Of a stretch of DNA of 64,000 bases, positions 1 to 64,000 are shown one piece after another. Source of the stretch: Ginglymostoma cirratum (lineage: Eukaryota); contig JAHRHZ010000098.1 of the NCBI GenBank assembly GCA_024137785.1, forward strand, positions 24,048,498 to 24,112,497, written 5' to 3'. A program made the position numbers and the translations under genes. The notes under the pieces were generated by a model. It was given only the letters and a program-made list of their open reading frames with translations, was not told where the DNA came from and did no database searches. Each line of letters begins with the position of its first letter. The first letter of the stretch is position 1.

Positions 1-489
1 TGTCCACCTGAAGGCCAAACACAGTAAATGTCATAAACTGACACAGAATGTGTTCCCTTGTTACAGCTACATTACTTGGAAATACACAGTTCTGTTTTAT
101 CAAGTTCAACTCTTCCATTTTCCATTTTAACATTTCCTAGTTGTACATCAACTGTCATCAAATTTGACAATGACCACCAGGCTAAGATATAATATGGAGG
201 TGGTGGTTTCCTCTTAGCTGTCAGGAGGAAGTCAGTCTCCACCAGGTCTGGAAGCCATGCCTCCTTTTAACGTGGTTGAGGGAACAAATTGTCTGATGTC
301 ATGACTTCTACTCCTCTGAGACAGAGTATCCTGTCTTCAAGAGTTGCCAGTTAATCAGCGAGCTGAGAGATTTTCAGTCCTAGCAGCTCCACTGGGAGTT
401 GTGTCCACTGCTGGGATTGCAGCAATCCTTATACCTGTGAGGTTGAAGCAGGCCTGAACAGCATGTAAATGAGGCCTGGGATCGACAAG

Positions 490-805
490 GGGTGTGTTGT
501 GATAAAGTCATCGGACTGCTAATCCAGAAGACCAGGTTAATGCTCTGGGAACATGAGATCAAATCCTACCATAGCAGATAGTGAAATTTCAAATTCAATT
601 AAAAAAAATTTATCTTCATAGAGACCATGTAAGACTGTTGTTAAAAAAAACCCATCTGGTTCACTAATACCCTTTTGGAAAGGAAATCTACCAATCTTAC
701 TTGACATGGTCTACATGTGACTCCAGACCCACTCTTAACTCTCCTCTGGGCAATTAAGGGGTGGGAAATAAATGCTGGCCTGACCAATGATGCCCATATT
801 CCAGG
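490..805 (+). mobile_element. tRNA-derived shark SINE with LINE-derived 3' tail
   Basis: tRNA-like head (ggactgctaatccag...agatcaaatcc) and body AAAACCCATCTGGTTCACTAAT (repeated at 36272). The tail GGGCAATTAAGGGGTGGGAAATAAATGCTGGCC matches the reverse-complemented 3' end of the LINE at 28088. Confidence 0.75.
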
Positions 806-1253
806 ATTTGTTTTTAAAGTCAATCCTCTGTGAGGAGGGGCAGTTGTGATGGTGGTGGAGGGGTAGTCTTTCAGTGGGAGCAGCCTTGCCACTGGGAGCC
901 TACCATAGAGTGTCTGGAAAGGAGTAACTGGCCACCATCCCACTCCCAGACAATCTGAGCCAGGTAGCCAAGCTCACATTGCATGGCCTCCTGAATGAAG
1001 GATTGTTGGTCTGTCACCGCTTACATACCAGTTGTGGCAGGATGAGGTCCTTACGTGCCATTAATTGTTGATCTCAGGGTTTTTCAATTGACCCCAAGAG
1101 CAGGTGGCCTGAGTGCTGTAAACCAAATACCAGTGCAAGCAGGAAGACCATGCACCCAAACAGCTGTGGAGAGGAGCATAAAAGTTTGACCCAGAAAAGT
1201 GGATGTTGGAGGAATACATAACTTTAGGAGAAGACAACTTTCAACTCAATTGG

Positions 1254-1578
1254 GGGTGGCACGATGGGTCAGTGGTTAACACTGATGCTTCACAGCACCA
1301 GGGACCTGGGTTCGATTCCACCCTCAGGTGGCTGTCTATGTGGAGTTTGCACATTCTCCCTGTGACTGCATGGGTTTCCTCCAGGTGCTCTGGTTTCCTC
1401 GCACAATCCAAAAATGTGTAGGCTAGGTGGATTGGCCATACTAAATTGCCCATGGTGTTCAGGGATGTGTAGACTAGCTGGGTTATAGGGGGATGGGCCT
1501 GGCTGGGATGCACTGTGGGTCAGTGTGGACTTGTTGGGCTGAAGGTCCTGTTTCCACACTGTACAGATTCTATGATTC
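1254..1578 (+). mobile_element. HE1-type V-SINE (tRNA head, CR1/HER1 tail)
   Basis: A/B-box-like head (GTGGTTAAC...GGTTCGATTCC), V-domain TGGAGTTTGCACATTCTCCC...TGGGTTTCCTCC and ATTCTATG tail. Confidence 0.9.
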
Positions 1579-1980
1579 AAATCTTCCCTCACAGAACAAA
1601 CAGGGGTATGCCCTTTCTTTCAAGGGTCTGTGGCTTGTAGTCAGAAAAAATATTGCTCTCATTTTTCATCTGGAATCCTGGCACTCCAAATCCATGACAG
1701 CTTAATGACTGGAGTCTCCCTGAGGAAATTAAGCCACCATGTGTTGAGGATGGAAACCTTTTATTCTGTTTTGGCTCAGCGCCAAAAAAAATGGGTGACC
1801 AGTCTTGTTATACCTGTAGAATAGGTGGCTAAACTGACTGGGTGATATGCAAATGACTATACATCACAGGAAGAAATGCAATATCACATGGTTTTGCTTT
1901 CTTGCAACTTCAATGCAATTGGAAGCCACAGCAAGATGTTTCTCAATAAAGTTAATATTTTCCTTATTCTAGGAGAAAGG

Positions 1981-2308
1981 TACAGTTTAGGAATCCTTTA
2001 TCCAAAAACCTCAGGACAAACTGTTTTACAGAAAAAGGATATTTTAGTTTTTGGGTCCACCACAGGACCCTTTAGAAAAAAACCCAAATGGACCTAAAAG
2101 TCAGGTTTTTATCTCAAAAGCCTCAACAGTCCTGAATATAAATGTAGACATACTGAGTTCAGCCCTTTGAAAAATAACTTCAGGTCCATTCAGGCTAAAC
2201 GATGTTCTCTTTCAAAGGGCCAGAACTCAACATGGCTAGAGGTCCATTCAATTCCACTTCCAAAAAGACCTTTGGAAAGATGTGTGGATAATAAATATCT
2301 GGCCTGTA
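1981..2308. mobile_element. Tigger/pogo-like MITE (degenerate)
   Basis: Imperfect terminal inverted repeats TA-CAGTTTAGGAATCCTTTATCC and GGATAATAAATATCTGGCCTG-TA, flanked by TA. Confidence 0.5.
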
Positions 2309-2331
2309 CTGTGGATGCCGGTGATTGGAAA

Positions 2332-2512
2332 TAAAATTAGTGCTGGAGAAATTCAGCATTTGTGGAGAGAGTTATTGTTTCGAGTCCAATATGATTCTTC
2401 TTCAGACTGGGAAGCATTAACTCTGTTTCTTTCTCCACAAATTCTGCAAGACCTGCTGATTTTCTCCCATACTTTTCTGTTTTCATTAATGTTTACCTGA
2501 CTGCAGCAACGT
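2332..2512. mobile_element. Old fold-back PLE-derived short element with hammerhead core
   Basis: Inverted arms (gctggagaaattcagc...gtggagaga versus tctccac...acctgctgattttctcc). The minus strand carries CTGAAGA-A-GAATC..GACTC-GAAAC at ~2377-2405. Confidence 0.65.
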
Positions 2513-3149
2513 CTGTAAATATTCTTTGGTGGCACAGTGAGGCTAACAATATACATACTTTTGTAATTGTAGCACTCCTAAGATATATTAACATTTTTCT
2601 ACAATGAATTGCAAGGGATACTAATCCACTCAATATGGCAGTCTTATTGTCCTCCAACAAAGAGCAAACATCTGCTGCTTAATGTGTGTGGTTGTATATG
2701 TTGGCTCTATATTGTATATTGCTAATTATTCATTTTGTACGTGTTGTACTATATCTCCAATACAGGTTATATGTTTGATACTGGGATTATATATTTCTGC
2801 TGAACTGTCACTGAAGTTATGGCAGGAAATCAAGAGGACTCCTATTGAAATTCTGTCCTGTGATGTAGCTGATTTTAATGTAAAGTTCTAATTTTAAATG
2901 CAAAATAGTTATTCATTTAATCATATATTTAAGTGATTTAATTCACAATAGTATCTACTAATTGGAAACTGTAGGTATGGTAGCAAAATTGCAACTCTAT
3001 TCAAATATATTATCAAGCTATGCTGGTTTAATACAATGATTTCAAAACTTATTGGTGCAAGAAATTTTCTGCATTGATTAAAACAACCTGAGGGAGATGT
3101 GGCCAAGGGGGAAGCGGTGGGATTCTCTTCAAAATTAAGGTACCGCTGT

Positions 3150-3470
3150 TGATAGTAAATACTGACAGAAACCTGGCAGCCTGCTGTAAATATTGATGGC
3201 AGGAACTCCCTGCAAATATTAAACCAATTCTGAGGATTCCCTGAGCCACAAAAATATACCTGTGACTTCCTGAAAAATATTGACACTCTTCTGACAACTT
3301 CTGTATACATGAATTTCAAGGAATGCTTGTAAATATTGACACTAATGCAAAGAAATATCTGAAAATCAAGGCACAGTCACAAAGATTCCTCACAAATATT
3401 GACACACACCTAGGAAATTCCCTGTAAGTATTAATATCCTGGTACAAAGAACCCCTGAAATATTGATGCA
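3150..3470. repeat. Degenerate ~30-bp minisatellite with core GGAATTCCCTGTAAATATTGAC
   Basis: AAATATTGAC-like cores at 3155, 3186, 3212, 3273, 3329, 3392, 3424 and 3457, spaced ~26-33 bp or twice that. Confidence 0.75.
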
Positions 3471-4296
3471 GATGCAGTGAGACTCAGGGTTATTTTGAAA
3501 GGCCTTGCATTTTTATTCAAAAAATGCAGAAGTCCCATAATTGAAGAAAATGTTTTCATTGTTAATGCGCGGCTAAAAAAGCAATTGTAAATCCTGCACA
3601 ATTCTGTAACATGGTATTCATGAACTGTGAAAGCCCAGTGTCCCAGAAACGACACATTGGGAAAGCCCATACCAATTCCAGTTCTAAACCTATTGTATAA
3701 ATATTTTCAGAGCACAGAAGCAGCGAAGATTTCGTGCCAGATGGTGAAAACCTCAGCACCACATGACCACTGTGAGTGTCAGGACACTTGAGTTTTTCTT
3801 CAAAGCTGTACCAGGAGTGGTTTCTGATTGCTCCTGGTTACACACTGCCCTGCACTGGTTCCAACGGAGGCAGCTCTGCTGACGTCTTTGTTAAAGAAGC
3901 ATAGATAATTTGGTCTCACCTTAATTAGAATTGAAAAGCCACAGAACACTGCAGTGTGTGAGACAAAGAGGCTGCCATGGGTCACAGTGGGACGTGAGCA
4001 AGGGGAGTCTGTATCCCCATATCACCTTTTCTGTGAAAATGATTTGAATATAAATGGATTTTAGTGATGTGTTTCCTCATAACATCTTTCCATCCCATTT
4101 ATGTTAACTCTTTACCAGTGCATACATTACTCATATAGAAGACATGCAGTGGGAACAAGCTGTTGTTTAGGTCACTTTACCAGTCATCTCACAGCGAGTG
4201 GTTAGGATCTGGAATGCACTGCCTGAGAATGTGGTGGAGGAGATTTGATTGTGACTTTCAAAAGTACTTAGATAAACACTCTGCAAGCTTGCTTTA

Positions 4297-4661
4297 CAGA
4301 TCAATATCCCTAGTGTGGGAAGAGACCATTCAGCCCATCAAACCAACCCTCCTAAGAGCATCTCAATCAGAACTATCTCCAACACCCCCACCCTACCCCC
4401 GCAGCCCCACATTTACCATGGTTAACCCACCTAGCTTGCACATTCCTGGAAACTACAGACAATTTAGCATGGCTGATTGACCTAACCTGCATATCTTTGG
4501 AACGTGGGTAGAAACCAGAAAACCTGGAGGAAACCCACATGGATATGGGGAGAATGTGCAAACTCCACACAGACAGTTACGCAAGGGTGGAATTGAAGCT
4601 GGGTCCCTGGTGTTGTGAGGCAGCAGTGCTAACCACTGAGCCACTGAGCCACCGTGCCACC
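4297..4661 (-). mobile_element. HE1-type V-SINE
   Basis: Reverse complement of the 1254 element (GGAGAATGTGCAAACTCCACACAGACAG; GTGCTAACCACTGAGCCACC). Confidence 0.9.
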
Positions 4662-4664
4662 CAC

Positions 4665-5205
4665 CAATATGATCATTGGCTGATCCTCTATCACAATGCC
4701 CTATTCCTACTTTCTCCCTATACCTTTGGTGCTTTTAAATTCCAAAAATGTATCCATCTCGTGCTGGAGTGTATTCAGTGATTTGGCCTCCATAGCTTTT
4801 TGTGCTACAGAATCCATCCATTTACAACTCTTTAAGTGAAGAAATGTTTCCTCATCTCAGTCCTAAATAGAGCCCATATCCTGAGACCATGACCATTGGC
4901 TTTAGACTTCTAGCCAGGGAAAGCATCCTCCTTCATTTAGTCTGTTCAACCCCGCTAGAATTTTATATGTTTCAATCAGATTCCCTTTCATCCTTCTACA
5001 CTCCAGTGAACACAGGCCCAGTTGAACAAATCACTCCACATACAACAGTCCCGCAATCCCAGTATCAGCCGAATGAACTTCCACTCCACTCCCATTATGG
5101 CAAGTTTTTTTTTAGGTAAGGTCACAAAAGCTGCACTCAGGACTCCAGGGTACGGTCTCACCAAGGCCCTAAATAGCTGTAGTAAATCGTCTCTACTTCT
5201 AAACT
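4665..5205 (-). mobile_element. CR1 LINE 3' fragment
   Basis: Decayed ORF2 C-terminus (LFRALVRPYPGV resembling LYKALVRPHLEY; MRKHFFT), similar to 7616-8272. Confidence 0.75.
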
Positions 5206-7379
5206 CTTCTGAAGAAAGAAAACAAACTTGGTAAATTATGTGATAATTATGGAGGACTGGGGTCTAACTGAAATGCTTTTGCAAAGAGCCAAATGGGATC
5301 AAATGGGCTGAATGGTCTACTTTTATTCTGTAACCATTCTATGATTAAAGACTTTTGGGGGAATATTGACTTTGCAGGTCAGCCACTCCGTTTACACCAA
5401 GCCAATTTTACTTTTTATCGATTGTTTTAAAACTGGGCAGTGTGTTAAACAAGCATTGGAGAAATTCCTTCCAGTTCCCTGCTCAGCAGGTTAAGTTAAA
5501 ATTACTGCGTAGGCACCAGTAAAATATTATTAAATTTAACAGAGAAAACCCAAGGGAAGAAGATATTTGAGAAAGCCAAAAATGATTTGTTTCTTGTTTT
5601 CTTTTCATTTTTTTTAATCATGGCGAATGAAGCACATCCCTTAGCAAGCATCCAGTGCCTGAAGGTACTGAACATTCTCAGGGCAGACTAGATATAAATT
5701 ATAGCATTCCATCCTCCAGCTTGTTCTCCTTTTCTAGCACTCAGAAAAGGCAGTGTAATGGAGGAGAGTCATTTAAGTTCTGCCAGTTTGCATGGAAACA
5801 AATAGCACCCCTTAATAAGTGTCTGTATTGCTTTCTGCAATAATTGTCATAATTACGGAGACTAAAGACCAGACCTACTAAAAAAAGTGCCATCTGTCCA
5901 GTTACCAAACCTGGTGGAAACAGCCCAGGAGAAAGGATACTGGATTACCCATGGCTGGATTTGTCATACGTCCCTACATTTTTTAGACATTTGCATAATC
6001 GATGAAACTTCTGATACTCCCTTTCCTCTGCTTAATTCTGGCCACCTGACTTTGTAAGTAAAAGTATTTAATCAACGGTGTCACAACAGTTGTACCATAC
6101 TCTATTCTCTGGATACTTTGCTGAAGAACATTATAATTTTTAATGAGGTGATGTTTCTCCATTCTCTGCAGCAATTTAAAGGAAATCTATTAAAGTTTAA
6201 ACAGGGTCATTTTCAAAAAAAATCTGAGCAATTAAAATTGTGATCAAAAATTCATAAACTGTAACAGTAAAGTGAATCTTCTGTCATTTCAATGTGAAGA
6301 TGCAAACTACAGAGTTCATGTGTTGCAAAACAAAATCACTTCATCTATTTGTTGCCAGTGACTAAAACATTAGAGCCAATCTTGCTCTGGTAAATGAACA
6401 CAGATTGATCTCTGAACGAGTCTGGAATCAAGGTAATGCCTCTTTTGCTGAAAGGTTCCAGTTTCTGACAATTCAATCACCTACTACTAATTCATACTTT
6501 GTACTTGGAATAAAATGTGAGTGATGAAACTAAAGTATTTTCCTACACTTTCGCCTCCTGTTTCAACATTAAACTAACATTGGTCAAACAGAGATGGATT
6601 ATATACTGGAGAAATACAATCATAGCATTTCCTGTTAACTATCAGCTGGCCTGACACTGCACAGGTTAGATTAGGAGTAAAGTCACCTCTGGAAAGTTAA
6701 AATGAGCTTCCTCAAGCCTGATTTTGTAGGTTGGATGTAATGTAAAAATGTCTACACCGTCTGACGAATACTCCTTAGCCCCAGCCCCAGAGGAGAATTT
6801 CATAGCACATCAGTCTCACATTTCTCATATCATTGCAGTAAAGTCAATTTAAACTGAATTAGGGGCACTTTCTCCTTTATGCCGTTGATTATCCAAATAG
6901 AATTAAAACTGCCCAAAAGTCATTTCATACTTGTCTCATATCCAACAAAATGAGGAGGTTTTCATCCGATCAGATTGGTGATTCCATGCGTCAGAATTAA
7001 AATAAATGTAATCCATTATGTTACCCTGTTCCTGCAACTGACTGCATTCTTTATTGATCTCAAACTTTAAAAAAAATTAGCAATAAGTCTACATAGCATT
7101 AATGAATCAGATCCACTTGGCGTTAATCCACAGACTGAAATTATTGCGTACTGAAACATTTCATTAATTATTGTAAGATATCACAATTGTTCAATATACA
7201 GTGAGATGTGGCAGTCTGAATGACATGGTCTGAATCTGATAGATGCCCCTAATAGCCACACTAGAGACCTGCAACCTACTTTGACCCAACTTAATGTTTA
7301 TTGACTTCAGGAGCCAAATAAATAACGAGAACTGGCTTTGTCGACAAAACATGAACTTGATCTTGTAGAGCTAGGTGCA

Positions 7380-9252
7380 CCAGTTGTACTCCTGAGTCTA
7401 ATTGAGATTGACTATTAACTGAGGTGAAAGTCTCTGAGCTGTTGGACGGTGCGGGTGATGTCAGTGCATCCTCTGAGTGTCCAGTGTCTTCCTCCTCAGA
7501 GGCAGAGGTGCAGCTGAGAGTCACTGATGCTGGCCCCTTTGCTGGGTTTGCTTGGTGCTGTTAGTGTCTACATAAAATTGGCAAATAATTATGTAACAGG
7601 GATAAAGGATTGAGTACATAAGAACATAAGAACTAGGAGCAGGACTAGGCCATCTGGCCCCTTGAGCCTGCCCCACCATTTAATAAGATCGTGGCTGATC
7701 TTTTTGAGACTCAGCTCCACTTACCCGCCAGCTCACCGTAACCCTTAATTCCTTTACTGTTCAAAAATTTATCTAGCCTTGCCTTAAAAACATTCAGCGA
7801 GGTAGCTTCAAAAGCTTCACTGGGCAGGGAATTGCAAAGATTCACAACCCATTGGGCAAAGAAGTTCCTCCTGACCTCAGTACTACATCTGCTTCCCTTT
7901 ATTTTGAGGCGATGCCCTCTAGTACTAGTTTCACCTGCTAGCGGAAACAACTTCCCTGCCTCCACCTTATCTATTCCCTTCATAATCTTATATGTTTCTA
8001 TAAGACCTCCCCTCATTCTTCTGAATTCCAATGAGTATAATCCCAGTCTACTCAGTGTCTCCTCATAATGCAACTCTCTCAACTCTGGAATCAACCAAGT
8101 GAATCTCCTCTGCACCCCCTCCAGTGCTAGTATATCCCTTCTCAAGTAAGGAGACCAAAACTGCACACAGTACTCCAGGTGTGGCCTCACCAGGACCCTG
8201 TACAGCTGCAGCATAGCCTCCCTGTTTTGATACCCCATCCCTTGAGCAATGGTAGACAAAATTCCATTTGCCTGTTTTTTCAGTAGTAGATTAAAAAAAG
8301 GAGTAGATTAAAAATGTTTGCATTGGTGTTAATGGGAGAGCGGCACAGCACAATGAAGGTAACTGGGATAGTTGGCTGTTGAGGTTTGCACATCAGGCTC
8401 TCCTCTGGCTAATTTGAGTGTCATCACATATGGAGTGAAGATTGAAGTAGTTATGGGCCAGCATTTCCTGCATTGAGACGAAGGTAGAGATTGAGTATGA
8501 TAGCAATGGATGGAGGAGCAGTTGTTGAAGATGTAGGAGAAGCAGAGGAGGTGAGGTTGCCCCTGTGAGTGAGTAGGAAGAGAGGGCTGATGCCTGGAAT
8601 TATAAGCAGCTTGGGAAGATGAGGTGGAATGAGCAGCATTGAGTGGATATGATGCATGAATACTTTGAGTTGTAGTCCAGTATTCTTGGCAAGATGCATG
8701 TGCAGTGGCAAAGTTAGTGTGTGTGGTGGCCCCGATGGTGCAAGGTGGCAAATAAAAGATTTGCAGAATAAAACAAAAAGTTCTTTCCTTGCACTCGTGG
8801 ATGTCCCTTCTGACTTGAGGCATAGCACTGACCCAGTAACTATTTGGCTTCAGGTTGGTTTTATCCAGTGGTGTGACCTCCTGTGGTGGACTGCAGGAAA
8901 AAGGACAGCCCACTTCTCTTCATTGCCATCCACCAGCACCTCCAGATCCCTGCCCAGGAAGCAGGAAGCTGGCTTTCCATTCCATACCATAATGGTCCAT
9001 CATAGTGAGAGATGCAGTTCTTGGCTTACAGTGTTTGAACTGGTACATATTGGGTTTTAAATATGGAATCTGTGGTACGAATGTCAGACTGTCCTAGCTG
9101 TGGTGAGCAATTCTGCTTCGCCTGCTGTGTGATTCCATGAGAAAAGAGCCAAACAGCCCAGTTACACAATTAGTGCGAGTCACTCTAAGACATGGTGGAG
9201 TGAGTGGCGTGAATCTCACCCACTTCAACCAAAGATGGGAAAATTCTGTCCA
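7380..9252 (-). mobile_element. Harbinger-type transposon remnant with Myb/SANT-like gene, interrupted by a CR1
   Basis: The minus strand at ~8890-8970 reads ASCFLGRDLEVLVDGNEEKWAVLFP, a Myb_DNA-bind_5-like N-terminus. An acidic Ser-rich downstream segment is in ORF 7291-7524, and a GGACAGAATTTTCCC terminus-like motif is at ~9250. Confidence 0.6.
7616..8272 (-). mobile_element. Young 5'-truncated CR1 (HER1-like) LINE with an open ORF2 C-terminus
   Basis: ORF 7711-8259 reads LQLYRVLVRPHLEYCVQFWSP...LEGVQRRFT...TRGH...RNFF, followed by a 3'UTR and (TTCTTATG)n tail. Confidence 0.95.
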
Positions 9253-9679
9253 ATGCATTAATCTGTCCCTTGCCTCAATAATGGGAACAAAGTAGACAAT
9301 TTACATTTACTGTTCATAATACTCTCGTCTTTGCTCACTCCTATAATCTTAGACAAAGTCTTTGAATTGTCCCTGTAAAATTTTTTCAAGGTATCAACCT
9401 TACCCTGGAGTAAATTTCAGGCAGGCAAAAGATGGGCAAAGTCTGAAACACATTTGTGAGCCTAAATTTCAGGCCAGGGTATTTTAATACACAGACCTCA
9501 TTTAAATTTGACTGGTGAGTTTCATCCACAATTACATGGGCTATTAGAAGCTTGTCCTTTTCCTGAACAGGTTCTCTGCAGGGCTAAATAACAAGGGAAT
9601 GTGTCTTTTCAAGGAAACTTTCATTTCCTCCTGTTTGCTTTTTGCTGTTTTGTTACTGCAAGAATGAATTCAGTCAGAA

Positions 9680-11110
9680 AAAAAGGAGTTGCAAGCCCCA
9701 GATTTTATAATATGTTTGGATGACATGGTTGAAGAAATCAGAGTGAGGAGGGAAGTTCTCTCTCATCAATGGCAGGAAGATTCCAAGAGTGGATGCTGAT
9801 CAAGCCTAAGAGATTGCAATCAACAGCTCGAGGACTATCACCCATGAGACCTGGATTATGCCCAGGGTGACTTCACAAAAGAAGCAAGGATGAATGTAAT
9901 ACTTTATTTTCCCATTCTTTTCATAGTACTAACCATCCTTCCTACCCTTCTGTCCCAGTAGTCTGAATAATGTCTTAACATCAAATGCTTCATCACTAAA
10001 GTGGACTTTAAGAAAGCTCTAATTTTCATTCCAGACACACACTTACCCCATGCTTTACTTGCAGCAGCCATGAAAACATTCTATTTTCATTTTATTTTCC
10101 TTGCCTTAATTCATATCCGGATACTGGCTTTCAATACTGTGCTTGTATTTTGCTTTGTTTCTCTCCCAGCATGTGCCCCAACCCCCAGTAGAAGTCCCAC
10201 GTCTCTGTACTTTGAAGTCGAGGACATTCACAAACACACACCCTGTTTCTGCAGGAGAAAATTCATAGATTCATAGAAAATAGGTGCAGGTGTAGGCCAT
10301 TCAGCCCTTTGAACCTGTACCACCATTTATCATGATCATGGCTCATCATGCAAATTTCAGTACCCCACTCCCACTTTCTCTCCATATCCCTTGATCCCTT
10401 TAGCCAGAAGGGTCATGTTCAGCTCCCTCCTGAATATATCTAAGGAACTGGGCCCAACAGTTTTCCATGGTAGAGAATTCCACATGTTCACAACTCTCTG
10501 AGTGAAAAAATTCTTCCTCATCTCAGTCCTGAATAGCTTACCCCTTATTCTTAGATTGTGACCCCTAGTTCTGAATTTCCCCAACACTGGGAGCATTCTT
10601 CCCAAATCTAAACTTCCAGTCCCATTAGGATTTTATATGTTTCTGTGAGATCCCTCCCCATTCTTCTAAAGTTCAGTGAGTACAAGCCTAGTTGATGCAG
10701 TCTTTCTTCATTTGTCAATGGCGTATAACACCAAGGAGAGAAGCTGATGATTGTATTAGAGCTGAAGCAAGAAGGCCTCAGGATCAGTGAATTCTCCTGC
10801 ACCTTCCTCCCACCACTTCCCCACCCCAGACAAGTTGGAGCTTTAAATTGGGGCTGTATCTGAATCTGTACCCTTCACCTTATCACATTTAAATGCAAAT
10901 TCGGCAACACAGTGTTTCATTTTTGTTTCAGATTTTCAGCATTCATGGTATTTCGCTTTCACATGTAGCCCTTTTCTCTTTCTTCCAGGCTCTCATAAGT
11001 AGCAAGAGTATCCGGGAAAGGACTCCTCAGAGGAGAACAATCTTTCCGAGATGTCTCAGTCACATGGCAGCACAGAGATTGGCGCCTTGCTGGGTTAGAG
11101 TGTGAGCTTG
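9680..11110 (+). mobile_element. Second Harbinger-type Myb/SANT gene remnant (exons 1-3), interrupted by a CR1
   Basis: Exon 1 reads SPRF..LDDMVEEIRVRREVL..NGRKIP..A*EIA. The acceptor ttctgcag|GAGAAAAT at ~10254 resumes after the CR1 as ATGGCGTATAACACCAAGGAG (EKMAYNTKE). A further acceptor ttcttccag at 10988 precedes an acidic segment. Confidence 0.55.
10262..10716 (-). mobile_element. CR1 LINE 3' fragment
   Basis: ORFs 10357-10605 and 10608-10802 read RTRGHNLRIRG..RKNFFTQRVVNMWNSLP and EERLHQLGLYSL. The tail is (AATCTATG)n. Confidence 0.9.
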
Positions 11111-12999
11111 ATGTATTGGTACTTATTGAAGAACCTGGGAGGAATTTCTGAACAGAGTGGGAATATCGAATGCTCTGCCATATATATGGGGTGTTTAAAA
11201 TACACTGACCAGATTTCTATACTTACTAAGAAAGCACCAATTATTTCAAACAAATCAGTTTTAAGTGCAGGCAATCAAAATATTATTTATCAATTTATGA
11301 CTCTTCAATTTAAACTCTACCCATTTTTAAGCCTCATAGACAAATGCAGACAGACACAGACAAAGAAAAAGAAACTGAGATTTTATGATTGGTAGCAAAA
11401 CCAAAAAATATGGGACCACAGTTCAATAGCATCATTCCACAGGATTCAGTGACGTGTCCCTTTACTTCTGCCATGTTCTTTTGATCTCCTTCTGCTTTCC
11501 AAGTCACTTTAATTCTGTACTAAAGACACAGCACAGTTGGCAAATTAATTGCCCAGACTCTCAGTCACTGGTTAGAGGCAGCAGTTTAAGCCAAATGACA
11601 AGAGATAACCAGTTATCTTCCAATTCTTTGTTGTTTCACTGCAAGGAGAGAGAGGATGGTATCTACTTAGAGGCTGGAGGTTTTCCGCAGCTCTATTGTT
11701 CACACATAAGCTGTCAATCTTCCCGGGAGTCAATCAGATAGTTGTTGCTACGCTGAGCATTCCTGCTCCATGCAACAGGTCCTAAGTGAAAAACCAAACA
11801 GACGGCCACCAAACACACAGCCATGGAGCCAATGACCCAGCAATCCTCCTCACTGCTTGAACAAGGCAACAGTATAAATACAACTCACAAGGAATTTCAT
11901 CAACTTGTTTTAAAATTGAAACTAATCTCCTTCCACAGCAATTCCTTTTCCAATTTAGTCCACAATCTAAAAAGCAAAACTGAAAAAATTGGTCTTTTCA
12001 CCAGTTTGGTCAAATATTCTGTTTCTGTGTGGGTTGTGTCACGACTGAGACTTAGTAATTAAAATCATTTGCTGCAAAAAGTGACTTTTGATGTGACTTC
12101 AGACTGATGCTCACATATTCTTCCACCATATATTAACACTTTTGTGAAATTTCCATAACTGGCCAGAAGACCTTCGATGAAACAACATTTTACAAGAAGC
12201 AAAGTGTAAAATGACACTTCAGGACTTTGCATTGCCTCTATCAATGTCAATGGCCAGAACAAATGATATATGATGTCAATGAAATTTCACACAATGTGTT
12301 TACCATACGTGGGAGCTTGAGATTGAAGAATGCAATGGATCAACACTCTGCTCCTGTCCATGTATTACTGTTAAACTTCTAATCTGGTTTTATAAAAGTA
12401 TTTTGAGGTGACATCATTTTATCCATAGACATGAAGAGGATATGAATAAAATTTACCTTTATATCTTCAGTCTACATGCAGCTATATTTGAATATACAGG
12501 AAAATCCTTCTTGATCCCAAAATAATTGAAATTTGCCGCTAGGGATGATTTGCAGTGATACGTCAACAGTGTTAGATTCACACTCGTACTCATGACACAT
12601 TTCTATTGATGCATCTCACGACTCACACAATGGGGACTTAATTGGATCAAATTTGGGATATTCCAAACCACAGGATCATCCAGGTGAGTGCAGCCAGCAT
12701 TCATTGGAAGATTATATGGCAGTGTACGTGCAAACTTCCATACATGCGACTACATATGAGACCTCTGTCGCAATTATTAGATTTAGACAATTTATATATT
12801 TTGAGACTAAAGCATTAAAAACTGAGGGCATGTATATGGGGTTGTAGCCTGTTTTACAGTCTGCTCGACGGCAAGCCTGGGTGCCTTGATTACTAGAGTT
12901 CAAAGGAGTGCTTAGATTGCTTTACCAAGGAAAAGGTGGAAGATATTTATGATTGGATAAAGTAACAGAAACCTTTGGGTTTAACATGAACAGACCCTG

Positions 13000-14900
13000 A
13001 GTTTACCAAAATCATGGAAGATCTTATCAATGTTATAGTACAAGCATATAAATAGTTAACCAATAAATTACCTATTTAATTTTAAGAGGAAAGGAACTTG
13101 GGATCAAAAGTAGCCAAGTAACCTGGTTGGAAGGCTGGTGTGTTTCATATTGCCATGGCAAAGTAGGCACAGGAAGCCATTTTTGAGATCAGGTTACAAG
13201 CTTCCCTAAAAATCTATAAATCTCTCAGGGAGGGATGCCATCATGCTGAACCTTCTTGTTCCATACAACAGGGGTCAACTGGGGGACCTTCTGCTTTTTC
13301 TTGAGCCTCTATAGTCTTCCTAACTTTCTTCTTCCAGAATCTGTCTTCTCAGGCTAACTTGCACCTAATTGCTTTAACTCTGGCTTTGTGATGTTTCCAG
13401 GTCTGCAAACTCTTTTTCAATTGCTTCTGTTGTCCTGGATTTCCATTAAAGTAACATGCTTTGTGGAGCCCATTCACTTTAGATTAATTAGACTTCACTT
13501 AGGTCTAGCTTTCACAGCCTGTGATCTGTGCTTTTTAATGTAAATTTCCCTTGCCCACCAGAGATTTCAATATAACTCATGGACCCGCTGATGTTCTTTT
13601 ACTTTCCGACAGATCCTTAACTCAAAACTGCTCCAACAGATCATTTGTCTGGGTCTGACTAGTACTCAAGTTTCATGGAGTTCCTAGCTCACAATCATTG
13701 CAGAGAGGCTCTTATAAAGTTTAAAATGATTTTTACCCAGTCTGTAGATGCAGCCTCAGAGAATCTTGCCACAGAGTGCTCTACTGCAGATTTCTTAGAA
13801 GAATCTTCCAACCCTCATAAATGTATGTTGCAGCTAAATGGAGTCTGCACCACTTACTATCATGTTGGAAGATGAATCCTCCCCACAGCGAATCATTATG
13901 TAAGATTCATCTGACAAATTTGCTACTAACATGTTGTTTCCAAGAAGGATCTGATTTAACCAGTGTGACGGAGGAAAGCCATTTTATAGCATAATAGGAG
14001 GAAACTCTTGATTTATCCAAGACATAGTGTGTTGACTTTCATTTTCCACTAGGGTCTTGAATTTCATGGCAGATAAAGGACAGACAGCCAAATTAGAAAC
14101 TAACACAACTTCCTCTTCATTATTAGCTCTTTAGTTCTTAGAAAACACACAAAATATTATCTAACTGTGTGACCAGAATCTACTTGCTACCCATGTGTAA
14201 TGATTATGGTTCACTCTGACAAGTTATCGTCTACACTGAGTTCTGAACTCAGGATCTTCTCTTCGTGAAGGTTGGTCTTGAGTTGCTGCTGTTGATTTCT
14301 CTGATGCACCTTCTTTTATCTATTTTTCCTAGTCTTCCAGACTATTCAATGTCATGACCCCCTTGCACAAGACTAATAGTTCTGAGCTCATTTGTCTAAG
14401 ATCCGTGTAAACAGGAGTCATCTGTATCCATGGTTGCTGTTATCAGTCTTAATTATCCCTTTTGGCAACCACAGAGGCCAAATAACCATTAGCGTAATCC
14501 ATTTGCTTCTGTCAGCAGGCTAGTTTTACTTCTTCCATTCACAGCAAGCTGATCTGGTGGTTATGTAAAGTTAGCATAATATCCCATTGTGCTTGCTAAG
14601 CTTCAACACTTGGCTACAGAACCACAGTTACCCATAAGATCATAAGTTTATTGCATGATAACATTGCATTGGTATGATGGACATTGTTACTGAGACTGAG
14701 GGAGATCTCAATACTAGGTCTTATTCCTTCAAGAGCTTGCTTAAATCAATGTCACATAATTGTAGTTGGTAGTATTCAATGAACTCCTCAACATGAACTA
14801 AAGTATTGTTTCTAAGCTGCTGCTTCTTAGTGAACTTAGTAACTCATCTGAAAATTCTTCACAAATGGTCAACTGCCTACACTTATGCAACTGTGATCAT
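13000..14900 (-). mobile_element. Heavily decayed LTR-retroelement/ERV-like fragment (integrase and downstream region)
   Basis: Minus-strand IWPLWLPKGIIKTDNSNH (~14430-14490) resembles the integrase 'GxPxxIxxDNG' motif. It is followed by KKVHQRNQQQQLKTNL..ELSVDD. The similarity is weak. Confidence 0.3.
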
Positions 14901-15550
14901 GAACCCCTCAAGATCTAACAATTATGTGATACGGAGGATTCACAGGAGTTGATATAAGTAGATTGAAATTTGAAAAGCTGAGAATCAACAGTCTTAGATT
15001 GGAATTAAACAAATGATGAGTATTTTGTAAGTGAAATGAAAAGTTGCCATGACTTTAAAATATTCTAGGATGCGACTGATAGATAGTTTTACAGAAAAGA
15101 TAGGGTGCTATGTGGAGACAGCCATAATGGGAACTAAGAATTGCATGATGGAAAATATGAGTGGGTCATCGATAAGCTTCTTAAAGAGGTACAAATGGAA
15201 CAATTAAGTTAGAAACAGTCTAAAATAAGTTTGCTTACTGTTCATTTCTGTGTACTTTATACTGGAGAGAAAAATAAAGAGCAACAGTTGTTGGTTAAAA
15301 TAAAACAGCAAAGGCAAGTGATGGCCAGCGGGTAGTGTTGTTGTCCCTCTCAATAAAATACATAATACAAGGAAAAAACTTTAATTAGACTCAACGCTGG
15401 AACTGGATATTGATTTACAGACAGAAAATGACAAATTTAGTGAGAAGTAAGGATATGAGAAAGACTTCTGTCTGAGTTTAGCTCAAATCAAACAGAAAAT
15501 GGGCATCAGCTGTGGCTGTTATCTCATAAACCGAGGCAGGTAAACCTGAG

Positions 15551-15670
15551 ATAAAAGGTACTGCAGATGCTGGAGAATCCGAGATAACAAGCATGGGGCT
15601 GGATGAACACAGCAGGTCAAGCAGCATCATAGGAGCAGGAAAACTTGACGTTTCGGGCCTAAACCCTTTT
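15551..15670 (-). mobile_element. PLE terminal-repeat insertion with a 14-bp TSD and a mutated hammerhead
   Basis: CAGGTAAACCTGAG at 15537-15550 and 15671-15684 (partly overlapping the element ends). The body matches the PLE end at 48080-48177. The minus strand reads CTGAAAAGGGTTTAGGCCCGAAACGTC. Confidence 0.9.
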
Positions 15671-16329
15671 CAGGTAAACCTGAGTTTTGTTGGAGTACAG
15701 TTGAGAGTACTTCCCTTACTGCTTCGTCTCTTCGACATAGTCAGATGAAGTCAGAGCACAATGTCACTTGAGATAGGGCAGGGACAGAGATATATGTTTA
15801 GGGGGGTGGGGGGACAGATGGTGGGTCAGGGAGTAGACTGTGAAGGACCCTCCAGCTACATTAGAAAAGAGGCCACAACCTGTTGCCTTTCCCACACCTT
15901 GGTGAAGTTAAAGAGGCCCCCAGTGAAAATCAGAATCTCTTCATGGAGAAATTCCACGGTTGTTACAATGAAATGATTCCTTATATTCAAGTCAAATCAT
16001 TGCTAAATAAGGGTTTTATTTGCAAACAAAGATTAAAAATTAGCTTGAGAAAGAATTTCAAAAGTTTGGAAGAATGTGACAAGAATCTGAAATGCTGTCA
16101 CTTCCTTTGCTGCAATGGTACAAGTTGTGAAAAGTTGTGATTTGTTCCTAAAACATGCAGATTAGCTGAATACCATTTTGGCAGACATCTAATTTGAACT
16201 CAGAATTTGGAAATTAAGGACAAAAGAAAGGGAGACAGTAGAAATTTGACAATATCTTGTTCTTTATGCTTATTTATTTTTAAGTTGGTCTTACACAATT
16301 CCTGAGAAACTTTAAGCTAGCTTGAATGT

Positions 16330-16540
16330 TTGGTTAGCTGAGTTGCCTGGACAGCTTGCTTACAATGCAGAGTAACACTAACAGTGTATGTTCAATTCCT
16401 GTAATGGATGAGGTTACTCTGAAGCTTGTGCCTTCTCAACCTTAGCCCTTGCCTGAAATAGGGTGATCTTCAGGTTAAACTCATCCCTAGTTGTCTCTCT
16501 CTTTAATGAGAAACAGTCCTATGAACCTCTGGGACTATCC
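16330..16540 (+). mobile_element. tRNA-derived SINE (distinct family)
   Basis: Head GGTTAGCTGAGTTG...GTTCAATTCC (A/B boxes) and body CTTCTCAACC...CAGGTTAAAC...TAATGAGA. Confidence 0.6.
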
Positions 16541-17344
16541 TCTGAGTCAACCCAGAAGAGAGAGGAATCAAGATGACATGAGTTCCAAAGATGTTAAGAT
16601 TTTTGCCATTTTATTTTTGCTCTAAACTTTGTGTAAAGCCCAGGCTTCCCCAACAGTATACTTCCCTGCTCCCCTTGACTATAAGACCTTTGTGAATACC
16701 CAGCTGGCACTGGGATCATTTCTTCAGGAAATTCCACTTCTGCCTGCCAGCTTGCTGCTACTTCCTTGCAGGTGTCCCTGACTGGGCTAATGCAGATGAA
16801 ATCTGCAAATCAAAATTATCCAAGCCTCAGATGTTAAGCTTGAGGCAATTTGTTGCCAATTTGACCCTATCCACATGACTGCCATTTCAAGTTTAAGTCA
16901 GGACTTTAAGCTTTCCCAATATTAAGTGCACATCCTCTTCCTTAGGTACAATTTATTGCAAGATGGTACAGGGTCAGAAGCCAAGCAAAGATTTGCTCCA
17001 ATTCAGGTGCTGTCAAGATTTTTAAAAACTGTTCCTTTCCTCCAAGCTGTTGTTCTATCTAGTGTGAAGTCACACGAACTAGACCCAACACACTGCGACA
17101 GTCAATAATCCAGGCAGATGCCTTCTTTTTGTTTACATATCATCTATTCTATCTGCTATGCAGTGCTTCTCTTCTGCCCTGGACAACAGCTCATTGTGAA
17201 AACATTAATGTTGATTGTAACATACTGCACAACAGTGCCACAAGAGAGGTTAGCACGGAGACCTTCTCTGAACAAACTAACTCTAGAGAGAGAGGAAACC
17301 TGAGCCTTGACAGTAATTAATGAATAAGCACAGCTCTGCACATT

Positions 17345-17625
17345 GTCTGCAACAATTCAGCCAGCTCATCAACTCTCTTGTGTGACCAGTCGATAATTAG
17401 CCAACTACACTTGTAGAATTTCATGCTAACTCACTATTGCTCTTTTGCAATTATATGCTAATGCACCATCACCTCTTGTATGATCTCACATTAATTCACA
17501 AGGTTTTTCAAACCTGGTAGATCAGCCATAATCTTATTGAATGGCAGAGCATGCTTAAAGGGTTGAAGGGCCTACTCCTGCTGTCAGTTTTTATGTTTAT
17601 TCTCACACTAACTCAGCAATTACAG
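17345..17625. repeat. Degenerate ~32-bp minisatellite (left part)
   Basis: Units resembling TTAACTCAKCAACTCYYCTGTGTAATCTCACA at 17361, 17426, 17458, 17491 and ~17608. Confidence 0.55.
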
Positions 17626-17629
17626 CTAA

Positions 17630-19190
17630 AAGAAAGGCTAAGGTAGTAGTTTAATGTACTTGGATATTCAAAAGGCATTTGACAATCAAGTGCACAGCAG
17701 GCTCATGGCGAAGGTAATTCCATATGGAGTTAGGGGATAAGCTGTAAAATGCACAGCGAGCTGACTACAAAAAGAACACAGGGGTTTACGATGTTGGCAA
17801 AGGTAGCCCACTGTGTAAGTGTTTCATTTTGTAGTGACAGGCGCTGGGATCACTACCTTCTCCCCTTTAACCCAGAACAAATGTACTCCAGAATTGGAAA
17901 TATAATCTCAAATTTTGAGGATTACATTAAATCCATCACTAATATAACAAGAGGAATGTGACAAAATATAGAGGGCAAGGCATTATGAAATACAGAGATA
18001 TTTGTTTATTTGGTAAATGAACTGTATTGTGTAAGATTGGAGCACTGGTGTCAGCAAAATGTATTATAAATAACTGTGCAAAAAGAACTGCAGATGTTGT
18101 AAATCAGAAACAAAAACAGAATTTGCTGGGAAATCTCAGCAGATGTCTGCTTGTGCACATGTGCATGCGCGTGCTTTTCTCTTACAGGAAAGTCTGAACA
18201 GATTAGGTCTTTAGGAATATGAAAGGATTTACTAAGGTATACATAAGTAAGAAGTTTCCATCTGTGGATTTGGCAGAGAGACTTGAACTTGGGCAATGGG
18301 AATAAGATGGTCTGTAATAAGTTTAATAGAGAATCTAGGAGGATTGTTGTTATCTACAGAATGGTTAGAATATAGAAGTGATAGCCATATAATGTAGTTG
18401 AGGTGGTTAGCATAGAGTGGAACATAGGAACAGGTGTAGGCCATTCAGCCCCTCAAGAATGTTCCACCATTCATGGCTGATCTGAGGCCTAACTCCATAT
18501 CCCTGCCTTTGGCCCATATCCCTTAATACCCTTGATTAGCAAAAATTTATTTATTTCAGATGTAAAACTAACAACTGATCTAGCTTCAACTGCTACTTGC
18601 GGAATGAAGTTCCAATCTCTACCACTCTTTCTGCAGAAATGTGCTTTCTAACATCTCTCCTGAATGGCCTTCCCCTAATTTTTAGGCTCTACTTCCTCGT
18701 TCTAGAATCCCCAACCAATGGAAATAGCTCATCCCTATCCACCTCGTCTTTTCCTGTTACCATCCTGAAGCCTTCAATCAGATCACCTCTTAACCTTCTA
18801 AATTCTACAGAAAATAGGCCTAATTTGTAGAATCTCTCCTCATAACTTGACCTCTGAAGTTGAGGTATAATTTCGTAAACCCGCATTGTATTCCCTCTAA
18901 GGCCAATATAAGGTGAGGTGCCCAGATTTGCTCACAGTACTCCAACTGCAATCTAACCAAGGTTTTGCGCAGCTGCAGCATGACTTCTGCATCCTTATAC
19001 TCCAGTCCTCTAGGTATAAATGGCCAGCATTCCATAGATATATTTAAGATGAAACTAGTTAAGCACATAAGGAAGATAGGTAAAGATAAATATGGTTAGA
19101 AGAATAAGAATGGGAGAAGATTTGAGTGACACATAAATATTGTTATGGTTTGAATTAATTGTCTCTGTATTGTAAATATTATGTAATGAT
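17630..19190 (+). mobile_element. Old decayed CR1 fragments hosting younger insertions
   Basis: YLDIQKAFD at ~17657 (CR1 RT motif) and a 3'-end-like segment at 19036-19190. Confidence 0.5.
18415..19035 (-). mobile_element. CR1 LINE 3' fragment
   Basis: ORFs 18820-19068 and 18689-18886 read RGLEYKDAEVMLQLRKTLVRLQLEYC and YEERFYKLGLFSVEFRRLRGDLIE. Confidence 0.9.
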
Positions 19191-19199
19191 ATACATATA

Positions 19200-19615
19200 A
19201 ATTCTCACTTTAATTTTCATGTGCAACCTCAGACTAACTGATCAACTTCACCATATAGTCTCACACCAGCTCACCATCTCCTCTGTATAATCTTATTTTA
19301 ACTCAGTAACTCCCCTATGTAATTCCATTGACAAATTGTTTTGTGTACATTTATATTAACTCATCAACCCCAGAATTATTTCTCATTAACTCAACTTCCC
19401 TTGTGTAATCTTTCATTAAGCAAACAGTGCCTCTGTATACTGTTGCTTTAATTTAGCAACTCCCACAATATAATTGTGCTCCAGATTGTCAAAAGCTCTG
19501 TGCAATCTTGAGGTCAGCCATCAACTCCACTGTCTATTCATGCATTAAAGCATCAATGTCCTTCCCTTGGTTAGCTTGCATTAACTTACCAGCTCTTTCT
19601 TTCAATCTGTCAAAA
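19200..19615. repeat. Degenerate ~32-bp minisatellite (right part)
   Basis: Units at 19266, 19298, 19356, 19386, 19448 and 19581, e.g. TTAACTCAGTAACTCCCCTATGTAAT. Confidence 0.65.
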
Positions 19616-20929
19616 TTCCAGATGAATGCTCACTTTGTAATGATCACATTTATAAGAAAAAAACCCTGGAAATTGGTTATCATTTGGTTTGATAGGTTAT
19701 AATCCTTTAAAGAACAGATTGCGTGGAAAAATTAAGACTGAGAAAATACACAGCAGTTTTCCAAAGATGTGTTGAATTGCCAAGAAAAACACAATCCTTA
19801 CTGCATGAACTGACATAAGCGAAAATGGTGAAATAGCTATACTAAACAGGTAAGTTAATGATTCTCCACCATTTATACTATATACAATTTAGACTGTAAC
19901 TCAGGATTAATTAAGGTAAATATGAGTTAATGGACAAATTGTGGTTAAATATCCCTGCAGTTCTTTAATGGTTGACATGGTCAAGATAGATTAGAATTTA
20001 GTGACATTGTGGGTCACCAAATCTCATTAAAATCTCTTCAAACGGATTAGAATTCTTCACTTTAAAGGATCTAGTTTTGGATCAGCTTCAAACCCTTTCT
20101 GACTTGTGCTGCCTCAAAAACTGCTCATGCCTTGGTTCAATTTCTTCTCCTGAGACCAAAATCTCTAGGAGTCCTGTGACTGTTCCAAGCAACTGATTAT
20201 TGGCATAATTTCAACTTTTATCAAACAGCAAGCTTCACTGAGCTGCAACTGAGTTTCTCTAATCTCTAAACTTTCTCAGTTACATGACAAAAGTACAGTT
20301 TGTGGGTTTCCTTCAACCTATTCTTATTGTGCTGAACAATCACTAACTCCCAGAGTCTTCTTTTCCCCAGCTGACTGGAGTCTGCTAAACAGCAACATTT
20401 GCGCTGCTGGAAGCCACTTCTTCGTTTCATCACACTCCCAGCTTTAAGATGCAACTAATTCAAAAACACATCTCCAGCTCAGAAAAGCCCACCTGCTGTT
20501 TCTGAATCTACGTTTCTAGCCCCCTTAGCACAAAAGGACTCCAACCTTTTAAGCGTAACAGACTGCCATTTGCATCCACTGCATTCATCCCATTTTCTAC
20601 AGTTAAACTTTAACTTCAAAAACCAAATGCTATATTCTGACTAGAATGCATGGATCATGAACTATGTATTCACAAAAAGCCTCACATTGATTTGGGTTTT
20701 GCAGGACAAGTAGTGGGACTATTAGTGCTCACTGCTGTTGCACAGTACAGTGGACAGCAATTTCCACCATCCATATGTGCACTATTAAATATGAAAATCA
20801 GGAATTTGTTGTCTAATTTGTCCTGCACCTTTACCACACAGACACCTTGTGAAGAATTTGATATTCAAATACATGAGAGGTGTGAAGCCATGCTATTTGC
20901 CTATTTGACACTCATTAAACATGCCAAAA

Positions 20930-21425
20930 GTTATGATGTGGCAGTGCTGGTGATGGATTGGACTGGACAAGATCAGAAGTCACACAACACCAGGTTATGG
21001 TCCAACAGGTTTATTTGAAATCACAAGCTTTTGGAGTACTGCTCCTTCATCAGGTGGAGTGAAGAATAGCACACAGGCACAGTATTTAAAGGTGGAGAAA
21101 TCAAAAGAGTGTACAAATGGTGAGTGGAGTGTCAACAGGCTGAATAATAAGTCTTCGCAGGTGATTAAAAGTCTCAGACAGTGTGAGTAAAGTGTCAACA
21201 AATGAATAACAAGTGAAGTGATGATCCTTAGATAACAAGGTGTAGAGCTGGATGAACACAGCAGGCAAGGCAGTGTCAGAGGAGCAGGAAGGCTGACGCT
21301 TCGGGTCTGGACACTTCTTCAGAAAAGGGTCCAGCAAAACTCCAGTAGCAGCAGTCCCTACTATCTCTAAGTGATGATCCTTATTCTGATTAATTGAGGC
21401 AGAGGGATGATTACAAAAAATTGGA
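20930..21425 (-). mobile_element. PLE-related fragment (second family) with hammerhead, hosting a younger insertion
   Basis: The minus strand at ~21025-21053 reads CTGATGA-A-GGAG-CAGTA-CTCC-AAAAGC (G12 mutated). Confidence 0.65.
21231..21368 (-). mobile_element. PLE terminal-repeat insertion with an inverted tail and 15-bp TSD
   Basis: AAGTGATGATCCTTA at 21216-21230 and 21369-21383. The body is on the minus strand and the terminal ctccag..gcagtccctactatctc is on the plus strand. Confidence 0.85.
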
Positions 21426-21959
21426 AGAAGTTATGGTCTTTCAACTATTAGCAAAATTTTAACAATACGTTTCATCTCAATTTTAGCGCACTATTTGTCT
21501 GTCACGCCAATTTACTTCTATAAGCATGGAGTCTCATTTTTATTGATGGTATAAAAACAAGACTGTCATTTTTATTTTGATTTTCTTTGTCTTTTGTATC
21601 ACTCTTCCTCTCAATTCAATTTTCTTTCTCTCTTATTTTGTATCCAGTATATGACTTTACATTGTGTTAAATGTTCTTTTTGACACTTTCTGGTTCAGAC
21701 CATGTGAATCAGTAAGGGATTCATCAGTTCACACCCCTGAGTAAACTTACAAGCACAGCCTTTCTTGCTGCGTAATCTCATCATAATAACCCATGAGCAC
21801 AGGAAACTGATTAGATGGTCTCATTTGTTTATTACTATTGAGCTGCTAGTTGTGGCTCCAAAGGAAACTCACTGGTCCGGGGACGTATTCACATCAGAAA
21901 TTCTGGGAAAGGAAAGGAACTGGGCTAGGGACAAAAGGGCACAGCAGCAGGTGTTGGTC

Positions 21960-23600
21960 ATTCAATTCTTTCAGCTGTTTTACCATTCTAGATCAGGCCT
22001 GGCCATCCGGCTCCACAGCATTTGGCTGTGCTATTCTCTTATCTCTTGATGTCATTGAATATCTAGAAAGCTATCAATCTCTGTCTTGAAAATACTTAAT
22101 GACTGAGCTTCCACAGTCCTCTGTTGTACTGAACTCTATAGATTCACTACCCTCTGAATAGAGAAATTCCACCCCACCTCAGTTCTAATTTGGCTTATCC
22201 TTTTTTCTTGGTAATGGTTCTGAAAGTGTTAATTTTTAAATTACACTGGGTCCACCTGGCATACAGTCTGTGGGTGGAGACAAGGGCCTTTACTGTAGCC
22301 TTTGAAGTGAGCTGTTTCCCAAGGTTCTAGTAATTATCCTTCATCAAATGCAGTTGTACTTATTGCTGCCATGCAATAAACCTTGTTATCTAACAGTAAT
22401 GGAATTATGTAGATACTCCAAAAGGTGTATCATTTTACTATTAATCACAAGGTAGGTTCAAGACAAAGCAAAGATGATGAAATGAGTAGCAGTGAATTAC
22501 TTCAATACCACAAACAGTTAGAGGCAACAAATATCACAAGATACCCAGATTGGTTATTTGGGAAAATACCACAATTCTGAGACTGTGTCCTTTGGTTTCA
22601 AATCACCCAGCCAAAGGAAATATCCTTTCTCCAACTACTTTGCGTAGCCCCTTAGGAATATTATAAGTTTCAGTGGACTCACCTCTCATTCATCTAAATT
22701 CTAGAAAAGACACAATTTCAATTTCTCCTTAAAGAACAGGTCCACCATCTCAGGAATTAGGCTGGATGCCATCTGCTGCACTCTTTCTATAGAAAACAAA
22801 TGCTTCTTAGGTAGAGGACCAGCACTTATTACTCCATGTGTGGTCTGACAAATGTCTATAAAATTGAGAAATACACCTTTTACTCTTGGACTTAAATCCT
22901 AATTGCTCGTTGCACCTTCATATTAGTGACATATGAATAAAGACACTCAAGTCCCTTTAGCCTCAACTCTTTCCAATCTCTCACCATTTAAAAAATGCCC
23001 AGCACCTCATTTCTTCCTAACAATGTACATACAGATCCACATTCTATTTTCACCTGCCATCTTCCTACCTGATCACTCAGCCTGTCGAAATCTCTTTGAA
23101 GCCTGTATGCATCCTGCTCACAGTTCACATTTCTACCTAGCTTTGTGTCATCTGCAAATTCAGAACTATTATGCTGGACTCCTCATTCAAATCACTGATA
23201 TTGATTGTGAACAGCTAGGGCTCAATATCTTTGTGGTACCCCACTAGTCACAACCTGCTAACCTGAGAATGACCCATTTACACCCACCTCAACTTTCTTT
23301 TAATTAAACAATCCTAAATCCATGCCTGTTATATTAGCCCCTAACACATGTGGTCTAACTTTGTCTATTACCTAGATTGTCAACTTCTAGTGGGGGACCT
23401 TTTCAAAAGCCTTCTGAAACTCCAAATACACAACAGCTGATAATTCCTCCTTATCTAAACTGTTAGTGGCATCCTCAAAAAACTGCAACAGGTTTGTCAT
23501 TCATTTTGAAAAAAGTCCAATCAGATCATTATTTTCTAACTGTCGAGTTATCACACTTCTTGTAATACATTTTAATTTTTTCCCTATTATTGAAGTCAGG
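21960..23600 (-). mobile_element. Old CR1 LINE fragments (RT region and 3' end)
   Basis: Minus strand reads LEFQKAFEKVP (~23395-23425), KFADDTKLGR (~23135-23165) and KDLSVFIH. Confidence 0.75.
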
Positions 23601-23604
23601 TTAA

Positions 23605-23970
23605 TGGTGTTACAGTGGCTCAGTGGTTAGCACTGTTTCCTCACTGCGCCAGGGACCTGCGTTTGGTTCCAGCCTTGGGTGACTGTCTGTGTGGAGTTTG
23701 TACATTCTCCCCTTGCCTGTGTAGGTTTCCTCGGAGAGCTCTGTTTTCCTCCCACAGTCTAAAAATGTGCAGGCTAGGTGTATTGGCCAGACTAATTTGC
23801 CCACAGTATTCAGGGGTGTGTAGATTATTTGGATTGGCCATGGGAAATGCAGAGTGCGGGGATAGGGTCGGAGGGTGGATCTGGGTGGAATGCTCTTCGC
23901 AGGGTCAGTGCAGACGCAATGGGCTGAAACTCCTGCTTCCACACTGTAGGATCCTATAATACTATGATTC
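23605..23970 (+). mobile_element. HE1-type V-SINE
   Basis: GTGGCTCAGTGGTTAGCACTG head, V-domain and CTATGATT tail. Confidence 0.9.
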
Positions 23971-24169
23971 CACTTCATTCTGCAGGCATCTGTAGAATCC
24001 AGCAAGGTGATCACCGCCACCAAATATTGTTAGTGCCGTGATGAAGTCAATTCCCAAGATGAAAGCAAAAGCAAATTACTGAAGATTCACTAAACAAATC
24101 CAGAGCCAGCCTGAATCGGTCTTGCTGATTTAGTTGCCAAACACTGTGAGATTATTGACTGCATCATAC

Positions 24170-24735
24170 TCAGCAAGTACAATCATAAGAGAATCAGGAC
24201 ATTCTGCCCATTGAGTGCACTCCATCTTTCAATGAGGTCATGACTGGCAACCCTCAACTCTACTTTTCTGCTTCATCCCCACAACCCTTGATTCTGAACC
24301 TGAACCTTGAATGTATTTGATGACCAAATATCAACAGCTCCCTGTGGTAAAGAAGTCCACATATTCACCACCCTGGATAAGTAAAAAAAACCCTCCACAT
24401 CTCTGCCTTAAACGATTGACTCCTTATGCTGAGATTATGTCCTCTGGTCCTAGAGTCTCCAATAAAGGAGGAACAGTAGTACACACCTAAAATAATATAA
24501 AACAAAAAAACTCTGGATGTTGGAAGTCCAAAACAAAAATCAGAAATTAATGGAGATATTCAGCATCTGTGGGGAGAAAGCAGAGTTAACATTCTGAAGA
24601 AGGGTCACTGGACTTGAAACATTAACTCTGTTTTCTCTCCACAAATGTTGCCAGACATTCCACATCTGCCCTGTCAAACTCCCTGAAGCTCTTAAATTTC
24701 AATAAAGTCTCCTCTCATTCTGCTAAACTCCAACT
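24170..24735 (-). mobile_element. CR1 3' fragment containing a fold-back PLE-derived insert (~24495-24657)
   Basis: Minus strand reads RTRGHNLSIR. The insert has inverted arms around CTGAAGA-A-GGGTC-ACTG-GACTT-GAAAC. Confidence 0.7.
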
Positions 24736-25842
24736 CATCTGCTGATGAATTTTACCAAGGTGAATTGAAATAGATGTTAGTTCTTTAATATTCCTAAATG
24801 GTGGGCAACACATTACTGACACGAATTAAGATGTGTCTACTCTGTTTTCCATGTATCACACAAAGGTCTTTGAGTAGTTTTGAATACCTTTCACCAACCA
24901 CCAACAATATCCAAGTCTTTAATTGTTGCTATCCATTTCTAAAGGTTATCACCATTTCCTATTTTTACTTATTGTTCTACAAGAGCATCCAAAAAGTCTT
25001 ATACAAACTTTAGAGGATGCGATCAGTGTCAAAAACTTCTTCAAAAGCTTTATGCTGTTGTTGCTAATTTCCCACATGTTTACAGCCTTCTAGTAGTCTC
25101 TAAAGTTGAACACAAGATGAACAATATCATTGCATCATGTTAATATTATTAGCATGTTTTGTATTGGTGAGTAACATGGTTGGTTTCTGATTGTTGGGAA
25201 TGCATAATTTTGCTCCTGGAATCCAAGCTGATCTCCCTAAATTAGTTAAGGCTAGATAATTATTGTATTTAACTAAAAGTTCAAGTGTTCAGCACATGAT
25301 TCCTGGTAGAATGCTAATGTTAAATATTCAGGGATTGGTAGTCTTCATACGGAAAGGCCAGCTATAGAAGGTGAAAATATTTGAGATACAGGTCCTCCAG
25401 CAAACCAGACTCCAAGTTTTTCACCTATACTAAACTCTATTGAAACCCTTTTTTCAACCAGCATGTATTGTTTGGAGTACAGCTCATGTACATTATTGAA
25501 ATTATGGCAAGTGCATGTAATTTATATAAAATCAGCAGCTTGATGACTCTTGTAGATTAGCTGTATACATCAGGATCCATGTGTTCAAAGCATATCCTGA
25601 TCATATTGTTACACTTTCCATGAAGAGCAAAAGTGGAAGAAAAATCTTCCCCAATAGCCCCAACCAAACAAGAGACTGGATAAGATTTCACTTTTCTAAA
25701 ATTTTTACTGTAACTATCAAACTGAAATCACCAAATTAAGGAGAAAGTAACCGGCAAATATAAGTCTTTAAACAGCTGCTACAAAAAAGATAGAATTGTC
25801 AAGTTGTTCACTCAGCATCAATCTCAGCCCAAAGTCTTTCAG

Positions 25843-25843
25843 C

Positions 25844-25881
<38 letters not shown>
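25843..25881. repeat. (CA)n microsatellite
   Basis: Read directly from the sequence. Confidence 0.95.
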
Positions 25882-25882
<1 letters not shown>

Positions 25883-26919
25883 GAGAGACTCAGACACAAT
25901 CTGAGCCCCATGCAGTGGGTGGCAGGTGGCGTCTTTGTGCTCAGATGCTCTGTACCAAATCAAGTGATCTGACAATGTGGATGGGAAGGCTGGGTGGGAG
26001 GCAGTCCCTGCCCCTGCCCCTGCATCTGCAGTCAACACCCATTTCCTAACTCTCACTCCATCCTGGTATCCCCAAGTAGCCTCACCTCCAGGAATCCAAC
26101 ATCAAGCACTGCTGAATGCCCAATGTTATTAGTAGCAGTAGCCCCTGCTCCTGGTGGTGCTGGCCTCTGATTGGTCTGACACTGCCCAGGTAAACATTGT
26201 ATTCTTACAAAATTGCGTCAAGTCTCCTGAAAACATTTGACAGACTGTAGAAGTGAGCTTTGCCTCAAACACTAAATTCTACCCAGTGAATGTAGGATGT
26301 GTAATTATTTCTGTACGGCTGCCATTGTTGTTGTATATGTTTGAGGATGTGGGATGATGTATAACAGTGACTATAGCTGCCTATGTGGAATTCTACATTC
26401 ATTTAACTGCCATTATTGACTCATTTTGAATATTCCTTTTGGGCATTTTGCCGTAGTTAAGTGATGCTGTTCTTTAATAACTTCTTAGATAAGGCTTGAA
26501 TCTACAGGCTGCTGTTCCATTTTGAAGGCATACAGTGTTGGCTGAAGAGATTTGTTCATAACATTTGGCAAGGTTGAAACATGAACTGTGGACAATGTAG
26601 TATCAGAGAGTGCCTGATCTTTCAATGTTTGAAAAAACCATGCACTCAGAACAGATTTAAGAAAATGTTCCATTACCCATCAATAGTCATCTTCCATCTT
26701 CATCAGCAGACAGAGCCACAAATGATAAGGCAACCTGGCAAACATTCAGTTTTATGAAAGATCGACACAAGGGCTGAGCGCTATAGCTTTTAGGGGGGAT
26801 GCCTGCAGTAATGCATTGACACTGGAATTGCTTTTATAAATCTGAATAATAACCTTGTCACTTAATAAATAAGAGGAAACAAATGAAAGGTGACAGCAGC
26901 AAAACAAAGAAAACGTATT

Positions 26920-27243
26920 ACATAGAATCATAGATACATTTGGAAGCAGGCCATTTGGCCCATCGAGTCCACACCAACCCTCTGAAGAGCATCCCACCCG
27001 GACCCACCCCCTACCTTACTCCTTTAACCCTGCATTTCCCATGGCTACCTAGCCTGCACATCTCTGGACAGTATGGGCAATTTAGTATGACCAATCCACC
27101 TAAACTGCACATCTTAGGACTGTGGGAGGAAACAGGAGCACCCAGTGGAAACCCACACAGACACGGGGAGAATGTCTGTCGGGAGTTTGCACAGATACCT
27201 GCAGGTGGAATCGAACCTGTGTCTCTGGCGCTATGAGGCTGTA
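26920..27243 (-). mobile_element. HE1-type V-SINE, tRNA head interrupted by a PLE-derived insert
   Basis: Same family as 4297-4661. The head resumes after 27356. Confidence 0.85.
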
Positions 27244-27343
27244 ACAAAAACAGAAGTTGCTGGAAAAGCTCAGCAGGTCTGGCAGCATCTGTGAAGAAAA
27301 ATATCAGAGTTAACGTTTCGGGTCCGGTGACCCTTCCTCAGTA
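27244..27343 (-). mobile_element. Short PLE-derived element with a 13-bp TSD
   Basis: CTATGAGGCTGTA at 27231-27243 and 27344-27356. Confidence 0.9.
27309..27341 (-). ncRNA. Minimal hammerhead ribozyme motif with intact core
   Basis: CUGAGGA-A-GGGUC-ACCG-GACCC-GAAAC-GUUAAC: conserved core, perfect 5-bp stem II and palindromic AACGUU stem III. Activity and expression are untested. Confidence 0.7.
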
Positions 27344-28087
27344 CTATGAGGCTGTATTGGTCTACACTGACTGAATAAATTTTGGAGATGAAAGTTTCTG
27401 AAACTGAATTATCCCCTGGACAGATTTGCTTATCGTGCTCCCCATATGGTAACACATGTGTCGCCCTGTACTTAAATGTCAGAGCAGAATAAAGCCCAAA
27501 ATCAGGCATTAATTGCCCATTTAAAGACTGTAGTTGGTGACAGGGTGGGATTTGCCATCAATATGAATTTAGTCAGGATGAAGACAGGAAGGTGCTTGGG
27601 GTTCCACCCACTATACATCTTCTTGATGAAATGCCCTCTGTGCCTCTAAACCCACCTGAGGGAAGGCATAAAATACTGCACAGTGTTGCACTTCAGTACT
27701 TTTCAATGGAGATGCTTTTCAAATCAGGACATAAGAGGGCTATGGGGCTGAAGGATTGGGAAGATCATTTATCCATGTTTTAACATTCTGGGTCATATGG
27801 ATTTCATCACTTTAACTAGTTGTGAAGTGATTTGAAAAGCTTAAATACACAATTCTTGGGAGAGCTTGCAAACATTAATGTAACCTCTTAGGTGCACGTG
27901 ACCTGAAGTATGCTTTATGTATTAATGTATTGCGATGTGGAGAGTCATTTTCTCCTCCCTGGTGGGCCATGAGAAATGACAAGGAAGTTGCAAAATGCAA
28001 AGAAAATGAAAAAAAAATTAAAATGTTGTCATTGAGGGAATAATTTCTGTAATTTTCCCTATAAGCTTTAAATGGTGATTTCACTTG

Positions 28088-29780
28088 TGGGACATGGGTG
28101 TTACTGGCTGACTAACATTTCTTGCTCATCCCTAGTTAGTTTTGAGAAGGTCATGGTGAGCTGCCTTCCGGAACCACTGCAGTCCACACGTTATAGGTTG
28201 ACCCGCAATGCCCTTAGTGAAGGATTCAGGATTTTGACCCAGTTATAGTGATGGAATGGTGAAATATTTCCAAGTCAGGATGATGAGTGGCTTGGAGAGG
28301 AACTTGCATGTGACAGTGTTCCCATGGATCTGCTACCCTTGGCCTTCTAGATGGAAGTTGTCATAGATTTGGAAAGTGATGTTGAAGGATCTTTGGTGAA
28401 TTTTTAAGTGCATCTTGTTGATAGTACACACTGGTGCTACTGAGAGTTGATGGTGGAGGGAGTGGATGTTTGTGGATGTAATGCCAATCAAGCGGGTTGC
28501 TTTGTCTTGGATGGTGTCAAGCTTCTTGAGTGTTGTTGGGGCTGCACTCATCCAGGCAAGTGCAGAGTATTCCATCACACTCTTGACTCGTGCCTGGTAG
28601 ATGCTGGATAGGCTTTGGGAGTCAGGAGGTAACTTACTCACTGCAGTATTTCTAGCCGCTGACCTGCTCTTATAGCCACAGTGTTGATGTGACAAGTCCG
28701 CTTGAGTTTCTGATCAATGGTAACACCAAGGATATTGATAGTAGGGATTCAGTGATGGTAACACCACTGAATATCAAAGCAGGTGATCAGATTGTCTCTT
28801 ATTGGAGATGGTCATTTCTTGGCATTTGTGTGGCGTGAATATTACTTGCCACTTGTCATCCCAAGCCTGGATGTTGCCTCGACCTTGTTGCATTTGAACA
28901 TGGACTGTTTCAGCATCTGAGGAGTCACAAATGGTGCTGAATATTGTGTAATCATCAGAGAACATCTCCAGTTCAGCCCTTATGATGGATGGGAAGGTCA
29001 TTGATGAAATAGATAAAGATGGTTGGGTCTAGGAAACCATCCTGAGGAACTCCTGCAGAGATGTCTTGGAGCTGAGATGACAGGCATCTAACAACCACAA
29101 CCATCTTCCTATGGACCTGGTATGACTCCAATCAGTGGTGTGTTTACCACCTGATACCCATTAATTCCAGTTTCGTTAGGGCTCCTTGATAACTCACTTG
29201 GTTGAATGTAGCCTTGATGTCAAGGGCTGTCACTTTCACCTCACCTCTGGAATTCAGCTCTTTTGTCCATGTTTGAACCAAGGCTGTAGTGAGGTCAGGA
29301 GCTGAGTGGCCCTTGGGAAACCCAAACTGGGCAATGCTGAGCAGGTTATTGCTGAGCAAGCATTGTTGGTAGCAATGTTTTTGACCCCTTCCATCACTTT
29401 ACTGATGTTTGAGAGTAAACTAATGGGGCAGTAATTGGCTGGGTTGGATTTTTCCTGCTTTGTGTGTACAGGACATACCTGGGCAATTTTCCACATTTTC
29501 ATTTAGATGTCAGTGTTGCAATTGTACTGGACCAGCTTGGCCAGGGGAGAGGCAAACACAAGTCTTCAGTACTATTACCAGAATGTTGTCAGGGACCATA
29601 GACTTTGCGATATCCAGTGCCTTCCAGTGGAGTGATTGAAATTAGCAGAGGACTAGTATCTGTAATGCTGGGGATCCCTGGAGGAGGCAACGATGGACCA
29701 TCCACTTGGCCATTCTGGCTGAAGGTTGTGGCAAATGCTTCAGCCTTATCTTTTGCACTGATATGTTGGCCGTCATTGGG
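28088..29780 (-). mobile_element. CR1/L2-clade LINE, RT domain to 3' end (decayed)
   Basis: WKIAQVCPVHTKQEKSNPANYCPISLLS; QFGF..LDIKATF; MFSDDYT; SVMEYSALAW..LDTIQDKA. Confidence 0.9.
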
Positions 29781-29984
29781 ATATCTGAAGAAGTTGCTCA
29801 CCCATCAAATGGATATAATGTAACCACATCCGACTGGAAACATTGTGAAACAATGGACATTTTCACAGAGAAACTGAAGATATAGTGACAAGTGTGAGCT
29901 GATTTACAATAAATGTTTCATCCTTGCCACCTTACGTACCAGAATGCAACTCTGACTTCAGCAGCTGGGTTGGAGGGAGTCTGC

Positions 29985-30440
29985 TCTGTGTTGTCCCCGT
30001 CATCTAGAAAGTCCTGGGCACTTGTACCCTGTGCCTTTCTTTGGGTTATGATGGCCAATTCCCGCTGACAGCCTCCTGCCCAAATGCAGGCCCACCTTCC
30101 TCAGTTTGAACTTCTGCAGGCTTTGCAACCTTTGTTTGCGTGGAACTGGTAGGACCCAGTCCCTCTGGGGTATTCGGAGTAGAAATTTCTGTAGTCCTCC
30201 TCCCCAGGGGTGGGTGGAGCGAATGAGTGAACTTGATGCATGCAATAATGAGAGTTGTAGCCCATAAGCCTTGATAAGATGAGTGTACAGTTGCAGAGTG
30301 AGAGTGAATGGTGGCCCTGTGAGTATGAGGTAGCAGGGAGAAGATGACACTTCTCTTTGCATACGCCAGACAATTATCAACTGTCTTCTTGCGATGTTGG
30401 ACACCTTACTCGAGCAGAACTGCTATATGGGTCCAGGCCG
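29985..30440 (-). mobile_element. Third Harbinger-type Myb/SANT gene remnant
   Basis: Minus strand reads WTHIA...VQHRKKTVDNCLAYAK, with a later GGG-containing exon-2-like segment. Confidence 0.4.
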
Positions 30441-30479
30441 GCTTGTCTACTAAATAGGAAGTGAGCTGTCATTCATGAA

Positions 30480-31330
30480 GTTTTATGGTGTGGGAAAAAT
30501 GGGCTGTGGGTGAAAGAACAAGAGAAAGTCTGGGATAGGATGGAATACAGAAAAGGTGAAATGACAAAGATCTCCTGGATCAAATGGGAAAGCGAATGGT
30601 AATGGTTGTTGAAAAGAAACAAAGCATTCGTTCAGCGTGAATGCCGAATTACTGAATTGCTCTGCCCAAAAGCAAAACCAAATTCAAACTGTTACAAGGC
30701 AAAAGAGAACTGAATCAAAATGAGAACAGAGTTCCTGGTCTGAAAATTTGTCAAATTCAATGCTCAGTCCAGATTGGAAGATGGGGTCCTCCACCTTGAG
30801 CTAGAGTTGATCTTCACTGAAACATTGCAGCAGGCCAAGGACAGAATGTGAGCAAGGTGCTGAATTAGAATGATAAGTATCTGGAACTATTGGGTCATAC
30901 ATCTGGATGGTGTGGAAGTGGAGGCGAGTGAGTGAAAGTCAGCCAATTTACATGGGCCACATTATAAGCAGCTAAAGCAGTAGACTAATTTGTGAAAAGT
31001 ACAAGTAATTTGTACAGGAACGTGCCAAGGTAAGGCGGCAAGGTGTCGGGGGCACTTGGAGTGGATGACGGTGTTGCAGAGGGAATGGTCCGTTTGGAAT
31101 GCTGAAAGGTGAGGAGAAGGTGAAGATGTCATTGGTGCGGTATCTTACTGGAGGTGACAAAAGATGATCCTTTGAACATGCAAGCTGTTTGGGTGAAAGG
31201 TGAAGACAAGGGAAAAGCTATCATGGTTCTAGGAGAAAGGAGAGGGATTGAGAGCAGAAGTTCTGGGAATGCATGGGGATATTTTATTGCCCTGCCAATT
31301 GCAGTGGGAGGGATTCCTCAGTTGAGGAAG
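30480..31330 (-). mobile_element. Old PLE fragment (GIY-YIG region)
   Basis: Minus-strand SVLGLLQCFSEDQL*LKVEDPIF aligns with SILGLLKCHSDATRRLQEQQIIF of the 47312 copy. Confidence 0.65.
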
Positions 31331-31711
31331 TAGCAAGAGCTATTCAGAAGCTGTAGTGTTTTGCCAAAAGCAGAAAAGCTGGATGCATATCAATACACTC
31401 TTCTGTTTCCACCAGTAATAGTTGTTACGTATCTGTACTGCAAGTATTCAGGCAGATTGCTCACAAGTAATGTTAGATTTAACATTCCTTAGAGACAATA
31501 TCATCGTAAGGTCTGCTGGGGAATAAATTAGCTGTTACAGAATTTGGAGTTTATGCTGGAGTTAATTTCTCAGATGAAATCCTTTTGCAACACCTCACCC
31601 ACCTTAAAAATATGTACCAAACAGAATTTTGTATTTTTAAACAAAAAGCCCTGAAATTGAAGTATGTTTTAAAAGATCTCAGAAAAGATACTGGACAATA
31701 GTAAAACCAAC

Positions 31712-32363
31712 ATAACAAGGTGTGGAGCTGGATAAACACAGCAGGCCAAGCAGCAACATAGGAGCAGGAAAGCTTGACATTTCGGGCCTAGACCCTTCAT
31801 CAGAAATGAAGGGTCTAGGNNNNNNNNNNNNNNNNNNNNNNNNNNNNNNNNNNNNNNNNNNNNNNNNNNNNNNNNNNNNNNNNNNNNNNNNNNNNNNNNN
31901 NNNNNNNNNNNNNNNNNNNNNNNNNNNNNNNNNNNNNNNNNNNNNNNNNNNNNNNNNNNNNNNNNNNNNNNNNNNNNNNNNNNNNNNNNNNNNNNNNNNN
32001 NNNNNNNNNNNNNNNNNNNNNNNNNNNNNNNNNNNNNNNNNNNNNNNNNNNNNNNNNNNNNNNNNNNNNNNNNNNNNNNNNNNNNNNNNNNNNNNNNNNN
32101 NNNNNNNNNNNNNNNNNNNNNNNNNNNNNNNNNNNNNNNNNNNNNNNNNNNNNNNNNNNNNNNNNNNNNNNNNNNNNNNNNNNNNNNNNNNNNNNNNNNN
32201 NNNNNNNNNNNNNNNNNNNTTCCCCTCCCCCATTTCTGATGAAGGGTCTAGGCCCGAAATCTCAAGCTTTCCTGCTCCTATGATGCTGCTTGGCCTGCTG
32301 TGTTCATCTAGCTCCACACCTTGTTATCTCGGATTCTTCAGCATCTGCAGTACCTATTACCTC
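31712..32363. mobile_element. PLE insertion with inverted termini spanning an assembly gap, 15-bp TSD
   Basis: TAGTAAAACCAACAT at 31699-31713 and 32364-32378. The arms are reverse complements and each carries CTGATGAAGGGTCTAGGCCCGAAA. Confidence 0.9.
31820..32219. other. Assembly gap (400 N)
   Basis: Run of N. Confidence 1.
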
Positions 32364-33791
32364 TAGTAAAACCAACATCATTGTCATGTTTGCAAGAACC
32401 AAGAACATCCCAACTTTTACTCCATTTCCAGTTGCAGTTATAAATAATGATAATATTCTTGAATTGTACATATTTTTTTTGAGTTAGGGAAAGGAACAAT
32501 ACAATAAATCTCATTATATCAGAGGAATACAACCATTACAGACTATGAGCTAATCATTAGTGTGAAGGGCAATTGTGAAAAGTCAAAAAAAACTCTTCTC
32601 CATAACGTCCAAAATGTACTAATTTCAGCTAAACAATGAACTATAAATAACCATTAGTCACACAAACCTGAAATGCTTTGGGATATTCTGACCTCACATA
32701 ATTGATTTCAAGCTGCTTTCCTAATGGGCTGTACATTAACTACATAGCATTGCACCATTCCCATTGCCAAGCTAAACCCAATCCAGGACAATAAAGAACT
32801 GCTTACCTCGTGGATAATTAACATTCACTTTTGAGTGAATGTATCAGTTAGATAGATTGTACAATCTAAGTACTATATCAGCAAAATTAATGATTGCACT
32901 ATGTAACCCAGTTTTTTACTTGTATTAATATAGATGTATAATAAAATACTAGGAAACACATGAGGTTGTCTGAAGGAATTTTTAGGCCGGTACCAACCTT
33001 GCAGCAAAAGTAACCAGACATAATGAACTTATACGCAAATATAATCAAAGATTTGATTACAATAGTGTCCTTTCTAAGGCAGGGGAGTTGATTTCTCAGA
33101 AACCATTTTATATTTTCATTGAGGGAAGAATGATTAAGGGTTAATGTTTCACTGGAGCTATATTGTTTATTGAACCTCCTTGCTGAGCTCAAGAATTTGC
33201 CACAAAGCATATGAAGAGCTATATGCATAATGCAGGAAGAGGTCTCATTTTGCCAGTCTGAATGGCAACTTGAATCAATTTGAGAAGGCATTGAAGTTGG
33301 ACAATTAAACACGGACAAATTCTGAATTAAAGGATTATAAATGTTGTAGTTGTTTTCTGGAAGTACTTTGTGTTTCTGGTGTAAAAAGAATTCTGAATGC
33401 TAGGTTGAGCACATAAGTTTCTACACATGTTTGAAGACTTGGAATTTAAAGACTGACTGAGGGAAAGAAACTTCTTCTGAACCACTCAGTTCCAGTCTAG
33501 GAGGCAAAGAGGGAGGTAGATTCATTCATTATTAGTGTAGGATGGGGTCCTACGGAAGCATTGTTTGTTCTGTATGTACTTGGAGTGCCTATTTAGATCA
33601 AGGCAGTTTGTCTAAGATTTTGCCTAGGGCAGAGGGCAATCAAAGTTTGTTAAAGTGTTTAAAACGCTTAATTAAATATTTATACAAAAATGTTGAAAGC
33701 TTTTTTTAAAAATTTGTAATGTATAACTTTATTAAAATCATTATAAAATGTACACCTGCCTTTGAGCTAAAGGCTGACCACAGGGGACATA

Positions 33792-34075
33792 CTGGGGCAG
33801 CATGATGTCTCAGCAGTTAGAACTGTTGCCCCACAGCTCCATGGATCCAGGTTCAATTCCATCATCAGATGACTGTCTATGTGGAGTGTGCATGTTCTCC
33901 CCATCCCTGCGTGGGTTTCTTCCCCTGGTCTAAAGATGTGTAAGTTAGGTGGATTGGCCATGGGAAGTACAGGGTTACAGGGACAAGATGGGTCTGGATG
34001 GGATGCTCTTTGGAAGGTCAGTGTGGACTTGATGGGCTGAATGGCCTGCTTCCATACTGTAGGGATTATAGACAT
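33792..34075 (+). mobile_element. HE1-type V-SINE with internal deletions
   Basis: TGACTGTCTATGTGGAGTGTGCATGTTCTCCCC and GGGCTGAATGGCCTGCTTCC. Confidence 0.85.
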
Positions 34076-36124
34076 CATGGAGGGCATATGGCATCCTCCA
34101 GAATTTAGCTCACAGCAGGGGTCCCCACTGATCCTCATCAATGAGCCTTGCTGTAGCAAGAATTTGAAATTTTTTCTGCAGTTAGTGGATTAGTTAAATT
34201 TGTGCTAGTCCACACAGTCATCAGTGAAGACTACTTGCTTACCACTGATGGCAAAATCTGGGCCAGTGTGCACAGCCAAGCTAGTTCCTTGTCTAACCTT
34301 GTCCCTCCTGCACTCAATGTTCTCCAACCACAGTTGCTATCTCTCATCGGACATGCGCTTAGAGTTTTCACCACATGACTAACCAGCTCCAACTGTCCCC
34401 TCCAGAGAAAAACATCTCTGATATTTTTCTAACTAATAAATGAAACCACTGGATGACAAAATTGTGCCTTGTTTTTAAGATATTTTCTTTTTTCTTCCCT
34501 GGGATGCAGTCTGTACATTCTAGATTTTCTTTTATTTCTCAAGACTCTGAAACAGTTTTGGAGGCATGACATCATACGTCGAACTTAGGTCTTGTAAATG
34601 CACCTCTCTTTGTCCCAGGATTTGCATATGTTCATTTTCTTAAGTTTTCACTTAAACCTCGGATATGATTTAGCCTCCAGCAGAGGATTTTACTTGTTGG
34701 AGAAATGTTTATGTTATTCCTCCTTACATAAGAAAGTAGGTACAGATAGCATAGTCCTGAAGAATGCAAAATCATTCATTTTTGTAAGCAAACAATCTTA
34801 TATATAAAAATCAATCAGTAGACATCAAGGATTCAAATTAAGATGTTGCCTAAGATCTTTATACCCTCAGATCACGTGCTATGATGTGGAGATGTTAGCA
34901 CAAGCAATTCTCTTAAAGGTATACTGCCATACTGACTGAGAGACATAATGCAATAATCTCTGCCTTTCCACTCTCTCCACCTTTAAAAACATTCCAGGGA
35001 TCCAGTTTTTGTTTAAACTTTCAGTAACTCTTCCACGGTCACTGGTCATCATTTTCTGGTTCCTTTCATCTGTATTTTCCTCTTTGCCATTACATCATGT
35101 TAAGACTTGTTTTGTACATTAAGTACATGCTATATAATAGCATCTTATATTTGTGTAGAACCTTCGTCATTGTAAAATTTCCAAATGTGCTTTGCAGGTC
35201 CAATATTGAATTAAATTTGACAGAAGATCACATAAACAGACATGAGAACAAATGGGCAAAATATTGGTCAAATAGAAGAATATTAAAGAGTATTTCAAAG
35301 AAGGACAGAGAGATGGAGATGTTCAGATAGAATTTCAGAGCTTAAGGCCTAGGCAGTGAAAGCACAGTCACCAATATATAAACACGTAAATCCATGTTAT
35401 TGTTTTTAAAGCATTGTGTTCATTCAAATAGCCTGAGGGTGTTTTTCAAAATGAATTTGACTTCTTACAATCCGAAACCTGTGCCGTTAGTTCTGCCATG
35501 CAGACAAGTCATACCCCAGGTCCGTGATTAACCCTGACTGTGCCAAACATGCTGACTGGAAATTGAGTTAGACATGCAGTGCACTTTAAGTTTATAAAAT
35601 GGTGGAAGATTCCTTGCTCAAAGCCAACTTTCATAGTTTAAAACAATTAGTCCAATTTATTTAAGTTTGAATAATGTACTGAAGTGAAGGTATTAATACA
35701 AGTAATATTTTAAAATTCATCAATCACAGAGAATCCATTAGCACATATTGCTCTCTTAATTTATTCTTGAATGAAACAGTGCCTTGGAACACTCTATTGC
35801 AGTATCAATCAGATATTCAAATAAAATATGCAAGTTGATCATTCATGGAGCCCTGGCTTTAGCAGCCTTTAGAAATCCACTTAGATCTAAAGGACACAGA
35901 AAGGTCAGCATCAGATTTCCCCTTAATTCCTTTGCAGTAAGATATAAATTCTTTCATACAGACAACAATCTCATTAATGTTTAAGCATAAACATCTTGGC
36001 AAGAATTTAGTGCAAATTTGTGACAAGCACCTTTTATTGCCAACAAATTGGAATCAAAGCCATTTTTTGACTCAAGATCAGTTGCCCAAATTTTCTTTTT
36101 AGTTGTTGCCTTGATCCATTTCAG

Positions 36125-36550
36125 TAGCATACTGGTGATGTTACAGGACTAGCAATCTGGAGATTTGAATTTCGATCCAACCATGGCAGCTGGAGGAATT
36201 TGAACTCAATTTCTTAATAAATCTGGAATAAAATGGTGGTATTCTTATCATGGAAATACTGGACAGCTGTAAAAACCCATTTGGTTCACTAATGCCCTTC
36301 AGGTGATGGAATCTCTTACCCATTTGGCATGCACATAACTTCAGATTCACAGCAATTTTTAAAAACAAGCTAACCTATTTTTCCTAATCAACCTGTTGAG
36401 AGATGTTATTACACACTCCAGAGCAGGTGGGACTTGAACCCAGGCCTCCGGCTCCAGGTGTAGGGAACACTACTACTGAGCCACAAGACGGCCCCTATAG
36501 TTGGCTGCTAACTGCTCCCTGAAATGATTTGGCACACCATTCATTTAAGA
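36125..36550 (+). mobile_element. SINE of the 490-805 family with a nested minus-strand tRNA-derived element (~36375-36497)
   Basis: AAAACCCATTTGGTTCACTAATGCCC body. The nested element has GGGACTTGAACCCAGG (reverse B-box). Confidence 0.7.
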
Positions 36551-36972
36551 TCAAATCACCACAGAACAAAACACAACATGTGTTCCCAAGGCACACAGAA
36601 ATTCAAGAACGTGGGGCCTTCTTAAGGACTACTGGAGAATCAAAATAAATCATATCCCCAAGAGGTAACCAAATGAAATTTGCCCAGTCAGAAGATAACT
36701 AATTTTTATGGCCTGCAGTGGAAGATTGCAGGAATCATTCTCAGAACAAGGCCCCACATTTCCTCAGTTCCCATTTACAGTGTGCTAGGAACTAGTATGA
36801 GTTCATATAGTATAAGACATAGCTATTGGTAGGATCATCTAAGACTCAAATGTGAGGAGATTTTGATCCCAAAGAGTCAAGAGAGTTTGAGAAGTTATGG
36901 CTTCTTCTTACACACATGTGCATAGGTACAAATATTGTTAGTGAAATGTGAAAGGTAACAAATTTTTATCCA

Positions 36973-37095
36973 TTCTGAAGAGGGTCTTTGGACTTGAAAC
37001 ATTAACTGTGCTTTCTCTCCATAGATGGTGCCAGACCTGCTGAGTTTCTCCAACAATTTCTTCAGCATCTAGAGTTCTTTATTTTAATTTTATGC
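36973..37095 (+). mobile_element. Short PLE-derived element with degenerate hammerhead
   Basis: CTGAAGAGGGTCTTTGGACTTGAAACATTAAC...CCAGACCTGCTGAGTTTCTCC. Confidence 0.7.
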
Positions 37096-37559
37096 TGATC
37101 GTATTTTTTACAGATCTAAGTGATCTGGATTAAAAACACTGAATACCAAACTTTACAAGATGATAGGAAGAAAGTACGAGTGCCCGGCCAGCAGGATGCA
37201 GATTTCTGACTGTAAGTCATATGATGCTTGGCTCTGCATCATAAAAAGTGGTTGCTCCAATAACAATTTTAAGATGCTCTGGGGTAATAATATTAAGAAT
37301 GTACATCATCACATTACTGCAAAATCAATACTCATGGCATCTTTGTATGGGAAGAACTAAAAGACAGAGAGACTTGACTTGCTGGTGTTTTACTGCAGCA
37401 TTTACAGAGCCTGCATTTAAAAGAATGTGACTCAGCTTTGTACTTGTAAGCTTCAACTTCTGAGAGGGTTAGGTGAGCAAATGAGAAGATGCCCACTTGG
37501 AAGCAGATGTATGTGTTATAATTAAGACTGTCATATCAGAGGCGAGACAGCCATGTGAT

Positions 37560-38400
37560 AGAAAACAGGAATAACATGTATTTACATGACACCTTCAACG
37601 AAGGAAAGTCTCCCAATGTGCTTCACAGGCATATAAGATATTTAACCTATGATAAAGCAAAGAAGGAATGGTTAGGTGAGTTGAGAAAAATCTCAGTCAA
37701 AGTAGAGGGCCTTGTGGAGCCTCTAAAGGAGGCAGAATGGAGGGGTTCAAAGAGGGAATATCAGAATGTAGGACTTGGATGATTGAAGATATGAATGACA
37801 AATGGTAGGGCGTTGCGAGGAAGAATGCACGAGATGCTCTATTGAGAGCAAGAGGCTTTGTGGGAAAATGTGTTGAGTTATAGGAGATTACTGAAGTAAG
37901 GCACAACAAGGATGAGAACAGAGAGCTGTGACACAATGGGTAGCATTCTGCCTCTAAGGACTTGAGTATCACAGTTTTGGACAAAATGAAGTTTATTCAG
38001 TTTGTAGGATGGAGGACAGTCAGGAAATTATTGGAGTCATTCAGTCTGGAGGAGTCAAAGTCATGAATGAAGGATTCAGCAGCCAACGAGAGAACCTGAA
38101 TATAAATCAATATCAGACAACACGACTGAGGTGGAATAGGTAGTCATTGTGTTGTGGCAGTCTCAAGTCCTCACAGTGTCACCAGCTGTGGTGAAACTAT
38201 GCCTGGTCCCATGAGTACTAGTGAAAGGAGTCCAGGATAAAGAAAAGCATGGTGGAGGGGGAGGACTAGTAGTGAAGTAGGGGTTGAGGTCACAAGGCTA
38301 GAGGAGAATAGGGGGTTATGGGTAATGTTCAAAAGCCAAGTGGGAGGGTGCACCCAAGGGAATGTTAGAGAGGTTGCCTTATCCTAAAATAGTAGGGTAG
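37560..38400 (-). mobile_element. Decayed L2-like LINE fragments
   Basis: Purine-rich plus strand, an L2-like 3' end near 37570 and a weak endonuclease-like 'CDLN' at ~38285. Confidence 0.35.
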
Positions 38401-40274
38401 GGGGTAGGAATTGAGGCATCTTAGGGGTTATCTTCCATGTCCTACACTACCACTGCCTCCTTCCCTTTCCTACCCACAGCCCAAGCATTCTAACCTGCCC
38501 CACTCCAGGCCCCACCCTTCCATTGCCAGGTGGAAAGTGGGCTTCAGTTGGCAGGGGGGGGTAGCTTTTTCAGCAGGTATGCTGCTAGCTGGCCTCACCC
38601 TTAACCCTCATAACATTTCCGAGAGGTTGTGGGCAGGTGGGGAGATGGCAGGAAAACCAGCCGAGGATTTTTACAGGACACTTCATGTCTCCACGCCCAC
38701 AGGCAGGAGGCTGTAACATACTGCCCAAATTTACTGTTCATGGACCACATTGCATCCCACACCAGCAGATATGTTACTTTGACATGAGTGATCAGGAGAT
38801 AGAAAAGGCATGCTATTTCTGATTGCACCATCTATGATAGAGGCAGCAGCAGAGAACGTAGGAAGGACCTGTCTTCGGGTTCACAACATGTGGAAATGGA
38901 ATCTATAATTGTTTGTGTTGTACAGCTAGCATGTGGTTGAAATGTGGCTGGGCCTTAGTATTTCTCCCCAAATTTAGCCTAAAGCCTCTTGTGCTGAAGT
39001 TCCGCCATAATTGCTTATCATTCAATATACTGGTATTCTGAAAGCTGCCCTCGCACTAGCCTCACCTCTGCTTTCATTCAACTCCTTTTCAGCTCAAGAG
39101 CAGGGTATCCATTCATTCTAGTTTCTCTTTGCAGTTTAATGTTCTGATCAACCTTCTCTCAATTCTTCCTTGCAATCTCGCAATGACTTGATCATTTGAT
39201 CAGTTTTTTTTTAAAATTTACCAGCCTGTGATAATTATTTTCATCTCTATTTCTAGATCATTAGGGTTTGCTCTTAATCATCATAAATGTACAGTTACAT
39301 TTACATGTAAAATAGCTCTAAAATCTCAGCCCACCCTCACCCCCCACTAATGTTCGTGGTATCTTTGAAACCAATGGAACATACATCTCCACAATTAGTG
39401 ATTTCACTGACTTCAAGCACTAATACTCTCTTCTTGTCTTAAATGTAATTTTCTCTCTTCAGGAACCTCACCATGGCCAGGAATTCTTTAAGCAATGTAG
39501 TGAATTATTTATGAGTGCTTCAAAAATCTAGATATTCTGGTTGTATCTAATTGGACTCAGATCATTGGTACTGATCCATTAGAAGAGAATATGCTCAGTA
39601 GAATAATAGGGCCCATAAAAGTTAGCAGATGTAGTATCTTTATGACCTCATAAAGCAAATGGTTTTTATTGTTATTGAGCAAACACGTAATCTGATCTTT
39701 ACAACACAATATTTGAGACCAATAGAAGCATCACTGAATGCATTAAGGGTAGGGATCCATGGCAGGTTTTGCGTTCTGAGCAATTAGCTTTAGCACGCTA
39801 AGTCTTTTCTACTTTTGCTCTTACATAATATATTACTGACTTAATTAGGCAGCAGTTACTGCATTGATACTGCTGTCTCATTCAGCAGCAGCAATGCTTC
39901 TTTCAACCAATTGAAGAACAAGTCATCGTTCAACATGGACCACTTTCCCGGTACTAGCCATACTCACTTAATAGATACTGTGATGTTCATTCACATGTAC
40001 AGATAATTATGGTATAGACAAAGGTTATAATTAGATATTAAGAGGGCTTTGTACAGGTGGTATAGGAACTTGTATTAATTTGGATCCGAGCTTAATTGGA
40101 AACTGCTGGGAAATGCTTGCTCCATATCTAAACTCACCGTTAGATCGATTAATGTAAATGCGAAATGTTTTTGTTTCTGCTGATTTTCCATCAAAGTTAT
40201 AGGGACCAATTGGAAAACGTTCTGAGGAACTTCTTAGTAACCATGTTGATTGCTATCGAGCAAAGTATAACTTA

Positions 40275-40670
40275 AAAAGCAAGAAAGACTTGCATTTATA
40301 TGGCAACATTCATAACCAATGGATGCCTTGAGGCACTTAATTGTCAATTAAGTTTTGTCAAAGTGTGGTCAGTCTGTGGGGTCTCAGGAACAATATCCCA
40401 ACAGCAACAATGTTTGAATGTTAAATATTCATCAGAACTTCAGGGATAACTTCTTTACTCTTTTCAAAATAAAAATATGGGATATTTTACTTCTAACTGA
40501 GGGTGCAGGCAGACCCTCAGTTTATCATCTTATCTGAAAGACAGGATGTCCAACACCACAGCACTCCCTCTGTTCTGCATGGATTGTCAATGTTGACTTT
40601 TTGCACTCAATTCCTGCAGCGGGACTTGAACCCTCAGGCAAGAGTTCTCCCAAATGACCCACGGCTAACA
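40275..40670 (-). mobile_element. Deu-domain SINE (SacSINE1/AmnSINE-like)
   Basis: Deu-domain-like GTTTATCATCTTATCTGAAAGACAG...CAGCACTCCCTC, reverse B-box GGGACTTGAACCC and L2-like tail AAGACTTGCATTTATAT. Confidence 0.75.
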
Positions 40671-41573
40671 CACGCAATGGTTGTATTAACACAACATTTA
40701 AAACTTTCCACAACACCATAGTTTCTGTATATACTTTAAAATTTGTTTTTTGCATTTAGTTTTGTAAATACAAGATGGAATCTTATAGGGATCTGAGTGA
40801 CGTGGCCCACGGCTAGAAGTTTGACAGAATCAGGCAATAAGTTCAACGAGGGCCAGCTCAACATTGAGATCATCTTGTTCACTTTTGTCAATCGGCGACG
40901 TGAGATTCTCACCAGACAGTGGGCATGATTACAATTGATGCGAGCTACTGATTTTTAAACGTTGTGTTAATGCCACAACTCACCTCATTAATAACAGACT
41001 CCCACCTTACCAAACAAGTTAGACATTAAGAAAACTTGACAAGGAAGCAAATGTATGCATTCATCTCCAAATTGGGCACCAGCCAACAATTTCTCAGAGC
41101 ATGAGCTGAATGCACTCTTCCTCCATGGTTATTGCAATCGGTCATCTGCCATCCCACCATCTCAATCCTGGCACACCTACTTTGCATTGGCAGTGTGCAC
41201 TTGGACATTGTAGGGCATACCAAGCAGTGGCATTGAAAGAATGTAGCAGGGACGATTGTGCACAGGGAGAGGCATCCAGCTTGCAGACTAGACTAGGCTT
41301 GCATACTCTCTTAGTGTTCACTCATTTAGCACATACCTGCTTGCTCATAGCACCCCTGCCTTGAGTAATCTTGCCTTGCCAGTTGATGCCATCACAGAAA
41401 CTGGCAGGGAAGCATCCCCTTAGACTAATGGGTACACATTTTGCTCTATGGCAGCTTGCTTTCTGCACAGACCTCCATCCATTACAGTGTCTGGGTAGCC
41501 ATGAGCAGCTGCTGTTGAGCACCTGCACAGGGAGAGTCAGAATGAATTGAATGAAAGTTAAAGTCATTGACAT

Positions 41574-41798
41574 CTATGCACACTGTTCTACACTGTCTAT
41601 GCAGACTGTTCTACACTGTCTATGCACACTGTTCTACACTGGCTATACAGACTGTTCTACACTGTCTATGCACACTGTTCTACACTGTCTATGCAGACTG
41701 TTCTACACTGTCTATGCACACTGTTCTACACTGTCTATGCGGACTGTTCTACACTGTCTATGCACACTGTTCTACACTGTCTATGCAGACTGTTCTAC
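41574..41798. repeat. 23-bp minisatellite, ~10 units, forming a 46-bp higher-order repeat
   Basis: CTATGCA[C/G]ACTGTTCTACACTGT every 23 bp from 41574 to 41781, with strict C/G alternation. Confidence 0.95.
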
Positions 41799-41804
41799 TT
41801 ACAA

Positions 41805-42306
41805 AATACCCGCGATAGGAAGAATGTTGTGAAACTTGAAAGGCTTAAGAAAAGATTTACAAGGATATTGCTAGGGATGGAGGGTTTGAGATATAAGGAG
41901 AAGCTGAGTAGTCTGGGGCATAGAAGGCTGATGGGTGAGGTTATAGAAGTTTAAAAAATCATAAGGGGCATGGATAGAGTGAGTAGCCAAGGTCTTTTCC
42001 CCAGGGTGTGGCAGGCCAAAACTAGAGTGCATGGGTTTAAGGGGTGAGGGGAAAGATTTAAAAAAGGGACCCAAGATGTGACATTTTCACGTGGAGAGTG
42101 GTGTGTTATTGGAATGAGCTGCCAGAGGAAGGGTGGAGGCTGGTACAATTACTTCTAAAAAGCATCTGGATGGGTATGTGAATAGGAATGGTTTAGAGCA
42201 ATATGGGTCAAATGCTGGAAGATAGGACTAGATTAGTTTACGATATCTGGTCAGCATAGACAAGTTGGATCAAAGGGTCTATTACAACTCTATGACTCTA
42301 TGACTC
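41805..42306 (+). mobile_element. CR1 LINE 3' fragment
   Basis: RKNVVKLERLKKRFTRILLGMEGLRYKEKL, with a (CTCTATGA)n tail. Confidence 0.9.
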
Positions 42307-42399
42307 CATATCTTCTCACCCATGCCACTAAAGTGCCTTAAATACGTTTTCTTCTTTTTATTCCTCCCTCTACATCTCAGTGCACTCCCTGGTTCTGCA

Positions 42400-43890
42400 G
42401 CTGGGATGGAAGACAAGGATCACTTTGGCACTAGAGCAGTGGCCCCAGGACAGGCCAGATGATTTTTTTTTTGCAAGAGAATGTTAGACCTTCCTTGGCT
42501 TGAACATCCAAGGGTTGTGAGGGGTGGGGGGTGGTAGGCAGATGGAGATGGAGGGTCTGCCTGAATGGAAACCACCCATGGACCAGTGTGTAGTTTCAGT
42601 TCCAGCAGAGTCCCTCATGGAACTGCCCTGCCTCTTTTGAGCACCTGGTGTCAAGGTTCCCCATGTGCCTGTCACCCTGCCTTTGGCCCTAAGTTTGGAG
42701 CAATGGAGTGCTGGTATATGTGGGCCTTTCCAGTGAACTCTCAGCGTGCTGGACCTGGCTCTCTATAGCAGGCACCAACCTGTCCGTAGAGATGGGCAGA
42801 CTGTCAGTCTGTCCTGCTATCCCACCCTGTGCATGTGACTGTTATAACCACAGGGTCATATCCTGCTTGAGGTGGAGAAGGTGCTGGGCCACTGACAGTC
42901 CTCCAAGTGACCTGGGGTGTTTTTCCCTTTGTCAAGCTGTGAAGCTGTTGCAGGGATCACCTCACTGCATTGTGTTTGCACATTTTCTAAACTTAACCTT
43001 CCCACCGAGGTGGCAGCATCATGGCTGTTGGGGGCTGTAGGAGACTGTCTTCCTAATGTTTCCTACAGCACCACATTGCTATCAAACTAAGGGATCCAGG
43101 AGGCAGGTTTCTCCACAGACGGCATGGAAAGGCTTGTAGAACCTGCAAGAAGCAGGAGAGAGAAGGTATTATGGCCAGCAGCTGGAAGTGGTGCTCAATG
43201 ATTCAGAGTGAGAGCAGTGTTAGTGAAGAATAATAGTGTGCTGCATGGTACTTACTCACCTGGCTGTCTTGAAATCCCTGCAGGTGCAGACTCAGTCTTC
43301 TCCTGTGAGGGTCAGTATTCTCTCCTGTAGGGCTGAAGATATGGGATGTTGGACATCTTTCTCCTGGAATGAGGAAATGTAGGGGGTAGTGAACGTCATG
43401 ACAACAGGTGGTATGGCTGTTAGTCCTGGTGCATGTGGTGGAAAGGTGGGGACAGTTCCGAGGGGCTGAGGAGGTGGTATGAAGACCATGCAGGGTTTGC
43501 GTGTGACAGGGGACAGCAAGTGATGGAATGTGTTGTAGGCAATAGTGAGTATGGTGTGGGGTATGAGCCTTGGTCAGAAATGGGTGCAGTAGCAGAGATA
43601 GAGTGAGTGTGAGGTGGCAGAGAGACAAGTGTGGTACTTAGTCTGACAGAGTGGTGAAGACCATTAACCTTATTTTGCATTGTTTGATGTTCATCCATAT
43701 CCTGAAAGAGCACTGATCCTAGTGGTGATCTGGGATCCAGCTGGCAGGCTCTGGTGGCATGGCCCTTCTGCTGATTCTCCAGGAAGGGGACACCTCCCCA
43801 TTGCACCTCCCATCACTAGGACCTCCAGGTCCCTGTTGGAGAAACACAATGCCATTTCCCCTCCTTCCTTACCATGTTCCAAATCTGTCC
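42400..43890 (-). mobile_element. Fourth Harbinger-type Myb/SANT gene remnant, retaining splice sites
   Basis: Exon 1 reads ALCFSNRDLEVLV...KVNGL. Exon 43363-43260 is bounded by ttccag|GAGAAA and CAG|gtgagt and contains ERILTLTGED. The next acceptor is cttcttgcag| at 43143. Confidence 0.65.
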
Positions 43891-43974
43891 ATTAACGAGC
43901 AAGGCAGCTTCAGAATGTCAATGCTTGTCTGGGTGCACAGAAGATTATGGAGTGGAATCATTTCTCTTGGTCTT

Positions 43975-45460
43975 TAATATTTTTCTAGCATTTTGTCCAG
44001 AGTCAGGAAATATTTCAGTGAAGTTTTTTTTAATTGGAGGACCACGGACCTAATTTCAGTTTTAATGCAGTCTCAGCACTGACCATGTGTGCTAAGTCTT
44101 TGTCATTTGCCAGCAGTTCATGTCAGTTTTGATATCTGTAAGGCGTCTTAAGTTGAGCAACGACACATTGACAGCTCATTGCACACTTCATTCCTTGAGT
44201 AAAGAAAAGTGACAACCTCAGGCATTAGATCTAGAAATCTTTGCAGGTCCTTCTCTCCACTTATCTACCTCACAGCTGTGTGAAAGATTAGTTCACCATA
44301 GGCAGCATTGAGTTTGTCCAGCAAGGATTCAACAAAACAGTGCTGAAGGGCTCTTGGAGACACTAAAGGCTGCAGATGCTGGAAGCCAGAGGCAATAGAC
44401 ATGAAGCTTGAAAAGCACAGCAGGTCAGACAGCATCCGAGGAAAAGGAAAATCAACATTTTGGGCCGAAACAGCTCTGACAAAGGGTTTTGGCCCGAAAC
44501 GTTGACTTTCCTCCTCATCAGTTGCTGTCTGACCTGCTATGCTTTTCCAGCATCACATCTATTGATCCTGAAGGGCTCTTATTTGAATTAAGTTTACAAT
44601 CTTCTCATTACATAAGAAAAGTGCAGACTTTTACTCGCTAATGTTTGCTGGTGGATTATACAGTGGCAATTGTCAAAAGAGAGAAAAATCAGGATTGTAT
44701 CTGTAAAATGCATCAAAGGCCATACCTTTACCAAGCATGGTTGGGGAACTACCAGTTATGATGGAACTTAGCTTCTTGATTGGAATGTTTTTCTTAAGCA
44801 AGTGCCTTTTGTATTCACAGCAGAGATCCTCACCCCTTGTTCTTTCGAAAGGACAAAAGGGTGAGAAGAACCTCTTTGGATTTTATATCCTCAAAAACTG
44901 CAAAAATTAATCAGCTGGCTTTTTCGGTGACAATGATGAACTCAAATTTCAGTGAGAAGCTTTCCCAGTTCTTCAGATCCTGCTGTGGTTACTGAAAGAT
45001 ATCTTCAAACAAAGATTCAACACGTCTTGCTTCTGTGGAAGTACCAAGTGACATGTTTTAGTTTGCTGTTATCATTTCTTTTTTGTTTGTAAAGTCTTTC
45101 ATTAAAGTGCCAATGGCCACGGTTGTTGCTTCTTTAATAAATTTACCATTCGCGAATGATTCCTTGAATTTTGTCAGAAGATGGTAAATGTGAAATAACA
45201 TTTCGGTGCAGGCCTGACCTTTTGCTGCTGTTTAGAAACAAATGATTGCTGAGTTTTCAAAATGGCCTTCATCAACTTCCTTTGTCTGAAGCAGACAATT
45301 CAAGAGAAAACTATCCTTGAAATTCCTGTGCATCATTGTGTTCCAAATTCTGCTGTTAACTTAGCGATATAATTTGGTGACAAACAAGGCAAATGCTTTT
45401 AGCTTTTATAGTTATGAGCAGAAACTCATTTCCCCGTTCCACGTGGAAGGTTTTTTTAGG
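43975..45460 (-). pseudogene. Decayed hAT transposase (SPIN/GTF2IRD2/EPM2AIP1-like)
   Basis: FHVERGNEFLLITIKAKSICLVCHQ; FANGKFIKE; HCIIHQQTL; YGELIFHTAVR*ISGEKDLQRF (resembling VRWLSRG). Multiple stops and frameshifts. Confidence 0.85.
44356..44567. mobile_element. Fold-back PLE-derived element inside the hAT gene, 13-bp TSD
   Basis: CTGAAGGGCTCTT at 44343-44355 and 44568-44580. Inverted arms of ~80 bp, with CTGACAAAGGGTTTTGGCCCGAAACGTTG near the centre. Confidence 0.9.
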
Positions 45461-46099
45461 TGGTCCAGGTTCATCACTCAACATTGTCGTGGCGTCTTGT
45501 GATTTGCAATATTACTCTGCCCCTGGACATTCTGCAGAGTGGCCTCTGGAGCATCCTGGCTGTTACTACTCTCAAGCCTGGAGGCGCAGGAGGTCAATTC
45601 TGGGTTCAGATTGTATTTCAAAGGCTCTTGGTCACCTTGTATCATTTGTAGATCGGACATGGGTCTTGGCAGCATTCACATTATTTTTCTTTATTTTGCA
45701 TGGAATTATTAGATAAGCAGCTGAAGAAAAGAAAACACTGCAGGTCTGCAGAGAAAGGGCAGAGAAGTGGGGCTGGCCACACTGCTCTTGCTAAGGGTCT
45801 GCATGGACATGATAGCCTGAATAGCTTCCTACCTATGCCTTGAATTATGATATAGTGGCTTCACACATCTGATCCTAGTATATTTCTTATTGTTCTAATT
45901 CATTTGGTTGCATTTCCATCATAAAACATACTTTCCCCTGCAATCATAATTCATCTGGATCAAATGGAAATAAGTGATGCATCTAGCTGGCAAAGCCCGT
46001 TAAAAGCTTTCACTTTACTCCAGTCGCATAGCATCCGGAGGTGGAAGTCATTCAGCATCTTTACGATCAATGTGTGTGGCAAGGGAATGTGGGCAGTAA

Positions 46100-46700
46100 G
46101 GTTGGCTATCAGAGATGTGCCTGCTGAGGGAATATGAACAGATTGAAGAGTCTCCAACAGTTGATCGCACAATTGACCTATCTGCACAATCCACATATTG
46201 GAGAGTATGGCTTGAAGAATTGCAACTGAGCATGTGCATAAGGAGATCCTTCATAGTGCCGTCAGAACACACAGAACTAGGACTGTGTCTGCAAAATTTC
46301 AGAGATCTCCCCTTTACCCTCCCACTTAGATAGTTACGTTCAATAAAAGCTGTTGATGTTTGCTCACTTGATCTGCAGACCTGATCATATTTCATGGTGA
46401 TAAAAGGTGACCAGACCCTCTGAACAACAGGCAAGTGGCAAGTGGAGCGCCTGAAGTGAAACCCAGTGGTAATACAGTGTTGAGAGTGAAGGATGAGGCC
46501 AAGCCAGGCATCTAGCCACAAAACTGGTGAAAAGGCATGAAGAGCAGTCCACCTGCAGTATGGTGCTATGGGAGACCCAGCAAGATTGACCCAGTTATCG
46601 ATCGAAGAACTGAAACTGCAGAAGAGAAGAAAACCCATGCAACATTCCAAAAGGGTCAGAAAACAATGTTTTGACCACCACAACTCAGCACTGAAAATAC
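46100..46700 (+). mobile_element. Decayed LTR-retroelement integrase fragment
   Basis: Ordered remnants across frameshifts: YWR..EHV, PFTLPLR..SIKAVDV, RPDHI/HGDK (resembling GxPxxIHSDxG) and GKWQVERLK (resembling NGQVERxN). Confidence 0.4.
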
Positions 46701-47261
46701 CTAATGAACTAAAAGGTCTTGCATTCAGTAGAACTCCTGGACCATGTAGAGGACCCTAACCAGACAGTTCACTGGTTTAATGGACACCTGTTAGTTAGCA
46801 GTTACTGCACTACCTGAAGCCTTGATCAAAAAATTTGGACTTAGTTAGTGCACCATTGTACTTGATCTATACAAGCATTGACACCATTCTCATCAGACAG
46901 GGCATAGAAGAAACTAAATAAAATGTTATTAAAGCCTTCCACTCCTGTTTTGGATTATGTGATAACATGATATACCAGGCAAAGCTTAATTGGTGCGAGC
47001 AGGAGCCATGAGAAACAATTGATTCCTCTATAAATGATTTGTGTTGGCTTGCTGATATTTGTCAGAATGGAACTGTTATGATCCAAGATCATATCGTCAA
47101 ATTAATGTTACGCTCTGTATTGGGAGCAGTAACCTTTATTTGAAAGTAGACAACAAGTGAGATCTGCACTATTTACTCTGGGAATAAAGTCACTAGATTC
47201 CATTGTTTTGAACAAATTATCGTAAACTTTACTATAAAAGGTAGAATAATTATACAATCTA

Positions 47262-48177
47262 GAGATGGTCCAGGTGAACTTCAGGTTGGGGTGGAAGGTG
47301 TTGGTAAAGTGGATGCTCTTGTCCGCTCCACACTCCCCGCCAGCCCCACCACACCCGGCACTTTTCCCTGCAACCGCAGGAAGTGCTACACCTGCCCCCA
47401 TACCTCCTCCCTCACCCCAATCCCAGGCCCCAAGAAGACTTTCCACATCAAGCAGATGTTCACCTGCACATCTGCCAATGTGGTATACTGCATCCGCTGT
47501 ACCCGTTGTGGCCTCCTCTACATCGGGGAAGCCAAGCGGAGGCTTGGGGACCGCTTTGCAGAACACCTGCGCTCGGTTCGCAACAAACAACTGCACCTCC
47601 CAGTCGTGAACCATTTCAACCGCCCCTCCCATTCCTCAGACGACATGTCCATCCTGGGCCTCCTGAAGTGCCACAGTGATGCCACCCGAAGGCTGCAGGA
47701 ACAGCAAATCATATTCAGCCTGGGAACCCTGCAACCCAATGGCATCAATGTGGATTTCACAAGCTTCAGAATCTCCCCTCCCCCAACCGCATCCCAAAAC
47801 CAGCCCAGCTCATCTCCACCTCCCTAACCTGTTTTTCCTCTCACCTCAAGCCACACCCCCATCTCCTATCTACTAACATCATCCCGCCACCTTGACCTGT
47901 CCGTCCTCCCTGGACTGACCTATCTCCTCCCTACCCCCTACCTACACTCACCTTTACTGGCTCCATCCCCGCCTCTTCGACTTGTCTGCCTCCTCTCCAC
48001 CTATCCTCTCCTCTATCCATCCTCTATCCGCCTCCCCCTCTCTCCCTATTTATTTCAGAACCCTCTTCCCCTCCCCCATTTCGGATGAAGGGTCTAGGCC
48101 CGAAACGTCAAGCTTTCCTGCTGCTATGATGCTGTTTGGCCTGCTATGTTCATCCAGCCCCACGCCTTGTTATCTTG
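47262..48177 (+). mobile_element. Young Penelope-like element: GIY-YIG endonuclease, 3' region and hammerhead-bearing end, with an inverted 5' piece
   Basis: ORF 47291-47827 reads PCNRRKCYTC...NVVYCIRCTRCGLLYIGEAKRRLGDRFAEH...GINVDF. Bases 47262-47311 encode RT-region IHFTNTFHPNLKFTWTI on the minus strand. CGGATGAAGGGTCTAGGCCCGAAACGTC is at 48082. Confidence 0.95.
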
Positions 48178-48549
48178 GTTTAAGGTAGTGCTATTTGTCT
48201 CCCAATGCACAGTGTAGGCTATAGCACAGTCATGAAGAGAGCAAACCAGAAATCAAATTAGCACATACCTACTTTGCTGAATTAAATAGGGAACACATCA
48301 GTTCCTATGCGGATGAAGGGATAATGAAAGGGGTGGTGTATATAATCAAAATGCTCAAGGCAGTAGCAGCAGAAGCTGGCTGGCGACCTGGAAGCCATGA
48401 TGTTCCGAAGGCCATGGGACAGAATAGGGACAAGCCCCAAATTGCACTAACTAAACTGGGGAAACACAGTCGCTCCCTCAACAAGACTGCTCTGGCAAAC
48501 ACACAAAAGATAGTTCAAATGCTACTAATAATGCCCAGGCATTCAAACT

Positions 48550-50950
48550 GGTGTGCAATATCCAGTTGAGGAAACAGATAGAAAAATGCTGAAATGGGAG
48601 TAGTAGAGGTTGATGTAGATATAGTCAAAGTGTAGCAGGTGGAATCCTTCTTTTCAGAGATTAAAAGGTGCATTGAGTGTTCCTAGGTCTAATTGGAGAA
48701 CTGAACATGAAGGAAGCTGCTGCCCTGGCTAACCAAAACCCTCTTTCCAAATTTAGAGGGAGGTCAGGCAAGTTCCCAAATAGGCCCATGGTTGGTGAAG
48801 AAGTCACTTTGGATTTAAATGAGCTGTAACCCACACCCTTGCTCGATGAGCAGGAGGCCTAGCTAACTGAAACATTCTTCCTGAATTTGAGAGGGGAAGC
48901 AGGAATATTCCCAAACAGATTCAAATAGTTGCTACTTCAAATAGGAAGCTACTTAAAAGAGCCACAGGGCAGGGCAGCAGAAACTGACCAGTCCTCTGAA
49001 TAAGTGTCCCAAAAAAGTATGGGAAGAACAAGGACACAGAAAGATTCCAAACCAGTTTTAATCAGTAAAACTTTAAAGGAAAGAAGCTCACATGCATGTT
49101 GGGTACACAGGGGGTCTGGTCGGCAAATGTGATCTTTCCAAATGTAATGGGAGACCAGGGAAATTTCCAGATAGGCAACAGATGGTGAGGGAGATGCCCC
49201 ACCTATTGGAAGAGCAGCATGGCATTATAACAATAGCTGAGGCAAGTAGTGTCCAAATAAATATGGATCAAGTTGTGGGCCAGACCCTCCCTAAGGCAGC
49301 AGAATGGGGAAGCATCATATCCCAAAGTCCTACTGCATAAGTGACTGCCAAAGGAAAAGACCAAGAACAGACAAGACAGAATTAAACATGAAACCTAGTC
49401 AATTGTGTTTGCCAGATTATAGACACATCTAAATGTAGCCAGGAAGATGTTGAGCTCAAGGGCCTGTTTTGATGCTGTCAGAACTCTGACTCTAAAGACA
49501 AACTGGATGACTCTCCAGTTGAATTCTCCACTGCCAGGAATGCATGCACTAGAAGCTCAGAACCAAATGGTTTGATAATGTAGCTTAACAATGAGTAATG
49601 GGAGAACCTGACTATCCTGATCAACTATTTAGAGAAATCCACAGACGTCAGTTGGGACATACCTCACTAACTGTCCATGATGTGGATATTGGAAAACCCA
49701 CCAGTACATCAGAATGCTGACACACTGGCAGATGTCAGGCAGGTAATCCAGCAATCCAGTGCAACTGGGAGACTCCTGGCCCAATGCAGTGGATGGGCGG
49801 AAACTGGATGGAGCGAAATGCTTCTACAATTACTAATGGAAATTAAATGCAGTAGCCAGAACCAATTCCTTTGTAATTTCACGCAGTGAGAATTGGATAG
49901 ACAAGGTGGGCATCCCTGCCTCCCTCAGTAAATTTGAGCCTTGAAGAAAGTACTGGGAATTCCCTTGATGCCCAGAGCGAGAGAAACCTCAATCTTTGTC
50001 AGCCTAGACAACCCAGACTAGAGTAAGGAGCCACTGTTTGGCTTTTCAATGCTTCCAGAAGCTTGACAAGACCAGGTAGCAGCTGAACTCAGCAACTGTG
50101 CAGTGTACCTCAATAACTCAATAACCTGGAGTGACCGCAGACCATAATCCTTAAAACGCATTCTGGAAAGAAGAGGATTGAAGTGACCAAAGACGCATTG
50201 TTCCCCTGGAGTTGGCCGTTGTAGCCCTTTAATCTAAAAATCACTCATGCTGATGGACAGAACAATGGCACTGTTGAAGCCTTATCCAGAGTGTAAATCC
50301 CCACAATGCGACAGAACTGAAGATGCTGACTTTCAAGTGTGAATGGAATGAAGACCTCATTTTTCTTTCTTTCTTTTGGCAGAGAATATGCAAAAAAGTT
50401 GAAATTGAATTTACTCTTTTCTCATGAAGGCTGAAGGAGTGTCAGGTACATGATATATGAAAGAGATCAAGAATGGTTTTAACAGCTATCCTTTTTTTAA
50501 TGGACATTGATGGACTAAAACATGGCTTTCACTGATCGCATGATTCAAGTTGACAACAGTTACTTAAAAAGCTCTAATCAACAATTACCAGAAATACTCG
50601 ACCTGTGTGTGCCTCACTGCCCAGAGTGTACTGATACAAAACATTGACTCTGATTGCCCCAAGATGCTGGACTGAGGGCAGATCCTACCCTTGACTCATA
50701 GTGAAGGCTTCTCAAACTGACGATTATCCCTGTGATTTAATTGAGGACTACTCCCTTCTTGTGTTTGCCACATAAGCTGCTGGCACATGGTGTATGTGTG
50801 ACATTGAAGTAGCACAGTGCCATACAGCAACATGTTCATTGCCTTGACTGATCAGTGCTTACAACCATGACAAGCTCCTGGCTTTACGACTGCACTAAAC
50901 TGCACACCAAAAGAGAACTACTGTGAACCTTTCAGTTGTGAATGAAGCAG
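48550..50950 (+). mobile_element. Heavily decayed LTR-retroelement region with an RT remnant
   Basis: At 50031-50185: PLFGF..PE..VAAELSNCAVYLNNSITWS..LKRILERRGLK, resembling PFGLxNAP...CxVYLDD. Boundaries are uncertain. Confidence 0.45.
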
Positions 50951-52782
50951 CAAAACACAAAGAGACAAGGTAGAGATGGTATGAGCATCTAAGTAGGCAC
51001 AAATTGCATGAGAGCTAAGAAAGCAAATGAAAAGCCTTGAGGCAATCTCTATGCATAGAGCATACACTGAGATGTTTGGGATTGCCTTCATGACAGGAGC
51101 TGTAGCTACCTAGCTTCTCTCTAGTGCACTGGAGAATAGAAAGTTGAACATAAATTAGGCAAAATATTTATGCAAGCAAAAAGCCTCTCACTATTGCAAA
51201 TCTCTACGCACCCTTCAAGACTTGGGTGGAAAATTGGACATCTTTCCCCAACGTCAACAACCTAATTTTTCCAAATACACAACATTTAACTGCAATGATT
51301 CAAAAAGGCAGCTCCATCACCTTCTGAATTGTAGTCAGGTTTGGGAAACAAAACCTGGCTTACATAGCAACTCCCAAATCCCGTGAATGAATAAAAAAAA
51401 GCACTTTCATTTCTGTCTAACCTACAGTGCACCTAAACTGGTAATGCCAGATGTTGACATGATAGTGACCAAAATATATTTCTCTGGCTCTGACATTTCC
51501 CAAGATCAGTATGATAAATGAAAATACAATGATTCAAAGGATGAAAGATCACATCAATGTCCTTCGGCTGAAGACAGTTTCATGGAGACAACTTAGACTG
51601 GACAGTGACCTTTCATCTGGAATTTGGATTCAAATTAAATTGGGTAAAATTGATGGAGGTGTCAACTGCAATGCTCTATAAATGAGCATGTGACTATTAT
51701 ACATTCAAACCTGAGTTCTTGTCAGGAGCTGTTAAAACATTTCGGATGAATGGCATATAGGACCCTCTTGTCAGTCAGTAAGTGAACCACATGGGATCTT
51801 GGTGATGAATTAAAAACTGGATTTCCCTGTTGCCTATTGATCCTGTGCTGTTGTCACTCACTGTCACACCTACCTTCAACATAAATATGAAAGAAATGGT
51901 TTTGAAAAATAAGCTTAAGACAGAGAGTTGACAGGTGGCTCTTATTAAATGTGTTATGTTTTCTTACAATGATACAAAAGCTGTCACCAGAGTCCACAGG
52001 AGACATATGGCTGTAATTCATTGCTGCACAATGAAGGAAGCCTGAGTATTAGTCGTTATCTTTCTTGTGAGAGAGAATTGCCAGAAAAAAGTCATAAACT
52101 TACAAAAGTTAATGGTACCAGACTACTAGAACTGAGATTTCCCTGCCAGAGAGATTATTTGATTATTCTATAGAACAAGAATAACGCAGGAAAAGAGACT
52201 GATAGAGAAACAGGTAACAAGGATAGAGAGAGACAAGAAACATAGCTCAATGGAAGCTAAACTTTCCAATTAGCTCAGTGTGACTGGAACACATGGACTG
52301 CATTATGTGAACCTTTCAGAAATGTCAAGCCTTATTAAGACTTGTTCAATAATTGTCTGAAGTTCCCAATCAAGTGACTCAGGTATGCTGAGTGCCTCTG
52401 ACAAGTTGAACAACTTGGACCTAGTGCCTTTGTGCTTTATAAAATGGAATCATTATTATTGAACAGGATAACTTCTTTTGCGCGACTTTTTTTTTCAAAC
52501 TGTGACCATTTATCACAAAGTCTCCATGATTTAAGGCAATATTTTCCAGCTTAGGCCACAGTCAAAAATAAAGACTCTGGAAAGATGTATTCTTTAGATG
52601 TCTCCGCCCTTTGAGAAGATGAAACACGATTTGAAAAATTTTTCATCACAAAATATGTCAGACACACACATACACCACAACATAAGACATACAGCTTTTC
52701 ATTCTTCCTTGCCCTTTAAACCTTATTAAACAATCTTTCAGCATTAATTAAACCTGAACTTATTTCATCACTTTACCATCTG

Positions 52783-53465
52783 TGCAGTGATCGTAACAAG
52801 TTCAACTAGGTGTACCTCGTAGAATATATGAGTTCCACGATTGGGGCTGTTAATTTGGTCCAATCAGGGAGACAGACAGGAACAGGAGTATCAGACATCC
52901 TGTTTGCTCTGAGAGCTGGATCAGTGTCAAGGATTCCCTACATGTAAAATAAAGGGTGATTTGGTGATGGAATACTGGTCTCTGTGGAGTTATTTCAGTG
53001 GCAATGAGAGAAAAAGCATGCTCCTGAAGAACTCATAGCAGTTGTCTGAGTTGTGGTCAGCATTTCTGGTCTCATGCTGTTACTTGGGAAGTTTGACTTC
53101 TTCAATACTGCCATCAAAGACTGGGCCCAGTATGTGGAAAGAGTGCGTTAATTTTTCTGAGCCAACAACATTCAGTCAGATGAAAAGCAATGAGTAATTC
53201 TACTGACAGCTTGTAGACCTGCAGCTTTTTCACTTATTAGGAGCCAAATGCTCCCTGCAGTACCAGCCAATAAAACCTTTCAAGAATTGACAGATTTAGT
53301 TAAGTAATAGTATAAACCACAAGACTCCCCTAATTCTAAGGTGCAACTGTTGTTACTTGACAATTCAAGAACCAGAGGAATCCATACTGGAACTTTTGAG
53401 CAAACTAAGATGACTGACAGGGGCGTATAACTTGGATTTAACCCTTAATGAGATGCTGAGAGACC
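52783..53465 (+). mobile_element. Gypsy (K02A2.6-like) element, 5' part: LTR 52783-52997, primer-binding site and gag N-terminus
   Basis: TG...CA LTR similar to the reverse complement of 56396-56625, followed by TGGCAATGAG. gag reads MLLLGKFDFF..DWAQYVERV..FQELTDLV..LNEMLRD. Confidence 0.85.
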
Positions 53466-53535
53466 TGCTGAGCTTTTCCAGCAAATTTGTTTTTGTTCCT
53501 GATTTACAACATCCGCAGTTCTTTTGGTTTTTATA
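53461..53535 (+). mobile_element. PLE-derived arm at the left inversion breakpoint
   Basis: AGACCTGCTGAGCTTTTCCAGCAAATTTGTTTTTGTTCC plus the terminal tail. Confidence 0.85.
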
Positions 53536-53932
53536 GAAGCAATGAAGTCTTGTTCCAACTTTACAAAACATTGGTTAAGCCACCAATGGGCACAAAGGAG
53601 ATTCATCAGGATGTTGCCTAGAATGGGAAATCTTAGTTACAAGGAGAGACAGAAGACTGGGTTTGTTTTCCCTGGAGCAGAGGAGGGGATCTGAGGAAAT
53701 ATCTTTTTCATCCAGGACGGTGGTAGAAACATGGAATGTGCTGCCAGAGAGGGTGGCGGAGGCAGGTACTCTCCTAACATTTAAACAGCATCTGGGTGAG
53801 CACTTAAAATGCCAGGTCATATCCTAAATGGACCAAGTGCAGGTAAATGGGATTAGTGTAGTTTGGTTTTTGTTGGTCAGCATAGACATGGTGGGCTGAA
53901 GGCTGTATGTGCTGTATGACCCTATAACTCAT
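53536..53932 (+). mobile_element. CR1 3' part (continuation of 60356-61400)
   Basis: Reads SNEVLFQLYKTLVKP...FIRMLPRM, ending in a 3'UTR and CTATGA-like tail. Confidence 0.8.
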
Positions 53933-54589
53933 CTAAATGCTGCCCCTCAGCAGCAGCATCTAAAAATAAACGACAGGCTCTAAGTAGTCACTGATGACAT
54001 TCAACTTTATAAGGAAACTTAGACTCAATGTAATTGTCAGAAGAATTATATGGAATTTGGGTGGAAACGTTTCACCCAGAGGGTGGCAACAGTCTGGAAC
54101 TTAATGAATGAAGAGATGATAAAGACAGGCCCCTCATCACATTAAAGAAATACTGTGGTATTTTCCAGATGACCACTGCTGGCAGTATGTGGTATTTGTT
54201 AAAGATTGGTTAATGTAGTTCTCTACCACTAATCGTCCTGTGTCTTTATTTGTCTTGGTCCTGTCTAATGATTAGTGGCAGAGATGTATAACCATGCAGA
54301 GTATCTACAGAAGAGATGCTGCTCTTTGATAACAGGAAGATTTATTACACATTAGCAATATGTCCAACATTTGTTCAGACATAATCCCTGGGATTTTGGA
54401 GTTGGTACAAATACATCTGGTCCCTCTGAAAGCTAGACAAGAACTATTTGTATCCCCCAGAGTGGGAGAGACATCGGTTGAATGGTTGAAGGTAATATAC
54501 CATGAACATTAACCCCTTTAGGGCCATTACCTTATGCAATACAAACCCACTTGAAGTTCCATAACCTACAGAGCTGTGGAGTGAAAGGT

Positions 54590-56394
54590 TGCAGATACTA
54601 TTTTTCCAGTGACTGAGGTGACTAGAGCAGTGGCAAAGCCAAATCTGTCATGGGAAACCAAAACACCACCACCAGGTTCAAATTTTGATTGCAATGTTCA
54701 GGAAGCAGAGGTTTTGCCCAATGTACAGGAGAATGAGGAAGTGCAAGTAACTTTGATGCAATTAAATGAGTGTAGTAACAGAGAAAATACTTCCAGTATT
54801 CACAGTAACATTTTGTGCAAATCTTTCATGTTCTGCGCTCCGAAAATGACAACATTGCCCAGGGAAGGAAACATTAAGGATAACCAAGCAACCCTTGTAC
54901 AACTAAAAGAATGCGGAATGGTTGTTGAGTTTTCTGCTACAATTTCTCCTTTAAAGTCCTTCATGGATCTGTCAAACTATGGTCAGGAAGTATTAGTATT
55001 TCTCAGTGTTTGACAAACTTTGGAGTGGGAAAATTCCCTGCTGACTCAGATGATGAGCAGAACCTACATTCAGAGAGGAAGTAAGAAGTGCATTGAAAGT
55101 GAAGCACAGGAAATTAAATTTCAATAGAATCAGCAAACTTGGGTCAGGATCCCACAGCAACTGAGATTCAAATTCCTCACACTGATTATTGTCAATCAAG
55201 TCAGTAAAAGAGATGTTTTNNNNNNNNNNNNNNNNNNNNNNNNNNNNNNNNNNNNNNNNNNNNNNNNNNNNNNNNNNNNNNNNNNNNNNNNNNNNNNNNN
55301 NNNNNNNNNNNNNNNNNNNNNNNNNNNNNNNNNNNNNNNNNNNNNNNNNNNNNNNNNNNNNNNNNNNNNNNNNNNNNNNNNNNNNNNNNNNNNNNNNNNN
55401 NNNNNNNNNNNNNNNNNNNNNNNNNNNNNNNNNNNNNNNNNNNNNNNNNNNNNNNNNNNNNNNNNNNNNNNNNNNNNNNNNNNNNNNNNNNNNNNNNNNN
55501 NNNNNNNNNNNNNNNNNNNNNNNNNNNNNNNNNNNNNNNNNNNNNNNNNNNNNNNNNNNNNNNNNNNNNNNNNNNNNNNNNNNNNNNNNNNNNNNNNNNN
55601 NNNNNNNNNNNNNNNNNNNATCTCAGATTCTCCAGCATCTGCAGTTTCTACTATCTCTGAAACAAGTTTAAGTTAGATTGCTTCAAAAACAAATGGACAT
55701 ATGCAGTTCAGAACAGTTGAAAAATAAAGCCTCGAAAAATGAATTTTCAGTTTGAAGTAATGGTTCAAGGTAGTAGATTTTCCAGGGAAATACAGTTGGT
55801 TAACACAAAAACCTACCAGCCTATTGAAGAAATCAGGTTTCTATTCCAACCCAAGGATGTAGACATCAGTCAAGTAACTGATAAAGGAAGCAACTGCAGT
55901 TAGAACAAGGGAATCAGACCTGAAAGCAAATGCAGAGAATAATATTTTCTGTTCATATCTTGAAGATGACTTTGTTGCAACAAAAAGGAAAAAAAAATGC
56001 TAAAGTATTTATTTGAGTTTGAATTGCAGGAAGATCTCAAACACCAATCTAAAAGCATTTGTCTGGGACCCAGATAACTCAATACAGTTTTAGACACTGA
56101 CCACAGAGGAATTATCTGTGGAGCCAGATGAAGTTAATTTTTCTTCTGTTTCAGTTGAAGGCTTGAATCCAAACACTAAGTGCTGTTATCCCAGATTAAT
56201 GTTATTTTATTTGGATTAAAAAGACTGGGCACCAAACAGATAGAATTTTATGTTCATGAGAGAAACTTTGTTGAAAAGTTTAAAATTGCAAAACTCAAGA
56301 CTATACCAATGGTGCCAACTGGTTAAATTCTCAAATATAAAGATTGTTCACATTGTTGGTAAAGATAATGTGATTACAGATGCCTTGTCCAGAT
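54590..56394 (+). mobile_element. Decayed Gmr1-like LTR element pol remnants
   Basis: IFPVTEVTRAVAK (post-protease motif) at ~54600, and RNase H end NIKIVHIVGKDNVITDALSR at 56334-56393. Confidence 0.55.
55220..55619. other. Assembly gap (400 N), with a PLE tail on its right edge
   Basis: Run of N followed by ATCTCAGATTCTCCAGCATCTGCAG. Confidence 1.
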
Positions 56395-56395
56395 A

Positions 56396-59300
56396 GAATA
56401 CTGACCTCTGCAGTTATTTCAGTCATCATATCACTCTTCATGTACACATGGAGAGTCCTTGGCACTGATCTAACTCCCTTAAAGCCATCTCAGAGTGACA
56501 AGATCTCAGACACTCCTGTTCCTATCTGTCAACTCGGGCTCCCTGACTGGGCCACATTAACAGCCATAATCAGGGAGCTCACTTTCTAGGAGATCCACCT
56601 GGCTGACCTTGTCAAAGCCACAACATCCCATCCCTTGGAGTCTGAGGACACAGGCTGTTTCCCCAACTCCCATCTCCTCCTGGGGCTTTTTAAGTCACTG
56701 GGTCAGGTTCCTTTGACTCTGCCTCTGATACAGGTGGTATGTAATGCATAGCAGCTCACCTCTTGCACCTGGAGCAACTGGGAAGAAATCCATTCTCTTC
56801 TATAGGCAGCAAAGGCATTGATGTGGTGACATCCACTGTATCCATCTCAGATTCAGATGTCTCTTCAACTCTTGATGGACAGGGAGAACCCCTGTGTTCC
56901 AGGACAGTTGGAAAGGCTGTCGAGGAGCAAAGCATGTATCACTCTTGCACCATATATGAATTTGCAGCTTTCATGTGGTTCACGTGCTTGTTCAGAACTG
57001 TCGTACCTACCTGAACTTTATACGTTACTGGACCTGACCTCACATCAACCATGCCTCTTACCCACGTAGGGCGATTCCTGTGCTTCCAACACCAAAATTT
57101 GTCCCCTGCAGTAAACTGTCTCACTCAGTAGAGTCCTGTGTCCAGCACTTATGTTCCTGATGCCATTTTCACCCTCACCCCAAACCCGGGAACATCAGAG
57201 TTAACCTGGTACGGTGCCTTCTCCCCATTAGCAACTCTGCTGCAGCTATCCCCATAGTTGCAAGAGGAATGGTCCTATAATCAAACAGGAACCAGGACAG
57301 TTTGGTATCTACTCAAGCTGAAGGCTGTTTCTTCAAGCCTACCTTCAAAGATTGAACTGCTCTTTCTGCCAAACCATTAGATGGTGGATGGTACGGAGTT
57401 GTCCTTAATGTCAAATACCATTCGACTCTCGGAAATACTCAAACTCCCAGCTGGTAAACAATGGTCCGTTATCTGTGACCAACCCTTCTGGGAGAGCCCA
57501 TGTATTGCGAAAGATGTGTGCAGCTTTTCTACTGCTGTCATTGTTTTAAACGAATGAACTCTATGCATGTCCAGCCACTTTTAGTGGATATCCACAATCA
57601 CTAGGAACATTGAGCCCATGAAAGGACTAGCACAGTTGTCATGTAACCGAGTCCAGGGTTTACCTGGCCATTCCTACAAATATGGGGGAGATACTGGTGG
57701 TAATTTTTGTCCTTGGTGGCACTCTGGGCACTGCCCCACAACTGCAGCTCTGTCTGCATCCAATCCTGGCCACCAGACATAACTTTTCACCAACATCTTC
57801 ATTTTGGAAACCCCTGGTGGAGTTCAGCCAGTATCTAGTAGCAACTTTTTAATGGGAAGAATTATTCTTGCTCCCCATAATATGCCATCCTCTGATATGA
57901 CCTGGTGTCTCTGGGTCCATAAAAGTTACAATCTGGTTGTGATGTACCTATGATTTCACCACCGCCCCCACCCCCACCCCCACCCCAACCCCCACGATCA
58001 GCCGTTTCAGTTTTGACAGGATGGGATTTTTCCCCAATCCAAATTCTGATACTGTCAACTGTGACTGGAAGGGTGTCCAGACAACTGGACACCACTATGG
58101 ACCCTTCCAATGGCAGTACCACCAGTGGTGTATCTGCCAGTGGGAGGCAGCTCAATGCATCCGCATTTTCTACCTGGCCGCCCAGACGGTGGTCCAACTT
58201 ATAATTGTACGTACTTCTTATTAGAGCCCACTGCTGAATTCAACCTGAAACTATGGCCGTACTGCCTTGTCCTTTAAGTACACCTAGCAGGGGTTTGTGG
58301 GCTGCTACAATTAGAAATTAACATCTGTAAAGCTATTGGTGGAACTTCCCAACTCCAAGTATGACCACTCAACCTTCCTTCTCCACCTGGGAGTACTTAT
58401 GCTCTGCATTAACCAAAGTCCTGGATGCATACTCTATTGTTCCTCTCCATTGGGCCACGTATGAGCTAATACTACTCCAATGCAGTACAGGGAGACATTG
58501 CACGTCAATACCAGATCTCACTTGGGACCAAAGTCTGCCAACACCTTTGAGGATGACAGCGGTTTCTTTACTTCCTTGAAAGCTGACAGTGTTTGATGCA
58601 AAGGTGCCAGATTTTGTATGAAATTTTCATAATAATTCACCGACTCAAGGACAGACCTGATCTCTGGAGCAAAGGTACCTTGGATCACCCTTACTTTATC
58701 TTCCGGTAATCCAGTCTGGTTGACTCTGTAGCCCAAGTAGGTCACTTGAGTTGCCTGGAGCACATATTTTCCCCTTCTAAGGCATCTACCCACCTGGGAG
58801 ATACATTGAAGGATTATATCCAAACTCTCCAAGTGCTCTTTAATGATCTTCCCTGTTGTTAGCACATCCAGATAAATGGCAACCTGGCCTAGACCTCAAA
58901 ATGTTCTCCACTATCTGCTGGAAAAGGGCACAGGCTGATGGTACCCAATGTGGCAGTCTTGTGTTTTGGCACAAACCCTTATGGGTATTAATTGTGGCAT
59001 ACTTCTGGTACTCCTCATCTAGTCATAATTGCAGAACAGGTGGCTCATGTCCAGCTTTGTGAAGAACAGGCCCCTGCCAGTTTTACAAGTACTCTATGCG
59101 AGGGATTGAGTATTTATCCAGCTGCGAGAAGTGGTTTACCATTTGCCTTAAGTCTCTACAAAGGCAAACCGACCCATTGGGCTTCATGATTGGTACAACC
59201 AATGCTGCCCATTTCACAAACTGCACTGGTTTGATGATTCCTTCACTTTCCAGCCTCCTGATTTCTGCCTCTACTTTTGCCCGTAAGGCCAATGGCAGTG

Positions 59301-60251
59301 GCCGGGCCTTGCAGAATTGTGTTTTTGTTTCCTAGTAACATGCAAGGTGGCCTTGGCTTCTTTGATAATCTCTAGGCCTTCCTGAAAAAATGTCTGGGTA
59401 TTTAATTAGGACTTCACTCAGGCGGCCATTTTCTAATCAAAGAAATGATCAGCCAATCTAGGTGAGTCTTTGTCAACCAATTTCATTTCATCAAGCGTGA
59501 GCCCAAGCCTTTTACTACAATCAGTGGGAACTGAACCAGCTCCTTCCCGTAAGAGTCTGGAACTGAAGTTGCACCTGTAATCTGCAAAGGTTCCCCAGTA
59601 TAGGTGCTCAGCCTAGCCAAGGTCATGTGCAAACTTAAGGATTGGAGTCCAGAGAGAATTTTGCTAAAGACTGGTTCTGCAATCACTGAATTGGCTGAAC
59701 TAGTTTCAGCCTCCATTAGAACCAGGTGACCATTTAACCAGACATTTACTTTGTTTGGTTCTGATTTGGATGTTGCTAAGCTATTTAGTTGTTCCAACTC
59801 ACATGTAGGTGGACTTTACAGGTGGCGCACTCTCCTGGATACCGGCCTACGAGTTCTCTTATTCAATTTAGGTCTAGTGGGACTCCTTTGCTGTCTCAAG
59901 TCTATATACTAGCAGGAACTACAGTGGTTTGCTGGCCCAGATCCTAAAGAAAATTTTAACCGTTTGGCCGAGTCTTGGCTTTGTTTTGGGGTTTTGCTGT
60001 GTGCTGACCTAGAGTCCCTCTGTTCAGGATATATCCTGAGTGTAGCTATGCCATCACCTTCACTTAAGTGGTTTTCCCCAACCACAGCCAGCCTGGCTAG
60101 GGTTTTGAGTTTCATCAGAATACCCAGCAACTCATATGCTCCACTTGAAGCATTTTCCACTGATAATGTCAGTTGTACTACTTGTTTGAAGTCCAGTTGG
60201 GCTTCAGCTGGTAGGCACTTTTGCATGGTTACATCATTAATCCCACACACT
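56396..60251 (-). mobile_element. Gypsy element, 3' part: gag C-terminus, PR, RT, RH, IN, polypurine tract and 3' LTR (decayed)
   Basis: VCGINDVTMQK; LNGHLVLMEAETSS; KVEAEIRRLESEGIIKPV..WAALVVP; TYLGYRV; ENADALSCLP; YWWPGLD; VRSGPVTYKV. The tract AAGGGATGGGA is followed by the LTR 56625-56396. Confidence 0.92.
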
Positions 60252-60355
60252 CAGAATTGAGGAAGGGTCACTGGACCCAAAACGTTAACTCTGTTTTCTC
60301 CTCCACAGATGCTGCCAGACCTGCTGAACTTTCCCAGTAAATTTGTTTTTGTTCC
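60252..60355 (+). mobile_element. PLE-derived arm with degenerate hammerhead at the right inversion breakpoint
   Basis: TTGAGGAAGGGTCACTGGACCCAAAACGTTAAC...AGATGCTGCCAGACCTGCTGAAC. Confidence 0.85.
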
Positions 60356-61400
60356 TTGCTTCGAGATGCTATACCTTGGCTAATGAAGGCAAGCATCCTG
60401 TATGCCTTCTTCACAACCCTGTATACCTGTGCAGACACCTTTTTATGGATCTTTGGACCTGTACACCAAGGTCCCCTTGTTTCTCAGTGTACCAGTCACT
60501 GTTTATGTCCTTTCCTCATTACACCTCCCAAAATGCATCCCTTTCCACTTATCAGAATTAAATTTCATTTGCAATTGCTGTGCCCAATTTACCAGCTGAT
60601 CAATAGCAGACTGTAGCCTCAGACCATCCTCCTCATTATCAACATTGCCAATTTTCATGTCATCTGAAAACTCACTAATTATACATTCACATGCAAGTCG
60701 TTAATGCACGTAATAAATAGCAAGGTACCTGGCACTAATCCTTGTAGTACACTGCTGGTCACAGTTTTCCAATCACGAAAATAACCATCCTACATTTCTC
60801 TTTGCCTCCTGTGTGCAAATTATTTGAATCCAGTTGGCCAACTTGCCTCTGATTTCATGAACTCTTACCATTTGGACCTTCCATGTGGGACCTTGTCAAA
60901 GGCCTTACTGATATCCATGTAAAACACATCAACTGTATTACTCTCATCAATATATTTAGTCACCTTTTCAAAAACTCAAACTCCCTCCAACAAATCCATG
61001 CTGACTATCTCTGACCAATCCTTGCCTTACCAAATGTTGGCTAATCCTGACCCTCAGATTTTTTTCCAATAGTTTTCCTATCACTGAAGTCAGGCAAACT
61101 GATTTGTATTTAGTTAGCTATCCCTGCTGCCCTCCTTGAACAAAGGACCCACATTAGCTATCCTCCAGTCATGTCACTTAATCTGTGGCTAACAAAGGAC
61201 TTAATGTCCCACTCAGAGCTCGAGCAATCTCCTCTCTTGTCTCCCACAGCAGCCTGGGATCTATCTCCTGAGGGCCTGGGCATTTAGTCACCTTTATGCC
61301 CACCAAAAAATCTAATAACTCCTCTTTATTAATCTTAAAATGCTTTAGAACCTCATTTTCCTAAGTGAATTTTCCAGCGACAATCCTTTTCTCATTCACT
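60356..61400 (-). mobile_element. CR1 RT region (5' part of a split element)
   Basis: Minus strand reads YMDISKAFDKVPH, FSDDMKIG and VVKKAYRMLAFISQGIASRS. Confidence 0.85.
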
Positions 61401-61599
61401 AAAGGAGAAATACGAAGGTCTAATTTTTGACAGAAACCATTAATGTCTTCATTTCGTAAATCAAATGAAGCACAATGGTCAATTTCAATCTTTCCTTGTG
61501 CTTTGAGTTACATTGGACAATGGTTGAAAACAGGCTCAGATCAAAATATATCCTCCAATGGCATAATTGATGCAGATCTATGACAAATCTCAATAACTT

Positions 61600-63700
61600 A
61601 GTACCGACTTAAGATGTTTTAATGAGTATTATTACAAGCAGCTTTTTTATGACTGTGAATTTTCTGAGCACGTTTACAGAATTAAGCTGGTTGAGGCAAA
61701 CCAGGAAATGTCAAAACCATCAGTGAAATAAAACTGCATGCTGGGAGATCAAAATAAAATGGGGTCAGTGTGGTGGAAATGCAAAGAACAGATGAGAAGG
61801 GATTATAAGATTAGCTGAAAAGTTAAAGCTGTTCACATATTAATGCCTTCATGGTCACTAAGAAGTTCACTTACAATCAGGTTAGTAAGTGCATGGACCA
61901 AGTAGATGTCAATCGTCATCAGCAGTCAGATTCCAATGTGGTCATCTGAAGCATTGAGCTAGAAATTACAGAAGTTCAGAGAGGAATACTTGGAATACTG
62001 ACAGAGTAATCAATTGTGAATTGTTTTGTGTATGTGATAAATGAATTATGAGAGGAAATGGTTGGGTAATAAGTAATGTTTTATGCGCGTATCTTGGCAC
62101 AAACTAGCAGAGTAAGGTTGAAGTTGTCTTTTTCATAATCTTGCAATTTGATATAGGATTTTCAGGAACCCATCCATTGAATTCTTTCCGCTTCTGTCAA
62201 AGTTTTGGAAGTAAAGTTTTTTGGGGTATTCGAAATATCCTAGATTCAGAAGGCTATGGACTAAGAGTGGTATTGTGACAAAAAACATGTTTTTGGAGAT
62301 AATGTTTGGTGTTGTTGTAGGGTAAGTAATGGACAAAATCTGACATGAAATATCATTGATGTCACATGTGCAGCATGACATGGAAATCCAAAATTTGCTG
62401 GTAGTATTCTATATTTCCCCAGAGGATGTGCTGCTGAATTCACCAGTGGAAACCAGTGGAAAATCTATACTAATGAGATGTCCACTCTTATCCTGTCAGT
62501 CCCACTGTGTAAAGAAAAAAAACAAAAAGTTACACATTGGTAAATAAGATGCAACTAGGTTTTTAGTTACGCACCTATTGGTAAATACGCTCTTTGAACC
62601 CAAAAACTAACTTTATATGTTAGAGATATTAAATTGCTCCAATCAAATACAAAAAAAAACTATTCCTGCTCCTATGATGCTGCTTGACCTGCTGTGTTCA
62701 TCCAGCCCCATGCTTGTTATCTCGGATTCTCCAGCATCTGCAGTACCTTTTATCTCTTATACCTGGTAAAGGTTTGATTAGCTTCAGGTTTTCTTAATAT
62801 TAGTCCAAATCTCTTCACTCGGTACTCAATATCTTTATCAAATTGTTATCATCTACTTCACAATCTGAAAATTATAAGTGAAATATATGAAGTGCTTTTA
62901 AGGGCTTGCTTTTCATGAGTACTTCAATGTTACCTGCTTGATCACATCACTGCTGCTGCATGTCAAGACACCCTCTTGTCTTGGCACTAGATTTAAAGGA
63001 CTGATAGAAATGAGAAAAGACACAACAGAGATCCACAAAGACCTTTTATTAGCAGCTTTCTTCAGGTCAGCAACAAACTACCCTTCCTTTACCTCAAAAT
63101 GCATGTCAATATTTTGAAACCACTTCCATTCACAAATTGAATCATCCTTGACAGTGATCATGAACATTAATTTAGGATATTAGAATGCAGAACCTGCATG
63201 TAGTACATATAGAATGTACATAGAAGTAGATCATCAAATGGGTATTAATTGCTCTTTGCACTATCTCTAGCTAAACATTTGGACAACCTTCTTATAGATT
63301 TCCAACTGTGCAACACTGAATTTCAGTTCCTTTTTAAGTGGTCAGAATGAATATTATCAGTATTATTCTGTTACAAATTAATCATCAATTGGATACATTG
63401 TTCATACCAGTGGATTACAATGCTCATATGGTGATTCAATTACCTGGAATAGATTGCTGGAGGTTGGTCTCAATACCAATGAGCCCCACAATTGGAGCAG
63501 TAATCTTCTCCTGTGCCTCAAATAAAAACATGTTAATGGGATCATACTTTCAAATAAGTATAGGACAGCCATTCCATTTTCAAGTGTTAGGATGGTTATT
63601 GATGAACATTATTGATTGGATTCATTCACATTTTTGACATTGGAATGTCACAATCATGAGATTACTGCCAAAATCATTTTTTGCTTACTATTATTCTCCA
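61600..63700 (-). pseudogene. Candidate decayed viral envelope/fusion glycoprotein gene
   Basis: LRHRRR (63521-63504), then after a frameshift ITAPIVGLIGIETNLQQSI. Downstream segments have Cys residues and N-x-T sequons. Many stops; weak. Confidence 0.25.
62663..62756 (+). mobile_element. 5'-truncated PLE terminal fragment
   Basis: Exact reverse complement of 15548-15641. Confidence 0.9.
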
Positions 63701-64000
63701 GGCTAAGTGATTCTTAGTGATACAGAAATTCTAGTGTTCGAGGCTAAAATTACATACATTTTACTGCTTGATGTTCTGCAGGATATTACTAAAACCAAAT
63801 CTTCATTAGAGGCTGTTACAACCAGGGGAAGAGGAATGAACCAGCTCTGTTTTCAAACTCGTACACACAAACAACTGACATACTGCTTAGACAACTTGGT
63901 GTCCTTTGAAGTGTTCAGTTTCAATCTAACTAACCAACCAGGATGTTATGCTCTTGGGCTCTCTGCAATACTAACTATTGCAGTTTTTTTCACATTCTTG

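Follow-up and report, generated by a model that had tools for sequence, protein, structure and literature searches.

The window, a stretch of 64,000 nucleotides of Ginglymostoma cirratum DNA, contains 12 hammerhead-like motifs, all confirmed at the positions and on the strands originally noted; they are genuine and are mostly broken ends of Penelope-like elements (PLEs). The motifs at 31776 and 32236 are two arms of a single insertion. A 5'-truncated family A PLE lies on the forward strand at 47261..48181, with its GIY-YIG end, 3' UTR, hammerhead, and tail at 47318-48181 and an inverted short RT piece at 47261-47314; its GIY-YIG match is above the Pfam cut-off (E 2.8e-05), and it is 94% identical to locus L024 over 874 nt. 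Its hammerhead (48082..48109; U4>G; predicted cut after 48109) lies downstream of the GIY-YIG frame and is preceded, on the same strand, by a putative TATA-like box (TATTTAT, 48047..48053, 31 nt before the predicted start) and an initiator-like CCATTTC (48076..48082) with a predicted RNA start at A48078, positions 48078-48081 being also the 5' strand of helix I. The other family A copies are a head-to-head inverted insertion spanning a masked stretch (31714..32363; 15-bp target-site duplication, 31699-31713 and 32364-32378), whose cores have intact boxes (31780..31803, reverse, within the inverted junction hairpin, C15.2>U; 32236..32259, forward, stem III palindrome broken); a reverse-strand stub at 15551..15673 that lacks G8 and whose first CTG is provided by a 14-bp target-site duplication (15537-15550, 15671-15684); and an older reverse-strand stub of subfamily A2 (21230..21329; motif at 21322, A15.1>G, stem II broken).

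Family C is represented on the reverse strand by an end that retains 171 nt of the parent's 3' UTR (20934..21224; core 21029-21053, G12>A). Family B copies comprise a reverse-strand stub with an intact core but without the 5' strand of helix I (27244..27343; core 27316-27341; 13-bp target-site duplication, 27231-27243 and 27344-27356), a forward-strand stub (60253..60356; core 60257-60282, C3>U and G12>A), and three older copies: a forward-strand fold-back insertion with its core (24594-24619) in the loop of a hairpin of about 30 bp (24561..24656), a forward-strand stub with the extra A lost and the palindrome broken (36968..37059; core 36975-36999), and a decayed reverse-strand fold-back insertion with a stem II mismatch and U16.1 lost (2354..2483; core 2378-2405). 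A forward-strand fold-back insertion belongs to a related subfamily, D (44356..44567; core 44476-44499, G8>A; 13-bp target-site duplication, 44343-44355 and 44568-44580). Out of 244 non-repeat frames, the 150 longest were compared with Pfam in search of host genes, which returned three weak matches, all below cut-off. Open frames of 1,900-2,000 aa proved to be runs of N.

A strict descriptor (CUGANGA, stem II of at least 4 bp, GAAA) matched five times in the window, against a mean of 0.15 (maximum 2) in 40 shuffles, and 40 times in 477,727 sampled bases, against 0.9 (maximum 3) in shuffles, so the motif occurs far beyond chance. The Rfam hammerhead models, proposed as a check, matched nothing in the window: a scan up to E 10 gave 10 matches, none of them a hammerhead. 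The description of the cores as intact or one to two mutations away holds in part, since both boxes are kept in five of the 12 (24594, 27341, 31803, 32236, and 36975) and the other seven are changed in the core or broken in a stem. Only 31803 and 32236 have, besides the boxes, the U-H and 3 bp of helix I, and in both the stem III palindrome is altered (AUGU and AUCU); none of the 12 matches the full ribozyme of its own family. Judged as ribozymes, the copies in the window are unremarkable relics of a class already published. Among sampled copies, all 11 core bases are kept in 43/75 of family A and 22/45 of family B, and the CpG sites of the ribozyme are mutated in 21% and 31%, respectively.

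The majority sequences of families A, B, and C have CUGANGA, GAAA, and U16.1-H17, an extra nucleotide followed by a stem II whose closing pair is G10.1-C11.1, and a palindromic 15.2-16.2 segment (ACGU in both A and B and AGCU in C), with no loop to stem III; the extra A and tiny palindromes that had been noted are true of the family majorities. The claimed covariation of stem II corresponds to real differences between families, but few related lineages lie behind them: GGGU/GCCC, GGGUC/GACCC, and GARUC/GACUC are variants within one related A/B group. Helix I, which had been overlooked, also appears to covary between families (majorities UUU/AAG, AGUU/AACU, and UCAC/GUGA) and comprises 3-4 bp in A1, B, and C, with a mismatch in subfamily A2; these changes of pair type were seen among few lineages with hand-picked representatives, family C being misaligned by MAFFT. 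Monomer folding gave helix I a probability of at most 0.001 in 7/7 contexts, the parent included, which is expected for minimal motifs and makes monomer folds uninformative on dimers. In family B, conservation is higher in the core than in the tail (4.2% versus 9.1%, p 0.002; family A, 3.4% versus 4.9%, p 0.13), and this fits selection on master elements and is also compatible with some selection on copies.

The motifs were originally read as belonging to non-autonomous, SINE-like derivatives of PLEs. Their assignment to several families of minimal PLE hammerheads, of the kind described in the available text of PMC4209133, stands, whereas the SINE-like origin does not: each of families A, B, and C traces back to a PLE coding for RT and GIY-YIG with the same ends. 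In family A, the repeat is the terminal part of a young element, the full unit of which runs from 3' UTR through hammerhead and tail to an ATG 166-167 nt past the core, followed by a frame for RT plus GIY-YIG. The 947-aa frame matches RVT_1 (E 3.5e-05) and GIY-YIG (E 2.2e-04), both just under the Pfam cut-offs, and the CX2-5CxxC linker between RT and EN reads CNRRKCYTC, a motif that would place the element in the Neptune clade; a PDB sequence search with the PLE protein gave 0 hits. The hammerhead is present at both ends of family A units, in the pseudo-LTR, and 3' of EN in families B and C, where a GIY-YIG frame lies about 270 nt upstream in 3/30 loci (B) and a degraded RT/EN lies upstream in about 8/25 (C).

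That the short repeats are instead independent ribozyme-bearing SINEs or retrozymes with their own masters and dimer cutting between neighbors, as first proposed, seems to us very improbable. Such an origin would accommodate a solo stub with its own target-site duplication, three copies in tandem of family B's 38-nt core at locus L129, and the absence of the parent UTR in 41/52 family B and 31/31 family C pattern-matched copies, and our parent tracing covered families A, B, and C, with the 44476 type (D) outside it. Against it, every family tested shares its end with a coding parent, the stubs carry no upstream TATA-like box, inverted arms vary in length among copies, as expected of separate events, and only 2 of 51 close neighbors share a strand, so that tandem units each with a hammerhead are not the rule.

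The form of the copies points instead to a fixed 5' boundary. One 31-mer core has 51,102 exact copies in the genome, and intact cores are estimated at 3-4 x 10^5 if our sample is typical. Stubs are 100-140 nt long, and copies frequently have target-site duplications of 8-17 bp and end at two tail positions; in three families, an initiator about 4 nt ahead of the core marks the point at which short copies and inverted arms stop. Of the family A pieces in 776,827 sampled bases, 42/111 start at -8 to +2 (14 further pieces, at N or edges, were set aside), and genome-wide pattern counts gave 3,664 family A starts at -4, compared with 158 at +24, 240 at +27, and 401 at +38. Four of nine near-full-length elements that reach the front hammerhead also start near -4, the other five carrying upstream UTR, and 5/8 inverted arms in 28 loci end at -3/-4. 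A TATA-like box is found in 24/27 long family A copies (23 at -31), in 10/11 of family B (-29/-30), and in 18/25 of family C (-29 to -31 in the 14 measurable), and an initiator, YYANWYY, is found at -4 in A and B and at -7 in C. From these sequence matches we infer that the TATA-like box and initiator act as a promoter, with RNA starting at the initiator A. Microhomology at junctions blurs the boundary: in an unselected set, the commonest stub (15/41 short copies) matches the parent for 3 nt, with T at -4. An extra G precedes the start in 70/100 among the matches listed; although enriched, this G can often be traced to target sequence, small duplications, or the inverted arm and is inseparable from microhomology, so that derivation from a cap is not established.

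Random 5' truncation, or a reverse transcriptase halted by the hammerhead fold, could also produce stubs unrelated to any RNA start. Heavy 5' truncation is known in PLE copies (PMC8557442, in the portion available), the starts of long family A copies scatter from -13 to beyond -240, and junction microhomology smears the boundary. We nevertheless regard this origin as unlikely, because the start peak is 9-23 times as high as at three clean control positions, is located beyond the fold, on its 5' side, moves to about -7 in family C along with the initiator, and falls 29-31 nt past the TATA-like box in three diverged families. A fixed stop of this kind makes it likely that the stubs are cDNAs of the RNA leader.

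Copies that begin at the hammerhead cut might be a fossil record of cutting that takes place routinely during the cycle in the animal. Family A starts at the predicted cut (+28) number 966, above 240 at +27, 158 at +24, and 401 at +38, and a target-site duplication abuts +28 in 3/30 inspected copies. About half of those 30 are inverted junctions, several centered on the AAGCTT palindrome, and three are small indels; AA-rich targets move boundaries to +28, and the +29 control is swamped by a subfamily missing one A. Cleavage is, moreover, dispensable for insertion of a lizard PLE, according to the available part of PMC11167929, and RNA ends do not pile up at +28 in one deep run. The +28 footprint is thus modest and confounded, and we consider regular cutting doubtful. 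The copy at 62658-62754, which starts near the cut by alignment, adjoins an A run and was left out of the footprint count.

The original prediction also envisaged cutting between neighboring copies and RNA 5' ends at the predicted site. The one deep RNA run, whose species may differ from that of the genome, showed no pile-up of molecule starts or ends across the family sequence, the predicted cut site included, and most cores are damaged. Close neighbors (within 600 nt) are head-to-head in 45/51 cases. At 14 listed RNA sites, A>G differences reach 10-19%, compared with 9/1,121 bases in genomic copies, with the same reservation as to species. Given the inverted pairs, the single insertion that accounts for 31776 and 32236, the apparent A-to-G editing, and the missing ends at the cut, cleavage between neighbors is unlikely, and transcribed copies likely form long hairpins that are edited by ADAR rather than cut. 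The piece 27309-27341, proposed for cleavage assays, lacks the 5' strand of helix I, so such an assay would likely fail whatever the ability of family B.

Our combined results make it probable that the motifs are minimal hammerheads at the ends of at least three PLE families, mostly damaged in the window, and that the stubs are by-product cDNAs of the RNA 5' leader. A TATA box and initiator within the 3' UTR of an upstream unit would start RNA 4 nt (7 nt in family C) before the core, and with such a start each RNA would carry a hammerhead at the front and another at the end. Priming of reverse transcription by the PLE protein may take place at sites within the tail, a behavior published for a lizard PLE (PMC11167929, available text); priming on the front tail would run off at the RNA start and leave a stub, and priming from both DNA nicks would leave inverted arms that face each other head to head. 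Selection on master elements probably keeps the ribozyme, which would cleave weakly there, either in dimeric form or aided by the protein. Inserted copies decay and, when transcribed as part of host RNA, mostly form long, likely ADAR-edited hairpins. More broadly, and with less confidence, we lean toward the view that the RNA of vertebrate Neptune PLEs starts at a TATA-plus-initiator 4-7 nt before the hammerhead, its first bases forming helix I, and that stubs and fold-back arms, in their hundreds of thousands, are run-off leader cDNAs primed on the front tail from one or both nicks.

This young and very abundant family offers an RNA start that is precise and can be tested, along with a simple account of how stubs arise, and so bears on how PLEs are transcribed and why their ends are inverted. 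If this proposal is correct, the genome provides a read-out of the RNA start, twin-priming explains the inverted ends of PLE insertions, and inverted arms are a major source of edited double-stranded RNA in the animal, where they may act like Alu pairs in human RNA editing.

The comparisons that follow draw on the available portions of the cited sources. Cervera and De la Pena (2014; PMC4209133) described minimal hammerheads in the pseudo-LTRs of metazoan PLEs that share with ours the CUGANGA and GAAA boxes, the extra nucleotide before stem II, G10.1-C11.1, the palindromic 15.2-16.2, and a short helix I, as well as several families per genome, mostly single motifs on truncated PLEs, and, in some cases, closely spaced pairs on opposite strands. 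The stem II found here is 4-5 bp, compared with 7-8 in Schistosoma, no shark is named in the part of that paper available, and the 51,102 copies of a single 31-mer compare with motif counts of about 4,000 in coelacanth and 9,000 in Xenopus, the estimated load of intact cores, if our sample is typical, being far above these vertebrate counts. Neptune PLEs (PMC8557442) likewise have RT, a CX4CX2C linker, and, at the C terminus, GIY-YIG in a single frame, with partial tandems, inverted 5' pieces, and an optional 30-40-nt tail. Non-LTR retrozymes (bioRxiv 10.64898/2026.07.22.740005) also carry Type I hammerheads of PLE origin, one chondrichthyan being reported, but form tandem arrays with a ribozyme per unit, whereas copies here are single or inverted. 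The Anolis Poseidon PLE (Frangieh et al. 2024; PMC11167929) also carries its hammerhead close to the front of the RNA, with a tail bounded by two internal reverse-transcription starts and with both DNA strands nicked and extended; its frame starts in stem II rather than at an ATG 166-167 nt past the core, and in the text available the RNA start is neither mapped nor tied to short copies. In the Penelope elements of Adineta (PMC3846280) and D. virilis (PMC2377424), the upstream unit's 3' UTR similarly supplies the pseudo-LTR promoter and palindromes occur at inverted junctions. The Adineta element has a putative TATA box and initiator in its pseudo-LTR, while that of D. virilis is TATA-less, which counts against the TATA reading of the box found here; in Adineta, the palindromes at the junctions were attributed to self-priming on an antisense template, whereas the arms here end at the predicted sense start. 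New in the present case is that short copies in three families begin at a predicted TATA-plus-initiator start.

The 12 hammerhead motifs of the original prediction are all present in the window, which lies at G000:C98:24048498-24112497 in a 4.36-Gb assembly, but seven have a changed core base or a broken stem. A strict descriptor, which required stem II and left helix I free, matched five times in the window versus 0.15 in shuffles, and 40 times in 477,727 sampled bases (sequence in 44 of 58 stretches, the remainder being N) versus 0.9. Only two of the 12 window copies passed once the descriptor also demanded U-H together with three helix I base pairs, none was identical to its family majority over the whole ribozyme, and an Rfam scan of the window gave no hammerhead match. 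Self-comparison grouped the copies into family A (15647, 21295, 31776, 32236, and 48082), family B (27309 and 60257, with older members at 24594, 36975, and 2377), and family C (21025), and placed 44476 in a related type, D.

These repeats are the ends of coding Penelope-like elements (PLEs), since families A, B, and C have reverse transcriptase (RT) or GIY-YIG sequence upstream, rather than the non-autonomous, SINE-like derivatives that had been proposed. A GIY-YIG frame lies about 250 nt upstream of site 48082; its protein gave 125,804 first-look genome candidates, the 150 scored being 93 to 100% identical, and the core followed the frame in 17 of the first 20 loci. At locus L024, outside the window, a 948-aa frame encodes RT, a CX4CX2C linker, and GIY-YIG; judged by the linker as described in the available part of PMC8557442, the clade is likely Neptune. 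Loci found by the frame's 5' end revealed the full family A unit (3' UTR, hammerhead, tail, and then an ATG 166 to 167 nt past the core). In family B, 3 of 30 loci have a GIY-YIG frame ~270 nt upstream, and about 8 of 25 family C loci have degraded RT/EN sequence upstream, ~23 to 38% identical to family A. The window also holds an old, degraded PLE endonuclease piece at 30744-31270 (-), ~35% identical to family A and with no recognizable hammerhead behind it, and four coreless PLE tail pieces absent from the original prediction (62658-62754, 55620-55655, 53451-53533, and 18082-18142). Outside the window, a further hammerhead family (L117:746-795, L220, L076, and L190), with a 6- to 7-bp stem II and an extra U or C, lies near Poseidon-like RT pieces and has a TATAAA-like box upstream in three of five copies.

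The family majorities share an extra A, G10.1-C11.1, and an ACGU or AGCU palindrome. Among 27 hand-picked representatives, helix I differed between families on both strands (UUU/AAG in A, AGUU/AACU in B, and UCAC/GUGA in C); it was AGUC/GACU in the single D copy and mismatched in the older A group. Individual copies have decayed: the 11 core bases are all intact in 43 of 75 copies of family A and in 22 of 45 of family B, and CpG sites are mutated at 21% and 31%, respectively. Non-CpG changes numbered 20/595 in the core versus 138/2,846 in the tail for family A (p 0.13) and 15/358 versus 141/1,553 for family B (p 0.002), a difference that we read as probable constraint on the masters.

Short copies (stubs) point to a preferred start, counted here from core base C3. 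The 5' side was readable in 111 family A pieces, of which 42 started at -8 to +2, 37 upstream, and 32 downstream; family B peaked at the same start. Genome patterns for family A, which required two non-parent letters ahead of the start, gave 3,664 matches at -4, 158 at +24, 240 at +27, 401 at +38, and 966 at the predicted cut (+28), the cut-site excess being 2 to 6 times controls with about half of 30 inspected junctions inverted; the 2,321 at +29 came mostly from one subfamily. Read by eye, 28 loci taken from the frame's 5' end reached the front hammerhead in nine cases, five with upstream UTR and four starting near -4, and five of eight inverted arms in these loci ended at -3/-4. The parents match the initiator consensus YYANWYY with its A at -4 in families A and B and at -7 in C, and a TATA-like box lies 29 to 31 nt before it in 24 of 27 A, 10 of 11 B, and 18 of 25 C sequences. 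Solo stubs flanked by target-site duplications of at least 8 nt, of which some short ones may be chance, numbered 14 of 25 in family A, 8 of 23 in family B, and 2 of 5 in family C. Against an RNA start at -4, junctions are blurred and the commonest unselected stub has T there; a G precedes the start in 70 of 100 of the matches listed (hand count) but is often target or arm derived.

Direct observations are the layout of the unit, its two 3' ends ~30 to 40 nt apart, the fixed boundary on the 5' side, the motifs resembling a promoter, and the inverted arms. RNA would begin at the initiator, priming at the front tail would yield stubs, and priming at the second nick would yield inverted arms, as in the twin priming of L1.

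Cutting between neighboring copies, as originally envisaged, is made unlikely by their orientation: of 51 same-family neighbors at most 600 nt apart, 45 were head-to-head, 4 tail-to-tail, and 2 on the same strand, and in copy 27341 host sequence replaces helix I. Copies 31776 and 32236 have one 15-bp target-site duplication in common, and both 44476 and 24594 belong to fold-back insertions. Apart from a 38-nt family B core that occurs three times head-to-tail within a fold-back insertion at L129 (G000:C8:13624952-13625064), no natural same-strand multimer was seen. In polyA RNA run X23 (coded organism A, whose species and animal may differ from the genome's), 20,134 of 12.9 million records (~0.16%) fell on the 280-nt family end (window 47900-48181), equally in both mate directions. 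No position where many molecules begin or end was seen there, neither an RNA start nor the pile-up sought at the predicted cut; a second run gave 18 records. A>G changes reached 10 to 19% at 14 checked sites among those listed in X23, mostly at UA and CA, versus 9 of 1,121 bases (0.8%) in genomic copies. This pattern is likely ADAR editing of inverted arms, with the proviso that X23 may be another species; the available part of PMC5625713 reports Penelope RNA editing in a lizard.

The window carries other repeats, including five copies of a ~330-nt SINE (1253-1578, 4306-4653, 23613-23960, 26925-27239, and 33794-34070), which we take to be HE1-like; the 27309 stub adjoins the end of one. Degraded LTR-retrotransposon-like protease/RT pieces lie at 58518-59815 (-) (weak RVT_1 match, E 0.01), and presumably CR1/L2-like LINE RT C-terminal pieces at 7711-8307 (-), 28333-28713 (-), and 41800-42300, the first two with no Pfam match.

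The motif class, its link to truncated PLEs, and the occurrence of pairs on opposite strands are already published; in the literature listings and text passages searched, we found nothing tying RNA start to short PLE copies and nothing on shark PLE hammerheads. Single-pattern searches gave 51,102 exact genome matches for a family A 31-mer, 2,398 for a family B 37-mer, and 57 for a family C pattern (reversed controls 0), and the pieces counted in 776,827 sampled bases were 125 of family A, 86 of family B, and 12 of family C. Scaling from 40 per 478 kb gives roughly 3 to 4 x 10^5 strict cores per genome, a rough figure because the sample partly flanks the window; coelacanth and Xenopus have ~4,000 and ~9,000 hammerhead motifs, respectively, in the part of PMC4209133 available. 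As far as PMC11167929 is accessible, it describes reverse transcription of a lizard PLE as primed internally at the tail, with both DNA strands nicked and then extended, and hammerhead cleavage as protein assisted and dispensable for insertion; the available parts of PMC2377424 and PMC3846280 place the PLE promoter in the pseudo-LTR.

Follow-up and report, generated by a model that had tools for sequence, protein, structure and literature searches.

The window, a stretch of 64,000 nucleotides, contains a segment that is inverted in the assembly (Table 1). On sequence comparison the inversion was confirmed as real at both junctions, which are reciprocal in two unrelated repeats, a Gypsy and a CR1 element (the halves of each being compared with other genomic copies). 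The inverted segment comprises the 3' part of the CR1 element (53536 to about 53931, forward strand), unique DNA, an assembly gap and the 3' part of the Gypsy element (reverse strand). An earlier note on this DNA had put the inversion at about 6.8 kb; the inversion itself stood, while its size is nominal because a gap of 400 Ns lies within. This gap and the centre remnant at the right junction (Table 1) are both absent from that note. No functional consequence is visible at the locus, where two long-decayed repeats have been scrambled, and 10 of 13 fragments of the window gave no match in Pfam.

Table 1. Coordinates of the features at the inversion (positions in the window)
Feature	Position	Strand	Remarks
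Gypsy 5-bp target-site duplication, left copy	52778-52782	+	ATCTG; start of the LTR set by comparison with other copies
Old Gypsy-type LTR element, 5' LTR (52783-52997) and decayed gag start, not inverted	52783-53465	+	71-77% to other copies
Gag stretch matching the element (left-junction microhomology)	53451-53465	+	13/15 nt, last 5 perfect
Putative Penelope-like tailed arm, 5'-truncated at the microhomology	53461-53534	+	99% to best copies; tail at 53500-53534
Inverted genomic segment	53536-60251		Reciprocal junctions
Inverted target-site duplication in CR1, left copy	53536-53542	+	GAAGCAA; up to 53532-53546 with arm-shared bases
Assembly gap, 400 Ns	55220-55619		Adjoins tail of a sister-family element; real length may differ
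Gypsy target-site duplication, right copy	56390-56394	-	CAGAT on +
Gypsy 3' part: remaining gag, decayed pol, 3' LTR (56395-56625)	56395-60251	-	Collinear with other copies
Fold-back centre remnant CTCAGAA	60250-60256	+	First 2 nt shared with gag
Putative Penelope-like tail-less arm, minimal hammerhead motif (about 60257-60288)	60257-60355	+	96% to best copies
Inverted target-site duplication in CR1, right copy	60356-60362	-	Reverse complement of left copy; up to 60352-60366 with arm-shared bases
CR1-type LINE ORF2, upstream part, not inverted	60356-60900	-	Continues past 60900

Reciprocal junctions in the Gypsy and CR1 elements

The two parts of the Gypsy element were searched separately (left part up to 53465 on the forward strand, right part from 60251 on the reverse strand). 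The implied gap between them was 4 nt in 11, 2 nt in two and 6 nt in one of 14 other copies, in agreement with the proposed loss of about 4 nt within gag, and the parts were collinear in 12 longer copies, as far as each copy extends. The 5' LTR starts as it does in the other copies (52783), and the 3' copy of the target-site duplication (TSD), in the inverted orientation reported earlier, falls at the LTR end once a 27-nt micro-inversion of the 3' LTR tip (56395-56421), separate from the main inversion, is allowed for. Exact 5-bp duplications were present in two of the six other copies (out of 12) with a detectable 3' LTR, and the LTR pair at this locus is 79% identical (133/168), against 79-83% in those copies. 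Reverse transcriptase and RNase H in the 3' part gave weak matches below the cutoff in a profile search.

The upstream part of the LINE at 60356-60900, which we take from its motifs to be of CR1 type, matched RVT_1 below the cutoff (E = 4.6e-4). Of 14 other copies, 12 show the CR1 halves overlapping by exactly 7 nt and two gave spurious alignments; the overlap is as expected if GAAGCAA had been duplicated in the manner of a TSD. When the bases shared with the arm ends are included, the duplication amounts to 9/11 or 12/15 nt (intact copies, 9-17 nt). Taken alone it is weak, as 5 of 394 random arm pairs score equally well; as in retrotransposition-mediated inversions by L1, it is split in inverted orientation across the two junctions. 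Split Gypsy, split CR1 and the ATCTG/CAGAT pair, the three sequence observations of the earlier note, were all correct in position.

Penelope-like arms at the two junctions

To judge by their sequence, both junction arms derive from the 3' end of a Penelope-like element (PLE). The arms themselves are non-coding, and in longer copies a C-terminal GIY-YIG endonuclease, as in EN+ Penelope-like elements, is predicted upstream of the 3' end: the frame of copy L058 matched GIY-YIG in Pfam below the curated cutoff (E = 0.0044), and its first match in the Atlas was a GIY-YIG/HTH_animal cluster (0.97). By eye, a CxxxxCxxC motif precedes the endonuclease in L058 and L102; a zinc-finger-like linker before GIY-YIG is described as a feature of the Neptune clade (PMC8557442). 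An inverted, 5'-truncated copy with a tail of 30-40 nt at one end, also characteristic of EN+ elements, was found as well. In the tail-less arm a hammerhead core motif was read by eye, using what we take to be the core consensus; only stem II folds (z -0.59), and Rfam gave no hammerhead match in the window. What stands of the hammerhead reported earlier is this motif, in a copy that is probably inactive, since two core positions differ from those of the family copy L095.

The two arms are likely to derive from what was one Penelope-like fold-back insertion, given their asymmetry, a shared rare variant, the centre remnant and the inverted duplication. One tailed and one tail-less arm, as had been claimed for the two junctions, were found in 31 of 33 intact fold-backs. 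The two fold-backs originally cited for comparison (31704-32357 and 44365-44564) are also asymmetric, but they are closer to a sister family, and the first contains an N gap. The variant AAATTTG is common to both inversion arms and was carried by only these 2 of 37 arms in 864 kb, while the arms agree at 36 of 39 positions (range among 15 intact pairs, 75-100%). That both bridges come from one event is supported statistically rather than by direct observation.

At the left junction, other Gypsy copies carry the same letters at 53451-53465, so the stretch is gag-derived; its match to the element (duplex energy -14.5 kcal/mol) bears out the mimicry noted earlier and points to a join guided by microhomology. 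Sites with at least 13/15 matches and five perfect terminal bases to any part of the element 3' end occur at 2.2-2.8 per 10 kb, counting both strands, and a random break would therefore fall within a few bases of one in well under 1% of cases. The match is too rare to be incidental, which argues that the homology chose the site.

The CTCAGAA at the right junction is the reverse complement of the element 5' end, and in 18 of 19 other genomic matches this motif is the centre of an intact fold-back. Five to 7 nt of a fold-back centre are thus retained, which implies that the two cDNA ends had already met, the tail-less arm having at its end either used the tailed arm's end as a template or been joined to it; such prior copying or sealing would also leave room for a later break at the palindrome. 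The polarity of the remnant is that of the tailed arm's cDNA end, and the tail-less arm cannot produce it by simple snap-back. Snap-back of a single cDNA was rejected as a general origin of fold-backs, the centre-reaching arm being tailed at 11 and tail-less at 7 of 18 loci (by eye). Among 30 intact fold-back loci, part of one arm was lost beside such a remnant in eight, and 4 of 30 fold-back loci lacked an arm and the duplication altogether; losses of both kinds could be post-insertion damage.

Origin of the inversion

We lean, with modest confidence, towards an insertion that was split between both inversion ends, the intervening DNA having been flipped during the element's own integration by one-ended hairpin repair. 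The element endonuclease would have cut the two strands of the old CR1 copy at staggered positions, as suggested by the duplication and by the behaviour of purified PLE protein, which cuts and extends both strands, with two start sites that bound the tail (PMC11167929). Priming of cDNA from both 3' ends would have followed, with the tailed start site used at one end and the tail-less site at the other, and the cDNA 3' ends would have begun to pair at the element 5' end, where the tail-less end, judging from the remnant, copied 5-7 nt of the other. With the 5' strand of the left end resected over about 6.8 kb, the tailed cDNA, which is complementary to the gag match on the same strand, could have annealed to it to form a large hairpin. 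The loop would have been nicked just past the match, with the loss of 4 nt that is observed, and the gag 3' end would have copied the arm, the CR1 3' part and the loop in reverse; the new end may then have been joined to the tail-less arm through the 2 nt of homology seen at that junction. A second independent break would be unnecessary. In the earlier note two free ends joined a distant site; with 13/15 homology at one junction and 2 nt at the other, one-ended hairpin remodelling fits better than two gag-seeking free ends. That proposal is partly supported: its inversion, single insertion and microhomology join were retained, while the remnant fits both a timing during retrotransposition and a later one. 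The L1 models behind the concerted reading come from cancers and cell lines and are taken from preprints.

Tentatively, the event may instead have taken two steps, in which the fold-back was inserted and sealed and its palindrome, whose arms measure about 100-135 nt around a very short spacer, later broke or stalled a fork, followed by the same repair. The left end would have reached the gag match either through a double template switch or after being resected and annealing to itself, leaving the remnant as leftover centre on the right-hand end. The evidence for one insertion fits this course equally well, the remnant is identical to intact centres (18/19), and its polarity in the simplest reading favours it: a centre formed first accounts most simply for the remnant, whereas the pairing and copying step of the concerted model is an added assumption. 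Fold-backs with a shortened arm and without the duplication exist (L195, L209 and L218), and closely spaced inverted repeats are described as fragile, giving hairpin-capped breaks (PMC7999016). However, two steps require an extra break, and the persistence in numbers of perfect or near-perfect fold-backs in this genome indicates that later breakage is not overwhelming. Among 40 pairs inspected by eye, even the least diverged fold-backs had central truncations and some old ones were still complete palindromes, and short templated snippets at the centres suggest that aborted joining also makes remnants.

It is very improbable that two independent insertions lie at, or patched, the ends of an unrelated inversion, or that two older copies recombined. 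Arms are dense (182 matches in 864 kb), and a staggered break alone could give the 7-nt inverted duplication, equalled by the 5 of 394 random pairs; but both arms lie exactly at the breakpoints and reach the duplication with their 3' ends; one has the tail and the other lacks it, they have a rare variant in common and a centre remnant, and no second duplication occurs at gag. Recombination between two copies would leave inverted repeats; here the arms lie on the same strand, there is one duplication, gag offers just a 15-nt imperfect match, and the element occupied only one ancestral site, so the earlier dismissal of recombination between pre-existing repeats was upheld.

That the assembly itself is at fault, at the repeats or the N gap, is hardly credible. 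Fold-backs do cause gaps in this assembly, 400 Ns lie inside the segment and no junction-bridging contig was among those listed. But each junction falls within called bases, with the gap 1.6 kb or more away, and the halves fit together reciprocally to 4 nt in one case and 7 nt in the other; the left join shares only five exact bases (too few to confuse an assembler), a wrong gap could alter the size and not the junctions, and an artefact would not give rise to the duplication, the arm asymmetry and the shared variant. The best source of reads was one organism about 95% identical (70 differing letters in 1,307, at 53875-55185), whose listed contigs between them take in the unique interior and the outer Gypsy border on either side, and none of those listed bridges either junction. 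Opposite-strand joints from 53463-5 to 60247, among the joints listed, had a summed depth of 60-560 compared with about 10 for unique DNA, and were for this reason read as other Gypsy copies and not as the orthologous locus.

No second split arm pair was found among 77 orphan arms in 864 kb. Scanning these over 30 kb on either side, a radius that would miss larger inversions or translocations, gave eight matches, of which two were the queried pair and five lay inside element sequence; a candidate at -309181/-319888 lay in AT-rich DNA and was in fact an intact fold-back. When 242 orphan arm pairs within 150 kb were scored, one AT-rich pair tied with the inversion pair, and the top-scoring orphan pair (62663/166863) owed its score to overlap with the element's own tail. 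Fifteen orphan loci scanned over 10 kb on either side yielded no split pair, and L054 was an intact fold-back with arms about 570 nt apart.

Relation to known systems and significance

The class of mechanism is already known for L1. Local L1 inversions are described in which one junction shows 14-bp homology and the other none, with the duplication divided between the two; resection and self-annealing are the explanation given (bioRxiv 10.1101/2024.12.14.628481). The shark locus resembles these double-strand-break-end remodelling inversions in its inverted neighbouring DNA, split duplication, small deletion and homology of about 14 bp at one junction with little or none at the other, and its size agrees with the resection lengths given in that work, most of them below 10 kb. 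It differs in involving a Penelope-like GIY-YIG element, cDNA on both ends and homology between cDNA and genome, and in its occurrence in a genome assembly, where it was presumably inherited, as opposed to a tumour or induced clone. Both bridges of a balanced rearrangement can also come from one twin-primed L1 (bioRxiv 10.1101/2024.08.27.596794), the event being split, as is likely here, between the two balanced junctions of a reciprocal translocation or inversion. In those cases the two parts of the L1 have a breakpoint in common and engage distant breaks that were already there, at Mb or inter-chromosomal distance, whereas the Penelope-like arms overlap in sequence, lie kilobases apart and involve a far site apparently chosen by homology.

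Known Penelope-like inverted insertions are 5'-truncated with a 30-40 bp tail at one end only, from elements with a hammerhead in the pLTR (here a candidate motif) and with GIY-YIG at the C terminus, as predicted here; unlike those described, the arms here are separated by inverted host DNA (PMC8557442, PMC11167929). In Drosophila virilis dysgenesis Penelope is likewise linked to inversion breakpoints; these are reported at cytological resolution, coincide with parental insertion sites, which suggests pre-existing copies, and are presented there without a described split insertion or inverted duplication (PMC3681739). Inverted Alu pairs are similarly fragile sites, the basis of the two-step alternative, and the outcomes described for them do not include a clean kb-scale inversion but consist of deletions, amplifications and palindromic duplications (PMC7999016). 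Most inversions and translocations in PMC9977147 are attributed to Crypton and Replitron elements, and PMC12910113 links an inversion to other retrotransposons. No base-level inversion with a split Penelope-like element was found in the literature covered (largely open-access main texts).

The later steps of Penelope-like integration lack experimental validation (PMC11167929). The split insertion may represent a frozen intermediate, with element DNA from the two start sites attached in vivo to each end of the target, and suggests that these ends are able to separate. Inversion linked to retrotransposition, seen for L1 in tumours, would be extended to another class of retroelement and presumably to the germline. 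The locus also offers a signature that can be counted genome-wide, namely a tailed and a tail-less arm on the same strand together with an inverted duplication. Because both strands are cut and extended, PLEs would leave two cDNA-tipped free ends per insertion; that such ends routinely search nearby resected DNA, giving inherited kb-scale inversions and deletions and an unrecognised source of structural variation, is speculative and rather unlikely. If this were true, and at uniform density, the density of about 33 fold-backs per 0.84 Mb would correspond to about 170,000 genome-wide, and hundreds to thousands of split pairs would be expected.

Reciprocal interruption of a Gypsy element and a CR1-type LINE

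Each half of the two interrupted repeats was aligned on its own to other copies in the genome (source assembly of 4.36 Gb in 289 contigs). The left half of the Gypsy stops at 53465; 14 other copies continue from that point with the sequence found here on the minus strand from 60251. The implied gap between the halves was 4 nt in 11 of these copies, 2 nt in two and 6 nt in one, in agreement with the ~4 nt of gag that an earlier note had taken to be lost, and the halves proved collinear, as its proposed comparison anticipated, in the 12 longer copies, to the limit of each copy. The upstream part of the CR1 (minus strand) stops at 60356; judged by 12 of 14 copies, it overlaps by 7 nt with its continuation, the plus-strand sequence that starts at 53536, matching the split and 7-nt duplication read previously. 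The window Gypsy LTRs are 79% identical (133/168), similar to the 79-83% in six copies with a detectable 3' LTR, and its 5-bp duplication, first read as ATCTG/CAGAT, is exact once a separate micro-inversion at the 3' LTR tip is recognised. On the sequence, such reciprocal breakage of two unrelated old repeats is strong evidence of an inversion. Since one of the two assembly gaps lies inside it (table), the ~6.8 kb proposed earlier is a nominal size; a wrongly sized gap could alter the size, but never the junctions.

Coordinates of features in the window
Feature	Position	Remark
Left arm	53461-53534	tailed
Right arm	60257-60355	tail-less
Fold-back/arm site	31704-32357	within C98 family survey
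Fold-back/arm site	44365-44564	within C98 family survey
Fold-back/arm site	24495-24656	within C98 family survey
400-N gap	31820-32219	
400-N gap	55220-55619	inside proposed inversion
Internal deletions in CR1 3' part	53589-53686	two in number, at about 53590 and 53685, as judged against other copies
Gypsy 3' LTR tip	56395-56421	final 27 nt micro-inverted
Tandem repeat	41573-41798	low complexity

A contig of a ~95%-identical relative aligns across the LTR tip without gaps over 214 nt; it differs at 10 letters, against 19 mismatches expected otherwise, which makes an old, shared origin of this micro-inversion probable. Two further Gypsy copies also carry reversed internal segments (L260, 4553-5283; L261, 5311-5519).

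The arms and their element family

The two arms are identical at 36 of 39 overlapping positions, have in common a variant absent from the rest of 37 arms, and end 3' on an inverted duplication (7 nt exact, 12/15 extended). Taken alone the duplication carries little weight, since 5 of 394 random pairs score as well, but its combination with identity, rare variant and tail asymmetry makes it very likely that both arms came from one Penelope-like element (PLE) insertion, as the earlier note had claimed. Their identity as a PLE 3' end is supported by longer family copies, which extend upstream into a GIY-YIG frame (Pfam E=0.0044, below cutoff; Atlas 0.97), and by its tail and its inverted copies, features reported for PLEs (PMC8557442). 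The hammerhead ascribed to one arm is a motif-based call; only stem II folds and an Rfam search of the window found no hammerhead; because two core positions differ from family copy L095, the window copy is probably inactive.

C98, the 864-kb stretch around the window, holds 182 arm matches and two or more related families of PLE 3' ends, with ~33 fold-backs (head-to-head arm pairs) per 0.84 Mb. Seven of 40 head-to-head pairs were set aside for a long gap or because they mixed families; of the 33 same-family fold-backs left, 31 paired one tailed with one tail-less arm, the asymmetry noticed earlier in intact examples. This agrees with in vitro results (PMC11167929), in which reverse transcription began at two sites and both strands were cleaved and extended, and suggests that the two sites are used by two target ends within one reaction. 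Assembly gaps are frequent at fold-back arms (both window gaps; L082, L085, L087, L092 and L206), so palindromes are probably under-counted.

Junction sequences

At the left junction, the letters at 53451-53465 belong to gag itself, with 13 of 15 positions identical to the element (predicted DNA duplex, -14.5 kcal/mol). Matches of this quality number 2.2-2.8 per 10 kb when both strands are counted (232 sites, 181 collapsed, in 815,689 unmasked bases), and the chance of a break within a few bases of one is well under 1%, so the site was chosen by homology. Joining of free ends through microhomology, as first proposed, fits this side better than the right, where homology is 2 nt and a centre remnant had been missed: after gag comes CTCAGAA (60250-60256), which is the reverse complement of the element 5' end, the natural upstream sequence being different (L095, L100, L102, L109). 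Elsewhere in the genome this junction motif has 19 exact matches, of which 18 are intact fold-back centres and one is a lone arm that has a direct duplication. A commoner form of the centre motif has 300 exact matches; among 30 loci inspected by eye, 17 run at least 28 nt into the partner arm, 8 keep a 7-14 nt remnant beside a deleted partner, 4 have a remnant with neither partner nor duplication, and 1 adjoins a gap. In polarity the remnant corresponds to the cDNA end of the partner arm; 572 matches were obtained for the reverse polarity, expected from single-arm snap-back. As read from these motifs, contact of the two cDNA ends at the centre preceded the rearranged join.

Short templated snippets of the element 5' end recur within the centres at L071, L097, L101, L103 and L110 (around 1400-1520), a pattern that we take to resemble polymerase-theta-type end joining. 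At four loci (L193, L208, L212 and L215, around 1500) an arm keeps 7-12 nt of the centre, but neither a partner arm nor a duplication lies within 300 nt, and extending the search to 10 kb gave no partner; these are possibly target-site deletions, a sister outcome to the inversion.

Mechanism, timing and parallels

Gypsy and CR1 are 70-82% identical to their relatives and the arms 96-99% to their best copies, which suggests that the repeats inserted first, then the arms, with inversion at or after insertion. The best fit is the model put forward for L1 insertions with local inversions (bioRxiv 2024.12.14.628481): resection of one end lets its 3' overhang fold back and pair with a short homologous stretch, after which the hairpin is cleaved and copied and its product sealed to the opposite end by end joining. 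In the example given there, one junction shows 14 bp of homology and its counterpart 0, and the window inversion falls inside the resection range cited. Here the tailed cDNA is complementary to the gag match and lies on its strand; after resection of one end, the cDNA overhang would fold back onto gag, and the hairpin would be cut and copied, then end-joined to the other end. Four nt are lost, and a single break would suffice. We lean slightly towards integration itself as the cause of that break, the remnant then being an aborted first joining; templated snippets of remnant sequence at many centres show that aborted joining rounds occur. A later break of the sealed palindrome, with the remnant as leftover centre, is a tentative alternative, palindrome breakage being described as a source of breaks (PMC7999016).

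Among the pieces listed for the ~95%-identical organism, contigs span the flanks and the interior, but none bridges either junction. The search for further split pairs with inverted duplication, suggested in the earlier note, found none in the 864 kb or around 15 orphan loci, giving a local rate of one reader-selected split case to 33 intact fold-backs. No report of a base-level split Penelope-like insertion was found in a literature search mostly confined to the main text of freely available papers; Penelope has been tied to breakpoints cytologically in D. virilis (PMC3681739), and one L1 retrotransposition event is described as forming both bridges of a balanced rearrangement in tumours (bioRxiv 2024.08.27.596794). 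The window event works like an L1 insertion-linked inversion in its split duplication and single event, and perhaps in its timing, and in this single case the inversion is real, unusually well marked and tied to one Penelope-like insertion.
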